DNA from: an archaeon | GTDB taxonomy: Archaea > Nanobdellota > Nanobdellia > Woesearchaeales > UBA9642 | DNA: 51,270 nt | Assembly: GCA_043806035.1 (NCBI GenBank) | Contig: JAZDHK010000026.1 | Span: 1-51,270 of the forward strand | Direction: 5' to 3' | Shown: positions 1 to 51,270 of the stretch, in pieces | Layout: each line of letters begins with the position of its first letter | How positions within the stretch are numbered: position 1 is the stretch's first letter | Position numbers and translations under genes: made by a program | The notes under the pieces: model-generated | Databases searched by the model: none | The model's input: the letters and a program-made list of their open reading frames with translations, nothing else | Told to the model about the DNA's origin: nothing

Positions 1-393
1 CAAGATGCAACATCGCTTATCGACTTCATCAACAACCAGCTGCAGTATTACGATGGAGAGCTCAACATACTCGAAATCAAGTCAATATCCTACCAGAACT
101 TGACCAATGCCACGCGTGACGAACGCCTCGAATATCAAGCAGTACAGCGCGAGATCGCTGCAAAGAACAAAATCTACGATTATCTTCTGACCAAGAGGGA
201 AGAGGCAGGGCTTTCGGCAGCAGACTCAAAGACAGGTAGCGTAAAAGTCATCAGCTATGCAGAAGCCCCACTCATTCCAGTTAAGCCAAACGTCCCGCTG
301 AATATCGTTCTTGGCATCGTTCTTGCAATAGGTGCAGCATTCGGCATGGCACTGACCGCAAACGCGCTAGACAGGAAGCCTAAGAAGAAGTAG
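1..393 (+). CDS. C-terminal part of a Wzz/Wzc-type polysaccharide chain-length determinant (5' end outside window)
   Basis: Frame open from base 1; coiled coil (YQAVQREIAAKNKIYDYLLTKREEA), then VKVISYAEAPLIPVKPN and a C-terminal TM helix typical of the GNVR/Wzz C-terminus. Confidence 0.7.
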   Translation, partial: QDATSLIDFINNQLQYYDGELNILEIKSISYQNLTNATRDERLEYQAVQREIAAKNKIYDYLLTKREEAGLSAADSKTGSVKVISYAEAPLIPVKPNVPLNIVLGIVLAIGAAFGMALTANALDRKPKKK

Positions 394-1164
394 CTAAAAA
401 ACGCCATATGCGAGCAACAGCACGAGCACACCGAGCAACGCACAGTACAGCCCGAACCAGGCAAATTTTCCCTTCTTGATGACGTGCAGCAGCAGTTTCA
501 GCGAGAAGTAACCCACAATCACGGTAACAAGAGTTCCAACGAGCAAAGCACCGACGTTGGTTATTTGTCCTATGTCTTTGAATTCTAGCAGTGTCGCTCC
601 AAGAATTGCGGGAATGAAGAGCAAAAAGGAGAACGTTGCGACGGTCTCTTTCTTTATGCCCAGCATCATTCCCGTGCTGATGGTCATGCCGCTCCGTGAA
701 ATGCCTGGAAACAATGCAAACACCTGGCTACAGCCTATGAGCAAGCTCTTCCCCAATGTCACCTTTTTTTCTTTTTTCAGGGGATAGCTTGACAAGTACA
801 GGATGAGCGCAGTGAACAATAATCCGAAACCAAGGATGCGCAAATCATTGAATGTATTCTTGATTACTCTTTCCAGAAAAAATCCGCACACGGCGATAGG
901 AACAGTGGCGAGTGCAAGGAAGCCGAGCATGAGCCAACTCTCACGATTTTTCTGAAACAGTCCCAGGATCAATGCTTTGATGTCTTTCCAAAAGACGAAA
1001 ATAACGACCAGGAGACTTCCCATGTGCAAGATCAGGTCAAAAAGCACAGGCGGAGCTAGGTTGAAGAGGTGCTGTATGAGCAGCAAGTGGCTCTTGCTGC
1101 TAATGGGCAGCCATTCGGTTATGCCCTGCACAATCCCGAGTATTATCGCTTGGAATACATCCAT
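394..1164 (-). CDS. uppP: Undecaprenyl-diphosphate phosphatase (BacA/UppP)
   Basis: QGITEWLPISSKSH, LHMGSL and PGISRSG motifs; multi-TM; start placed at MDVFQAII. Confidence 0.93.
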   Translation of the reverse strand: MDVFQAIILGIVQGITEWLPISSKSHLLLIQHLFNLAPPVLFDLILHMGSLLVVIFVFWKDIKALILGLFQKNRESWLMLGFLALATVPIAVCGFFLERVIKNTFNDLRILGFGLLFTALILYLSSYPLKKEKKVTLGKSLLIGCSQVFALFPGISRSGMTISTGMMLGIKKETVATFSFLLFIPAILGATLLEFKDIGQITNVGALLVGTLVTVIVGYFSLKLLLHVIKKGKFAWFGLYCALLGVLVLLLAYGVF

Positions 1165-1505
1165 GAATACACCGCTCCTCCCACAATACATCCTCCTGCA
1201 TCGACAAGCATGTCCGTGAGCGAGAACTGCCTCGTGCTTACCAATAATTGGATGACTTCAGTGAGAACAATCAAGAACAACAATATGCTTGCGGAGAGCA
1301 TCACGTTGTGCTTGCACTCGTAGAATTCGACTGTCTTGAACGTGATGAACGCGAGCACAACGAATCCAAAGAAATGAAAGTAAGGGGTGTTTCCCGAAAA
1401 TAGCGGGACAAGCGAAGGGTCTGGCAGCAGCGCTCCTACAATCATGAACAGCACGTATACTGATAAGATGAGCGTGAAAATGAGTTTCTGCTGCGTGCGT
1501 TGCAT
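1143..1505 (-). CDS. VanZ-like membrane protein
   Basis: HFFGFVVL, TEVIQ..V.TRQFSLTDMLVDAGG pattern; about 4 TM helices. Confidence 0.75.
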   Translation of the reverse strand: MQRTQQKLIFTLILSVYVLFMIVGALLPDPSLVPLFSGNTPYFHFFGFVVLAFITFKTVEFYECKHNVMLSASILLFLIVLTEVIQLLVSTRQFSLTDMLVDAGGCIVGGAVYSWMYSKR

Positions 1506-1598
1506 GCAACCCTGAAGGATAGGCCGTTTATAAACGTTATCACAAACAAACTTCTGTTTGAAACAATATTTATAAACATCTGTTCCTGTCCTAGACGC

Positions 1599-2180
1599 AT
1601 GGCAAAGATCATCGCACTTTCTGGCATGTGCGGTTCTGGAAAGTCAGTCATAGCTGACGAGCTCGTGAAGAAAGGCTACCACTTTCTCAGGTTCGGGCAG
1701 ATAACGCTGGATATCATCAAGGAGCGAGGACTCCCTCCAACGGAAGAGAACGAACGCCCAATCCGGGAAGAGTTGAGAAAAGAGCACGGCATGGGCGCTT
1801 TTGCCTTGCTGAACATTCCTAAAATAGATGCCCTGCTCAAGAAGGGAAACGTCGTCATCGACAACTTGATGAGCTGGTCGGAATACAAGCTGCTCAAGGA
1901 AAAGTACGGGGATAGGTTCATCGCCGTGAGCGTGTACGCACCGCCGAAAATGCGATATGACAGGCTCACGCAAAGGACACTGCAGGACTACGACAAGGCG
2001 TTGCGCCACAGGCCCATGACTGCAGACCAGGCACAATCACGAGACTATGCAGAGATAGAGCACATAGAGAAAGGAGGCCCTATCGTCATGGCAGACTTCC
2101 TGCTCATCAATACGGGAACGGTCAGCGAGCTGCTCAGCCAGCTCGATGCCGTACTCACGTATATCGAGGGATACACATGA
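1599..2180 (+). CDS. P-loop nucleoside-monophosphate/dephospho-CoA-kinase-like protein (UPF0200-like)
   Basis: GMCGSGKS Walker [26 protein letters not shown]; ATGA overlap with dCMP deaminase. Confidence 0.8.
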
Positions 2181-2671
2181 AGGTTGAGAAGCGCAAGGAC
2201 TACATTTCTTGGGATGATTACTTCATGGGCATAGCCATGCTCTCGGCGATGCGCAGCAAGGATCCCCATACGCAGGTGGGCGCGTGCATCATCAGCCCAG
2301 AGAAAAAAATCGTGGGCATCGGCTACAATGGATTCCCTCGCGGCTGCTCTGATGACGAATTGCCATGGGCGAGAGAGGGCAAGAGCACGCTCGACACAAA
2401 ATATCCCTACATCGTCCACGCCGAGCAGAACGCCATCCTCAACGCAATTACTAATCTGAAGGACTGCACGATGTACGTCGCATTGTTTCCCTGCAATGAA
2501 TGCTGCAAGCTCATCATCCAAAGCGGCATCAGAGAGGTCGTTTTTCTCGAGGACAAGTATGCGGACACGGAAGCCGTGCAGGCCTCGAAGAGAATGATGG
2601 GCATGGCGGGCATGCAGTTCAGGAAATTCACGCCAGGACGCAAAGAACTTCCTGTGCGGTTGAGCGTGTAG
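2177..2671 (+). CDS. dCMP deaminase (ComEB/DCTD family)
   Basis: [35 protein letters not shown] zinc motifs. Confidence 0.95.
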
Positions 2672-2673
2672 CC

Positions 2674-2766
2674 ATGGAACAGCACATCGAGAACGAGAAT
2701 GTGCGCAAGAAGAGGAAGGAGAAGCGCATGAAGGCAGGCGGGCCTGGACGGACAGTAAAACATTAA
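2674..2766 (+). CDS. Possible 30-aa basic peptide (MEQHIENENVRKKRKEKRMKAGGPGRTVKH)
   Basis: ATG 3 nt after the deaminase stop, open to TAA; fills the gap; no family recognised. Confidence 0.35.
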   Translation: MEQHIENENVRKKRKEKRMKAGGPGRTVKH

Positions 2767-2789
2767 TAGATTGCCTCATTCTCAACAAT

Positions 2790-3101
2790 ATGACCACGTA
2801 TTACGCACTGGGTGTGGAAAACATAACAGAGGAACCTGCACGCTATCCCTACTTGTTGTATTCTGAGGAAGGCCATTTCCGAACAGCATCGCTCGATGAC
2901 CTGGCAGATGCGTTCTGTCATCTTCACCTTGCGGAGGCGGGACTGGCATTCAACACATCTGTCCAGTACGTGTGGACGGAGAAGCAGGAATTGTGCAGGG
3001 TTCGCTTGCTTTCTGCTGACGAACGAACGACGCTCGAGCAGCATCTGCTCACATACAAAGAACGACTGAAAGAGCATGATCGTGAGCCCAAGTACGATTA
3101 G
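2790..3101 (+). CDS. Hypothetical protein
   Basis: 103-aa ORF with plausible composition filling the gap; no motif recognised. Confidence 0.55.
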   Translation: MTTYYALGVENITEEPARYPYLLYSEEGHFRTASLDDLADAFCHLHLAEAGLAFNTSVQYVWTEKQELCRVRLLSADERTTLEQHLLTYKERLKEHDREPKYD

Positions 3102-3817
3102 TGTTCGGCGTGCTTCCACATGAAGTTGAAGTAGTCTCTGTAGGCGTCTGCCGCTTTCTTGTTCTCGATGAGGATGGCTTCAGGCTCTTCACTCCAGATG
3201 ATGATGGCAATCTTGTCCCCATAAATGTTTGTAGTTACTGGACTTTCCACCGAGGAAGGGATCCTCCTGATAGTCGCAATTTCTCGTTCATCAAGAGCCC
3301 TGTTCGTCCTGATGATGCTGCGCAGACGAATGCCTTCACGCTCGAGACGGTTCGTGAACTGCTTGGCAAAAAGCGGCATGGTCTTCGAGAATTGCCCCTC
3401 ACTGCCAAAAATCATGTTCTCTTGCGCATTCCTCAAAATATCTTCGAAGACCGTGTTGACGCCACGCTGTCCCTTGAAAAGGCGCACGTTCTCCTTGAGC
3501 TTTGTCTCTTTGCGTAACTTATCGATAAAGGGGACTATTGCTCTCGCCAGCTCTAGCCTGTTCGTGATGTGCGTGATGAGATTCTTTGGATCAGAACATT
3601 GGAACCATTTTATCTTTCCTATGACGACGTAGCTCACCATGCCTTTCTCGATGAGCGATTGCAATGCATTATACGCAGAGCTCCTGTCCAATTGCGTGTG
3701 CTTTGCCAGCGTGCCTGCCTTTGCCGAGCCGATCTTGGCCAACCCCAGATAGACTTTTGATTCATTCTCCGTAAAACCTATTCTGGCAAGGCTTTCGATG
3801 ACGTGTGGAGAATCCAT
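3098..3817 (-). CDS. TrmB-family transcriptional regulator
   Basis: LARIGFTENESKVYLGL...RSSAYNALQSLIEKGMV wHTH; C-terminal TNIYGDKIAIIIW...AILIENKKAADAYRDYFNFMW. Confidence 0.9.
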   Translation of the reverse strand: MDSPHVIESLARIGFTENESKVYLGLAKIGSAKAGTLAKHTQLDRSSAYNALQSLIEKGMVSYVVIGKIKWFQCSDPKNLITHITNRLELARAIVPFIDKLRKETKLKENVRLFKGQRGVNTVFEDILRNAQENMIFGSEGQFSKTMPLFAKQFTNRLEREGIRLRSIIRTNRALDEREIATIRRIPSSVESPVTTNIYGDKIAIIIWSEEPEAILIENKKAADAYRDYFNFMWKHAEH

Positions 3818-3853
3818 GTTCTTGGTCGTGCAGCCCAAGTATTTAATGGTTTC

Positions 3854-3872
3854 TGTGGAAGAAATATCTACA
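3854..3872. promoter_or_regulatory. Candidate operator TGTGGA-N7-TCTACA upstream of the trmB-like gene
   Basis: Imperfect palindrome just upstream of an AT-rich TATA-like element; resembles the site at 5043-5063. Confidence 0.35.
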
Positions 3873-4962
3873 ACGTTCCAGAAAGCACATTGTCGACGAG
3901 TTTTCGTGCATTCTCTTGTGCATCAGGCATAGAAGGAAAACCAGAATAGTTCGTGCATGCCTGCACGTCTCCTGCAAGATCAAGCTCGTCCTGCTTCACC
4001 GCATGGAACCAGTGCTGCTCTTCATAATAGCTTGCAAGATATTCCTGCTCAGTAAGCCCTGGAGTGGGGATGAACAGTGCACGCCTCTTGCGAATGTTCG
4101 CAAGCTCCATCATGGTCGTGTAGCCTGATCTCGTAACAACACATGCTGCCCTATTAAGATGACTCTCCATATCTTGACGGTTCAAATGACTATACACGTA
4201 CGTCTGCTCATCGAGAGCATACTGCTCCTGCTTGTGCGGCTTGCCTAATGCCACCACTTTCTTGCCCGGCAGCTGCGTGACTTGATCGAGTACAATGCGT
4301 TCCAGCTCGGTTCGTCGGGGCTCTGGACCGCTCACGGACAGCAGATAGTCAATGTCTTCAGCAACGGGCTGATGATCAATGCTGCAGAGTATGCCTGCAT
4401 AGACTAACTTTTTCTTGAGCGTTTTGAGTTTTGGCTGGCTGAGCTTTCCCGCTAGGCTTCCCACTGTCGGATGATTGTCTGGCACGATGATCTTTTCGAA
4501 GGAATCGAACGAGTAGAGATTGAAGATTTCTGCGCCGATCTCAAACTTCTCAAACGGGTGTGGAATGCTGAAGTGCAGCTGATGGCTGATGATATAGGAA
4601 GGGACGGCATCCAGGTAGGAGCCATATCTGCCGTCGCTGATGACGAGGTCAAAAGCATGCTCCTTATGCAGTGCCTCAAGCTCCTTGTGCTCTTTCTCGA
4701 ACGAGAGTGCATATCGTGGCAAGTCATAGAGAATCCTGAAGACGAACGCCACCTGGGAGTTCGATGCCGAGTATTTCATCGTCTTATCTTTGAGATGAAA
4801 ATGCGTACAGGAAGGAAATTCTTGCTTGAGGAAGGTAAGTGCAGCGCCGCTTGAAGCCAGGCTCACTTCGCAACCGCGGGCGAGGCATTCGCGGATGAGA
4901 GGCACATCTCTCGTCGCATGGCCTAGCCCCCAGTTCGCTACGGAAAAAAGCACGTGCACCAT
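3868..4962 (-). CDS. GT-B glycosyltransferase (GT28 C-terminal domain, MJ1255-like)
   Basis: WGLGHATR, DLVISD, RSGYTTMME, IPTPGLTEQEYLA motifs. Confidence 0.88.
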   Translation of the reverse strand: MVHVLFSVANWGLGHATRDVPLIRECLARGCEVSLASSGAALTFLKQEFPSCTHFHLKDKTMKYSASNSQVAFVFRILYDLPRYALSFEKEHKELEALHKEHAFDLVISDGRYGSYLDAVPSYIISHQLHFSIPHPFEKFEIGAEIFNLYSFDSFEKIIVPDNHPTVGSLAGKLSQPKLKTLKKKLVYAGILCSIDHQPVAEDIDYLLSVSGPEPRRTELERIVLDQVTQLPGKKVVALGKPHKQEQYALDEQTYVYSHLNRQDMESHLNRAACVVTRSGYTTMMELANIRKRRALFIPTPGLTEQEYLASYYEEQHWFHAVKQDELDLAGDVQACTNYSGFPSMPDAQENARKLVDNVLSGTL

Positions 4963-5042
4963 TGCAGAGGGGAATGGCGGAGCATATTTAAATATTGCTG
5001 CCCCGACAAAGCATGTTCTCCCGTTGCAATAGTCATCATTTG

Positions 5043-5063
5043 TTGTTGACATTTCATCAACAA
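5043..5063. promoter_or_regulatory. Perfect inverted repeat TTGTTGA-N7-TCAACAA upstream of the TATA box of the AsnRS-like gene
   Basis: Direct reading; followed by AATATATAG at ~5067. Confidence 0.5.
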
Positions 5064-5104
5064 ATCAATATATAGTGTGAGAAGTACCCTGCAGGGGTGG
5101 AACC

Positions 5105-6145
5105 ATGAACGTCATGACTGCACACATACCAGATATCACACCACAGGACCTAAACACGCTCCGACAAACGCATAACCGTTTCTCCGTGCTCAACTCCCCC
5201 ATCGCACAAGCAGTAAATACTATCAACAGCAGCCTCTATTACGGCGCCAGCCTCTTCGCCCAACATTATGGATATACGTGGATCGAAGTGCCCACCATAA
5301 CAAAAGTAACAGGCGCATGCGAGAACGTCGACACCCTGCACGCCATTGACTATCACGGCGCAGAAGCGTATCTTGCGCAGACAGGCCAACTCTACCTGGA
5401 AGCAGCCATGACCACCTTCGACAAAGTGTACACGAGCATCACGAGCAGCAGGGCCGAGAAAGAAAAAGACAAGCGACATCTCAACCAATTCACCCTCCTC
5501 GAGATCGAACAGCACGGCCCCTTCGAGGAATTGCTGCCGAGCATCGAAAACATGATCAAGCACATGCTCTTCGAGGCAAAACATGGCGCAAGAGCTGCAT
5601 TGCAGGCACTTGAGAGGTATGACGAAATCTGCAGGTGGCTGGCAGAACCCTTCGCCCGCATCACATACACTGACGCCATACACCTGCTGCAAGGCACGGA
5701 ACACGCGCTCTCCTGGGGTGATGACTTCAAGAGCGAGCACGAACAGTACATCATTCAGGAACTCGGCAACAAACCAACATTCATCACCCACTTCCCAAAA
5801 GCGATAAAGTTCTTCAACATGCGCCAGAACGACGATAACCCAGATATCGTCAACAGCTCTGATCTCATCATGCCCTATTCAGGGGAAACAGTGGGAGCGG
5901 CAGAGCGAGAGAACAACTACGACCGGCTCGTGGAACGGTTGCAGCAGAGCGAAATGTTCAAAAAACTCAAAACACGAGGCAAAAGCCTCGACGACTTCGA
6001 AGACTACCTTACCATGGTGAAAGAGAACCCCATCCTACATAGCGGCTGCGGCATAGGCTTCGGCAGACTCAGCCAGGCAGTGCTCGGCGTGGACGACATC
6101 CGCATAGCGACACCGTATCCGCTGCAGCCAGGGACGCTGTACTGA
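5105..6145 (+). CDS. AsnRS catalytic-core paralog lacking the anticodon-binding OB fold; likely archaeal-type asparagine synthetase (AS-AR)
   Basis: TGACE, AYLAQTGQLYLE, SSRAE..DKRHLNQFTLLEIE, FPKAIKFFNM, GETVGAAERE, HSGCGIGFGRL class II motifs; only 346 aa. Confidence 0.8.
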   Translation: MNVMTAHIPDITPQDLNTLRQTHNRFSVLNSPIAQAVNTINSSLYYGASLFAQHYGYTWIEVPTITKVTGACENVDTLHAIDYHGAEAYLAQTGQLYLEAAMTTFDKVYTSITSSRAEKEKDKRHLNQFTLLEIEQHGPFEELLPSIENMIKHMLFEAKHGARAALQALERYDEICRWLAEPFARITYTDAIHLLQGTEHALSWGDDFKSEHEQYIIQELGNKPTFITHFPKAIKFFNMRQNDDNPDIVNSSDLIMPYSGETVGAAERENNYDRLVERLQQSEMFKKLKTRGKSLDDFEDYLTMVKENPILHSGCGIGFGRLSQAVLGVDDIRIATPYPLQPGTLY

Positions 6146-6222
6146 ATAGGACAAACGTCGTATCAATGACTGCAAGGCGGCGACGCACGAATATTTATAT
6201 ACTCCTGGAAAAACGGACATGC

Positions 6223-6765
6223 ATGGACATCGTTGATTTTTTCAGAAAGGCTATTCGTCTCAAAGATGTGCAGCGCACCGGGTGGGTGCATAAAGGAATC
6301 CCCCATCCAGAAAGCGTCGCCCATCACTCGTGGGGTGTCGCTCTTCTTGCGCTCATCATTCCCACTCCTCCTGCGGTTGATAGAGAACGGCTTGTCGCGA
6401 TGGCACTCATTCACGATCTTGGCGAGATCGCTATCGGCGATTGGGTCTGGGAGAAAGGAGCGTACAGCGATGTTGAGAGACAGAAGAAGAAACACGAGCA
6501 TGAGCTTGCATTCATGAACAATACATTGATCGGCGAGCAACGGGAGCTAGGCATCGAATTCATCGAACAGCAAACGCCTACTGCCAAATTCCTCAAGGAA
6601 CTCGACAAGCTCGACATGGTCTTCCAAGCGCTCGAATACGAAAAAAGAGTCCCCGCAGCGACGCTTGACGAGTTCTGGGAGAATGCGGAAAAGTACATCA
6701 CCACACCTTCGTTGAAAGAAATTCTTGCAACACTTAAGCTGAAGAGAACTACACCATCTCCTTAA
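6223..6765 (+). CDS. HD-domain 5'-deoxynucleotidase-like protein (HDDC2/YfbR family)
   Basis: LKDVQRTGW, ESVAHHSW, ALIHDLGE, LKELDKLDMVFQALEYE. Confidence 0.88.
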   Translation: MDIVDFFRKAIRLKDVQRTGWVHKGIPHPESVAHHSWGVALLALIIPTPPAVDRERLVAMALIHDLGEIAIGDWVWEKGAYSDVERQKKKHEHELAFMNNTLIGEQRELGIEFIEQQTPTAKFLKELDKLDMVFQALEYEKRVPAATLDEFWENAEKYITTPSLKEILATLKLKRTTPSP

Positions 6766-7411
6766 TATCCCCAATCTTTCCCACGAACTTGTAGAATTGC
6801 GGCGGGCGGTGGCTCACGTTCCGGTCTATTTCCTTCGTTGGCTCAACTATCTTCAGACTGAAGAGTTTCTTCCTGAAATTGCGCTTGTCAAATGGCTTGT
6901 CGAAGACGACTTCATAGAGTCGCTGCAAGGAGGTGAGCGTGAACTTTTCAGGCAATACAGAAAAGGCGACGGTGGTGTATTCGAACTTCCAACGCAGCCG
7001 TTGAAGTGCATATTCGAGGATGTTCTTGTGGTCGAACGCAAGAGAGGGAAGTTTTTTTATAGAGAACCAACGTGCGTGTTCAGCATCCGTTGACGCCTGG
7101 AGTGTCTGCTCGAGCGCCGTGAGCCCAAAATAGGTTATAGTGATGACTCGTCCTCGCGGATCTCGGTTAATGCCTCCGAACGTGTAGAGCTGTTCTAGAT
7201 ACGAGACATTGACTCCCGTTTCCTCTGACAATTCTCTCTTTGCAGCATCTTCAAGTTCTTCCTTCTCCCTGACGAAACCTCCGGGAATGGCCCACATGCC
7301 TTTGAAGGGAGGGATGCCTCTCCGTATGAGCAGCACCTTGATTTCTTCATTGATGATGCTGAACAGGATGATGTCTACCGTTACGGACGGCTTGAAATAG
7401 TCCTTTGGCAT
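6749..7411 (-). CDS. nrtR: NrtR, Nudix-related transcriptional regulator of NAD metabolism
   Basis: N-terminal Nudix (WAIPGGFV..EELEDAAKRELSEETG, RDPRGRVIT, LAFDH) plus C-terminal wHTH (LPEKFTLTSLQRLYE..DKRNFRKK..HRPPQFY). Confidence 0.92.
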   Translation of the reverse strand: MPKDYFKPSVTVDIILFSIINEEIKVLLIRRGIPPFKGMWAIPGGFVREKEELEDAAKRELSEETGVNVSYLEQLYTFGGINRDPRGRVITITYFGLTALEQTLQASTDAEHARWFSIKKLPSLAFDHKNILEYALQRLRWKFEYTTVAFSVLPEKFTLTSLQRLYEVVFDKPFDKRNFRKKLFSLKIVEPTKEIDRNVSHRPPQFYKFVGKIGDIKEMV

Positions 7412-8332
7412 CTACGCACTCCTCTTTTCGAGCAGGACGATGTTGATCGTCTGCCAATACTCATATCCCTGCTTGTGCTGTTTTTTAAGATTGTGCTTTT
7501 CCAAGTACTTCAACCAGCGCTTGTTGTTGAGGATGTTATTCACTTTCAGAGGAACGGTCATTTTTTCGAGAAGGGTCATCTTCATGACGGGTTTCTTCTT
7601 CATGACGACATCCCAGCACAGACTGCTGATGTTGATGACCATGACGCCGTTCTCGTTCAAATAGTCCTGACCGTGATGGACGAGATGATTGAGGAGCTTT
7701 ACTCCCTCATACGGGTTGTCGTCGATGCTGCTCGGTCTGGGAACGTATGGCGGATTGCAAATCAGTAGATCAAACTTTGCATGCTTGATCTTGGGAAAGC
7801 CGTCGCCTGCGTAGAATGATGCCCTGCTGTCCTTGATGTTGTCCATGGCGCATTTTATGGCGTACGGATTAAGATCGTTGACGAGAAAGGACTGCACCTT
7901 GCTCTTGGCGAGGACGTACTTGCTCAAAAAGCCCGAGCCGCAGCCCAATTCAGCTCCCGTCCTGAACTGTTTTCTTTTCCTGAACACGTTCCTGAGCGCT
8001 TTTGCAAAAAGGAGGGTGTCGATGCTCGGACACCACACGTTGAGGTGCGTGTGATCCCAGAACGTGCTCACCCCATCATACGAAATGATGCGGGGTTTTT
8101 GCGTGTACAGAGAGAACAATGTCTCCCGCAGCGGTGCAGACAGCTTTGCTATCCGCCACGTGTCCGTCACCAAGACAGGATTCCTGAACGTGTGCACGTA
8201 CACTTTCTTCTCAGGAGGAAAGGTGAACACTCGCTTGCCGTTGAGCCTGTCCTTGCCCATGATACTGCACAACTCAACGCCGTTCGCAAAAATATCCTGC
8301 CGGGTAAGGTCCGGGCTGAATACAATGATCAT
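7412..8332 (-). CDS. Class I SAM-dependent methyltransferase (HemK/small-domain-like) with N-terminal extension
   Basis: ELGCGSG motif I, DLN, FDLLICNPPY motif. Confidence 0.8.
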   Translation of the reverse strand: MIIVFSPDLTRQDIFANGVELCSIMGKDRLNGKRVFTFPPEKKVYVHTFRNPVLVTDTWRIAKLSAPLRETLFSLYTQKPRIISYDGVSTFWDHTHLNVWCPSIDTLLFAKALRNVFRKRKQFRTGAELGCGSGFLSKYVLAKSKVQSFLVNDLNPYAIKCAMDNIKDSRASFYAGDGFPKIKHAKFDLLICNPPYVPRPSSIDDNPYEGVKLLNHLVHHGQDYLNENGVMVINISSLCWDVVMKKKPVMKMTLLEKMTVPLKVNNILNNKRWLKYLEKHNLKKQHKQGYEYWQTINIVLLEKRSA

Positions 8333-8370
8333 AATCCATCCTTGAAATCATGATTTAAATGCTTTGTTCT

Positions 8371-8943
8371 TTATCCTGCATACAAGCCGTGCTTGCGAAT
8401 GTACGTGCTGACTGCTGCAGGAAGATGTTCCGGCTTTTTTCCCGCTGCTATGCATTGCCTGATGCGCCTCGAGGAAATGTTGTCTGCAGCTACGTGAATC
8501 CTTGTCATATGCATGCCGGGCAGAGCGTGGACGGGAAATCCCTGACGGTGAAATACGAGGAAGTGCACCTTGCGCAAGAGTCGCCCATAATACTTCCAAT
8601 CAGGCAATTCCTTGATGAGATCACTGCCAATGATGAAGCTGAACTGAAACGGATAGCGTTTTTCCAAGAGTGCGATGGTACGATAGGTGTAGTTGATGTC
8701 TTGTGTCGTGAGTTCGACAGAGGATATGTGCACGCCACGCATGCCCTTGAACGCAAGCTTGAGCATAGCCACGCGATGCTTAGCAGATGTAAGTTCTTTC
8801 CCGAATGCATGTTTTTTGCAGGGAATGATCCACACTTCGTCGACAAGCTTTCTCTGAAGCACGGTGTGTATGAGCTTGATGTGCGAGTTGTGTATGGGAT
8901 TGAAGCTTCCTCCTAACAATCCTACGCGCAGGCTTTTCCTCAT
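8371..8943 (-). CDS. nadD: Nicotinate-nucleotide adenylyltransferase, bacterial type
   Basis: GLLGGSFNPIHNSH, FIIGSD...LPDWK, ISSRRIRQ. Confidence 0.9.
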   Translation of the reverse strand: MRKSLRVGLLGGSFNPIHNSHIKLIHTVLQRKLVDEVWIIPCKKHAFGKELTSAKHRVAMLKLAFKGMRGVHISSVELTTQDINYTYRTIALLEKRYPFQFSFIIGSDLIKELPDWKYYGRLLRKVHFLVFHRQGFPVHALPGMHMTRIHVAADNISSRRIRQCIAAGKKPEHLPAAVSTYIRKHGLYAG

Positions 8944-9779
8944 TTCAGGTCACGCAAGAACTCATACTGCTTCTTCGCCAAATCTCCGATGATGGTGAGC
9001 TTTTCTCCTGGAACGATGTGGATGGTGTTCCTGGATGTGAACGGGTAGTGCGTGTAGGACCCGTCGATGTAGAGCATGCCGTGCTTTGCCTTGAGCTTGA
9101 CATGCAGGTCTTCTGCAAAGAGATGCTGTTTGTTTCGCCTGCTCAGGAAAGTGTACTGCAGTCGTGGCTCGTGCAGAGGCATGACCAGCCCTCCTTCATT
9201 CCACATCCACGCAGTGGATGCCTGCGGTGTGCACGCGAGAATTGCATACTGCTTTCCCTGCAATGCCTTGCCATTCACTCGCACGTCATCTATGGTTTCT
9301 GCAGGGTTGCTGTCTCCTATCCTGACATCGTTCAGCATCATTTCTGGGATAGCGTAGTCGTCGATGAAAAGCCTATACCGTTGGAGTGTAGTCCGTGGAA
9401 CGGCGTCGAGCGTGGAAAGCATGCTTGCAATGGTGTCCCCCGTCGCTGCCGTGTAGAAGCCGACGCTGAACCTCGTGGCATTGACGCCAAGCAAAGGAGT
9501 ATCGCCGATGGCGTGCGAGGCGCTGATGAACGTCCCATCACCTCCAACGGAAATAACGAGATCCTTGTTCTGCACATGCTTGAACTGCTCTCTCAAGATC
9601 AGGTCGTGCGTGTACGGCTGTAACGCCTGCATGACCTTGTCTAGCGTCACTTTCTCCTCCTCATGCTTCAGGAGCAGATGGGCAGCCTCTTGCGGGTCTT
9701 TCTCGAGGAGTTCCCTCCACGTCCCCCGTTCTTGCTGCTTCTCATACTCCGTCTTCCTGTACACGGCAAGTATGTTCAT
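8940..9779 (-). CDS. nadK: NAD(+) kinase
   Basis: DLVISVGGDGTF, LLGVN, SVGFY, MLNDV, TPQASTAW, IDG motifs. Confidence 0.8.
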   Translation of the reverse strand: MNILAVYRKTEYEKQQERGTWRELLEKDPQEAAHLLLKHEEEKVTLDKVMQALQPYTHDLILREQFKHVQNKDLVISVGGDGTFISASHAIGDTPLLGVNATRFSVGFYTAATGDTIASMLSTLDAVPRTTLQRYRLFIDDYAIPEMMLNDVRIGDSNPAETIDDVRVNGKALQGKQYAILACTPQASTAWMWNEGGLVMPLHEPRLQYTFLSRRNKQHLFAEDLHVKLKAKHGMLYIDGSYTHYPFTSRNTIHIVPGEKLTIIGDLAKKQYEFLRDLK

Positions 9780-9830
9780 GCTGTCACGAATGCGGTTATT
9801 CTTAAAAACATTACGGTCTCTTTACCACCT

Positions 9831-10730
9831 TCACGAATACCGTTCGGCTATGGCCTCGAGCAGGTTGAGCGCGCTGAGCACGCTTTCCTCACGCATGCAC
9901 ACGTCATCTCCCAGCATGAGGGTTCTGTAGCCCATGCGCAGTACGTTATCAACGTCGCCTATGTCCTCGCAGCTCGGGTAGTTGCTGTTCGAGAGGCTGG
10001 CAAAGAGCCGCGAAGCCATAATGGCGCGCTTGTCCTTCTTGATGATGCTTTCTGATGCTGCAATGATATCATGGGGAAGGGGCACTTCCTGGTAGAGATC
10101 CCCTCGTGCAGTCATCAGGCGAACTCCTTTCGCTTCTTTCTGCACGTACTGCAGGCCTTTCCTGCTCTCAATCTTTGCAATGAGTTCTGCTGCAGGATCA
10201 AGCGCTTTCACATCATCAAGGTCTGCGTTGCTCTCCACAAAACTCATCATATACTTGCTGTTCTTGACGTTTCGCGCTGCTGCGATGTATGCCTTGTCCG
10301 TATCGGTGAGGTTGCCTTCAATCACTAAGCTAGAGTCGATGATGTTGACGCTCTCCCCTGGTCCCACGACTCGTCTCGGCCCTTCCAGCGTGATGAGCTT
10401 GTTGCCGTCAATGGCAACGACGGTTGCCTGGTCTGTGCCGTTGCTGAAATACGCAGTCGTTGGCACGTTCACCGTGATAGGATGGCTCAGCTCGATCGAG
10501 GTGAAAGGTGGTGCCCAATAACTAACAACGCGCAACTGCCTCCCCTTCAGGTCTATCCACACGTCCTTGCCGTCTGCAATGTCCTGCAGTCGCTTGATGA
10601 CCTCTTCGAGCGTCTCTGTCTTCTTGATTGGCATGACGGTATTCAGTCGCAATCCCGAGACCAATCCGTGCCGTGCCACCTTCTTGAGGAAGGGAGCGTA
10701 GGGGGGAACAGTCACTATAGCATCTACCAT
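9831..10730 (-). CDS. Pyruvate-kinase-like protein (barrel and lid only, no C-terminal allosteric domain)
   Basis: RLN, WIDLKGRQLR, SFVES, IAKIES..G, MTARGDL, PSCEDIGD, LMLGD match PK barrel motifs; 299 aa. Confidence 0.8.
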   Translation of the reverse strand: MVDAIVTVPPYAPFLKKVARHGLVSGLRLNTVMPIKKTETLEEVIKRLQDIADGKDVWIDLKGRQLRVVSYWAPPFTSIELSHPITVNVPTTAYFSNGTDQATVVAIDGNKLITLEGPRRVVGPGESVNIIDSSLVIEGNLTDTDKAYIAAARNVKNSKYMMSFVESNADLDDVKALDPAAELIAKIESRKGLQYVQKEAKGVRLMTARGDLYQEVPLPHDIIAASESIIKKDKRAIMASRLFASLSNSNYPSCEDIGDVDNVLRMGYRTLMLGDDVCMREESVLSALNLLEAIAERYS

Positions 10731-10757
10731 GATTTCACCTTCTCCTTGCTTTTTTTT

Positions 10758-11717
10758 TCAGGCGAGCGGCTTGCTCACTTTCGCTGACTTGCTTGCATGC
10801 GTGACGCTTTTCGTCGCCGTTCCCGGGTCGACATGGCGCAGGCTTTTGTGCACGCTGATCGCGTCGTCATCGTCGTGCCGTGCAGAGAGATTGCTGCTGA
10901 AGTCTCCATACTGCCCCCATTTTTTGGCGATAAGGCCCATGGCAACATCCACTGCGCGCTGCTCGTCATACAATTGGATGACTTTCTGCTTGCCCAGTAC
11001 AGAGGACCATTGCTGGACGATCTCTTTCTCCATGCCGCCGCTGTAGGGCTTGTGGAGCATGTACACGTCGAACTTCTGCTGGAGCTTCTGCCACATCTCC
11101 CTCGAATTCAACGGGTTCTGTAGTGTATCCCCAACGTAGTGTTTGACTTGTGCAGGGTCTACTTGTTCGTAGAAACTCTCGTCCCCGAACATGATGAGGA
11201 ACGGACTCTTCGCCTTGGGAACGTTTGCGTGGTTGAGCATGTGATAACCAAAAAGCTCATAACTCTCAAAATGCTGGCCTCCGCCACCGCCTTCTGCGCA
11301 CAATGCCTTGATGTGGTCGTCTAAGTCTACGCCCTTGCCGAAATTGTTGATCTGCAAGGGATAACTGTCACAAGTCGCGTCGCCGATGGCTGCAAAGCTA
11401 ATTTCTAGGTCTGGTTTGTACTGCGATAACGTCTTGTACAGCAGCGGCAGTCTGTCGAAGATCTCGCCAGGCCAGCTCGCCATGGATCCCGTCACGTCGA
11501 CCGCAATGATCAGCGGGTTTTCACTGTCGCTCGTGATGTCCTTCTTTGCAGTCACGAGTTTCGAGTTCGGCGCTGACCTGTTCACGTACGTCCTGTTCAG
11601 CTTTCCCGTTGCTGCAGCGTCTGACGCCAACTTGTCTAAGTACGGCTTTCGTGCGCTGTCAAACTTGTACTTTTTTGGATTTCTCCAGGTGTTCACATCA
11701 TCTACCCATCCATACAT
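10758..11717 (-). CDS. von Willebrand factor A (vWA) domain protein
   Basis: MIDAS-like IAVDVTGSM, FAAIGD, EGGGGG..ESYEL, IMFGDE. Confidence 0.85.
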   Translation of the reverse strand: MYGWVDDVNTWRNPKKYKFDSARKPYLDKLASDAAATGKLNRTYVNRSAPNSKLVTAKKDITSDSENPLIIAVDVTGSMASWPGEIFDRLPLLYKTLSQYKPDLEISFAAIGDATCDSYPLQINNFGKGVDLDDHIKALCAEGGGGGQHFESYELFGYHMLNHANVPKAKSPFLIMFGDESFYEQVDPAQVKHYVGDTLQNPLNSREMWQKLQQKFDVYMLHKPYSGGMEKEIVQQWSSVLGKQKVIQLYDEQRAVDVAMGLIAKKWGQYGDFSSNLSARHDDDDAISVHKSLRHVDPGTATKSVTHASKSAKVSKPLA

Positions 11718-11777
11718 GTTCTCTCCTCCATAGCTTACGCTATCAATCGCTCTACTCTTTGCAGTGCATCAGCAGCA

Positions 11778-12542
11778 TCACATGGTGTGGCGTCTGCCGA
11801 ATACTGCTTCCCTGATGTCAGAGAGCTTCTGAATCAGGTTTTCCTTCTCCCAGTTTGGCCTGTCGACAGGATTGTACTTGAGGAATGCCTCCGCATACTG
11901 CTTTACTGGATCGGGAACGTGCTTGGGAAAATTCTTTGCCAGCACATCTCCACCCAAGGCGTGCAGCATGACCATGCCCACCCCATAAAGATCGCTCTCA
12001 GGAATGGGTGGCTTGTTCTGCAGGAGCTCGGGTGCCGCATACGCTTTTGTATATCCTAATGGAGAGGTGTCATGTTTTGGTCTGAATGCGCTCAAGCCGT
12101 AATCGATGAGTGCGATGTTGTGGATTTCTGGCTGCAAAATAATATTTTCTGGCTTGACATCGCAATGCACGATACCGTTGGCATGCAGGTAGTGCAGTGC
12201 ATTCAGGAGCCGTTGGGTTATCCAGCACACGTCCTCGGGATGGATGGGTCCCTTCTTGCTCACAATCTCGTCGAGGTTTTTCCCTTTCGCAAGATTGAGG
12301 GCAATGACGTAGCTGCCATCTCCCGCAGGGAAGAAATCCTTGATTTGGGGCAGGCTGTAGTGGTGAATATCCCAGAGTACTTTCGCTTCCATCTTCATCA
12401 GCTCAGTGTCTTGAGGGCTGACGTTGATGTTCTGTTTCAGGCAGGCTTTCGTCTCGAGGAGCGTGTGTTCTGCCTCGTATGCCCTCGCGAATCCTCCTTG
12501 GCCTATCTGTTTGATGATCTTGTAATTGCCGAGCGTGGTCAT
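11778..12542 (-). CDS. Hanks-type Ser/Thr protein kinase (catalytic domain only)
   Basis: IGQGGFARAY, CLK, HCDVKPENI, LIDYG, YAAPE, SDLYGVG. Confidence 0.95.
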   Translation of the reverse strand: MTTLGNYKIIKQIGQGGFARAYEAEHTLLETKACLKQNINVSPQDTELMKMEAKVLWDIHHYSLPQIKDFFPAGDGSYVIALNLAKGKNLDEIVSKKGPIHPEDVCWITQRLLNALHYLHANGIVHCDVKPENIILQPEIHNIALIDYGLSAFRPKHDTSPLGYTKAYAAPELLQNKPPIPESDLYGVGMVMLHALGGDVLAKNFPKHVPDPVKQYAEAFLKYNPVDRPNWEKENLIQKLSDIREAVFGRRHTM

Positions 12543-13162
12543 GCTCTCACCCCTCCATCATCCGTAGTGAGTATTCGTTCTTCCTCTGCGCTGAGCGATC
12601 TGTTGTAGTCCTTGCCCATGGTCTCTGCCAGTATCTGCAGGCCAAATTCTTTCCGTAACCGCTCGTCGAGTTTTTGCTGGACGATGTACTGGGCGACTTC
12701 TGGAGGGACAAGCTCCTTCCAATTCCCTCCCTTTGCCATTTCTACCCTGACTGACGTTCCGGTCATGAAGACACGCTTCTCGTAAGGAATGTACGTTGCC
12801 GGCCCGGTAGTGAGGTAGATGTCCGAGAGTAAGTCGAGGACGTACTTGTCTCCGCTGACGAACACGTCGAGATCTCCGAATTTTCCGTGAACGGTTTCTG
12901 TCCATTTCTTGCCGTCACGATATTCGGGAATGTGCCCAAAGTCAGGAATGTGAACAACGTCGTACTTTCCTTTCCAGCTCTTGTCCATGTAGCTTCTGAT
13001 CATGCCTTCTGTCTCTTCTGCAGTGAAGGGGCAGCGGTAGTTGTACTTGTTGCTGCTGCCTATGCCAATAATGAGATGGTCTGTCCTTTCGCAGATGCTG
13101 TCCAGCAGCAATGCCCCACCGAGGTGGAAGGGCTTCCATCTGCCTATGACGCCTATTTTCAT
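12539..13162 (-). CDS. nadM: NadM-type NMN adenylyltransferase-like protein
   Basis: GRWKPFHLGG, LIIGIGSSN, CPFTAEE, TGTSVR...WKELVPPEV; second His of HxGH replaced by Gly. Confidence 0.78.
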   Translation of the reverse strand: MKIGVIGRWKPFHLGGALLLDSICERTDHLIIGIGSSNKYNYRCPFTAEETEGMIRSYMDKSWKGKYDVVHIPDFGHIPEYRDGKKWTETVHGKFGDLDVFVSGDKYVLDLLSDIYLTTGPATYIPYEKRVFMTGTSVRVEMAKGGNWKELVPPEVAQYIVQQKLDERLRKEFGLQILAETMGKDYNRSLSAEEERILTTDDGGVRA

Positions 13163-13671
13163 GGTAGACACCTCTTGCGAAGTTGTTCGTATTTCTTATG
13201 CACATCCAGTTCATCCCACTCCTCTCGTTTACTGTCTCTGTCAAATTCCAGAAAGTCCAGGTATGCCTTCAGGATTGCATAATGGTCGAATGCGAACGCA
13301 TCAGGAGACAAGGCACGTATCTCATCAAGGCTGTAGAGCATAGCATCTTTTGCATCATCTCCCGCACGGAGAAAGCCTTTGCCTTTCGCCACGTACACGA
13401 CGCTGACGACATGCGTACGAGGATCCCGTTCAGGATTTGAGCACACGAGGAATGGCTGCTGGTCTTTCTTGATGATGATGTCCAGGCCTGTTTCTTCTTT
13501 CGCCTCTTTCCGCGCATTATCTTCCAGAGAGAGGCCGTATTCCGCAAAGCCGCCAGGAATGGCAAGTCCGTATGGTGGGTTTTTTCTCTTGATGAGGATG
13601 ATGCCGCTTTTTTCTTTCTGCTCGTACTGGATGATGATGTCCGTTGCCAGCAGGGGATTCTTGTAATTCAT
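13159..13671 (-). CDS. Nudix hydrolase, ADP-ribose pyrophosphatase type
   Basis: NPLLATD, LIKRKNPPYGLAIPGGF, ARKEAKEETG Nudix box, RDPR, AGDDA, AFDH. Confidence 0.9.
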   Translation of the reverse strand: MNYKNPLLATDIIIQYEQKEKSGIILIKRKNPPYGLAIPGGFAEYGLSLEDNARKEAKEETGLDIIIKKDQQPFLVCSNPERDPRTHVVSVVYVAKGKGFLRAGDDAKDAMLYSLDEIRALSPDAFAFDHYAILKAYLDFLEFDRDSKREEWDELDVHKKYEQLRKRCLP

Positions 13672-13729
13672 GGTTGTAGTCCTCCATCTAGTCCTTCATG
13701 TGTAGTACCGACACTGCCTGCTTTGGCGC

Positions 13730-15727
13730 TTATGCAGGCGTGTATTTTTGTAGGGCAAGGATTCGTTGTTTGAGTGTGTCGTATTTTCTTGAGAGTTCCC
13801 AGGGGAGCATGCTCTCTCTGAGATCATAGCCAAATGCAGTCTTTGAGGTGACGATGACGGGCGGGCTTTGGACGCGTTTGAAGACGTTCTTGTGCATCGT
13901 CTCAAAGAACCACGTGACATCCTCGACGAATGTCTGTGGCTTGTCCACTCCCCATCGCTGCATGAGCTCTAGGGGAACGTTGAGGTTCGTGTGCAGGTTT
14001 CCCTCAGCATACCATTGCATGATCGTTTCCATGCCTGCCTTCTTGTAATCCATGACTTTTTCGAGCAGTGCGTCGTGATAGCCGAATTTCATGGGATCAA
14101 CCTGATTATCTTTGAGTTCTGCGCTGGGCTGGATCTGGTCTTTCCGGTAACGGAAGAGACCGTCGGGAATGAGAATTTCAGGAATGACTTCTTTGCCGTA
14201 CAGCCTGTTGAGGTGTTTTGCCATCTCGATGATTTCTGTCTTTGTCAGATCGCCGAGAAGGGCAATTGCACCGTCGATATCGCCGTACAGCGTCGCGTAG
14301 CCGAGTGCCATTTCTAATTTGTTGCCGTTGTTCGTGAACAATGCGTGATATTTGGCTGCGATGTTGCTGAGCATGTTCGTGCCGCGAATCTTCGCCTGGA
14401 TGTTCTCGATATTGAGCTCTGAAAGTTTTGTGTTCTTGCCGTCAAGGTCTAAGGTGTCTAGGAGTTGCGCGTTGAGGTCGACGAGTTCCTGGATGGGCGC
14501 CTGCACGTACGCGATGCCGAGCGTGTCAGCAATCTGCTCTGCAGTACTTTTCGTCTTTGCAGAATTGTATTTTGTCGGCATGTTTATGGCGAGAACTCGC
14601 TCTGGACCTATTGCTTTGGCGAGCAGTGCTGCCGTGACTGCACTGTCAATGCCTCCACTCAATCCCACGACGAATTTTGGCTCGTGAGCAGAGCGCATCA
14701 GATGTTTCATGTGCCGTATTCCTTGGATAATAGCATCGTATTTTTGCGCTATCTTCGATTGTTCCTTGCGCGATTCTGGTTTTCTTGATAGGTCAACGAG
14801 CATGAGCTCTTCCGTGTAGGGCTGGCTGCTGAATTGCACGGGCAGGCCATCCGCATTGTACACAGTAGACCCACCATCTAACGTGATGATGTTCTTGCCA
14901 TTGTTCTGCACGCCGGTGCAGTTGACGTACAGGAAGGGAACGAATGATTCCCCGGACTCTGTCTTGAGAAATTTGACGCGCTTGTCGCGTGCAGCGTTCT
15001 TGCCATACGTCCAGGGACTCGAAGAAATATTTGCTATAAGTTCTGCGCCGTTTTCGATGAGCATCTTCGTTGGATTCAGTACGTTGCCGTTCATGCGATA
15101 ATCTTCACACCACAAATCCTCGCACAATTCAAAACCAATTTTGTGAGTCTCGCCTTTCTTTTCGATGAGGAACGGCTGCTCGAGTTTCTCCAGAGGAAAT
15201 CCTGCATCCTTGGCCACGTCCTGCAGACTGAAAAAGTAACGTTCGTCATCGAAGAAACGATAATTAGGAAGAAGTGTCTTGGGTTGCACACCTTCTGGCA
15301 GAATAGGTGTTTGTACTGCACGTCGTGCAGGCTTGCCATCCTGAACGACGTAGATGGCGTTGTACTTGCGTAGCCTGCCGTCCTTGTTGGGATGGAAGTT
15401 GCCATCAGAGAGCCGTGCAGCGACATCATCAACGTACACATTGCCGTAAGCAACAGCTATGCCTGCACTTGCCTTGCGGATGTCCTCATTGAAGCTCATG
15501 AGCATCTGGCAGTAGTCTTCGTCCGTGAACTTGTCGCCGAGCAGGTAGCCACCGACGCACATCTCGGGAAAGACAATCAGGTCTATATGTTGCTGCTTCG
15601 CCTGTTCAATCATGCGCAGCATGTTCTCCGTGTTCTTTCGCGGCATGCCAGGAACGACTTCCATCTGTGCAAGTGCAATCTTCATGTGTTCCTCCTCGAC
15701 TCGTTCTTGCAAGGTCATAATGTTCAT
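13730..15727 (-). CDS. nadE: Glutamine-dependent NAD+ synthetase
   Basis: Nitrilase domain (IALAQ, FPEM, K..LPNYRFFDDERYF, ELCEDLW) fused to synthetase domain (GLSGGIDS, ENIQAKIRG, NKLE.ALGYATLYGD, PSAEL, FKRVQSPP); exact start 15727/15718/15685 uncertain. Confidence 0.95.
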   Translation of the reverse strand: MNIMTLQERVEEEHMKIALAQMEVVPGMPRKNTENMLRMIEQAKQQHIDLIVFPEMCVGGYLLGDKFTDEDYCQMLMSFNEDIRKASAGIAVAYGNVYVDDVAARLSDGNFHPNKDGRLRKYNAIYVVQDGKPARRAVQTPILPEGVQPKTLLPNYRFFDDERYFFSLQDVAKDAGFPLEKLEQPFLIEKKGETHKIGFELCEDLWCEDYRMNGNVLNPTKMLIENGAELIANISSSPWTYGKNAARDKRVKFLKTESGESFVPFLYVNCTGVQNNGKNIITLDGGSTVYNADGLPVQFSSQPYTEELMLVDLSRKPESRKEQSKIAQKYDAIIQGIRHMKHLMRSAHEPKFVVGLSGGIDSAVTAALLAKAIGPERVLAINMPTKYNSAKTKSTAEQIADTLGIAYVQAPIQELVDLNAQLLDTLDLDGKNTKLSELNIENIQAKIRGTNMLSNIAAKYHALFTNNGNKLEMALGYATLYGDIDGAIALLGDLTKTEIIEMAKHLNRLYGKEVIPEILIPDGLFRYRKDQIQPSAELKDNQVDPMKFGYHDALLEKVMDYKKAGMETIMQWYAEGNLHTNLNVPLELMQRWGVDKPQTFVEDVTWFFETMHKNVFKRVQSPPVIVTSKTAFGYDLRESMLPWELSRKYDTLKQRILALQKYTPA

Positions 15728-16638
15728 CCGTTTATATTCTTTACGACATACAGCTTCTTTTCTGCTGGCGTTATGGTAACGAGGCTTCCCGTGTTGAATT
15801 CCAAGTAGTCATCTTCTACGCCATCGCCAAAAATGACGCCCTGCTCGGCCATCCGCGAACGCACCCGTAACGGTTCTGTTTTCAGTATCCGCCCTTGCAT
15901 CATGCTTGTCCCCGTTACTTTCGTGGGGAAAGGGTTCATTGCCGTGTACACGAGGAATGGCGCATCCCCCGAAAATGCACAGGATGACTGCTTACGCGCG
16001 GACAGGCAGTGTGCAGCGTTCATGATGGACGTGTACCATCCCGTCGATCCCGTTCCTGTTGTTATGAGCAGGCCGTCGCTGCTCTGCGCTTCCTTCTGCC
16101 GTTTGTGCATCAACTCATATCGTGATGAGACGTGCGTCTTTCTGCCGATGTAGATGTCATTGAGCGCATAAAGAATCTGGCCATCATCGAGCTTCGCTTC
16201 TGCCATGGTGAGTGCGGTCGTGGTTGCCCTTCCCGAAAGCTCCGCATTTAACAATGCAGGAAAACCGTCAGTCGTGCAGCTTGCAAGCACGCCATCGAAC
16301 CGTTTGGGGTCGGGATTGACGAGCAGGACGTGGTTGTTGTTTGTGTACTTTGCAAGGTTCACTAACAGACCATCATCGCCGACAGCGACGATGCAATCCT
16401 GCTCCCCGAACTGGTATGTGGGCAGTTGCGTCTTGTCGATGCACGTGTGCCGTACGTGTTTAGGAATGCATGCCGCAACAGCCGCAAGGCCGGCATGGTA
16501 GTCCTCGTGCGCACTCTTGAATTCCGCATAGGAGTCACCTCTGCTTTCCAGGTAGAATTTTGCCTGGCTGAGCGTGGTGTGCCTTCTCAGCAAGTCTTCG
16601 AGTGCGGTTGTTTTCTTCACGAGGACAATGTCGGTCAT
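15724..16638 (-). CDS. Atypical NAD-kinase-like protein (SPFH-associated type)
   Basis: VAVGDDGLLVNLAKY, VNPDPKRFDGVL, ALNDIYIG, QSSDGLLITTGTGSTGW, GVIFGDGVEDD. Confidence 0.85.
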   Translation of the reverse strand: MTDIVLVKKTTALEDLLRRHTTLSQAKFYLESRGDSYAEFKSAHEDYHAGLAAVAACIPKHVRHTCIDKTQLPTYQFGEQDCIVAVGDDGLLVNLAKYTNNNHVLLVNPDPKRFDGVLASCTTDGFPALLNAELSGRATTTALTMAEAKLDDGQILYALNDIYIGRKTHVSSRYELMHKRQKEAQSSDGLLITTGTGSTGWYTSIMNAAHCLSARKQSSCAFSGDAPFLVYTAMNPFPTKVTGTSMMQGRILKTEPLRVRSRMAEQGVIFGDGVEDDYLEFNTGSLVTITPAEKKLYVVKNING

Positions 16639-16653
16639 GCGTTCACGTCTCCT

Positions 16654-17514
16654 TCACTTTTTTTGCATCAGCGCTGCCATCACCTCGGGAGTGATAGTTA
16701 ACTGTCCGATGTTCTGCGCGTTCTTTCCTATCTGGTAGAATCCCAATGCTGCAAGCAGTGCAGGATCCTGTTGGTAGGCCTGCAATTCTGTGGTTATTGC
16801 CTTTGCCCTGAATGCTGCCTCTGCCAGGGTGTTCTGTCCTTGCAAGTCAACAAGATCCTTCTTGCGGTTTTCCATGTCGATGTCCGTTTGCATCTGCTTT
16901 TCCTTGATCTTGCGCGCATTCTCCTGCGCCTGCAATTGTCGTGCGTGGATGGCAAGATCCTGCTTTTGCAGAAGATTTTCCCGATAGTCCGCCTCAAGGG
17001 CCTTTGCAATCTCCGGCTTTGGCTTTATTGACGCAATGTACATCAAACTCACTTCAATGCCGAGCTCCTGGAAGTCCTCCGTTTTTAGTTTTTGGGAAAT
17101 GTCTCGAGAGAGCTGTTCGCTCAGGCCGAGCATGTGTTCTAGGCTTTCTTTTTCCGCTATCCGCTTTGCCTCCTGCTGGAGGTAGTGCACGAGCTGGCCA
17201 GGCACGGCATCAGGGTCTTCTGACAAGTATCCTTTTGTTAAGGGATTGATGCTGAAGTTGTACTTGTCAATAAGCTTCTTCGGATCCGCTATCCTGTACA
17301 CCAGTCCTCCCTGGATAGTGATTTCTTGGTTGTCTTTCGTTACTTCCTGGAAGGTGAACGGCTGATCGTTCGTCCCTAGCTGCACGAGCTCTATCGTTGT
17401 CCTGAACGGCAGGTAGAATCCTGCAATGCCCGCTCCTTCTTTAGCAATTTTTCCGCCGACGCGCATCCGCATGAATTCGGTCGGCTCTGCTTTGAAGTAA
17501 TGTATTCCTAACAT
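16654..17514 (-). CDS. SPFH/Band 7 domain protein
   Basis: YFKAEPT, EGAGIAG, F.EVTKDNQEITIQG..YRIADP SPFH core followed by a coiled coil. Confidence 0.88.
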   Translation of the reverse strand: MLGIHYFKAEPTEFMRMRVGGKIAKEGAGIAGFYLPFRTTIELVQLGTNDQPFTFQEVTKDNQEITIQGGLVYRIADPKKLIDKYNFSINPLTKGYLSEDPDAVPGQLVHYLQQEAKRIAEKESLEHMLGLSEQLSRDISQKLKTEDFQELGIEVSLMYIASIKPKPEIAKALEADYRENLLQKQDLAIHARQLQAQENARKIKEKQMQTDIDMENRKKDLVDLQGQNTLAEAAFRAKAITTELQAYQQDPALLAALGFYQIGKNAQNIGQLTITPEVMAALMQKK

Positions 17515-18401
17515 GTTTTCCCCTCCTTCGCAAATGCTTGCAAAAACTCATCAGTGGTCATGTAGTCTATGCCTATGTCTTTGCAGACGCTCATGCAGGC
17601 TTCCCTGCTCTGCTCCTGCGTTTCATAACCGAGACCGACGCCGTATAGTGATGTGGTCGCATCAGCAATGTTGATGACGCGCTCACTTCTGTTCGGGAAC
17701 ATTTGCTTTAATCCCGTAGAGGTGTGCAGTCTGCAAATGCCCTCGACGACCCCGGTGTTGACAAAGACGAGGTCATATGCTTCTTCAGGATATTTTTGCC
17801 GAAGAAGACTGAAGACATTTCCATTCTTGGAAGGAACTCCCTGCCACGTGCCATGGGGCAGTGCAAGATCACTGTCAAGCCGTGTCGCATCAAAGTACTG
17901 TTTTGGCGCGATGATGTAGCTGAAATCTTCCTGCACGAGTTGTTCTTCAGTGACGAGTGGTGCATTGAATGTTTTCTCAATGTCATGTGGGTTGCAGAAT
18001 GGTTCTTTTGCGTTTCCTTGGAAGTAAACCCCGCGCGGGACATAGAGTGCAGTCTTTCTTCCTTTCAGTGCATCTTGCAAGATGTTGGTGAGGCAAGGAC
18101 TCGTGGTTCGCTCATCGAGCGTGTACTCATTGCCGTGCTCGTCTCGTACATAAACAAAATCGTTGTCAAACCGTTCGGGAAGGATGGTGTTATGGACGGG
18201 ATAGAGTCCTCCGTTGATTTCGAATTCTGGCGCATTGTCCGGATGCACGTCTGTCGAGTAGATGACCACATCTGCCATGCGTGCTATCCGTGCAGCGTTT
18301 TCCTTGTTGGCGTCTGTCGTGCCGCAGTAGAAGCTGCCGTTCTCGTCCACGAATGATTTTGACCAGTCGATGAGGTTTGCGATGATGATTTGTTGTTTCA
18401 T
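17508..18401 (-). CDS. pncA: Nicotinamidase / isochorismatase-family cysteine hydrolase, divergent with insertions
   Basis: LIDWSKSFV, STDVH, YPVHN, PKQY, TGVVEGIC carry the D/H/K/C catalytic and metal residues; position next to pncB. Confidence 0.72.
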   Translation of the reverse strand: MKQQIIIANLIDWSKSFVDENGSFYCGTTDANKENAARIARMADVVIYSTDVHPDNAPEFEINGGLYPVHNTILPERFDNDFVYVRDEHGNEYTLDERTTSPCLTNILQDALKGRKTALYVPRGVYFQGNAKEPFCNPHDIEKTFNAPLVTEEQLVQEDFSYIIAPKQYFDATRLDSDLALPHGTWQGVPSKNGNVFSLLRQKYPEEAYDLVFVNTGVVEGICRLHTSTGLKQMFPNRSERVINIADATTSLYGVGLGYETQEQSREACMSVCKDIGIDYMTTDEFLQAFAKEGKTC

Positions 18402-18871
18402 GCTATCACCCTTGTTTTCTGGATATGAATACCATAATCAGTTTGCGTCCACCTATCATTATGAGCACTGGCAGTATAGGTGTGTTCTTCGTATCTCAAC
18501 GCATAACTTCCCCCTGGCGTATCAAAGAGCAGGGGCGTGTTTTCAAGGCCGTGCTTGAAGAGCTTGTCGAGCACGTTCTTGTTCAGTACGTGTTCTCCTT
18601 CGAGCGTACCGAGAGTTCGTTCCGCATCCAATACAATATACCCTCTGAATCGATCATTAGCAGTCTGCCATGCATACTCTGTTGGTTTGCCCGTCTTTGA
18701 ATCGTATCGTACTGCATCGTATATTTCCCTCATAGGATAAGACTCTATGATGTCCACGAGGCCAGCGATGACTGTCTTCGGGGAAGATGATTTGAAGAGT
18801 TGTGCTATTTTTTTGCATGTCTCTCGGGGCATACGAATTTGTCCATGCATTGGTGTTTTTTTATCTGACAT
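18398..18871 (-). CDS. Hypothetical protein (157 aa) inside the NAD cluster
   Basis: ATG preceded by GAGGGTGA SD right after the pncB stop; ATGA overlap with pncA. Confidence 0.7.
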   Translation of the reverse strand: MSDKKTPMHGQIRMPRETCKKIAQLFKSSSPKTVIAGLVDIIESYPMREIYDAVRYDSKTGKPTEYAWQTANDRFRGYIVLDAERTLGTLEGEHVLNKNVLDKLFKHGLENTPLLFDTPGGSYALRYEEHTYTASAHNDRWTQTDYGIHIQKTRVIA

Positions 18872-18875
18872 GTTC

Positions 18876-20240
18876 TCACCCTCCATATTTCTCCTTGAGC
18901 TGCTGCACGAGTGCAGTGAGTTTCTTAGAGTGCTGCACGACGTACGTGTTGACAACAGTCCGTTTGAGTTCGTCAGGCAGTTTTGCGACTTCACTGAACG
19001 CGTACGCTCTGATATCGTTGAGTTCTCTTCGTGCAGTAACTCTCTTGCCTTCTCTGACAACTTCTTCGAGAAGAGGTTGGGCGTTCTGTACGTGTTCTGT
19101 TTCGAGCGTGATGATGTCCGTGATGTACTTGCCGTCAACACCCGTGATACGATGAACTTGCTTCTTGCCAGGCAAGGTTATTTTATCTTCGCTCAGTTTT
19201 ATCTTCGGGCCATCACTGTCTTCCGCGAGCTTGTACACGCCGGGCAGTGCAGCAGTTGGCTTTGCCGTGATGAGTTCCGTGCCCACGCCGTAACCGTCGA
19301 TGGGTGCTCCTGCCATTTTGAGTTCTGCGATCTTGTACTCGTTGAGGTCGTTGCTCGCGACAATCTTGACGTAGGGTAGTCCTTCTGCGTCGAGAATCTT
19401 CCTGACGTCCTTTGCGAGGGTAGCGAGGTCGCCGCTGTCAAGGCGGACAGCGCCGAGCGTATGCCCTTGCCGTGCTAGCTCATTGCCCACTATGGCAGCG
19501 TGCCTCGCGCCCTGCAAAGTATCGTAGGTATCGATTAGGAGTGTTGCCTGTTCTGGGAATGTTTTGACGTATGCCCTGAACGCATCTAATTCAGTGGGGA
19601 AGGACATGATGAAGCTGTGCGCGTGCGTTCCCGAGATAGGAATGTTATATTTCTTGCCTGCTTTGACGTTGCTTGTTGCTTTCGCTCCGGCGATGTATGC
19701 TGCTCTTGCTCCTTTCATGCCTGCATCTTCCTCTTGCGCCCTGCGCAGGCCGTAGTCGACGACGCCAGCAGGAGCGGCGGCTTCCACGATTCTGCTCGTC
19801 TTGCTTGCAATCATGGTCTGGAAGTTGATGATGTTCAAGAGTGCGGTTTCGAGGAATTGTGCCTGGCTTCGCTTCGCCGTTATTCTCAGAATTGGTTCAT
19901 TAGGAAATACGACCGTTCCTTCTTTCACTGCAGCGATGCTTCCTTCGAACGTGAATGTTTTGAGGCTTTGCAGGTAGTCTTCCTTGAAGATGCCCTGCTC
20001 GCGGAGATAGTCTATGTCTTCGTCGCTGAAATGGGTGTTCGTTGCGTAGTCGATGGCGTCTTCGATGCCGTTCGCGATGAAGTATCCCCAGTCTTTCGGG
20101 AGTTTCCTGATGAACAAGTCAAACGTTGCAATGTCGTCCGCCATGCCATTATCAAAATAGGCGGCGTTCATGGTTAATTGGTAGAGATCCGTGAGCAGGG
20201 TTTTGTTTTCGAGTGTTTCTTTGTTGGCAAGGGTTGTCAT
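18876..20240 (-). CDS. pncB: Nicotinate phosphoribosyltransferase
   Basis: LLTDLYQLTM, FPNEP, DYGLRRAQ, GTHAHS, LIDTYD, VRLDSGD, ASNDLNE, GVGT, GVYKL, LPGKKQV. Confidence 0.96.
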   Translation of the reverse strand: MTTLANKETLENKTLLTDLYQLTMNAAYFDNGMADDIATFDLFIRKLPKDWGYFIANGIEDAIDYATNTHFSDEDIDYLREQGIFKEDYLQSLKTFTFEGSIAAVKEGTVVFPNEPILRITAKRSQAQFLETALLNIINFQTMIASKTSRIVEAAAPAGVVDYGLRRAQEEDAGMKGARAAYIAGAKATSNVKAGKKYNIPISGTHAHSFIMSFPTELDAFRAYVKTFPEQATLLIDTYDTLQGARHAAIVGNELARQGHTLGAVRLDSGDLATLAKDVRKILDAEGLPYVKIVASNDLNEYKIAELKMAGAPIDGYGVGTELITAKPTAALPGVYKLAEDSDGPKIKLSEDKITLPGKKQVHRITGVDGKYITDIITLETEHVQNAQPLLEEVVREGKRVTARRELNDIRAYAFSEVAKLPDELKRTVVNTYVVQHSKKLTALVQQLKEKYGG

Positions 20241-20252
20241 GGTATCACCGAT

Positions 20253-20573
20253 TTACTCGTACGGCCTCGCAAAAGGCCCATCGAACTGCGATGCGTTGGA
20301 TATCCCGCTTTCGGGTTTGAACGTGAGGAAGTCGCCGTCTCGTTGGTCTGAAGTGTACTCGACGTCCCAGCCTTGGCTTCTGTATCTATCTTCTATCGTC
20401 TCTCGTGCCAGTGCATTCGGGAAGATGTCTGCGTCGATGGTTATGTAGCTAGAATTTGCCTGCATGCCCGTGATGAGGGCTTGGTCGATGCACTGCTCGA
20501 GTCGTTGGAGCTCGTCCTCTGTTGGGCGTGCCTTGCTTATTGCGTCTTGGGGCGTTAATGCCATGTCGATCAC
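20253..20573 (-). CDS. Hypothetical protein, first gene of the NAD cluster
   Basis: ~105-aa ORF, YRSQGWDVEYTSDQRDGDFLTF segment; start at 20573 or 20564. Confidence 0.7.
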   Translation of the reverse strand: MIDMALTPQDAISKARPTEDELQRLEQCIDQALITGMQANSSYITIDADIFPNALARETIEDRYRSQGWDVEYTSDQRDGDFLTFKPESGISNASQFDGPFARPYE

Positions 20574-20574
20574 C

Positions 20575-20637
20575 TACGTGTAATTTTTACTCTCTTAGTG
20601 TTTTTATTACACTTAATTAGTGTAAAAGTAACACCAA
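20575..20637. promoter_or_regulatory. Three tandem NrtR-like operator boxes (GTGT-N7-AC[A/T]C)
   Basis: GTGT-aattttt-ACTC (20578-20592), AGTGT-ttttatt-ACACT (20597-20613), GTGT-aaaagta-ACAC (20620-20634); NrtR boxes share a GT-N7-AC core. Confidence 0.72.
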
Positions 20638-20645
20638 TATATAAA
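20638..20645 (-). promoter_or_regulatory. Archaeal TATA box of the NAD cluster
   Basis: Minus strand reads TTTATATA immediately upstream of the three boxes. Confidence 0.6.
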
Positions 20646-20800
20646 TACTCTTATGCTTCAAGATAATTATTAAAAAGTATATATCAAAGAATATAAGAAA
20701 ACAAGTGAAACAGCCAAAAAAAAGACAAGGATGAGTACAAAACGAGCAGCATCCAAGAAAAGAGAATAAACTTTATTAATCCTCTATATAAAGAACATGC

Positions 20801-21496
20801 ATGCGTGACTTCACAGGAGACCTGAAACGATTCAAGGAATGGGGAATGGCATTCTGGCACAACCCAACACCAGGACTCCTGCGAGCAATGAAAACAAGCA
20901 TGATTACGAAGATACTCATCATGAGCCTATTCCTCCCTCCTACTGCACAAGCATTCAGTGCCTTCATCCAGAAAAAGCAGGACGAAATAATACAGATCAT
21001 GGACGCAGGCTGGTTCAAGCAGCTCAGCCCCGACCAGCAACATGCACGGCTCGCTCCGCACATCACCGACTGGCTCAGGGCCATGCGCAATGAAACTATG
21101 CAAAACATCATGGACGGCCATTATCAGACGGCAAAGACAGACGTCCTCAACCTCAAACACATAGCAACGGAACTCAAGCAAGACCGCCTCATCTTTGACT
21201 GCAAGGCATTGCAGGCAGACATTGATTCTCTCGAGAACCTGCAGACAGAACAAGACCTCGCAAAGAATGCAGCAGCATACAAGCAGATCAAGAAAGAGAA
21301 CGGCATACAAACCGTGCAAGGCAGGCAGCACATTGTCTGGACGCACACCTCGAAGGATATCCAGTTTGCAGCAGACATCGCCAGGGCACACATTGAAAAA
21401 TTTGCACAAGACCATCACCTACAGCTGCAAGGCCAGCCGCGCATGCACCTCGATCTGGAGACAGGCACGGCAACGCTCTGGTGGGAAGTCAGATAA
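20801..21496 (+). CDS. Hypothetical protein, possibly secreted (alternative start 20889)
   Basis: Long ORF; MKTSMITKILIMSLFLPPTAQA resembles a signal peptide; helical composition. Confidence 0.6.
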   Translation: MRDFTGDLKRFKEWGMAFWHNPTPGLLRAMKTSMITKILIMSLFLPPTAQAFSAFIQKKQDEIIQIMDAGWFKQLSPDQQHARLAPHITDWLRAMRNETMQNIMDGHYQTAKTDVLNLKHIATELKQDRLIFDCKALQADIDSLENLQTEQDLAKNAAAYKQIKKENGIQTVQGRQHIVWTHTSKDIQFAADIARAHIEKFAQDHHLQLQGQPRMHLDLETGTATLWWEVR

Positions 21497-21536
21497 TCAG
21501 CACAAAGTATAAATATATCTTCACGCAGAGAGGAGT

Positions 21537-21953
21537 GTGCTAAAAAAATATGAGCGCAACCCTCCTGCTGTCGTCGCAACCATTCTTGCAGGAATAGGCG
21601 TCCTCTTCTCTGGATTTCTTACCATAGAAAAGCTGTTTACGGGAAGCTGCACCATCTCTGAAGGGTGCACGTCCGTCTTCGGCATACCGAGCTGCGTGTA
21701 TGGACTCGTATTGTTCCTCATCATTCTCATCACAGGAATCCTGACCTTGTTCAGAAGAAAAAGGGGAAGAGGAGTCAGAAAGATACTGCTCCTCATCGCC
21801 TCGTTCATAGGGGTTGTTTTTTCCTTGGCCGTAACGCTCACCGAACTCAAGCCTTGCCCGGGCGGGTGCACATTCACCTTGTTCTTGCCCGCCTGCGCGT
21901 ACGGTTTTGTGCTGTTTTTAGCAATACTGACTTTAGTATTAACTAATAAATAG
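21537..21953 (+). CDS. Small Cys-containing 4-TM membrane protein, internally duplicated (VKOR/DsbB-like redox candidate)
   Basis: Two repeats: C..GCTSVFGIPSCVYGLVLFL and C..GCTFTLFLPACAYGFVLFL. Confidence 0.65.
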   Translation: MLKKYERNPPAVVATILAGIGVLFSGFLTIEKLFTGSCTISEGCTSVFGIPSCVYGLVLFLIILITGILTLFRRKRGRGVRKILLLIASFIGVVFSLAVTLTELKPCPGGCTFTLFLPACAYGFVLFLAILTLVLTNK

Positions 21954-21966
21954 TAACATTTTTATA

Positions 21967-22629
21967 GTGGTGGAATACACGGAAGACATGCACTGCCTCT
22001 TCCCGGGAGACAAGGTCGTTGTTCTGCAAAGAGCGACAACACCCGACGCCGAGCCACATGAATACAATAGAGAAGGAATTCTTACAGGCATACGGCATCC
22101 GCCGAACGCCTGCATCGCACTCGCCAACGTGCACGTCACGTATGCCTGCAAGGAATGTGCATCTCTGCCCATGGAGACGGAAGACATCATCGTCCCCAAT
22201 ACCAAGATTATACGCATCGGCAGGCACAGGGCAAAACCGAAAGAGCCACATCTCGATGACATCGTCCAGATCACGCGTGGCAAATTCTGCGGCAATCTCG
22301 GACTTGTCGTGGGCATCAGGAAGCAAGAGCACGTCATCTACGAGCTCATCAACCATGCCGCATACTCGAAACTTGACGAGATTAGGCAGCTGCTCAGCCA
22401 GTATGTTGACAGCAAGCACGACGCATACGTGCGCGAGGAATGTATCACTCCCCCTGAGGATCCCTTGCAACGATACCTCTTCGATATAGAGGTCGAATGT
22501 TGGAAGGAGGAAGAAGAACAAAAATTTCTCATGCAGGAGAACGTGACGCAATGCATGCAGCGACTCCAGGACGAGCTCACACTGTACCTTCCCGAGACGG
22601 ACATAAAGCTCGTCGCGAGAAACATTTAA
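21967..22629 (+). CDS. Hypothetical protein with KOW-like motifs
   Basis: PGDKVVV..REGIL and LDDIVQITRGKFCGNLGLVV resemble KOW motifs. Confidence 0.55.
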   Translation: MVEYTEDMHCLFPGDKVVVLQRATTPDAEPHEYNREGILTGIRHPPNACIALANVHVTYACKECASLPMETEDIIVPNTKIIRIGRHRAKPKEPHLDDIVQITRGKFCGNLGLVVGIRKQEHVIYELINHAAYSKLDEIRQLLSQYVDSKHDAYVREECITPPEDPLQRYLFDIEVECWKEEEEQKFLMQENVTQCMQRLQDELTLYLPETDIKLVARNI

Positions 22630-22654
22630 AAACAGAATATGCTCATGCGATGCT

Positions 22655-25126
22655 ATGAGAGGTGTGGTATTCTTTAGTATATGTATTCTCGTCCTTCCTT
22701 TGGCATTCGCGGCATATCCTGCGTGCAATCAGCCGAATGATTGTCAGGACGCAAGATGCTGCACGAACACATTCTGCACGGACCATTCCTCTTGCCGTAT
22801 CGTCTTCGTTTCTCACACCATCAACCAACCTTCACCAACAACAGTTGATGTTCTTGACGCTGGCTGCCAGCAAGAAGCAGAAATGGCTGGACTGACGGGA
22901 AGAAAATTCGTTGCCTGGTGGAGTTCCTCAACGGTCAACGCCTCGGACAGGCTTGCCGATGGCAGGTTCGTTCTCGTCGATGGAACCATTGTCGCGAATG
23001 ACAAGGCAGACCTGCTCGATGGAAGCATCGACGCCACTATCAGTCGTACAGCTGCCGACCAGGAGTACTGCTCTGCCCTTGTCAGGACGGGAACGAACGC
23101 TTCAGGGGCACTCGTCAAAGGAACAGTCATCATAGGAGAACTAGCAGATGGCACAACGTTCTATGACAACATTTCTTTCAATTGCAATGATCTTGTGGGA
23201 TGCAGTACACCACCTTATCCGTACACGTGCTATTATTATCCTACACAGCAAGTGACCGGGTATTGTGACACCTCAAGCATCTGGACGTACGTCACAAGAC
23301 AAAGCTGCTTTTCGGCAGATCTTTACTGCTTCCAGACCACGTGCGACGTCGACCTCGATGGCCACACCGCAACGGGATGGTGTGGAGGGGATGACTGCAA
23401 CGACTACAATCCTGCCGTCTATCAGAATGCGGTCGAGAACTGCCATGATGGCATAGACAATGACTGCAATGGGCTTCTTGACTGTTGGGATCCCGCCTGT
23501 TCTAACATTGTCGATTGCAATGTTACTGCTTGCTGCAAGCACCCCTCCTGTGCGTCAAACGAATCCTGCAGGCTGCTTTTTGTCACCGCAAGCACAACGC
23601 AGGGAGCAATAAGCGCTCCCGGCTTCCAGAACGGCATTTTCTCTGCCGATGCAATCTGCCAGCAGGAAGCAGAAACTGCTGGACTGTCCAACCGACGATT
23701 CGTCGCCTGGCTAAGCACCACCAGCACCAACGCAAAAGACAGAATAATCGACGGCAGGTTCGTGTCCACCAATAGCAACATCATCGCATTCAACAAGTCA
23801 GATCTGACCGATAGCTCGCTCAGCCAACCCCTCTATTGGGACGCCTCAGGAAATGCGGTAGGAACTCCGTTATGGGTGTGGACGGGAACATACAATACGG
23901 GGACGAAATACTCAGGAAGAACGTGTGGCGACTGGCTCTCTACCTCTGCATCGGGAATGAGAGGGCACCAGTTTTATCCCATTTATTTCTGGACAGAAGA
24001 TTGGCGTCCAGGGGGAACGTATGGAAAGCTTGGTATTGGCTCATGCACCACAGATGCACACCTATACTGCTTCCAAACAACGTGTGATCTGGACAATGAC
24101 GGGCACAATGCAACCATTGGGTGTGGAGGTCCGGACTGCAATGATTATGTTGCTTCTATTCATCCCGGCGCTATAGAGATCTGCGGGAACGGCATCGACG
24201 AGGACTGCGATGGCAGTGATGCTATCTGCTCATGCACTGATGTGGACATGGATGAGTATGGGAGTGCTCATCTCGAACAATGTTTACATCCTGAGCTGGA
24301 CTGCAACGACAACAATAACGGTATCTATCCTGGAGCTCCAGAGATCTGTGGCAACGGCATAGACGAGGACTGCGATGGTTCTGACACAGCATGCCCTTGT
24401 CCGGACGCCGATGGCGACACGTATCAGGCAGCATACTGCGGCGGGCTGGACTGCGATGACAATTACGCATTCATTCATCCCGGCGCGTTCGACATCTGCG
24501 ACAACGGCATCGACGAGGACTGCAGTGGCAGCGATGCATCGTGTACTGCAGCAACAGGCAATCTCACCGGATTCGTGCGTGACAATTACGGCGAGGTTGT
24601 CGGCAGAGACGCACACGTCATCATCTATCCTGAGGGCGTGCAGCTTGAGACAACTGTAGATTTCGACACGGGAGCATACGTTCTTTCTGATGCCCCGGTC
24701 GGCAGCTATTACGCTAGCGCCGACAAGCAAGGCTACTCGACAGACACTGCACGCATCAACATCACTGAAGACAACACGACAGAACAGAACTTCACCTTGT
24801 ACAGGTATGGCTGCAGGGGAGACTGCACGGACTACCAAGGCAGGTGCAACGCTCTCTGCGAAGGCATCAGCAGGGGCAATGACACGTGCACGTTCTTCAG
24901 CGAACAGACACGGACTGCTTGCAGTGGCAGGAGAGGAGGGACATTGCTCATCCTCAACGCCACAGAAAACACGTACACGTTCGTGCAGTGCTGTGAGAGC
25001 AGCCCGTACGAACTGCCACGACCGCTCGCCTCACTGGGCGGCATCATGGAGAACATCGTCACGTACATAGAAACAGTAACGTTCGAAGGATTCCCTGCGA
25101 GGCTCGTTATCGTAACCTGGTCATGA
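22655..25126 (+). CDS. Secreted Cys-rich protein: two DUF1554-like domains, MopE-like putative metal-binding repeats, carboxypeptidase-regulatory-like beta sandwich
   Basis: Signal peptide; twice FV....DAxCQQEAE.AGL..R.FVAWxS.ST.NA.DR..DGRFV...LYCFQ; four DCxD...GAxEIC.NGIDxDC.G units; GNLTGFVRD..G.Y...A.K.GY..NFTL. Confidence 0.8.
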   Translation: MRGVVFFSICILVLPLAFAAYPACNQPNDCQDARCCTNTFCTDHSSCRIVFVSHTINQPSPTTVDVLDAGCQQEAEMAGLTGRKFVAWWSSSTVNASDRLADGRFVLVDGTIVANDKADLLDGSIDATISRTAADQEYCSALVRTGTNASGALVKGTVIIGELADGTTFYDNISFNCNDLVGCSTPPYPYTCYYYPTQQVTGYCDTSSIWTYVTRQSCFSADLYCFQTTCDVDLDGHTATGWCGGDDCNDYNPAVYQNAVENCHDGIDNDCNGLLDCWDPACSNIVDCNVTACCKHPSCASNESCRLLFVTASTTQGAISAPGFQNGIFSADAICQQEAETAGLSNRRFVAWLSTTSTNAKDRIIDGRFVSTNSNIIAFNKSDLTDSSLSQPLYWDASGNAVGTPLWVWTGTYNTGTKYSGRTCGDWLSTSASGMRGHQFYPIYFWTEDWRPGGTYGKLGIGSCTTDAHLYCFQTTCDLDNDGHNATIGCGGPDCNDYVASIHPGAIEICGNGIDEDCDGSDAICSCTDVDMDEYGSAHLEQCLHPELDCNDNNNGIYPGAPEICGNGIDEDCDGSDTACPCPDADGDTYQAAYCGGLDCDDNYAFIHPGAFDICDNGIDEDCSGSDASCTAATGNLTGFVRDNYGEVVGRDAHVIIYPEGVQLETTVDFDTGAYVLSDAPVGSYYASADKQGYSTDTARINITEDNTTEQNFTLYRYGCRGDCTDYQGRCNALCEGISRGNDTCTFFSEQTRTACSGRRGGTLLILNATENTYTFVQCCESSPYELPRPLASLGGIMENIVTYIETVTFEGFPARLVIVTWS
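24175..24530 (+). repeat. Three nucleotide-level repeats encoding the EICGNGIDEDCDG unit
   Basis: gagatctgcgggaacggcatcgacgaggactgc, gagatctgtggcaacggcatagacgaggactgc and gacatctgcgacaacggcatcgacgaggactgc. Confidence 0.75.
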
Positions 25127-27296
25127 TCTGCTCATACACGCCAGGATATGCTGTTGGATTAAGGAGCAAGTTATGCAAGAGTGCAGTGGTGCTGCAATTG
25201 CCCTGCACCACCGTTGTTTGAGAGAGGCGTGCGCTGCTCAAGGTGACGATGCCATCACCATCCGTTCCCTGCATGTCGCAGCCGCTGCCTGCAATGACTT
25301 CCCAGTTCTGTTGCTCGCTGTTGAGCTTGTTCAGGAATAGGCTGCCTTGCTGCATCTCCTCACATTCTGTTGCCGCTCCGAAGAGCGTGCAGTAATCATA
25401 TATGCGCCCAATAATGCCTCTGTTCGGTGTGCCTACAAGGATGACCGTGCCTAGCTTGTCTTCGCCGAAGACTTGTGCGTACCTTCTCACCACTAATCCT
25501 CCCATGGAATGCGCGATAACGTCCACCTTGTCCTTGCCTGTCAGCAGGAGAATGTTGTCTATGCTCTCCTTGATGCGTATGGCGTACGTGTCGAGATTGC
25601 TCGTCTTGCTCTCCTCGACGACAAAACTGCCTATGCCTTTGTACGTTTCCAGATAATACGTCACTTTGAAGACGAACGGCAACGGATTCATGCCCAAATC
25701 TCCTGCAGGATACACTTGGTAGTTTGACGTGAAAACACCGAAGGGAATGTATACGTTATCTGCAAAAAGTCTATCCTCAAATGGTGTGAAGATGTCCGTT
25801 GACAAGAATGCGGAATTCTGCGTGATGAAGGAATGGCCATGGACGAGCAGTAATGGATGTCTTGCGGAGCCCGCGCATGCCGTGCAATGGCTGAATGCGC
25901 AGCAGGAAGGTTCAGGGTCAGTGATAGCTGCTATGCTTGGCGAAAGGTTGAGCTGGGGAAGCTGCACGGGAATGATTTCGAGCTCTTTTGGCTGCACAAC
26001 CTCATCCGCCGCACAACGCGTAAGTTCTTCTTTGACAAGGATTGCGCTCGAGCCTGACGTGTTTGCCAACATCTCAGCAGTTATGGCTGCTATCCTTTCC
26101 TGGATGTAGTCGTTGATGCGTGTGTTGTTCGTCGTGAATGATTGCAGAATGTCTATTGCGAGCGTGTTGTTGACGCTGCTTTGGTTGATTGTCGAGAGGT
26201 ATGCGCAGAATTGCTGTTGGGCGAGCAGCAGCGCATCTCCCGTTGCGGTCATGCCGTGCTCGACGTAGGTCATAGGAATGCTGCAGTCTTGGCAGGAGAG
26301 CTGTTCGAGGAGGAATGCGTCGATGTAGACGAGTAGGGAGTCCTGCACTGCTGTTTCGTTTATGGTGAAGTTGACGTGCGCAAGTTCTGCTGTGGCTGTC
26401 GTGTAGTTTATTCGTTGTCGTTTGTTGAGCAAGTCAGTGTACATGTTAAGGAGGCGTTGCTCTGTCGTATAGTTGTGTGTTGTGTACTTGCCGAGTGCCG
26501 CCGCGCGCTTTGCTAGGTCTATCTTTTCTTGCACGAGCAGAATTAGGAGATTGTGCATGCTTGCCCGATCGAGCGTTGCCTGCTCAAGTTCTTGGATGGG
26601 CAGTTGCGCGTACGTGTAGATGGAGAAGTCAAGCTGTTCCCATGTGCGAATTGCATCTTGCAACGTGAGTTCTTGTTCGTGCAATTGCCTGTCGAGCAAA
26701 AGCGTGGTGTTCTTGAGGTCTTCTGTGAACAAGTCCATGCTGGCAAGGTCTGCCTTCGTCCGTTCTATACTCACCTTGTTTCTTGCCAACTGCAGTGATG
26801 CGTTAAGGAGCACGTCTTTCGCATATGCCTGTTCTGCCTTCTCCTTGTTGTTGAGATCATACGTTATCGTGATTGTGCTCTTCCGGGAAATGGGTGTATT
26901 CGTGGGGCAGAGGTTCGTGTGCTTGGTCGTGCATGATACGCTGTAAGAAAGTACGTCCTGCCCTTGCCCTTCCCTCACTACATACTGCAGGCTTGTGACG
27001 TGTTCTTTGTGGTTGGAAAAGGTGAATGTTGCATTCTTGAGCATCTTTCCAGAACCAACATCGAGAACCTGCGCCGTACAGGTCGCCGTGCACAGCCAGG
27101 GCGTGTCCAGCACTGCAGCAATGGTGATGTTTGCCTCGTCTCCATGCACGAGGGAAAGTTGTTGGTAGGTGGGATTGAGCTGGATACGTATGGCTTCCTT
27201 GATGAGGAAGTTGACGTTCAGCAGGACGAGCAGGATGATGAGCAAGACCGCTATCATGCCGAGCAGGATGATGCCGAGCTTGAGATGCTTGTGCAT
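25107..27296 (-). CDS. Membrane-anchored alpha/beta hydrolase (lipase/esterase-like) with long extracellular stalk
   Basis: N-terminal TM; C-terminal LLLVHG, VDVIAHSMGG nucleophile elbow, GTPNRG, DGDGIV, terminal His. Confidence 0.82.
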   Translation of the reverse strand: MHKHLKLGIILLGMIAVLLIILLVLLNVNFLIKEAIRIQLNPTYQQLSLVHGDEANITIAAVLDTPWLCTATCTAQVLDVGSGKMLKNATFTFSNHKEHVTSLQYVVREGQGQDVLSYSVSCTTKHTNLCPTNTPISRKSTITITYDLNNKEKAEQAYAKDVLLNASLQLARNKVSIERTKADLASMDLFTEDLKNTTLLLDRQLHEQELTLQDAIRTWEQLDFSIYTYAQLPIQELEQATLDRASMHNLLILLVQEKIDLAKRAAALGKYTTHNYTTEQRLLNMYTDLLNKRQRINYTTATAELAHVNFTINETAVQDSLLVYIDAFLLEQLSCQDCSIPMTYVEHGMTATGDALLLAQQQFCAYLSTINQSSVNNTLAIDILQSFTTNNTRINDYIQERIAAITAEMLANTSGSSAILVKEELTRCAADEVVQPKELEIIPVQLPQLNLSPSIAAITDPEPSCCAFSHCTACAGSARHPLLLVHGHSFITQNSAFLSTDIFTPFEDRLFADNVYIPFGVFTSNYQVYPAGDLGMNPLPFVFKVTYYLETYKGIGSFVVEESKTSNLDTYAIRIKESIDNILLLTGKDKVDVIAHSMGGLVVRRYAQVFGEDKLGTVILVGTPNRGIIGRIYDYCTLFGAATECEEMQQGSLFLNKLNSEQQNWEVIAGSGCDMQGTDGDGIVTLSSARLSQTTVVQGNCSTTALLHNLLLNPTAYPGVYEQIMTRLR

Positions 27297-27372
27297 ACCT
27301 GTTTACTGCAAAAATCGCTTTATAATGGTTATGAAAATCTTTATAAACGCTGGGAAAACTGTTTTCTTTGAC

Positions 27373-27465
27373 GCCTCCGTAGCATAGTAGCTATTGCGTT
27401 GCCTTGGTAGTGCAGAGATGCAAGCAAAGAGGCAAAGGTCGCGAGTGCAACTCTCGCCGGAGGCT
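27373..27465 (+). tRNA. tRNA-Thr(GGT) with a 20-nt intron at position 37/38 (27410-27429)
   Basis: Acceptor GCCTCCG/CGGAGGC with discriminator T; anticodon stem TTGCC/GGCAA around TT-GGT-A|A; T-stem GCGAG/CTCGC; upstream TTTATAAA at ~27341. Confidence 0.88.
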
Positions 27466-27491
27466 TTCTAGAATTGGGTAAAGCTCTCACA

Positions 27492-27755
27492 CTATCCAAA
27501 TATGGCATCATGATGGTCATAATCTAGAAGTCTGACGATTTTCTTCTCCTCATCAATTTCATAGGTGAGCACGAAATGTGAATCGATGTGCACTTCCCGT
27601 TCGCCATGCATGTCTCCACACAATGGCTTGAAATGGTATGGCGTCTGTAGAATCTGCTGCACTTTCTTGTTGATAATTTCTAGTTGTGTTTTGTTCTTCT
27701 TTCTGAGCTTAGACAACTTCTTGTCTAAGACGGCTGAGATGTCGAGTGCATACAT
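27492..27755 (-). CDS. RelE/YafQ-family toxin
   Basis: PYHFKPLCGDMHGEREVHIDSHFVLTYEID..VRLLDYDHHD. Confidence 0.88.
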   Translation of the reverse strand: MYALDISAVLDKKLSKLRKKNKTQLEIINKKVQQILQTPYHFKPLCGDMHGEREVHIDSHFVLTYEIDEEKKIVRLLDYDHHDAIFG

Positions 27756-27758
27756 TGT

Positions 27759-27980
27759 TCACAGCTCATATCGTTCAGCAAAACTTTTCACGCGAATGAA
27801 TTTCCCTTTCTTTATCTGTTCGAGCTTTTTAAGATACTCTTCACGGACTTTCGGCTCTTCAGTAACGACTGACTCCATAAACATTTGTACTTGTTTGCTC
27901 ATACTCATTCCTCTATCCTTGCAGAACCGGGAAAACTGCTGGAATGTTGTTTCATCAACATTGAACGTTTTGATAACCAT
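27759..27980 (-). CDS. Putative antitoxin (ribbon-helix-helix-like)
   Basis: KTFNVDETTFQQFSRFCKDRGMSMSKQV; directly upstream of the toxin. Confidence 0.78.
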   Translation of the reverse strand: MVIKTFNVDETTFQQFSRFCKDRGMSMSKQVQMFMESVVTEEPKVREEYLKKLEQIKKGKFIRVKSFAERYEL

Positions 27981-28051
27981 GCACGCACCTCAATTATGTG
28001 ATGTTATATAAGATTATTTAATGTTATTTAAAAGTTTCGGTTTTCTGGGCT

Positions 28052-28163
28052 CTTGGGCAAATAGTGCTCCTCAGTGGAATTTTCTGAGTGTTCATAGATT
28101 GCGTCGAGCTCGGTTCGGGGGTTACGCGCATACGGCATAACTGAGCACGATCATTTGCCTAAG
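28052..28163. ncRNA. Candidate structured non-coding RNA
   Basis: Closing stem CTTGGGCAAAT/ATTTGCCTAAG and GTGCTC/GAGCAC, inner hairpin CTCAG/CTGAG; TATA-like elements on both flanks. Confidence 0.35.
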
Positions 28164-28303
28164 TACCTGATGTATGACTAAATTTAAATACAGTATAAAC
28201 TTTCCAAACAACCGAGAATAAAAACACAACGACTGAATTGACAAACTATGTGCTGAAGAGCAATACGAGTAAGATTTTTATTCAATAATCAGAGGTGGAT
28301 AGT

Positions 28304-28963
28304 ATGGACATAAAATTTCTAGGACACGCGGGATTCATTGTTGAGGATGTGCTCATTGATCCGTGGCTTGAGAGGATGGAATCATTCGGGTTAGATGCAC
28401 CTTATACACTCACGAAAGAGGACAAAGCAAGAATAAAAATAATTATCATCACGCATGGGCACGAAGACCACATGCTCGGAGCCATAAACCTAGCAAAAGA
28501 GATACATGCGACCATGGTGGGCATGGGAGAGAATATCGGTGAGGCGATGGTGCAAGGCATTCATGTGGAAGTCCTCAATATAGGCGGACCGATAGACGTG
28601 CATGGCTGGAAGATTCAGTTTGTCCCTGCGTTCCATTCAGGAAATGCAGCGGGAGTGGTGCTCAGCAAGAACGGAAAGACCACATATCATGCAGGAGATA
28701 CAGGATTATTCTCGGACATGAAACTCATTGGAGAACTGCATGAGCTGGATGTTGCGCTGCTGCCCATCGGCGGAAGATTCACCATGGATGGAGTTCAGGC
28801 GGCAAAAGCTGCAGCGTACCTGAACGCAAAACACGTCATTCCCATGCATTACAACACGTTTCCTTTGATTACGGCAGATCCTGAAGCGTTCAAGGCTCTC
28901 GTGGAAAAGAATACCTCGTCAAAAGTGAAACTACTGCATATTGGAGAGACCGTCAGTCTGTAA
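28304..28963 (+). CDS. Metallo-beta-lactamase-fold metal-dependent hydrolase (UPF0173)
   Basis: FLGHA, IDPW, ITHGHEDH, AFHS, YHAGDTGLFSDM, LPIGGRFTM, IPMHYNTF. Confidence 0.92.
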   Translation: MDIKFLGHAGFIVEDVLIDPWLERMESFGLDAPYTLTKEDKARIKIIIITHGHEDHMLGAINLAKEIHATMVGMGENIGEAMVQGIHVEVLNIGGPIDVHGWKIQFVPAFHSGNAAGVVLSKNGKTTYHAGDTGLFSDMKLIGELHELDVALLPIGGRFTMDGVQAAKAAAYLNAKHVIPMHYNTFPLITADPEAFKALVEKNTSSKVKLLHIGETVSL

Positions 28964-29061
28964 CGTCTATTTCTTTTCCGTATAGGCGTGCTCAAATTTT
29001 TCGTTATTCCACGAATAGAGCTTACCCGCCAATAATCTATTATACCAGTTCTCTTTTCGTT

Positions 29062-29241
29062 TCATGTTCCCAACCCGTAATAGCTCAACTCATCGACAGA
29101 GCGTATGCGCTTGTTCTGTTCCAGCGATTTCATTCTTTGTTCCTTAAGATATCGTACAATTTCACTGTCTGCCGTATCATTGACCAGATCCTTGAGCACA
29201 TGATGCCCTCTGTCTTTATGATTCTGCATCATCTGCCACCA
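29062..29241 (-). CDS. Possible small hypothetical protein
   Basis: Short ORF (MMQNHKDRG...SYYGLGT) with GGTGG upstream; start approximate. Confidence 0.4.
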   Translation of the reverse strand, partial: WWQMMQNHKDRGHHVLKDLVNDTADSEIVRYLKEQRMKSLEQNKRIRSVDELSYYGLGT

Positions 29242-29364
29242 TCTATATATGCCAATGTCGCCCATACCTACCACGCCCGACCATTCCCGTCAATCCACAT
29301 CTCTATACCTCTCTTTTTCCTCAAAACGCATCATTCCCATCATCATTGATCATGCAATGCAAAA

Positions 29365-29396
29365 TCAGGGTAGATCATTACTTCCATCTACCCTGA
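29365..29396. other. Perfect 11-bp inverted repeat (hairpin)
   Basis: TCAGGGTAGAT-N10-ATCTACCCTGA. Confidence 0.6.
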
Positions 29397-29509
29397 AGTT
29401 GCCTATTCTCATTCATCTCTACCACACCCATGCTCCCACTGGACACACTCGTATTTTTTCTTCTCTATCGTTCTTCTCAAAAGTTCTCGTATATTTCGGT
29501 CCGTTCGGA

Positions 29510-29674
29510 TTACAATTCACCACAGGTGTTGTATCCGGTCATGAATGCGGATTCTGAACCTGATATCTCATCATCTTCTCGTAATTGCTCAATACCTTCA
29601 TCCGAATAGATAGTATCGGTGTCCCACGAAAAGTAAGCATTCACATCATCCTCTTCAAAATTAGTATATACCAC
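29510..29674 (-). CDS. Small acidic protein (54 aa, absent from ORF track), paralog of 43627-43812
   Basis: GTG start after GGTGG SD; MVYTNFEEDDVNAYFSWDTDTIYSDEGIEQLREDDEISGSESAFMTGYNTCGEL shares [IV]Y...L.E.DEIS..E..FM.GY with the later ORF. Confidence 0.7.
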   Translation of the reverse strand: MVYTNFEEDDVNAYFSWDTDTIYSDEGIEQLREDDEISGSESAFMTGYNTCGEL

Positions 29675-30103
29675 ACTCCACCACCTACGGACACAGGCCC
29701 CTTATGAACGGCCAAGACGCTCTTGGGATCCACAAGAGTTTCTACCTCTCACTGCGCCTCATTCCCTCTTTTCTTCATAATAATCAGGCAGCTATAACAA
29801 TGTTATGTAGTTGAAATCAACATATTCGTACAGAATAGTTAATGCGTTCTCGTACATTACATCGGCAAGCCGCAATGCGGACACACGAGTGAAAGTCCGT
29901 TCAGCCTCGTTTCGTAAATGTCCTGATGACAATGCGTACAGAGCAAACGGGTACTATTTTTTTTGGTTTGTTTCATAGTAATCCTGGAGCTAATGCAATA
30001 ACTATTGCATACTCCCTACAAAGAATGCCAAAACAAGTATTATATCGTTTGGTAGAAAAAAACAATCAGAGCGTGAGGAAAAGTTTAGTATACGACGATG
30101 TTT

Positions 30104-30670
30104 CTATTGTTTCTTGTCGTGGTTGAAGAGCTGATAGGGTGAGAATTCCTTCTTGTCAATAATTTCGTATAAGAGTCCAAGCGGGTTTTGCAAGATCACC
30201 TTGTCGACAGAAAATGTGTAGACATCTTTGATCTCGATTTCCTTTGCGAATTTCGTCTGCAACTGCGTAAAATACTGTTCTTTCTGGTAGAGGTCACGAA
30301 ATCCCATCAAGAGGATATGCGAGGCACGAACATCAGCAACTCTATATGCGCCAATAATGTAGGGGATGCGTGCGATTCTCTCAGACATCATATCATCAGA
30401 ATATTTGCCCCACACCTCTGGCTTGAGACGGATGATGAGCAGGACCATGACATGGATGCCTATTTTTTGAAAATCGATGATGGGCATGTATCCTTTGATG
30501 ATACCCAGGTACTCTAGCTTGTTTCTGATCTTAAAGACTGCCTGCGGCGATATCCCTATCCCTTTTGCAATCTCATTATCAGGAATTTTCGCATGACCTA
30601 TAATCTTACGCAACACGCCCTTATCATGTTCTGTCAATCGTGGGGCATCCGGATCGGGTTTTTTCACCAT
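30104..30670 (-). CDS. Lrp/AsnC-family transcriptional regulator
   Basis: LTEHDKGVL...EIAKGIGISPQAVFKIRNKLEYLGIIKGYMPIIDFQKIG HTH plus RAM-like C-terminus. Confidence 0.88.
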   Translation of the reverse strand: MVKKPDPDAPRLTEHDKGVLRKIIGHAKIPDNEIAKGIGISPQAVFKIRNKLEYLGIIKGYMPIIDFQKIGIHVMVLLIIRLKPEVWGKYSDDMMSERIARIPYIIGAYRVADVRASHILLMGFRDLYQKEQYFTQLQTKFAKEIEIKDVYTFSVDKVILQNPLGLLYEIIDKKEFSPYQLFNHDKKQ

Positions 30671-30840
30671 GCACATAAGGTAAACTAGTATAAACAACTT
30701 GTGGTGTGCACGATACTGTTGCAATATGCTCTCCCTTCAACTCAGTAGGCTCTAGACGTGAGAGAGTTATCTCATCCTTCGTTTTGCTGGTTTTTCACCA
30801 ACACTGAAATCTTTTTAAACACGTGCTCCTTGAGAGGAAT

Positions 30841-31368
30841 ATGCGAGGTCAGGGCGCGCTTGAATTCATCGGCACATACGGTTGGGCACTGCTCATGGTG
30901 CTCGTCGCCATGGCAGCACTAGCGTATTTCGGCGTCCTGAACCCGAGCAGTATGCTGCCAAAGAAATTCATATTCGACAATCCTGGCGTTTATGTCGAAG
31001 ATTTCGGAGCGTCGGGCGTTAGTTACGTCGGGTTCATCCTGCTCAACAATTATGGCAAGACAATATCTGCCTCAACGTGGAACATCACCGTGACAGGAAA
31101 CGGCTGTCCAGTCACCCATCCCATAGGTCAGTATAGAATGGGGCAGAACGGCAATTACGTATATGCTCCTTTTCCCCTAACCATCGGTTCTTGGCCCGCC
31201 GAGGAAAAGCTGTACTTCAAAATATGTTGTCTTTCTGAAGTAGGTGAAAGCTGTGGTAACTTCAAATCAGGAGCACAAGAAAAGATCGTGGTGAACGTGA
31301 ACGGCACCTTCACAGGAAGCACATACACGTTCCGTAACAGCGCATCAACCACGATCACTATCGCTTAA
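30841..31368 (+). CDS. Class III signal-peptide (type IV pilin-like) protein
   Basis: MRGQGALEFIGTYGWALLMVLVAMAALAYFGVL: RG/Q cleavage site, E+5, hydrophobic helix. Confidence 0.85.
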   Translation: MRGQGALEFIGTYGWALLMVLVAMAALAYFGVLNPSSMLPKKFIFDNPGVYVEDFGASGVSYVGFILLNNYGKTISASTWNITVTGNGCPVTHPIGQYRMGQNGNYVYAPFPLTIGSWPAEEKLYFKICCLSEVGESCGNFKSGAQEKIVVNVNGTFTGSTYTFRNSASTTITIA

Positions 31369-31514
31369 GTCTCTTAGCATAAATCTTTAAATACACAACA
31401 AGTATAGTAGGACACATGCGAGGTCAGGGCGCGCTTGAATTCATCGGCACATACGGTTGGGCACTGCTCATGGTACTCGTCGCCATGGCAGCACTGGCAT
31501 ACTTTGGCGTGCTC
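30841..31514 (+). repeat. Near-identical ~99-nt direct repeat (30841-30939 and 31416-31514)
   Basis: First 59 nt identical, one mismatch, 20 more identical, then synonymous divergence. Confidence 0.85.
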
Positions 31515-31997
31515 TCACCGTCAAGCTTCATACCTGAAAAATGTCTCTTCGAAAAAGGGATAGCGTGCATGGATTACGGATATACCTATTATGAAGAAGA
31601 CGGAAGCGGTGGCTCAATGAATCCTGTTCCCATACCAAGACCGCATATTAACTTCATCCTGCGCAACAATTACGGCAGGACACTGCAATCGCCAACATGG
31701 AATTTTTCTTTGGTCTCCGATACGTGCAATAGCAGAGCTTTTTGGAAGCACATGATTAATATATTGCCCGGTGATGGCACAAACTTTGGTTTTTTAGGAC
31801 TCAACAAGACGGGCAGCACAGTCTCAAACGGAAAAAACTGGGAACCAGATAAAGACCTTATCATAGAACTTAGTTGCGAGAACGGCATCTTCCAGAGCGG
31901 CACCTATCAAAAGATTAGCGTCACCATAACGGGCAGGCTTGAAGGAAGCCAGTATCCCACCGTTACAACAGGCACGGTAATGGTCAAAGTGCCCTAA
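31416..31997 (+). CDS. Class III signal-peptide (type IV pilin-like) protein, paralog
   Basis: Identical 33-aa N-terminus to the preceding gene; divergent C-terminal domain. Confidence 0.85.
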   Translation: MRGQGALEFIGTYGWALLMVLVAMAALAYFGVLSPSSFIPEKCLFEKGIACMDYGYTYYEEDGSGGSMNPVPIPRPHINFILRNNYGRTLQSPTWNFSLVSDTCNSRAFWKHMINILPGDGTNFGFLGLNKTGSTVSNGKNWEPDKDLIIELSCENGIFQSGTYQKISVTITGRLEGSQYPTVTTGTVMVKVP

Positions 31998-32014
31998 AAG
32001 GAATTAAAAAAAAA

Positions 32015-33160
32015 TTACACGTCATCGAACTTGATCTTTCCTATTTTCGGATCCTCTAGTTTCTTGCCGTCTGGTCCGGTGACGCTATCGGAAAGGCAAT
32101 TGATACGCAAGCACAAGTCAGATTCTGTCGTTCCGCCATAGATGGGTCCGTGCCAGGACGGGAACCAGTCTCGCCTGTACGGGCTCCTCGGATTGGGGTC
32201 TTTGCGCCAGGGCTCGTGCCTGAATGGTTCACCCCAAGGTGGCCAGGGCTCAGGAATAAGCGGTGGCGGATGCCAATCGGGGATTTGTTCTGGCTTGCCT
32301 CCTCCGTTCGTGTCGCCGAAGCTCACATACACGGGTTTTCCTTGGTGCACGAGTGCGTGGCCTTGCACGCTTCCACTAATAGTAAAATTTTGCCCTAGAC
32401 TGATGGCGGGGACGTTCTGGAATGCTGCCTGCTGCAGTCTCGAGAGGAACACGCCTGCATCTTCTGGAGCGAGATCTCCTGCCCCGTGCAGTGCATTCAC
32501 CGCATACCGCTCAAGGACCTTCGTGAACTGCTTTTCCATCGTCGCTGTTTTGTCGAAGAGTTCGCAGCCGTACGTTATCCTGCCGTTCCGCTTGTACTGG
32601 AAGACCACACCGACCGTTCCGGGCGTGTACGAGAATTTGTTCCTGTAGTCGTTGATGTCGCTCTGCTTTGCAGTAAACACATCGCCCAGGTTCGCAGTTG
32701 GGGAGTGGACGTGATGTTCTGACGCCATAAGCCCTACCATGCCCCAGACGGCGTTCTGGCCGTGGCTGGCGGCGTATGACACTTCCAACGGCGCCATTCT
32801 CGTAATAGGCTCAAATGTTTTAGGGCTTGAGGACCAGCGATGCTGCTCTATGCAATTCACGGGAATCTCTCCCCTGAAATTCTTGTCCAGATATGCAGTA
32901 AGGGAGACCATGCGGTTCTGCTTGCCACCCGTGACGTATTCTCCTTGCAGGATGAGCACGTCCCTGCCCGTGTTGTTCTCAACATAGAGCCGTTGCACTG
33001 TCCCTGTCTCCCGGATGGAGAGTCCTTGCTTGAACGCCTCGTCCAGGACAAGATACTCCAGAGAACTGTCCTTGCCGTAGAGCGGGGCAAGGGCGAGGTT
33101 CTTGTACTGTTGGACATTTCCAACAACCAGTCCTTGTATGTAGTCTTGCAATGCTTTCAT
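32015..33160 (-). CDS. DUF6569/ARPP-1-like protein with Pro/Trp-rich C-terminal tail
   Basis: NLALAPL, YLVLDEA, TVQRLYVEN..VLILQGE..GGKQNRMV, IPVNCIEQHRW, QNAVW, ELFD. Confidence 0.75.
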   Translation of the reverse strand: MKALQDYIQGLVVGNVQQYKNLALAPLYGKDSSLEYLVLDEAFKQGLSIRETGTVQRLYVENNTGRDVLILQGEYVTGGKQNRMVSLTAYLDKNFRGEIPVNCIEQHRWSSSPKTFEPITRMAPLEVSYAASHGQNAVWGMVGLMASEHHVHSPTANLGDVFTAKQSDINDYRNKFSYTPGTVGVVFQYKRNGRITYGCELFDKTATMEKQFTKVLERYAVNALHGAGDLAPEDAGVFLSRLQQAAFQNVPAISLGQNFTISGSVQGHALVHQGKPVYVSFGDTNGGGKPEQIPDWHPPPLIPEPWPPWGEPFRHEPWRKDPNPRSPYRRDWFPSWHGPIYGGTTESDLCLRINCLSDSVTGPDGKKLEDPKIGKIKFDDV

Positions 33161-33302
33161 GCCATCACCTTCCATGTGTTCATGAATGAGGGAAGAGCAG
33201 TACAGAGATATCAACATAACCACTGTATTATGTACTCAAATAAACAATTGTGTATTTTGTCCTTTTCAAAACATTTATATATACTTGTTCTTTCCTTGGA
33301 GC

Positions 33303-34199
33303 ATGAAGCGCAAGATTGTCCGGCACGGCAGCAGCTCCCTCACCATCACCCTGCCCATCGCATGGGCGGAGACGTACAAGCTCAAGAAAGGGGATGAAGT
33401 TAATGTAGACATTGCAGGCAACACCCTCACTATCTCTACGGAAAAGGAAGCAGCGACGGCAAAGAAAGAGATTGACACGAGAAATTTTGGGCTTTTCACA
33501 AAAAACCATCTCTCGCACCTCTACCAGTTAGGGTATGACCATATCGAGATACGCTACGAGAGCGGCGAGACTGCAGAACTCATCAAGCAGCGCCTTCCCG
33601 ACTGTGTGGGGTATATGATCATCGACCAAGCCCCCAACAGAATAACGATTAAGTCCATAGCGACGACGATAGAGTCAGAATTCGACACCCTGCTCAGAAA
33701 GTCTTTTCAGATAACGAACGAGATGGCCAAGGAATTGCAGGACATCATGCACCAGCAGGAATACACACGCCTGAACAACGTTCGGAGCATGGAAGCGCTC
33801 AATAACAGGTTCACGGACATCTGCCTGAGGATCCTGAACAAGAGAGGCTATACTGACCAGCGCAGGGTCAAGCAAATGTATGAAATAGTCAAGAGCATCG
33901 AAAGAATAGCTGACGAGTTCAAATACATCTGCGACGAACTTGCCAGGAAAAAGAGCCTGGCGAAGGAGACGCTGCGCCTCTACACGGAAACGGTCAACTA
34001 TTATCTTTGCTTCTACGAACTTTTTTATCAGCACGACAAGAAGCATGAGATACAGATCCACAACAAAAGAATAGAGCTCATCACCAAGCTCGGCGAGAGC
34101 CTGCGTCAAGGAAAGGATGCCATGATCATGCATCACTTGATCAACATCGTCCAGAAGACATATGAAGGCGCAGGAAGCTACTTTGCGCTCGTCCTCTAA
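33303..34199 (+). CDS. AbrB/MazE-PhoU phosphate-uptake-regulator-like protein
   Basis: MKRKIVRHGSSSLTITLP..W...LKKGDEV N-terminus; YQLGYD; PhoU-like SIERIAD. Confidence 0.85.
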   Translation: MKRKIVRHGSSSLTITLPIAWAETYKLKKGDEVNVDIAGNTLTISTEKEAATAKKEIDTRNFGLFTKNHLSHLYQLGYDHIEIRYESGETAELIKQRLPDCVGYMIIDQAPNRITIKSIATTIESEFDTLLRKSFQITNEMAKELQDIMHQQEYTRLNNVRSMEALNNRFTDICLRILNKRGYTDQRRVKQMYEIVKSIERIADEFKYICDELARKKSLAKETLRLYTETVNYYLCFYELFYQHDKKHEIQIHNKRIELITKLGESLRQGKDAMIMHHLINIVQKTYEGAGSYFALVL

Positions 34200-35494
34200 A
34201 GGTCGGCAATGCATGACTCAATACTAGACGCTAGCGATGCCAAGCCGGGATAATTCTTCTTGAGCGCGTCAAGGTCATGGGCAAGCTCTTTGCGATGATA
34301 GTCTGTCTTCTCTTCCGCAAGCACGGCATCAGTTCTCGTTGAATCGTACAGTTCGTAGATGTTCCACAACGCTGACTGAATCAGTGCATCCTTGCGTGGC
34401 TGGCGCAGCACTATCCCTCTTTCTTTCAGTGCACCCGTGTACACGTCGACAAAATCAGTGAGCGTGTACGCATACTCGGGATTTATCGCTTTCGCGTCCC
34501 TGCGATGATGAACCCAAAAGCCTATTGCATCGGCTAGAGGATGCTGTTCGTAGACTTCCCAATCAATAATGCCGAAATTGTCGAGCAGCACATGATGCCC
34601 GTCGTTCATGCACAGAATGTTGCGATTATGCATGTCTCCGTGGGAGACCAGCAGCATCTGTTCTTGCCAGCCTGCAAGCTCATCACACAAGCTTGCCAAT
34701 TCTTCCTGCACCCCTCGAACGGGGTAGAGGCGTTGTATGAGCTCATCGTGCGGAAATCGTCTGATGATGGGCATATTACCGTCAAAAGCATTCCTGTTCT
34801 CGCTCAATACGGCCTGATAGTTTGCTATGATTCTCCCCAGGGTTTTTGCCGTCTCGAACGTCGATTCAGGGGAGAGTGCAAGATCCTTCAGCAGCATCTC
34901 GTACGGTTCGCCTGCATGCTCGAGGCAGCCGCCCAGCAGGGCGACATCATACGGATACGGCGTTGTCGAAGGCGTGTATCCTAGGGGTTTTGCTGTGGGA
35001 ACGCCTAAAGCGCTGATGATGTGATATGCGAGGAGCTGCCTTGCCGTTTCCTCTGGGCTCGTGCTTTTGACCAGCCACACCTTCGAGAGGTGGTTGTTGA
35101 GCCGGTAGTGGACTTCCTTGACTTGTTTCCTCGTGCCTTTTTTCTCGACGATGCTGGTGATGGTCACTGACTTGGCGAAGTGCGCGGTAAGCAAGTCCTC
35201 GAGGAGAGCGATGGTGTTCGTGCTGTCAGGAATTGTCGTTCGTGCAATTGGTTTGACGTGCGCTGAGAGTTTCCTTGTCGAGAGCTGGAAAGATGATACA
35301 GCAGCAGGTTCGCGGAATAGCTTCTTGTTTTCGGCATTCTCGCCGAGCTCTGCATCAGGAAATTGCTCATACCTACATTCCAGATCATCGCGAGCGCTGG
35401 CAAGGACAGAAGTGCGCAGATCACGAGCAGTGCTCATGTCGTCCCTTGTCCAGAAGGAGGGGACGGCAGTGTAGGCAAGCTGATGCAAGGTCAT
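34196..35494 (-). CDS. APH/choline-kinase-like phosphotransferase
   Basis: WLVK, SHGDMHNRNIL (Brenner motif), IIDWE. Confidence 0.75.
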   Translation of the reverse strand: MTLHQLAYTAVPSFWTRDDMSTARDLRTSVLASARDDLECRYEQFPDAELGENAENKKLFREPAAVSSFQLSTRKLSAHVKPIARTTIPDSTNTIALLEDLLTAHFAKSVTITSIVEKKGTRKQVKEVHYRLNNHLSKVWLVKSTSPEETARQLLAYHIISALGVPTAKPLGYTPSTTPYPYDVALLGGCLEHAGEPYEMLLKDLALSPESTFETAKTLGRIIANYQAVLSENRNAFDGNMPIIRRFPHDELIQRLYPVRGVQEELASLCDELAGWQEQMLLVSHGDMHNRNILCMNDGHHVLLDNFGIIDWEVYEQHPLADAIGFWVHHRRDAKAINPEYAYTLTDFVDVYTGALKERGIVLRQPRKDALIQSALWNIYELYDSTRTDAVLAEEKTDYHRKELAHDLDALKKNYPGLASLASSIESCIADL

Positions 35495-35586
35495 GGTCTA
35501 AAGAATGCACCGCCGTATAAAAAACTTTTTATTACTACACAGGAAAAAAAAGAGAAAGGGTATACGCACACCTACAAGTACGGTTG

Positions 35587-35603
35587 AAAAAAAAGAAAAA
35601 AAA
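35587..35603 (-). terminator. Oligo-T archaeal terminator after the surface-protein gene
   Basis: A-run on plus strand = T-tract on minus strand right after the stop at 35605. Confidence 0.5.
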
Positions 35604-35604
35604 T

Positions 35605-38600
35605 TTATTTCTTGTTCTTCTTGTAGATGATGAAGCCAACGATTAGCAGCACCAACACAATAAGTCCTATCCAGAGCACTGCGCTGCTTCCCGCCTGCGA
35701 CTCTACTATCTGTTCAGGAGTCGGAGGAGTTTCTCCAGCAGTCGTCACTTCTTCCTGACCAGTTTCAGGCTCTGCCTGTTGCTCCACCTGTTCAGGCTCT
35801 ACTTGCTCTTCAACAGGCGTCTCGACAGGAGGGCTTGACTTCGTGCCTATGGCAAAGTAGCTGAAGCCAGGAGTCGTCGCCTTGTAGTACACCTTGGCCG
35901 TATCCGCACTTGCCACTGATGTTGACAGTTCTGTCCACTTGTTGTCAACAAACCGGTACAGTTTTACTTGGTCCTGCGTTGCACTATTATCCGTCAGCCA
36001 CTGCTTGGTTACACTGAATTCAATCAGCGCAGACTTCAGGTTTGCAGACTGGATATTTTCGGCAGTCAACGTGAAGTACTTGTACGAGCCCGCTTTCGTA
36101 GGCACTGACGTTGGCAAAGTAGCCACCTCATCATACGTCAATCTGACATTCTGCGCAGCCGCGTTCAAGACAAAAGTCACCTGCTCAAGCACCGCAGCAG
36201 CCGTCCCCGTCAAATACTGGTTCGTATTCGCAGTGACGGTCGTGTAGACATTCGACACTCTTGTCGTGCTCGTGCTCGAAGACGTCGTCCCGCCACCACC
36301 AGAAGAGGTGGAGCATTCCTCCGTATCCGTATCAGTCTCATCACCGCCATTATAACACGTCCTCGTTCCTGTCCTGGAACGCTCGCCGCCGCTGCAGCTT
36401 CCCCAGCTGCCATACGTGAAGATGTCCGAGCACGTCGCAGAAGATACATTCACTTCTGAGGAGACATAGCTCGTGTTCACATTCCCTGCCCTGTCCTTGC
36501 TGGCAAGCACAAAATAATATGTTGTTCCCGCAACAAGCCCTGTCGTCACTTTGAACCCTGTCGTCGCTTTAGGAATGGTGCTGTTGAGAGCGGTTGCCGT
36601 GTCAGACGTATTGATGGACGTGGTGTTCTTGTACAGCACATAATAGTACGTGTCGTCACTTGGATCGACCGTCCAGTTCAGCGTTATCGAACCGTCAGTA
36701 CCTGCAGATATGTTCACACCCGAGACGTTGCTGTTCGGCTCTGTCGTGTCCAGAGTGAAGTTGCCTACTTCGCTGTTGTACGTGTTTGTCGTCGTGTCTA
36801 AGCAGGAGACGTTCCACGTGTAATAGCCCTCAGTCATGGTATCGTTTGTCCAATTATAGGTGGTGCTGACGTTGTCGAGGTCGCTGTCATTTGCTGCGAA
36901 CGTGTCATTGACGTATAAGCTGCAATTGACAGGAAGGTTCGTGTCGTTCACCGTCCAGTTGAAGTTGATGTTGGACTCGTTCAAGTACGCATCGCTGCTC
37001 GGGTAGTTCAACGTTATGCTGGTCGCCATTTCGTCAACGATGAAGGAGAGCGTCGAAGAAGCGTTCTCATAGTTAAAGATGTCCGTGCAGTTCACGCTCC
37101 AGTTGTGCGAGCCTTCAGAGAACCCAGCGACCGTCGCGTTTGTATCAGATGTCGTCAGATTTTCCACGTCATCAATAGTCAAAATGCAACTTGCCACAGA
37201 GCTCGCAATGTCCGTTGCCGTCCAGTCAAAGGAAACACTGGTGCCTTCAACCACCGCTGCGCTTGCAGGGGTCACTTGCGTGACTGCAGGAGCTAGCGTG
37301 TCAACCGTGACATTGGTGACGTTCACCGCAGCTGATTGTCCTGACAGGTCGTACGTCGTCGCCATGATTCTCATAACGCCATCCTGTCCCGTGTCCAGGC
37401 TTATGATGAAATCATCATCAGTAGTATTGACGTCGCTGGAAATCAGCGTGTCGCTGCTGTTAAAGATGGACACATTCGTGTAGTTCCTGTTCGTATCAGT
37501 TACATTCACCGTTATGTTAATCGTTCGTGATGTGCTGTTGCTGTTGCTTGCAGGACTGTCGATGGAAACGGTCGGCGCAGTCGTATCGACGGTGAAGGAA
37601 ACGGTCTCCGGCGTTTCTGTATTATTCAGCGTGTCGTTCGCGTAGAAGACAAACGTGTATGCGGTGTCTGCTGCCAAGGTCAACGTTACCGTATAGTTGT
37701 CATCCTGAACAGGCGTGCTGTTCGCCGTGCCGTTATCATACCAAATGTAGTCAACGTTCGAGTGGGTGTCAACAGCGGTGAAATTCACCACAACACTCGT
37801 ATTGGTATAAAAGTAGCTGTCAACCGGACTGACGACAGTTATCGTGGGACCGGTCGTGTCCACCGTAATATTGCTCACCAATGCAGTGGTTGAATAACGC
37901 GAGGCATTATCGTACGCAACAGCAGTGATATTGTACACTTCATCCGCAGGCACAACCCACACTAGCTCATACGTGCCATTCGTACTACTGTTCGTACTAT
38001 TGATAACACCGCCAGAACTATTCACGACAGTAACCGTCGTATAGTTCAAGTTCGTATCATCAACTGTCACATTGAACGTCAACGTCATGCTCGCCTGAGC
38101 AGTATCACTCGACAACACACCCAACGACACCGTAGGATCCGTCTCGTCAACGATGAACGTCCTCGATATTGGCGTCGAGGGATTGCCTAACGTATCATTT
38201 CCATAGAAGATAAACGTATACGATCCATCAGTCAACGTGTACGCTGTATCAACAGGAGAAGCAACACCCGTCGTGTTATCACCAGTATCATTCGTATACC
38301 AAATCGCCTCAACACCAACACCTGTGTCAACAGCGCTGAAATTCACATCAACACTGCCCGTATCATAATAACCCGCAACAGGACTATCAACCGTCAACAC
38401 TGGACCCGTCATATCAACCGTGATGTTCGTGACGGTGTCATTGCCCATCAGCCCTGCAAGGTCATACGTTGTCGCAACAAGATAATACACATCATCAGCA
38501 GGAGCAGTCAACGTCATGGCAAAATCAGTGTCCGTCGTGTTCACAACAGAATCAACCAAGTCATCTGTGCTATTATAGATAGACACATTCGTGTAGTTCA

Positions 38601-39327
38601 AATTATCCTCAGTGACATTCACCACGAAAGACACCGTCAAAGACGCCTGAGGAGTATCACTCGCCGGACTGGCAATCGACACGGTAGGGGGAGCTGCATC
38701 AACCGTGAACGTCACCTCTTCGGGAGCTTCCTCATTGCCAAGCGAATCATTCGCCCAGAATGAATATGTGTACGTGCCATCTTCCAACATGCGATAGTTG
38801 GTGTAGCTGCTGCCCGACACGGACCAGTTGCTTGTCTCGTTGTCAAACCAGACCATGTCAACACTAGAGTACACGTCTGAAGCGGAGAAGTTGATGGTGA
38901 CGTTGCTGTCACCATAATAATAGCCATCTGCCGGACTCACCACAGTCACTGTAGGACCGGTCGTGTCAATAGTGATATTCCATGCAGGGTCAGGGCTCTG
39001 TACTATCCCGTCATCATCCGTGCAGTTCACATACCAGAGGTAGGATCCATCGTCAAGAGTATCGTTTGCCGTAAGGGTGCTGAGCGTGTCATTCACAACA
39101 GAATCATTCGTTCCGTAGGGTGTTTCGTTAATGTAGAGTGTACAGAGTATGTCCGTTGCATTCACGTCGCTCGTCGCGTTGAATGTGAAATCAGGCATGT
39201 TATCATTTGTGACTGTTTCATCCGGTGGGCTGTTGCCTCCCGCATCGAAAGTTATCGTTGCATAGACGCCGATTGCGGCAACGACAAGAACGGTGAACAG
39301 CAGAAATATTTTGTAACTCACTTTCAT
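35605..39327 (-). CDS. Large cell-surface/S-layer-associated glycoprotein with Ig-like repeats and PGF-pre-PGF domain
   Basis: Signal peptide; repeated VD...PTV.I.SP / AND..GN Ig-like units; many N-x-S/T sequons; TSSGGGG linker; YKATTPGFSYFAIG; C-terminal TM and basic tail. Confidence 0.9.
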   Translation of the reverse strand: MKVSYKIFLLFTVLVVAAIGVYATITFDAGGNSPPDETVTNDNMPDFTFNATSDVNATDILCTLYINETPYGTNDSVVNDTLSTLTANDTLDDGSYLWYVNCTDDDGIVQSPDPAWNITIDTTGPTVTVVSPADGYYYGDSNVTINFSASDVYSSVDMVWFDNETSNWSVSGSSYTNYRMLEDGTYTYSFWANDSLGNEEAPEEVTFTVDAAPPTVSIASPASDTPQASLTVSFVVNVTEDNLNYTNVSIYNSTDDLVDSVVNTTDTDFAMTLTAPADDVYYLVATTYDLAGLMGNDTVTNITVDMTGPVLTVDSPVAGYYDTGSVDVNFSAVDTGVGVEAIWYTNDTGDNTTGVASPVDTAYTLTDGSYTFIFYGNDTLGNPSTPISRTFIVDETDPTVSLGVLSSDTAQASMTLTFNVTVDDTNLNYTTVTVVNSSGGVINSTNSSTNGTYELVWVVPADEVYNITAVAYDNASRYSTTALVSNITVDTTGPTITVVSPVDSYFYTNTSVVVNFTAVDTHSNVDYIWYDNGTANSTPVQDDNYTVTLTLAADTAYTFVFYANDTLNNTETPETVSFTVDTTAPTVSIDSPASNSNSTSRTINITVNVTDTNRNYTNVSIFNSSDTLISSDVNTTDDDFIISLDTGQDGVMRIMATTYDLSGQSAAVNVTNVTVDTLAPAVTQVTPASAAVVEGTSVSFDWTATDIASSVASCILTIDDVENLTTSDTNATVAGFSEGSHNWSVNCTDIFNYENASSTLSFIVDEMATSITLNYPSSDAYLNESNINFNWTVNDTNLPVNCSLYVNDTFAANDSDLDNVSTTYNWTNDTMTEGYYTWNVSCLDTTTNTYNSEVGNFTLDTTEPNSNVSGVNISAGTDGSITLNWTVDPSDDTYYYVLYKNTTSINTSDTATALNSTIPKATTGFKVTTGLVAGTTYYFVLASKDRAGNVNTSYVSSEVNVSSATCSDIFTYGSWGSCSGGERSRTGTRTCYNGGDETDTDTEECSTSSGGGGTTSSSTSTTRVSNVYTTVTANTNQYLTGTAAAVLEQVTFVLNAAAQNVRLTYDEVATLPTSVPTKAGSYKYFTLTAENIQSANLKSALIEFSVTKQWLTDNSATQDQVKLYRFVDNKWTELSTSVASADTAKVYYKATTPGFSYFAIGTKSSPPVETPVEEQVEPEQVEQQAEPETGQEEVTTAGETPPTPEQIVESQAGSSAVLWIGLIVLVLLIVGFIIYKKNKK

Positions 39328-39434
39328 AAACACACCCCTGAATACTCTTTACAGCAACCCTGCCCTAAATGGTTTATATAGTTTGCGCTTATTGGTCAAA
39401 AAGAAGTTTTCACCAGTTAGTGAAGTGCACACAG

Positions 39435-39764
39435 TTAAAATGTGAATACGTGCGCTGCCTTACCGATGAGGGGCAGTTTCTTCTTGTTCATGTTCAGCCC
39501 GTTGATCAGTCCTATGATGAGAAAGACGACAGGCACATAACCGAGAAGCAAGAATGTCGCATTAAAGAGGGGAATCCATCCAAGCACGGTCTTGCACACA
39601 TCCAATGCAGCTGCCCAGATGAGCGAGAACAGCAGGAAGACCAGGCCTTGCTTGACGTGAAACTTGACAAGAGGGTTCTTGTGCATGTTCTTGTCCAGGA
39701 AGAACCAAACAATCCCGATGATGACATAGCTCAGCGCGCAGCACAGTGCAGATTCCTTCTTCAT
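39435..39764 (-). CDS. DUF4870-like small membrane protein
   Basis: LSY...VKFHVKQGL...IIGLING..KKLPLIG. Confidence 0.8.
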   Translation of the reverse strand: MKKESALCCALSYVIIGIVWFFLDKNMHKNPLVKFHVKQGLVFLLFSLIWAAALDVCKTVLGWIPLFNATFLLLGYVPVVFLIIGLINGLNMNKKKLPLIGKAAHVFTF

Positions 39765-41176
39765 TGTCCCTCCTCCACCACATCAGGGTAGTTGCCGTCG
39801 AAGCATGCGTAGCACATGCCTCCGTTCGCCCACTCGTGAGCGAGCTTGTCCAGCTCTGACCAGGGTAGATATGCCAGCGTGTCCGCTCCTATATATTCTC
39901 TGATCTTGTCTTCAGAGCCAAGCTGGTTGAAGATGAGTTCTTTTTTTGTGGGGAAATTGATGCCGAAAAAGCACGGGAACTTGTGCGGCGGGCAGCTCAC
40001 CCGAAAATGAATTTCCTTTGCGCCTTGCTCACGCACGAACTGCACGAGATCCTTGCTTGTTGTTCCCCGAACGATGCTGTCGTCGATGATGACCACGCGC
40101 CTGTCGGCGAGCATGCCGTGCACTGGGATGAGCTTCTCGCGCACTTTCGTCGCACGAACGTCGGCAGAAGGGTCGATGAATGTCCTGCCAACGCCGCCAT
40201 AATGCCTCCTGAATATGCCTTCCTCATACGGCAGGCCGGACATTTTTGCGTAGCCCTGCGCGGCATACTTGCCAGAGTCGGGGACGGGCATGACCACGTC
40301 AGCAAAAGTCTTTCCATATGTTGCAAGGTCCTGCAGTGCAAGCCTTTCTCCAAGTTTCTGCCGGAACTGGGCGACGGGAACGTTGAACGTCTTGCTCTGC
40401 GGGCTGCTGAAATAGATCAGCTCAAAGATGCAGTGCGCACTTTTCTTTGGAGAAATTAATTGGGAATGCATGCCTTCCTGGTCAATAACTAGCAAGTCTC
40501 CCGACTGCATACCTCTTCGCTCTTGTATCTTGATCGGAAAGAGACTCTCTAGATAGTCGAACGCGCAACTTTCCGAGCTCACCACGACAGCATCTCCTGC
40601 CCTGCCGAGCGAGAGCGGCCTATTCCCCAATGGATCACGGGCAACGTACAGTTTTTCCTTGGTCATGATGAGCAGGCAGTACGAGCCGTGCAGCTGCCGA
40701 AGACCATCGACGATAGCACCTTCCAAGTTGCCCACAGCAGATTTGGCGATGAGATGACTGATCACCTCAGTATCGGTCGTGCTCTGAAAAATAGCTCCCT
40801 GCTCCTGTAAGGTTGCGCGCAGCGACCGCGCATTGCTGATGTTGCCATTATGCGCTATGGCGAACTTGCCATATCTTGAGTCGACGAGCAACGGCTGCAC
40901 GTTCTCCAATCTCGACTCGCCCGTCGTGCTGTATCGGACGTGGCCCAAGGCGATATTGCCGTGCAGGTGCTGAAAGTCCTCCTCAGAAAATGCCTTGCTG
41001 ACCATGCCGGGATGCTTCCTGCAATACACATCATGATAGTCAGCAGTGGCTATGCCCACCCCTTCCTGGCCGCGATGCTGCAATGCATGCAAGCCATAAT
41101 AGACGAGCACGGCATTGTCCAGTGATGGATGGAGCTGCCCATACACGCCGAAAAGCCCACAAGATTCAGTAAACAT
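39761..41176 (-). CDS. purF: Amidophosphoribosyltransferase
   Basis: ESCGLFG, LQHRGQE, GHVRYSTTG, HNGN, CIFELIYF, PVPDSG, IIDDSIVRGTT, CYACF.GNYP. Confidence 0.95.
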   Translation of the reverse strand: MFTESCGLFGVYGQLHPSLDNAVLVYYGLHALQHRGQEGVGIATADYHDVYCRKHPGMVSKAFSEEDFQHLHGNIALGHVRYSTTGESRLENVQPLLVDSRYGKFAIAHNGNISNARSLRATLQEQGAIFQSTTDTEVISHLIAKSAVGNLEGAIVDGLRQLHGSYCLLIMTKEKLYVARDPLGNRPLSLGRAGDAVVVSSESCAFDYLESLFPIKIQERRGMQSGDLLVIDQEGMHSQLISPKKSAHCIFELIYFSSPQSKTFNVPVAQFRQKLGERLALQDLATYGKTFADVVMPVPDSGKYAAQGYAKMSGLPYEEGIFRRHYGGVGRTFIDPSADVRATKVREKLIPVHGMLADRRVVIIDDSIVRGTTSKDLVQFVREQGAKEIHFRVSCPPHKFPCFFGINFPTKKELIFNQLGSEDKIREYIGADTLAYLPWSELDKLAHEWANGGMCYACFDGNYPDVVEEGQ

Positions 41177-41269
41177 ACTCACCCTCAATTTGAGAAGAAG
41201 GAGAGGCGCTTAAAAACTTTTTGAAAACATTTAAGAAGCATGCCTGCCCAGGAATGCAGAGAGGTGAGC

Positions 41270-43120
41270 ATGGGCAACGCAAGACCAGCAGCGGCACGTT
41301 CTGCACGAGTGCATGCACTAGTGCTCTGCTTCCTGCTGTGCATCCCTGCCGTGCTTGCCGCGAATCCTGTCATCAGAAGCACCCCTCCCGCTCGAGGGGC
41401 TCCCAACGTGCTCTACCAGTATCAGGTCAATGCGACGGATGCGGACAACGACACGCTCACGTATCAGCTGGACGGGCCCTTTGGAGCGAGCATCTCGTCC
41501 ACAGGGCTGCTGACGTGGACGCCCATCGCCGACCAGCGAGGGACGCACAACTTCACCATCACCGTCAGCGATGGGACAGAACAGGCAGTGCAACGATTCT
41601 CCGTGTCCATACAGTTCAACAGTCCCCCTCAAATAAGCAACATTCCCGGCAAAGAAATCAATGAATTGGACACGCTCACCTTCACCATCTCCGCGACAGA
41701 CCAAGACAATGACGCCCTCGCATTCTACGCCAGCGACCTCCCCGAGGGCAGCACGTTCTCCAACAAAAAATTCACGTGGATACCGACGCAAGAGCAGGCA
41801 GGCACGTACACTACGACCTTTTTTGTGACGGACGGCATCTTCACCGACAGCGACAGCGTCACGATTACAGTCAATGACGTTACCGGACAGCTCCTGCTCG
41901 ACATCATCCCTGACAAGGTAGTGAAGGCAGGCGAGCCGCTCACGTTTTCCGTCAGCGCAGCGCAATTCTACCAGCAAGAGACATTGCTGTTCACGGCAAG
42001 CAGACTCCCACAAGGAGCAGTGTTCAATGGGACGACAAAAACCTTCTTCTGGACACCGACTGCTGCGCAGAAGGGCATCTATCAATTGAAATTCTCAGTG
42101 ACAGATAGGGAAACTGTCGTGAGCCAGTACATGACCATCACCGTCAAGGTCCCTCAGGACATCACCATCTTTCACACCATTCCCAGCTCCAACTTCAGCC
42201 AGCTCAGCTTCATCATCGCAGATTCCCTGAACTCAACATTCACGCCCGTCTTGCATTTCCGAAGAAACAACACGGACTGGGCGATGAACCTCACCCGAGA
42301 AGAAAAGACGTACACTGCACTGCTCGCGAACAACGGCAGTATCGACTACTATATTGACTTCAGCGACGAGTTCGGCACGCACTACTACGGTGCGAAAGGC
42401 ATTGCGGACAGCCTGCAAGAAACTGGCAGCATCAGCATACGACCTCCCTTGACCAACACGACACAGAACACCACGACAAGCAACAACCTGACGAGCAACA
42501 GCACGCAAAACACGACACCACCTCAAGCACTGCCAAATCTGCGCACGCACGCACTCGCTGCCGAGAGGAAAAACACGGCCGTCCTCGTCACCTTCACACC
42601 GAACACGACAGTTGATGAGGTGACGTTCTTCTACTCGTACGGCGATGCGTTCAATGAAGTGCCAGCAGAGAAAGAAGGAAACACGTACTATGCGTCACTG
42701 CCACTCCAAGACGAGACATTGCACTACTATGCACGCATTTCACGAAACGACAGCATATTCTATTATGGCAATGATCTCACGCAGCAACCCGTCCCGCTCA
42801 CGCTTGACCTGCCGCAGAAGGAATTCGGCATCGCCTGGACGCTGCTCATCATCCTCGCTGTCGGCATCCTGCTCATTCTCGCCACGATGGGCGTGCAGCA
42901 CAACGTGCACCATGAGGAGGACCTGCACCAGCTCATCCAGAGCCATCTCGACGCAGGCGTTCCATTCTCAACAATCGAGCGCCTTGCCAATGACCAGGGT
43001 TGGCAGCAGCCGGACATCCATCACGTGCTGCAAACGATCAACGTGCGCAAGAAAAAGCTCGCAGAGCAGCACAAGCAGCTGCACGAGCAGATAAAGGATT
43101 TTGTGCATGATGATTTCTGA
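41270..43120 (+). CDS. Membrane-anchored surface protein with cadherin/Ig-like repeats
   Basis: Signal peptide; three ATD.D.D.L...LP.G..F..F.WTP.. repeats; C-terminal TM. Confidence 0.82.
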   Translation: MGNARPAAARSARVHALVLCFLLCIPAVLAANPVIRSTPPARGAPNVLYQYQVNATDADNDTLTYQLDGPFGASISSTGLLTWTPIADQRGTHNFTITVSDGTEQAVQRFSVSIQFNSPPQISNIPGKEINELDTLTFTISATDQDNDALAFYASDLPEGSTFSNKKFTWIPTQEQAGTYTTTFFVTDGIFTDSDSVTITVNDVTGQLLLDIIPDKVVKAGEPLTFSVSAAQFYQQETLLFTASRLPQGAVFNGTTKTFFWTPTAAQKGIYQLKFSVTDRETVVSQYMTITVKVPQDITIFHTIPSSNFSQLSFIIADSLNSTFTPVLHFRRNNTDWAMNLTREEKTYTALLANNGSIDYYIDFSDEFGTHYYGAKGIADSLQETGSISIRPPLTNTTQNTTTSNNLTSNSTQNTTPPQALPNLRTHALAAERKNTAVLVTFTPNTTVDEVTFFYSYGDAFNEVPAEKEGNTYYASLPLQDETLHYYARISRNDSIFYYGNDLTQQPVPLTLDLPQKEFGIAWTLLIILAVGILLILATMGVQHNVHHEEDLHQLIQSHLDAGVPFSTIERLANDQGWQQPDIHHVLQTINVRKKKLAEQHKQLHEQIKDFVHDDF

Positions 43121-43158
43121 TTCAGAACATTTATTAATACAGGCTGAGATGAACCCAC

Positions 43159-43509
43159 ATGATCGTTTCCTACAAGCAGATCATCATCGCGCGTAAAGAT
43201 CTGAAGCTGCCACCGGGAAAACTGGCCGCACAAGTCGCCCACGCCGCCGTCCAGGCATGTTTTGCCGCAAACAAACAACTTGTCAAGAAATGGATGGACC
43301 AAGGCATGAAGAAGATCGTGCTGCAGGTGGCCACTGAACAAGAACTGCTTTCCTTTGCAAAGCAGGCAGAGGATGCAGGCATCACCACTGCAGTGATCAC
43401 GGATGCTGGGCACACGGTCGTCGCTCCTGGAACAATAACCTGTGTTGCGCTCGGCCCCGCTCCTGAAGAACACGTGGACAAGATCACGGCAGCGCTTGAC
43501 GCGTACTAG
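43159..43509 (+). CDS. pth2: Peptidyl-tRNA hydrolase 2
   Basis: KQIII.RKDL..GKLAAQVAHA, W...G.KKIVL, DAGHT..PGT.T..LGP. Confidence 0.95.
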   Translation: MIVSYKQIIIARKDLKLPPGKLAAQVAHAAVQACFAANKQLVKKWMDQGMKKIVLQVATEQELLSFAKQAEDAGITTAVITDAGHTVVAPGTITCVALGPAPEEHVDKITAALDAY

Positions 43510-43626
43510 CCCACACCCATTCTTTCTGCCCACACGTTATTTCTCGACGAGAACGCGCACGAACAACATTTTTATACCAGTGTTGCCTATATGTGGTGTA
43601 CGTGGACACATAAGGGGGTGATACAC

Positions 43627-43812
43627 GTGAAAGAAATCAAGCTTGAGGAAAAAGAAACAAAAGAAGAAACGGTAAAGAAAAAAGAAGAAAAGGATAAAGT
43701 GAAGAAGGACGAGAAAGAAGATAATGTGTACAACCATTTCGAGGAATTGTTGGAGAACGACGAAATCTCAGAGGAAGAAGAAGGATTCATGAAGGGATAC
43801 ACGGAGAAATGA
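43627..43812 (+). CDS. Small acidic/charged protein, paralog of 29510-29674
   Basis: GTG start after GGGGTGA SD; NVYNHFEELLENDEISEEEEGFMKGY. Confidence 0.72.
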   Translation: MKEIKLEEKETKEETVKKKEEKDKVKKDEKEDNVYNHFEELLENDEISEEEEGFMKGYTEK

Positions 43813-43821
43813 TGCAGTGCA

Positions 43822-44097
43822 TCACAGCATATTCTTTACTTGGTCGATGCGTTCTGCAATGTCCTGTCCTTTCTTCGTCAGTGTCAAGAGTTTGAGCCTG
43901 CCTTGCTTGTCGAAATTGACGATGCCTGCCTTCTGCATTTCCTGCAGAATTTTTACGACGTGGCTGTACGTGCAGTCCACTTGTTTTGCAAGGTTGCTTG
44001 CATACACTTCATTGTTCGCGCGCAAGAGATTAACAAGCATCATTGCCGGCTTCTCCCGGAAGAAAACATCAAAGATTTTTTTTGTCTTTTGCGCCAT
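43822..44097 (-). CDS. MarR-like winged-helix transcriptional regulator
   Basis: YASNLAKQVDCTYSHVVKILQEM..GIV..KQGRLKLLTLTKKG. Confidence 0.88.
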   Translation of the reverse strand: MAQKTKKIFDVFFREKPAMMLVNLLRANNEVYASNLAKQVDCTYSHVVKILQEMQKAGIVNFDKQGRLKLLTLTKKGQDIAERIDQVKNML

Positions 44098-44390
44098 ACA
44101 AAACAGTAATGCACACCCATTTATAAATCTATCGTTTCTAACCTATAGCTTCGGAAATATAGCATTAATCCTCTGCAAGTAGTATTTTCAAAGAATAGCA
44201 GCAGCACACAATCCTGCTGATGATGCACCGACCCTGTCCAACGACTATGAACGAAACAGCACTCATGATTTAAATAGTTTACGAAAAAAGCGAATTTTAC
44301 GACGAGAAAACACAATGCAAAAAACACGCACAACGCACAGCACCATATAAAAAAAACAAAACATAAATAGTCCACAACCGAAGAGCATGC

Positions 44391-44987
44391 ATGCAGTACG
44401 TCCAAGCGCAGCTCAAGCAGAGCAAACTTACGCTCGAGCCAAACAAAGGAAAAATCCTGCTCGGCAAAATCATCACCCTGCTCGCCTATTACATTATCAT
44501 TGCCGTACTGCTCATCGTCCTGCAACTGTCCGTCGGGCTCGACGTGTTCAAGGACATCTTCACCATCTTTGGAATAACGAATCCTGAACAATTGCTACTC
44601 TACGCACTGCTCGGATTCGGGGCAATCTTCCTCTTCATCAGCCTCATCACGTACGCGCTCATCAGCGGCCTGCGCTATGACGTGCTACAGGATAAGATCA
44701 TCCATTACAAACTACAATTGCTCTTTCTCGTGCCAACAGAGATCCCCTACCGGAACATCACCCGGATCATCCTGCAGGACAAAGGCCTGGAAAAATTGCT
44801 CGGCAGCGGCAGCATCATCCTCGAGCTGACGGGCATGAAGCAGACAAGCGTGGAATTGCAGTTCCTGGATAACAGGCAGCAAATCGCGACGTACTTGCAG
44901 GAAACGCTCGACATGTACAAGGCAGCACGGCAGCTGCAGTATGCAGAGAATGAGAAGATAGAACGCATCCTCAGCGGTCAGCACTGA
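44391..44987 (+). CDS. Membrane protein with bacterial PH-like domain
   Basis: Two TM helices, then EIPYRNI...QDKGLEKLLGSGSIILE pattern. Confidence 0.7.
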   Translation: MQYVQAQLKQSKLTLEPNKGKILLGKIITLLAYYIIIAVLLIVLQLSVGLDVFKDIFTIFGITNPEQLLLYALLGFGAIFLFISLITYALISGLRYDVLQDKIIHYKLQLLFLVPTEIPYRNITRIILQDKGLEKLLGSGSIILELTGMKQTSVELQFLDNRQQIATYLQETLDMYKAARQLQYAENEKIERILSGQH

Positions 44988-45363
44988 AATAACGCTCTGC
45001 GAGATCTTGCACGCCAGGTGTGCAACGCAATTGCCGTATCTCTTCCAATGAATAAAATGCTCCCCTCTGTCCTTCACGCACCACCAGGTTATCGATGGCA
45101 TTATCGACCTTTCCATACGCGAACACTACATATCCATCGAAGATGAACCTGCCTAAAAAGAAAGGATCGACCAGGTCATACGCCAACTCTTCCTTAATCT
45201 CGCGTAGTAAGCCCGTGAGCGGATTCTCTCCTTCATCGAGATGTCCCCCGAACGTTCCCCACAATCCTGGTCCGTAGATGCCTGGCTTATCATCACGCAA
45301 TTGCAAGAACAGCTTGTTGTTCTTTTCCAGCAAGAGCGCACACGTAGCAATCATCGGCATCAC
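44971..45363 (-). CDS. Nudix hydrolase
   Basis: LQLRDDKPGI.PG.W..FGGHLDEGE...LLREIKEEL Nudix box. Confidence 0.9.
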   Translation of the reverse strand: MMPMIATCALLLEKNNKLFLQLRDDKPGIYGPGLWGTFGGHLDEGENPLTGLLREIKEELAYDLVDPFFLGRFIFDGYVVFAYGKVDNAIDNLVVREGQRGAFYSLEEIRQLRCTPGVQDLAERYFSADR

Positions 45364-45372
45364 CTAACCATC

Positions 45373-46131
45373 TCACAAGTCTGCACGAGCATTTGCGGGC
45401 AGTACCTTGCTCACCGCATCAATCTCGACGTGGAGGAATCGTGCGATCTTACGTGCGAGTTGTCCGGGAACATCAGCACTCTGCTTAAGCTGCACTTCAC
45501 GGGAGCAGTGCCTCTTGACTGCCACCATCGGCCCGAGCATCACACCCCACTTCTCAGAGACGCCTATTGCAAGATCCATGGGTGCAGTCACATAGTTTCT
45601 TTTTCCATACACCATGAAACTGCCTTTGGTGATGTACTCGCCCGCTTTCGTCTCTTTCGTCACTTGGTCGGGCAGCACCCAATACACTTCTGCCTCGCCC
45701 AACTCTTTCTTCCACGCCCTGCTCAGACTTGCTGTGAACGACGACGCCTCTGCAATGGTTTGTTCTGGCGCAGACTGCCCTTTCTTCACGAGCACGAAGG
45801 GGCTGCCAGGCATGTCCGTGTGGAAGATGATGTCTTGTTTTTCCAGCTGCTTCTTCACCAGCCGCTCGTTCGTGTCGGCATCCTTGCCCGCAAGGACGAG
45901 AAATCCGTCGCTCGAATAGAACCAGCGGAATGCATGATACCACTCCCTCCTGAACGTGCGCTGCTGTTGTGTTGCTGCACGTTCTTTCTCGAGCAGCCGC
46001 TCCTTCGCCAGGGCAATGGTTTTGTCAACACCCTCCAGTTTCTTTCTTGCCTTCTTCGCCTTTTCAAAATAGGCTGCAGCATTCTCCTCGACGGATTTAC
46101 GGATGTCCAGAACGACACGCACCACAATCAC
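45373..46131 (-). CDS. NFACT RNA-binding domain protein (short Rqc2/NEMF-like, C-terminal modules only)
   Basis: SVEENAAAYFEKAKK, WYHAFRWF.SSDGFLV.AGKDA..NE.LVKK, HTD..GSP, GEYITKGSFMVYGKRNY. Confidence 0.88.
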   Translation of the reverse strand: MIVVRVVLDIRKSVEENAAAYFEKAKKARKKLEGVDKTIALAKERLLEKERAATQQQRTFRREWYHAFRWFYSSDGFLVLAGKDADTNERLVKKQLEKQDIIFHTDMPGSPFVLVKKGQSAPEQTIAEASSFTASLSRAWKKELGEAEVYWVLPDQVTKETKAGEYITKGSFMVYGKRNYVTAPMDLAIGVSEKWGVMLGPMVAVKRHCSREVQLKQSADVPGQLARKIARFLHVEIDAVSKVLPANARADL

Positions 46132-46135
46132 TCCA

Positions 46136-46600
46136 TCAGCAGTCAGGCAAGTTATCCACGGCTATGGCACCGTTCACGCAATACACGATTTTGCCGCCAA
46201 CATTCACGAACGGCTTGAGCTCTGCATGCATCGCGCCAATTTTGGTGAACGAGAGACTCTTCGTCAGGACGGCACCGCTCGGGAGCGCTGAGCCGGGAAG
46301 CGGCTGATCAATCTCATTGCCCTGATCGTCGATGGTGAAGAGGTCTATCTTCTCTATGGGCTCTGCGCCTGCATTCTCTATCCTGAAGAACAACTCACGT
46401 TTCTGCACATCATAGCAGAATGCCTTGGACGAACCTATGGTCTTCTGGACCAGGCGCACGTCATCGCACGTATTCGGTTTTTTCGGGTCGACAGGGATTT
46501 GTGATGCCCAATTCATGATCATTGCTCCCAGGGCAACAGCGAATGCGATGAGCAACACCGTTGCTATAAGCGGACTGATACCTCTTTTCCCGACAAACAT
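46136..46600 (-). CDS. Archaeal type IV pilin/archaellin-like protein
   Basis: KRGISPLIATVLLIAFAVALG class III signal peptide. Confidence 0.88.
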   Translation of the reverse strand: MFVGKRGISPLIATVLLIAFAVALGAMIMNWASQIPVDPKKPNTCDDVRLVQKTIGSSKAFCYDVQKRELFFRIENAGAEPIEKIDLFTIDDQGNEIDQPLPGSALPSGAVLTKSLSFTKIGAMHAELKPFVNVGGKIVYCVNGAIAVDNLPDC

Positions 46601-46723
46601 ACAAACTACTGAGAACAGACTATTTAAAAATGTAGCGCCTCTGCAGCAGAAGCATCGCAACCAGGTACCGTTCAGCAATGAAGCACGGGCGGAGCTATTA
46701 GGCAGTATGTTCTTGAGGTAGGT

Positions 46724-47068
46724 CTAGGAAAATCCCTGCAATCCCATCTTGAGCACTACGTCTCTTATTTCACGTATCGTCTCTTGCTGGTGCTTCTTAT
46801 CTGACATCCTCACGAATCGCAGCAACAAGTCAGTAAGCTCTTCTGCTGAGAACATCTTGAGTTTAAAACCGTCGGTCAAGAAATAGAACCTGAACGTCTT
46901 ATATTTAATCTCTTTAATCAGTATACCTCCAACAGTTCCTAGAATTTTACCTTTTCGTGGATTGTCTTCGAGCGTATACATCAGGTCGATGACTTCATTC
47001 GCCTCACTTCTGCTGAATTTTTTCTTTATAGCAAGAACAAGTGACGTGAGTATTTCGACTTTTGCCAT
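46724..47068 (-). CDS. Putative RelE-like toxin
   Basis: LEDNPRKGK..IKEIKYKTFRFYF; small AT-rich two-gene module. Confidence 0.6.
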   Translation of the reverse strand: MAKVEILTSLVLAIKKKFSRSEANEVIDLMYTLEDNPRKGKILGTVGGILIKEIKYKTFRFYFLTDGFKLKMFSAEELTDLLLRFVRMSDKKHQQETIREIRDVVLKMGLQGFS

Positions 47069-47069
47069 C

Positions 47070-47261
47070 TTACTCGTTAATCATACGTCTGGCTTCTGCA
47101 AGAGAAACCGTGTTCTCTGATGACATCAAGAATTGTCGTAGTTGTTCTTTTACCGCGAGTGCATACATTCGTTTAATGATGTCTTCATAGGAATCCTCTT
47201 TTCTCCCAAAGGTGCCTATGAGTTCCTTTGTCTCCTTGCTTAGTTGTATGGTCGATATCAT
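47070..47261 (-). CDS. Putative antitoxin (RHH/VapB-like)
   Basis: MISTIQLSKETKELI...SYEDIIKRM; immediately upstream of the toxin-like gene, TATA at ~47287. Confidence 0.7.
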   Translation of the reverse strand: MISTIQLSKETKELIGTFGRKEDSYEDIIKRMYALAVKEQLRQFLMSSENTVSLAEARRMINE

Positions 47262-47401
47262 TCTATAGCTACAATAGTGACCATAGTATATAAATCTTTT
47301 GATATAGTATTCGAAAAAATGACGATGTATCCGTACAGAGATGTCATAACAAATTAGAGTCCTTGCGAGCCTCGGCCGGGTGAGTGTTTGGGCTGGACTG
47401 T

Positions 47402-48163
47402 TCAGAAAACACGACGTCGCTGCAGCATCTCCTCTTCCATGAAGTGCAGCTTCCCAGGAATGATGAGTGCGTGCGGCGGCTTGCCGAAATCCCTCTCCAG
47501 CAGTTCTCCTGCCGTCCCCGAAAGAATGATTTCTGTGCTGCTGCCGATGCGTGCAATGCCGATGCACAGCGTTTTTCCCGAGAAGACTCCTTCTTTCTTT
47601 CTTCTTTCCGTCTCCAGCAAATACGTCAGTGCCTCGTTGACAGACATGAATCGTTGCTTGTCTGCCTGGATGTCGAGCAGCAATAACGTGTGCATGCCCA
47701 ACGAGAGATTGTCTTTGAGTGCAAGATAGGGCGTGTCGATGTACCTGCCGTCACTATAGGGTATGCTCGTTGTTTTGCCAAACTTGTACAGTTCAAGGCC
47801 TATCTTCCCTATGGCAGTGAGGATGGATGCATTATGCACGACCCCGACAAGAACACCTGCGTTGAGCGCACGCAGATAAAGATCAGTGTGCGTCGTCGCT
47901 CCAAAAACATCGCCGATGACGAGAAAAGCGACGTCTTTCTTCTTCGCTTCTGCAACAACTGCATCCCCTTTTTTCTCGACAAAATCCCTATCGGCGAGAA
48001 TGACTTTTTTTCCATACAATTTCTCAAGAGAGGAAAGAGGAACGTGCAGGAGCGACGTGTAGCTCTCCAGATAAACAACGTCTGCCTTCCTGACGAGCTC
48101 CAGCCCTTTCAGCGTTATGTCGTTCTCGTCATTCAATCCTATGCCGATGAGAAACAATGCCAT
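47402..48163 (-). CDS. dph5: Diphthine synthase
   Basis: IGIGL.DE.DITLKGLE, YLESYTS, ATTHTDL, NASI, LYKFGKTTSI, HTLLLLDI, FGKPPH.LIIPG.LHFMEEE. Confidence 0.96.
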   Translation of the reverse strand: MALFLIGIGLNDENDITLKGLELVRKADVVYLESYTSLLHVPLSSLEKLYGKKVILADRDFVEKKGDAVVAEAKKKDVAFLVIGDVFGATTHTDLYLRALNAGVLVGVVHNASILTAIGKIGLELYKFGKTTSIPYSDGRYIDTPYLALKDNLSLGMHTLLLLDIQADKQRFMSVNEALTYLLETERRKKEGVFSGKTLCIGIARIGSSTEIILSGTAGELLERDFGKPPHALIIPGKLHFMEEEMLQRRRVF

Positions 48164-48205
48164 AGCACCTAGCAAATACGTATCATTTTATAAACGTTAA
48201 GAAAA

Positions 48206-49108
48206 TCAATCCGTATCCGTCTTCTGCAGAATCAATAAGTCTTCCGTCGTGAGCTTCTTGCCCTGCTTGAGCTTCTCCTTCACTTCTGATTCCAATTCCT
48301 TGAGGATCTGCGTTTCCGCTTTTTGCTTCTCTTCCTTCTGCTTCTGTTTCTTCTTCTTGATCTCTCCCTGCAGTTGGTGCAAAACAGAATATTTTTCCTT
48401 AAGCATTTCAGCGTCTTCTTGGATGTCCTTGATGATGTCCTTGTACGTGTCCTCGAGTTCCTGCTCTTCCTTCTTGAGCTGGTCTAGCTCCTCGCTGAGC
48501 TTGAGCAGCTGCGTATGATATTCCTGGCTGCTCTTCGCAAACGTTTGCAGTTCATCATGCACGGCATCCGCATCGTGCTTGAGCTTGCGTATCTCAGAAC
48601 TGAGCGCGTGCGCCTGCTTGTTCTGCTTCGACGATTCCACTGCCGTCTCGAGCTTGCGCTTCATGTCCTTGATTGCCTTCATGAGTGTCCGTTCCTTATC
48701 AAAAGAAACACCTTCGTGCTCTATCTTGAATTCCATCTTCTCTATCTGCTCACGCAAATATCTCGGGCTGTCCCCACGCATCTCTCGCCCGTCACGCCTT
48801 CCCCCGTATCTTCCTTCAGGTCGTGCTTCGTGCTTCTCCTGAGGAATGGTCTTGAGTTCAACGATCTTCTTCTTGATTTCATCATTCAGGACAGTCCTTT
48901 GTTCCTTTGCCTCACGCACCTTCACCGTCAGCTCATCACGCTTGTGCCTCGCTTCCTTGAGCAGGCCTATCTTCTCCCGAATACTTCGTGAAAGCTCACG
49001 TTTACGCGCTAGAATGTCCTCACGCTTTGCCGCATGCCCTTCCTTGGTAGACTGCACATCATGCACTGCTGACTGAACATTGGTCAGGTCCGGTTGTTGT
49101 TCTTCCAT
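48206..49108 (-). CDS. Archaeal coiled-coil protein (COG1340-like)
   Basis: Extended heptad repeats; RDEL..KV, ending KLKQGKKLTTEDLLILQ. Confidence 0.78.
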   Translation of the reverse strand: MEEQQPDLTNVQSAVHDVQSTKEGHAAKREDILARKRELSRSIREKIGLLKEARHKRDELTVKVREAKEQRTVLNDEIKKKIVELKTIPQEKHEARPEGRYGGRRDGREMRGDSPRYLREQIEKMEFKIEHEGVSFDKERTLMKAIKDMKRKLETAVESSKQNKQAHALSSEIRKLKHDADAVHDELQTFAKSSQEYHTQLLKLSEELDQLKKEEQELEDTYKDIIKDIQEDAEMLKEKYSVLHQLQGEIKKKKQKQKEEKQKAETQILKELESEVKEKLKQGKKLTTEDLLILQKTDTD

Positions 49109-49146
49109 TGCTCCTCAACTCGAAAAAAGCAAAAAATTACAAGGAC

Positions 49147-49452
49147 TTAGCCAAAAAGGGCGCCAAGACCAGCGGCTGCTGCCTCTTCTGTCTTCTTGTC
49201 GTCCTTCTTCTCTTCCTTTTTGTGCTCGTCCTTCTTGCCTTCATGACCTTGCGCAGCAGGTGCTGGCGCAGCCATGACACTGGCATTCTTGATGGCATCG
49301 TCGATGTTCACGCCATTGAGCGCTGCAACGACACTTTTTACTCTTCCGTCGTCGACGGCAACTCCTGCCGCCTCGAGCACCTTCTTGACTTGCGCCTCGT
49401 CGATGGTCTTTCCTGCCTTGTGTAAGAGCATTGCCGCGTAGATGTATTCCAT
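49147..49452 (-). CDS. rpl12: 50S ribosomal stalk protein P1 (L12Ae)
   Basis: MEYIYAAMLLH...AAAAGLGALFG. Confidence 0.97.
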   Translation of the reverse strand: MEYIYAAMLLHKAGKTIDEAQVKKVLEAAGVAVDDGRVKSVVAALNGVNIDDAIKNASVMAAPAPAAQGHEGKKDEHKKEEKKDDKKTEEAAAAGLGALFG

Positions 49453-49464
49453 TGGTTTCCCTCC

Positions 49465-50319
49465 TTAGTTTATCATACCCTGCAGGGCAGCGGCTTGCGC
49501 CTCTGCCTTTGCTAAAATCAGTTCTTTCGTAGCATCCGTCATGACTCCTTGCTCGACAGCAAGCACGAATGCATCCTTATGTGCCTTGCCCAGGAGCAGC
49601 GGAGCAGTATCCTTCGTCGTGTAGACAATCTCGATCGCGACCGCATTCGCCTCCCTGACCAATAACTGGATGTCTCGTACGAACTTGTCCGTGTCAATGT
49701 CGAGGATGCTCTTCGTCAGAATCTCTCCTTTCTCATACGCTGCGACGAGATCGAGCCCTATCTCCATGGGCTCTATGCCGAGACGGGTCAGCAGCCCTGC
49801 CAATTTCGCATTGACCACCGTTCCTTCTTTGGCGACGACGCAGTCTTCCTTGATAGCGACTTTGCCGTTCTCGATGCCTGCCTTGATCCTGAATTGCCCT
49901 AATTCACCAATGACCGGACCTGGTGCAAAAGATGTGGGTCCTGCAGGGACGACGATGTCATTGGGTGCGGTCTGCCCGCCTTTGATCGCCGATGCGGACT
50001 TGTTCTTCTTGAGGACAGCGAAGAGCTTGAAGGGGCTTTCCTTGCTGAACAGCAGGGCAGGCATGCCTTTCAAGTGCTTAGCAAGATCCTGCACGTTTTC
50101 CTTCTTGCTCTGCTCGATAGCACGCTTGATGATGGTGCGCTTGGTCATGATAATGACGACTTGCTCTCTGAGATTCTCACGCATTTTCTGCAATTGCCTG
50201 GCAGGAAGGTTCTCGAGATTGAGCACGGCAACAACAGGATACTGCTCAATGAGCTTGGCAAGTCTCTCCGACGTGTCCAGCTTCCATTGCGCGACGTGTT
50301 TTGCTTTGTGCATTTCCAT
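49465..50319 (-). CDS. rpl10: 50S ribosomal protein L10 (P0)
   Basis: HVAQWK, QLQKMR, PAGPTSFAPGP, LGIEPMEIGL. Confidence 0.96.
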   Translation of the reverse strand: MEMHKAKHVAQWKLDTSERLAKLIEQYPVVAVLNLENLPARQLQKMRENLREQVVIIMTKRTIIKRAIEQSKKENVQDLAKHLKGMPALLFSKESPFKLFAVLKKNKSASAIKGGQTAPNDIVVPAGPTSFAPGPVIGELGQFRIKAGIENGKVAIKEDCVVAKEGTVVNAKLAGLLTRLGIEPMEIGLDLVAAYEKGEILTKSILDIDTDKFVRDIQLLVREANAVAIEIVYTTKDTAPLLLGKAHKDAFVLAVEQGVMTDATKELILAKAEAQAAALQGMIN

Positions 50320-50972
50320 TATTCCACCTTGATGGGCTTGCCCATGGTGAGTTTGAGGTAGATGCTCTTGACGTTGTTCTTCTCAAGAGGCAGGTGACGA
50401 AGAAGTTGGTTGTAGAGGTCGAAAAGATTGTCGGCGAGCTGTTCATCGCTCATGGTTTCCTTGCCGACGAACAAATGGATGATCATGCGCTGCTTTGCGG
50501 CGACCCTGACGAGTTTTTGCAGGCGCTCATGCAATGGTTTCAAGGCGGCATTGCCCGGCACGACACAGCCCGCCTTTGGATTGGGCATCTTCCCTCTCGG
50601 ACCTAACGTCCTGCCGAATGCTGCAGCCACTTGCGTCATGATATTCGCTTGAGCGACAAAATACGTGTAGTCCTTCGCGAGCTGCTTTGCCAATTTCTTG
50701 TTCTTCTGATATTTCTCGAACTCGTCGGTCGTGATGGTGAGGTCGAATGACTGCTTGCTCTGGTCCACCAGTTCTGGGCCGACAAGCCCGCACACCTTCA
50801 CAGGATTGCCTCGCTCGTGATGCAGCGTGACGAAGAAGTCAACATTATGCTCGGGTTTCTTGAAGTCAAGGTCCTGCAGGTTGACGATGAAGTCCACTGA
50901 TTGCGCAAAGTTGCGTTTCTGTGCCTCGGCCTTCAACTTCTTGATGTATGTGAGCGCTTTTTCCCTATCCAT
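50319..50972 (-). CDS. rpl1: 50S ribosomal protein L1
   Basis: KRNFAQSVD, GRTLGPRGKMP, VGKETM..QL..N, LTMGKP. Confidence 0.96.
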   Translation of the reverse strand: MDREKALTYIKKLKAEAQKRNFAQSVDFIVNLQDLDFKKPEHNVDFFVTLHHERGNPVKVCGLVGPELVDQSKQSFDLTITTDEFEKYQKNKKLAKQLAKDYTYFVAQANIMTQVAAAFGRTLGPRGKMPNPKAGCVVPGNAALKPLHERLQKLVRVAAKQRMIIHLFVGKETMSDEQLADNLFDLYNQLLRHLPLEKNNVKSIYLKLTMGKPIKVE

Positions 50973-50984
50973 GATGCCCTCCTA

Positions 50985-51078
50985 TGCCGTTCGGCTTAGT
51001 TCCTCACCGACGCAAGAAAATCCCCACGGATTTTCCGCGCAAGAGTCTTGCTCTTCGCGCAAGAAACGTCAGGTGATG
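50985..51078 (-). promoter_or_regulatory. Candidate structured 5' leader of the rpl1-rpl10-rpl12 operon
   Basis: Closing stem TCACC-GACG/CGTC-A-GGTGA enclosing hairpins GAAAATCC/GGATTTTC and GCGC-AAGAG/CTCTT-C-GCGC; TATA-like TTTATAAA at ~51108. Confidence 0.45.
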
Positions 51079-51270
51079 ACGGGATAGGCTGTGGGAAAAA
51101 AGGGCTATTTATAAATGTTGCGCATGCAGCAGTATCTCCGATTGAGTGAGTTGTTCTCGTCAGCTTTTTCCTGTTGGGTAACTTTTTGAGGGAGTTCCCT
51201 CAAAAAATCATATTTGTTCACCCCGATTCTGCTGTGTTGGCGGTCGGTATGCTGTGCAGTTCTTGAGAGC

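Follow-up and report, generated by a model that had tools for sequence, protein, structure and literature searches.

The minus strand of the window, the 51,270-nt stretch of woesearchaeal DNA analysed here, carries 16 consecutive co-directional genes (positions 6749-20573; Table 1) that combine NAD enzymes with a protein kinase, a vWA-fold protein and a short pyruvate kinase (mini-PK). The locus raises the question of whether such an array is a device for restoring degraded NAD, as an earlier note had proposed, or the ordinary NAD(P) route of the archaeon, and of what the accessory genes contribute to it. The gene order and the ATGA overlaps given in that note are borne out by the ORF list and the family assignments. 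Four junctions overlap by ATGA (hypA/pncA, nadK2/nadE, nadM/STK and nadK1/nadD), three others show a 7-nt overlap, a 13-nt overlap and a zero gap respectively, and 13572 of the 13816 nt are coding. The nearest loci are from Woesearchaeota or Nanoarchaeota, in line with the DPANN-like lineage assumed previously. The flanks of the array are ordinary chromosomal genes.

Table 1. Features of the NAD gene array, with positions in the window and the basis of each assignment
Feature	Position	Strand	Basis or remark
Two adjacent NrtR-type operators (predicted)	20594-20638	-	23-mers 20594-20616 and 20616-20638
hypB, small protein, first operon gene	20253-20564	-	ATG at 20564; start in ORF list is GTG at 20573
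PncB, nicotinate phosphoribosyltransferase	18876-20240	-	NAPRTase_N 1.3e-36; NF006696 552.5 bits (cut-off 503)
hypA, 157-aa protein	18398-18871	-	ORF only
Divergent PncA-like nicotinamidase with insert	17508-18401	-	Profile and invariant residues; no Pfam family
SPFH/Band-7 protein	16654-17514	-	PF01145 4.2e-19
NAD-kinase-like protein 2 (nadK2), divergent	15724-16638	-	NCBIfam NAD kinase models from 5.3e-7
NadE, glutamine-dependent NAD synthetase	13730-15727	-	CN_hydrolase 4e-12; NAD_synthase 6.3e-41
Nudix hydrolase	13159-13671	-	PF00293 1.5e-14
NadM-like nucleotidyltransferase, archaeal NMNAT type	12539-13171	-	NF002243 5.1e-23, TIGR01527 2.6e-19; both below cut-offs
Ser/Thr protein kinase (STK), catalytic domain only	11778-12542	-	Pkinase 8.4e-36
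vWA-fold protein with MIDAS-like DxTGS motif	10758-11717	-	AlphaFold2 model, Foldseek, motif; no Pfam family
Mini pyruvate kinase (mini-PK)	9831-10730	-	PF00224 44.4 bits
NAD-kinase-like protein 1 (nadK1)	8940-9779	-	PF01513 2.7e-8, 34.6 bits (cut-off 25.5)
NadD, bacterial-type nicotinate-nucleotide adenylyltransferase	8371-8943	-	TIGR00482 136.5 bits (cut-off 112.45)
HemK/PrmC-like methyltransferase, contains NPPY	7412-8332	-	MTS 2.1e-14
NrtR, Nudix-related repressor, last array gene	6749-7411	-	NrtR_WHD 2.7e-24; NUDIX 1.9e-23

The gene families support the complete nicotinamide-to-NAD(P) route that had been read from the array. The PncA-like protein would convert nicotinamide to nicotinate, PncB nicotinate to NaMN, NadD or the NadM-like protein NaMN to NaAD, and NadE NaAD to NAD, from which the two NAD-kinase-like proteins would form NADP. 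The Nudix hydrolase, probably an ADP-ribose pyrophosphatase, would dispose of ADP-ribose. The PncA-like and vWA calls, both made for proteins outside any Pfam family, are confirmed by profile, motifs and fold. None of 116 homologues of the PncA-like protein has a Pfam domain, although two are named ‘nicotinamidase-related amidase’ at source. In an alignment of 22 homologues D12, D51, H53, H70, K167 and C223 are invariant, and the profile weakly matches the isochorismatase 5zn8 (E 0.004) and the nicotinamidases 3o90 and 3s2s (E 0.04-0.05). NadE lies above the cut-off of TIGR00552 (124 bits). NAD-kinase-like protein 1 matches NCBIfam NAD kinase models from 3e-12, under their cut-offs, and protein 2 scores far under all of them and has no Pfam match at 0.01. 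The methyltransferase is likewise below the cut-offs of the NCBIfam HemK-type models; its gene adjoins nrtR in two related loci too (L035 and L037). NrtR scores 182 bits against NF050029, far below the equivalog cut-off of 400, with a Nudix box that reads as intact against the consensus. No family was found for hypB in Pfam, NCBIfam, PADLOC or PHROG; homologues stand at the head of pncB in L013 (35% identity) and after an operator in L037, and an Atlas search gave leads only, to small phage and bacterial hypotheticals. For hypA there was no family match, and no homologue in any fetched related locus.

The NadM-like protein and its Nudix neighbour form a recurrent pair, the two genes lying together in 15 of 16 related archaeal loci. 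In NCBIfam the Nudix gene best matches the Nudix parts of NadM-Nudix and NrtR, and the PRK05379 (NadM-Nudix) models are matched by array proteins. In the family alignment of the NadM-like protein R11, P14, H16 and V141-R142 are kept. The second His of the HxGH motif varies across the family and is G in the window protein, so that the substrate may not be NMN or NaMN. The arrangement recalls the bifunctional NadM-Nudix enzymes and the NadE/NadM route of Francisella in that a NadM-type adenylyltransferase is encoded with an ADP-ribose-type Nudix and NadE. Unlike these systems, NadM and Nudix are here separate, overlapping genes, the second His is not conserved, and NadM is separated by a vWA/mini-PK pair from NadE in bacteria and from NadK in archaea.

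A tblastn search of the 16 proteins against the genome found outside copies only for nrtR, Nudix, the methyltransferase and the STK-vWA-PK trio. No second pncB, pncA-like, nadD, nadM, nadE or NAD-kinase-like 1 or 2 gene was found in the genome, and NAD_synthase gave one strong match, the NadE of the window. As the only detectable copies of the NAD enzymes lie in the cluster, it is the housekeeping NAD(P) route and not an extra rescue device, and the claim that it is more than cofactor housekeeping fails for this genome. Taken jointly with the account of the module given below, the locus is probably the archaeon's single NrtR-repressed operon, through which nicotinamide or nicotinate is turned into NAD and NADP. 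Nor is such an operon unexpected in the lineage, as had been supposed: of 201 genomes from the phylum 26 encode NrtR_WHD, and nine of 41 relatives have the vWA gene, which makes it a recurrent minority trait rather than an oddity. NadC (QRPTase_C) was not found in the genome search. A NadA homologue lies on contig C15, from which a partial de novo NAD route is conceivable; this contig, which also carries a sigma-54-like ORF, may be mis-binned.

Control of the operon by NrtR is supported by two to three tandem palindromes at its head. The two predicted operators have GTGT-N7-ACAC cores at 20598-20612 and 20620-20634, have a TATA-like TTTATATA (about 20638-20645) on one side and the first start codon on the other, and are accompanied by a third core with one mismatch at 20578-20592. 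A PWM built from relatives only scores them at 24.5 and 17.7 bits. Just four sites in the 1.5-Mb genome reach 14 bits, two of them at 20594-20638. Exact cores number 12 in the genome and three in the window, all three intergenic within the cluster. Across 20 related archaeal loci (299 kb) 21 cores were observed against about 4.6 expected, mostly with a TTAGTGTA..TACACTAA extension and upstream of pncB, nadE or hypB, and these orthologous clusters also speak for the NrtR control previously proposed. NrtR would occupy these palindromes, downstream of the TATA-like box and ahead of the first gene, and by analogy with tested bacterial NrtRs ADP-ribose should release it. An internal candidate operator (13700-13714) scores below 12 bits, so control of the distal half would rest on read-through from the first promoter.

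The window core agrees with the GT-N7-AC core of the 21-bp palindromic NrtR motifs outlined by Rodionov et al. (2008; PMC2330246), where ADP-ribose is given as suppressing NrtR DNA binding in vitro. The bacterial regulons in their Table 1 include pncB-nadD-nrtR-nadE in Nostoc/Anabaena and nrtR-pncA-pncB-nadD-nadE in Clostridium acetobutylicum. Like the regulons described there, the array encodes a Nudix plus winged-helix repressor, has a palindromic operator with this core at its head and contains the salvage and universal genes pncA, pncB, nadD and nadE. Unlike them, it belongs to an archaeal host with operators downstream of an archaeal TATA-like box, and its 16 genes include both NadD and a NadM-like protein, two NAD-kinase-like genes, SPFH, a HemK-like methyltransferase and the kinase-vWA-mini-PK module.

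Kinase, vWA and mini-PK form a conserved module. At least 524 vWA loci exist, and in the best 80 of them (16 archaeal and 64 bacterial) mini-PK follows vWA in 70 and a NadM-like gene precedes it in 74. The upstream NadM-like gene, the STK and the downstream mini-PK are each found in 15 of the 16 archaeal loci, while the bacterial loci have a NadM-like gene in 59 of 64, mini-PK in 55 and NadE downstream in 40. The kinase lies directly upstream of vWA in 15/16 archaeal but 2/64 bacterial loci. The earlier note had placed SPFH in the module with these three; their association with NAD genes holds in many genomes, whereas SPFH is no member, occurring in one of the 16 related archaeal loci (L028, beside nadK2). 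A literature search found no paper describing the kinase-vWA-mini-PK trio; the vWA/mini-PK pair, which also adjoins NAD genes in many bacteria, appears to be previously undescribed.

The vWA/mini-PK core is common to the archaeal module and to a bacterial NadM-vWA-miniPK-NadE cassette, which comprises the last two NAD steps, vWA and mini-PK, with no other conserved gene. The cassette is an extra module, a separate NadE and a canonical NadD being present in all five genomes tested; an ADP-ribosylglycohydrolase adjoins it in Chondromyces apiculatus. When 964 kb of bacterial loci were scanned with a PWM from 13 archaeal sites (at least 12 bits), eight of the nine sites found were within 250 nt upstream of vWA, and NrtR_WHD is encoded in 5/5 tested genomes with such an operator. 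As judged from these predicted sites, the core belongs to the NrtR regulon of both domains; of the 60 bacterial loci that have enough space ahead of vWA, 52 show no such operator there. Paralogous vWA/mini-PK modules stand beside PurA (adenylosuccinate synthetase), Ham1, a ThyA-like gene or no nucleotide gene at all. One contig of the same genome (C1) carries a DnaJ-STK-vWA-miniPK-PurA array, and in stand-alone copies a J-domain is fused to the kinase. Relatives of vWA occur in 219 phage records and adjoin PurA-like genes in Mycobacterium, Vibrio and Rhizobium phages. The complete STK-vWA-mini-PK trio is found in a 485-kb phage, and the kinase is the first module gene there and in the Mycobacterium phages.

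The AlphaFold2 model of the vWA protein (pLDDT 78.4) gives Foldseek matches, from 2e-6, to integrin beta I-domains, ITIH1, NorD and CMG2 vWA domains. D74-x-T76-x-S78 is invariant in the homologue alignment, and the N-terminal 45 residues are conserved across the family and unmodelled. The protein matches phrog_2971 (function not assigned) at 5.3e-27. The mini-PK model has a pLDDT of 95.1 and, among the Foldseek matches listed (to rank 49), all are pyruvate kinases; phmmer against the PDB matches PykF at 1.2e-9. Like canonical PK (PF00224 and PF02887; E. coli PykF, PDB 1pky and 8eq1) the protein consists of an A barrel and a B lid, and the residues that bind PEP, Mg and phosphate have invariant equivalents in it. 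The motifs RLN, DLKGRQLR, KIE, ARGDL and ASR are invariant in 30 sequences, and RLN, D-x-K-G-R-x-x-R, K-I-E, R-G-D-L and A-S-R align with PykF. The positions of S76 and H77 of muscle PK, part of the potassium and nucleotide site, are V and M in the family. Unlike canonical PK, it lacks the C-terminal regulatory (allosteric) and tetramerisation domain (about 300 residues compared with about 470), and its gene invariably follows one for vWA. Elsewhere the genome encodes two full-length PKs that have the PK_C domain, so the mini-PK is not the housekeeping PK.

We tentatively propose, at somewhat less than even likelihood, that the module provides PEP-driven phosphotransfer supplying the nucleotide-consuming salvage enzymes. 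The mini-PK would be an active PEP-dependent phosphotransferase in spite of the loss of its allosteric C domain, as the invariance of the catalytic positions and their alignment with PykF suggest. The vWA protein may be its partner or regulatory subunit. ATP or GTP would be regenerated from PEP for neighbouring salvage ligases, NadM and NadE here and PurA in the paralogues, and the Ser/Thr kinase may add phospho-control in archaea and giant phages. Against this proposal, NadM and NadE yield PPi and AMP rather than ADP, so that a PK-type ADP-to-ATP reaction gives no direct recycling; the V and M at the S76 and H77 positions also count against it.

It is also possible, if somewhat unlikely, that the module is a regulatory switch in which the kinase phosphorylates vWA or the enzymes, the MIDAS binds a partner and the mini-PK senses PEP or energy, tuning NadM/NadE or PurA. 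Domains of the vWA type are usually adaptors, and the MIDAS-like motif, the conserved unmodelled N-terminal peptide, the leading position of the kinase in archaeal loci and phages and the J-domain-kinase fusion would all suit such a role. The pairing of the vWA protein ArnB with the ArnC/D kinases in Sulfolobus offers a precedent. As in the TerY-P triad of vWA, Ser/Thr kinase and PP2C phosphatase, and as with ArnB/ArnC/ArnD of Sulfolobus, a vWA protein is encoded with a dedicated Ser/Thr kinase; unlike there, no PP2C/FHA protein is present, the third partner is the mini-PK and the context is nucleotide and cofactor synthesis. Of the 64 bacterial loci, however, 62 have no kinase but retain vWA and mini-PK, and the complete set of PK catalytic residues, invariant here, would be superfluous in a protein that only senses.

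It is unlikely that mini-PK and vWA instead catalyse an unrecognised step of pyridine or ADP-ribose salvage, such as PEP-dependent phosphorylation of nicotinate or nicotinamide riboside, ribose phosphate, ADP-ribose or NAD, with the four-gene bacterial cassette as a self-contained NAD route. The restricted content of that cassette, its duplication of housekeeping NadD and NadE, the adjacent ADP-ribosylglycohydrolase and the operators directly upstream of vWA are consistent with this, and the relaxed HxGH of the NadM-like protein may point to a changed substrate. The varied contexts of the paralogues nevertheless argue for a general rather than an NAD-specific function, and the PEP and nucleotide-phosphate residues of mini-PK are those of an ordinary PK.

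It is very unlikely that the cluster serves mainly to counter, when induced, toxins or defences by which hosts, competitors or viruses deplete NAD. In favour of this reading, ADP-ribose, to which NrtR responds (PMC2330246), is released by NADases, phages rebuild NAD (PMC13464706) and carry the trio and vWA relatives, and the bacterial cassette is an extra copy. Against it, in this genome routine NAD supply must run through the cluster, the search for genes backing such a role found no SIR2, NADase, sirtuin or defence gene, PADLOC has no match for vWA, mini-PK, SPFH, hypA or hypB, Prs-like Adps, NAMPT-like Namat or NadV, PnuC and NadR are absent from the 16 proteins, and the flanking genes are ordinary. 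The phage pathways NARP1, NARP2 and NARP3 (10.1101/2024.02.11.579819; PMC13464706) start from nicotinamide, ADP-ribose or riboside to regenerate NAD. Their enzymes are absent from the array, a housekeeping operon on the chromosome that follows the Preiss-Handler route; like those pathways, the vWA family and the trio occur in large phages too. In bacteria, the presence of the cassette as an additional module favours the general idea of the earlier note there.

The cluster is an array of 16 consecutive minus-strand ORFs in which 13572 of 13816 nt are coding. It lies on contig C26, the window itself, of a 1.50-Mb genome that is 93.7% complete and consists of 42 contigs. Neighbouring genes overlap by ATGA at four junctions and by longer stretches at two, and at one further junction the gap is zero. 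Pfam and NCBIfam give family names to 12 of the 16 proteins: PncB, an SPFH protein, a glutamine-type NadE, a Nudix protein, a NadM-like NMNAT, a Ser/Thr kinase, a PK-barrel protein, an NAD-kinase-like protein, NadD, an MTS/HemK-like methyltransferase, NrtR (the Nudix-related repressor of NAD genes) and a second, weak NAD-kinase-like protein. These 12 names agree with those proposed in the earlier note, and its calls of PncA and of a vWA protein are borne out by invariant residues and by fold, respectively. Of the two remaining proteins, hypB has homologues that head two related clusters, and its ESM Atlas matches, which score at most 0.87, are leads only; hypA has no homologue in any fetched locus. 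The label 'DPANN-like' is fair, since the closest loci are titled as Woesearchaeota or Nanoarchaeota MAGs. At the other end of the array an HD-domain gene (HD_3/YfbR-like 5'-deoxynucleotidase, 3e-31) converges on nrtR, overlapping its 3' end by 17 nt, and a class II aaRS-like ORF (tRNA-synt_2, 346 aa) lies just upstream of the HD-domain gene.

Positions of the features discussed, in the window unless a contig of the same genome (C) or a fetched locus (L) is named
Feature	Position	Strand	Remark
NAD cluster	20573-6749	minus	hypB-pncB-hypA-pncA-SPFH-nadK2-nadE-Nudix-nadM-kinase-vWA-mini-PK-nadK1-nadD-methyltransferase-nrtR
Operator-like sites	20594-20638		head of the cluster
Internal operator candidate	13700-13714		not counted
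Ser/Thr kinase gene	11778-12542	minus	trio
vWA gene	10758-11717	minus	trio
mini-PK gene	9831-10730	minus	trio
nrtR	6749-7411	minus	
HD-domain gene	6166-6765	plus	
Class II aaRS-like ORF	5105-6145		
tRNA-Thr(GGT)	27373-27465		
ARPP-1 domain gene region	32015-35494		
Distant operator-like site	C32:9508-9530		
Distant operator-like site	C42:11301-11323		
Region of the second NrtR paralogue	C29:14973-16107		
NadA homologue	C15:1971-5075		region (locus L111)
Trio copy on C1	~72070-76340		L021:8073-12340
Trio copy on C23	L020:8210-11953		
ADP-ribosylglycohydrolase gene	L067:13758-14729		Chondromyces apiculatus DSM 436

PncB, NadD and NadE all score above the cut-offs of their models (552.5 bits against 503 for NF006696, 136.5 against 112.45 for TIGR00482 and 124.4 against 63.65 for TIGR00552). 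The PncA-like protein (297 aa) matches no Pfam family, including Isochorismatase, even at E 10, and none of its 116 homologues has a Pfam domain. In an alignment of 22 sequences, D12, K167 and C223 are invariant, as are D51, H53 and H70; these we take to be the Asp-Lys-Cys triad and the Asp/His/His metal site that define nicotinamidases. Its profile gives weak matches to isochorismatase/nicotinamidase structures in the PDB (E 0.004-0.05), and the D and C regions align with isochorismatase 5zn8. In the NadM-like family the first His of HxGH is retained, as is V-R in the C-terminal motif; the second His varies. Together the cluster enzymes would run the Preiss-Handler route to NAD and onward to NADP. 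When all 16 proteins are searched against the genome with tblastn, extra copies are limited to nrtR, the Nudix gene, the methyltransferase gene and the trio of kinase, vWA and PK genes. The genome has one strong NAD_synthase match, which is inside the window, and no QRPTase_C (NadC) was found in it. The cluster is therefore the ordinary NAD(P) route of the organism and probably its sole one, and the proposal that it represents more than cofactor housekeeping is not upheld for this genome. The lone NadA homologue of the genome, on contig C15, is situated at a distance of approximately 1 kb from an ORF that encodes a sigma-54 DNA-binding domain, a bacterial feature, and a NadA match is present in only 4 of 40 relatives. 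Mis-binning of the contig is possible, as is transfer of the gene.

NrtR consists of a PF00293 domain (residues 14-133, 1.9e-23) and a PF21906 winged helix (residues 149-209, 2.7e-24). Its score against the NCBIfam equivalog NF050029 is 182.1 bits, below the cut-off of 400, and on sequence grounds it is a distant member of the NrtR family. The Nudix box, G-x5-E-x7-R-E-L-x-E-E-x-G-V, seems complete when set against what we take to be the consensus, so the protein might retain hydrolase activity. Between the TATA-like TTTATATA and the first start codon of the operon there are three GTGT-N7-ACAC palindromes, of which two are exact and one has a single mismatch. Published NrtR motifs are 21-bp palindromes whose core is GT-N7-AC, and DNA binding by NrtR is reported to be suppressed by ADP-ribose (PMC2330246); the sites at the operon head fit this definition, being palindromes of approximately 21 bp with such a core, located 5' of NAD genes. 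In 20 related archaeal loci (299 kb) 21 cores are observed against approximately 4.6 expected, and most of them read TTAGTGTA-N5-TACACTAA and precede pncB, nadE or hypB. As judged by these cores, the NrtR-type motif is conserved among the related archaeal clusters. The palindromes at the operon head and the motif common to orthologous clusters thus support the NrtR control that had been claimed for the locus, in which NrtR would repress the operon and ADP-ribose would lift the repression.

A weight matrix trained on the relatives alone gives four sites of at least 14 bits in the whole genome. Two of these are at the operon head. The third (21.7 bits), on contig C32, lies where an unknown 204-aa gene begins, which is followed by C39-like and DeoC-family genes, and the fourth (18.4 bits), on contig C42, has a glutamate dehydrogenase gene 44 nt downstream. 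A candidate within the operon has an exact core yet was not counted, because it scores below 12 bits with this matrix. Among 201 sampled genomes of the phylum, 26 have the NrtR_WHD domain. ADP-ribose-responsive NrtR control has been described for bacteria, and the locus is predicted to extend it to DPANN archaea. The second NrtR paralogue, on contig C29, shares 39% identity with that of the window and is divergent with a Nudix gene.

The vWA protein consists of 319 residues and its AlphaFold2 model (pLDDT 78.4) matches, by Foldseek, the vWA domains of integrin beta I, ITIH1, NorD and CMG2. The invariant D74-V-T76-G-S78 is a variant of the MIDAS motif DxSxS. The protein does not match the Pfam VWA model, and sequence and profile searches of the PDB return chance matches only (an antibody chain and HIV capsid; E of 0.1 or greater). 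Its family corresponds to phrog_2971, for which PHROGs lists no function. The neighbouring mini pyruvate kinase (mini-PK) has approximately 300 residues, scores 44.4 bits against PF00224 (cut-off 30) and is modelled with a pLDDT of 95.1 as an A barrel with a B lid and without a C domain; pyruvate kinase occupies every row of its Foldseek table down to rank 49. The sequence stops at the last barrel helix and the C-terminal domain PF02887 is absent from it; PK_C is found at only two other genes of the genome, which encode two full pyruvate kinases. Across 30 sequences the motifs RLN, DLKGRQLR, KIE, ARGDL and ASR are invariant and align with the PEP-, Mg- and phosphate-binding residues of PykF. 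Similarly, R28, K186, E188 and D211, which correspond to the PEP-binding Arg, the catalytic Lys and the Mg-binding Glu and Asp, are invariant. The alignments show that the active-site residues of pyruvate kinase type are intact in mini-PK.

Together the genes for the kinase, the vWA protein and the PK-like protein make up a conserved module, which has three copies in the genome (in the window, on C23 and on C1), and relatives carry the trio both inside NAD clusters and elsewhere. The earlier note had joined the kinase, the vWA and the SPFH protein as one module; the first two hold, together with mini-PK, but SPFH does not belong to it, as it recurs in just 1 of the 16 related archaeal loci. 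The methyltransferase gene adjoins nrtR in 2 of these 16. With one genome taken per species, a scan gave at least 524 stretches with vWA relatives, of which the best 80 (16 archaeal and 64 bacterial) were analysed; the counts describe a vWA subfamily, because these 80 are the ones most like the copy in the window. Among them a NadM-like gene lies upstream of vWA in 15 of 16 archaeal and 59 of 64 bacterial loci, and mini-PK downstream in 15 and 55. The kinase is directly upstream of vWA in 15 of the archaeal loci and 2 of the bacterial, and NadE is present in 15 archaeal loci (anywhere in the locus) and 40 bacterial loci (downstream). Several misses are contig ends; mini-PK is truly absent in four bacterial loci. 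The accessory genes had been expected to accompany NAD genes elsewhere, and vWA and mini-PK do so in 70 of these 80 closest loci, being located in NAD operons or cassettes of archaea and of several phyla of bacteria. NrtR-type operators precede them in both domains.

The bacterial loci belong to Chloroflexota, Myxococcota (including the cultured Chondromyces apiculatus DSM 436), Acidobacteriota, Planctomycetota and others, and around the cassette in bacteria no further gene is conserved. In Chondromyces the cassette encodes a CTP_transf_like NadM-like protein, the vWA, the PK-like protein and a glutamine-dependent NadE, and an ADP-ribosylglycohydrolase gene (PF03747, 5.7e-71) converges on it. 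The cassette is an additional module in bacteria, since all five genomes tested hold another strong NadE and a canonical NadD. A matrix derived solely from 13 archaeal sites detects 9 sites of at least 12 bits in the bacterial loci, which total 964 kb. Eight of these are no more than 250 nt upstream of vWA, in 8 of the 60 loci with room for one. NrtR_WHD is encoded in 5 of 5 tested bacterial genomes having such a site 5' of vWA, and in 3 of 5 without an exact site. Of the new evidence for vWA and mini-PK being functional members of an ADP-ribose-responsive NAD regulon, this positional enrichment is the strongest. In a mini-PK tree of 43 rows, made by a quick method, all bacteria fall into a single clade (SH-aLRT 100); no donor of the module is named, because the tree does not resolve the archaeal NAD-type rows and its root is uncertain.

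Copies of the module outside NAD clusters have other neighbours. The C1 copy comprises a Ser/Thr kinase with a DnaJ domain, vWA, mini-PK and adenylosuccinate synthetase (PF00709, 2.7e-60); a serine hydrolase gene follows the C23 copy, and in one relative vWA and mini-PK are accompanied by Ham1 and a ThyA-like gene. Relatives of vWA occur in 219 phage records, and in three unrelated phage groups vWA adjoins an adenylosuccinate-synthetase-like gene. In Mycobacterium phage LinStu an annotated kinase directly precedes vWA, which is followed by a small ORF and then by a PurA-like gene, and in Vibrio phage Va1 and Rhizobium phage RHph_TM2_3B adenylosuccinate synthase is directly 3' of vWA. The uncultured 485-kb phage LR745208.1 carries the full trio of kinase, vWA and mini-PK, with identities of 38, 31 and 36%.

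The TerY-P triad combines a vWA protein, a Ser/Thr kinase and a PP2C phosphatase in a single operon, whereas none of the 16 proteins here has a PP2C domain and the third conserved gene is mini-PK. The operon is an enlarged form, in an archaeon, of the NrtR regulons that PMC2330246 tabulates for bacteria (Table 1); the same source also lists NrtR targets of unknown function, nrtX-nrtY. Among the papers listed by a literature search there was no description of vWA or mini-PK in NAD operons and nothing relevant on NAD salvage in Woesearchaeota. We rate the pair as an uncharacterised conserved component within an otherwise known kind of NrtR/NAD operon.

For the module, the reading that we prefer, at clearly less than even confidence, is that mini-PK is an unregulated PEP-dependent phosphotransferase which acts together with vWA. 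The pair would feed ATP or GTP to the adjoining salvage ligases, namely NadM and NadE, or PurA in the paralogous modules, and in archaea and giant phages the Ser/Thr kinase would provide a further level of control. The main weakness of ATP/GTP supply is that the products of NadM and NadE are PPi and AMP and not ADP. That the module is instead a purely regulatory switch is doubtful, and that it performs a new salvage step is rather unlikely. More broadly, and tentatively, vWA and mini-PK may constitute a two-subunit PEP-driven enzyme, providing a new step or an energy coupling in NAD/adenine-nucleotide salvage, which would be switched by ADP-ribose via NrtR in bacteria and archaea, placed under additional Ser/Thr-kinase control in DPANN archaea and acquired by giant phages. 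Such an enzyme would be a missing cross-domain part of NAD homeostasis, important during NAD breakdown. To our knowledge NAD biosynthesis is regarded as completely mapped. If the pair works in NAD or adenylate upkeep it would be a new component of a textbook pathway and would tie PEP to cofactor salvage, and its presence in giant phages and host-dependent archaea would be explained. Cultivable carriers of the cassette exist, Chondromyces apiculatus being one example.

The phage pathways NARP1, NARP2 and NARP3 consist of Adps and Namat, of NadV and NMNAT, and of PnuC and a NadR-like protein, respectively (PMC13464706); in contrast, no Prs-like, NAMPT-like, PnuC or NadR family is present among the 16 cluster proteins. 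In PADLOC 2.0 the kinase matches only the generic kinase models mad6 and PD-T4-6 and the methyltransferase only the generic mad2. The earlier idea that the cluster counters NAD-depleting defences is thus improbable, as no SIR2 was found in the genome, PADLOC 2.0 returns no match for vWA, mini-PK, SPFH, hypA, hypB, nadK2, NadM or Nudix, and the NARP families are absent from the cluster.

Elsewhere in the window, an ARPP-1 domain protein (PF20208, 6.4e-56) adjoins a MazE/AbrB-PhoU protein and an APH-type kinase. By its Pfam name, ARPP-1 is a family associated with ADP-ribosylglycohydrolase and rhodanese-phosphatase proteins. Homologues of the MazE/AbrB-PhoU protein flank stand-alone trio copies in three fetched loci (L017, L018 and L022). 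Finally, the tRNA-Thr(GGT) gene is 93 nt long, a length that could accommodate an intron.
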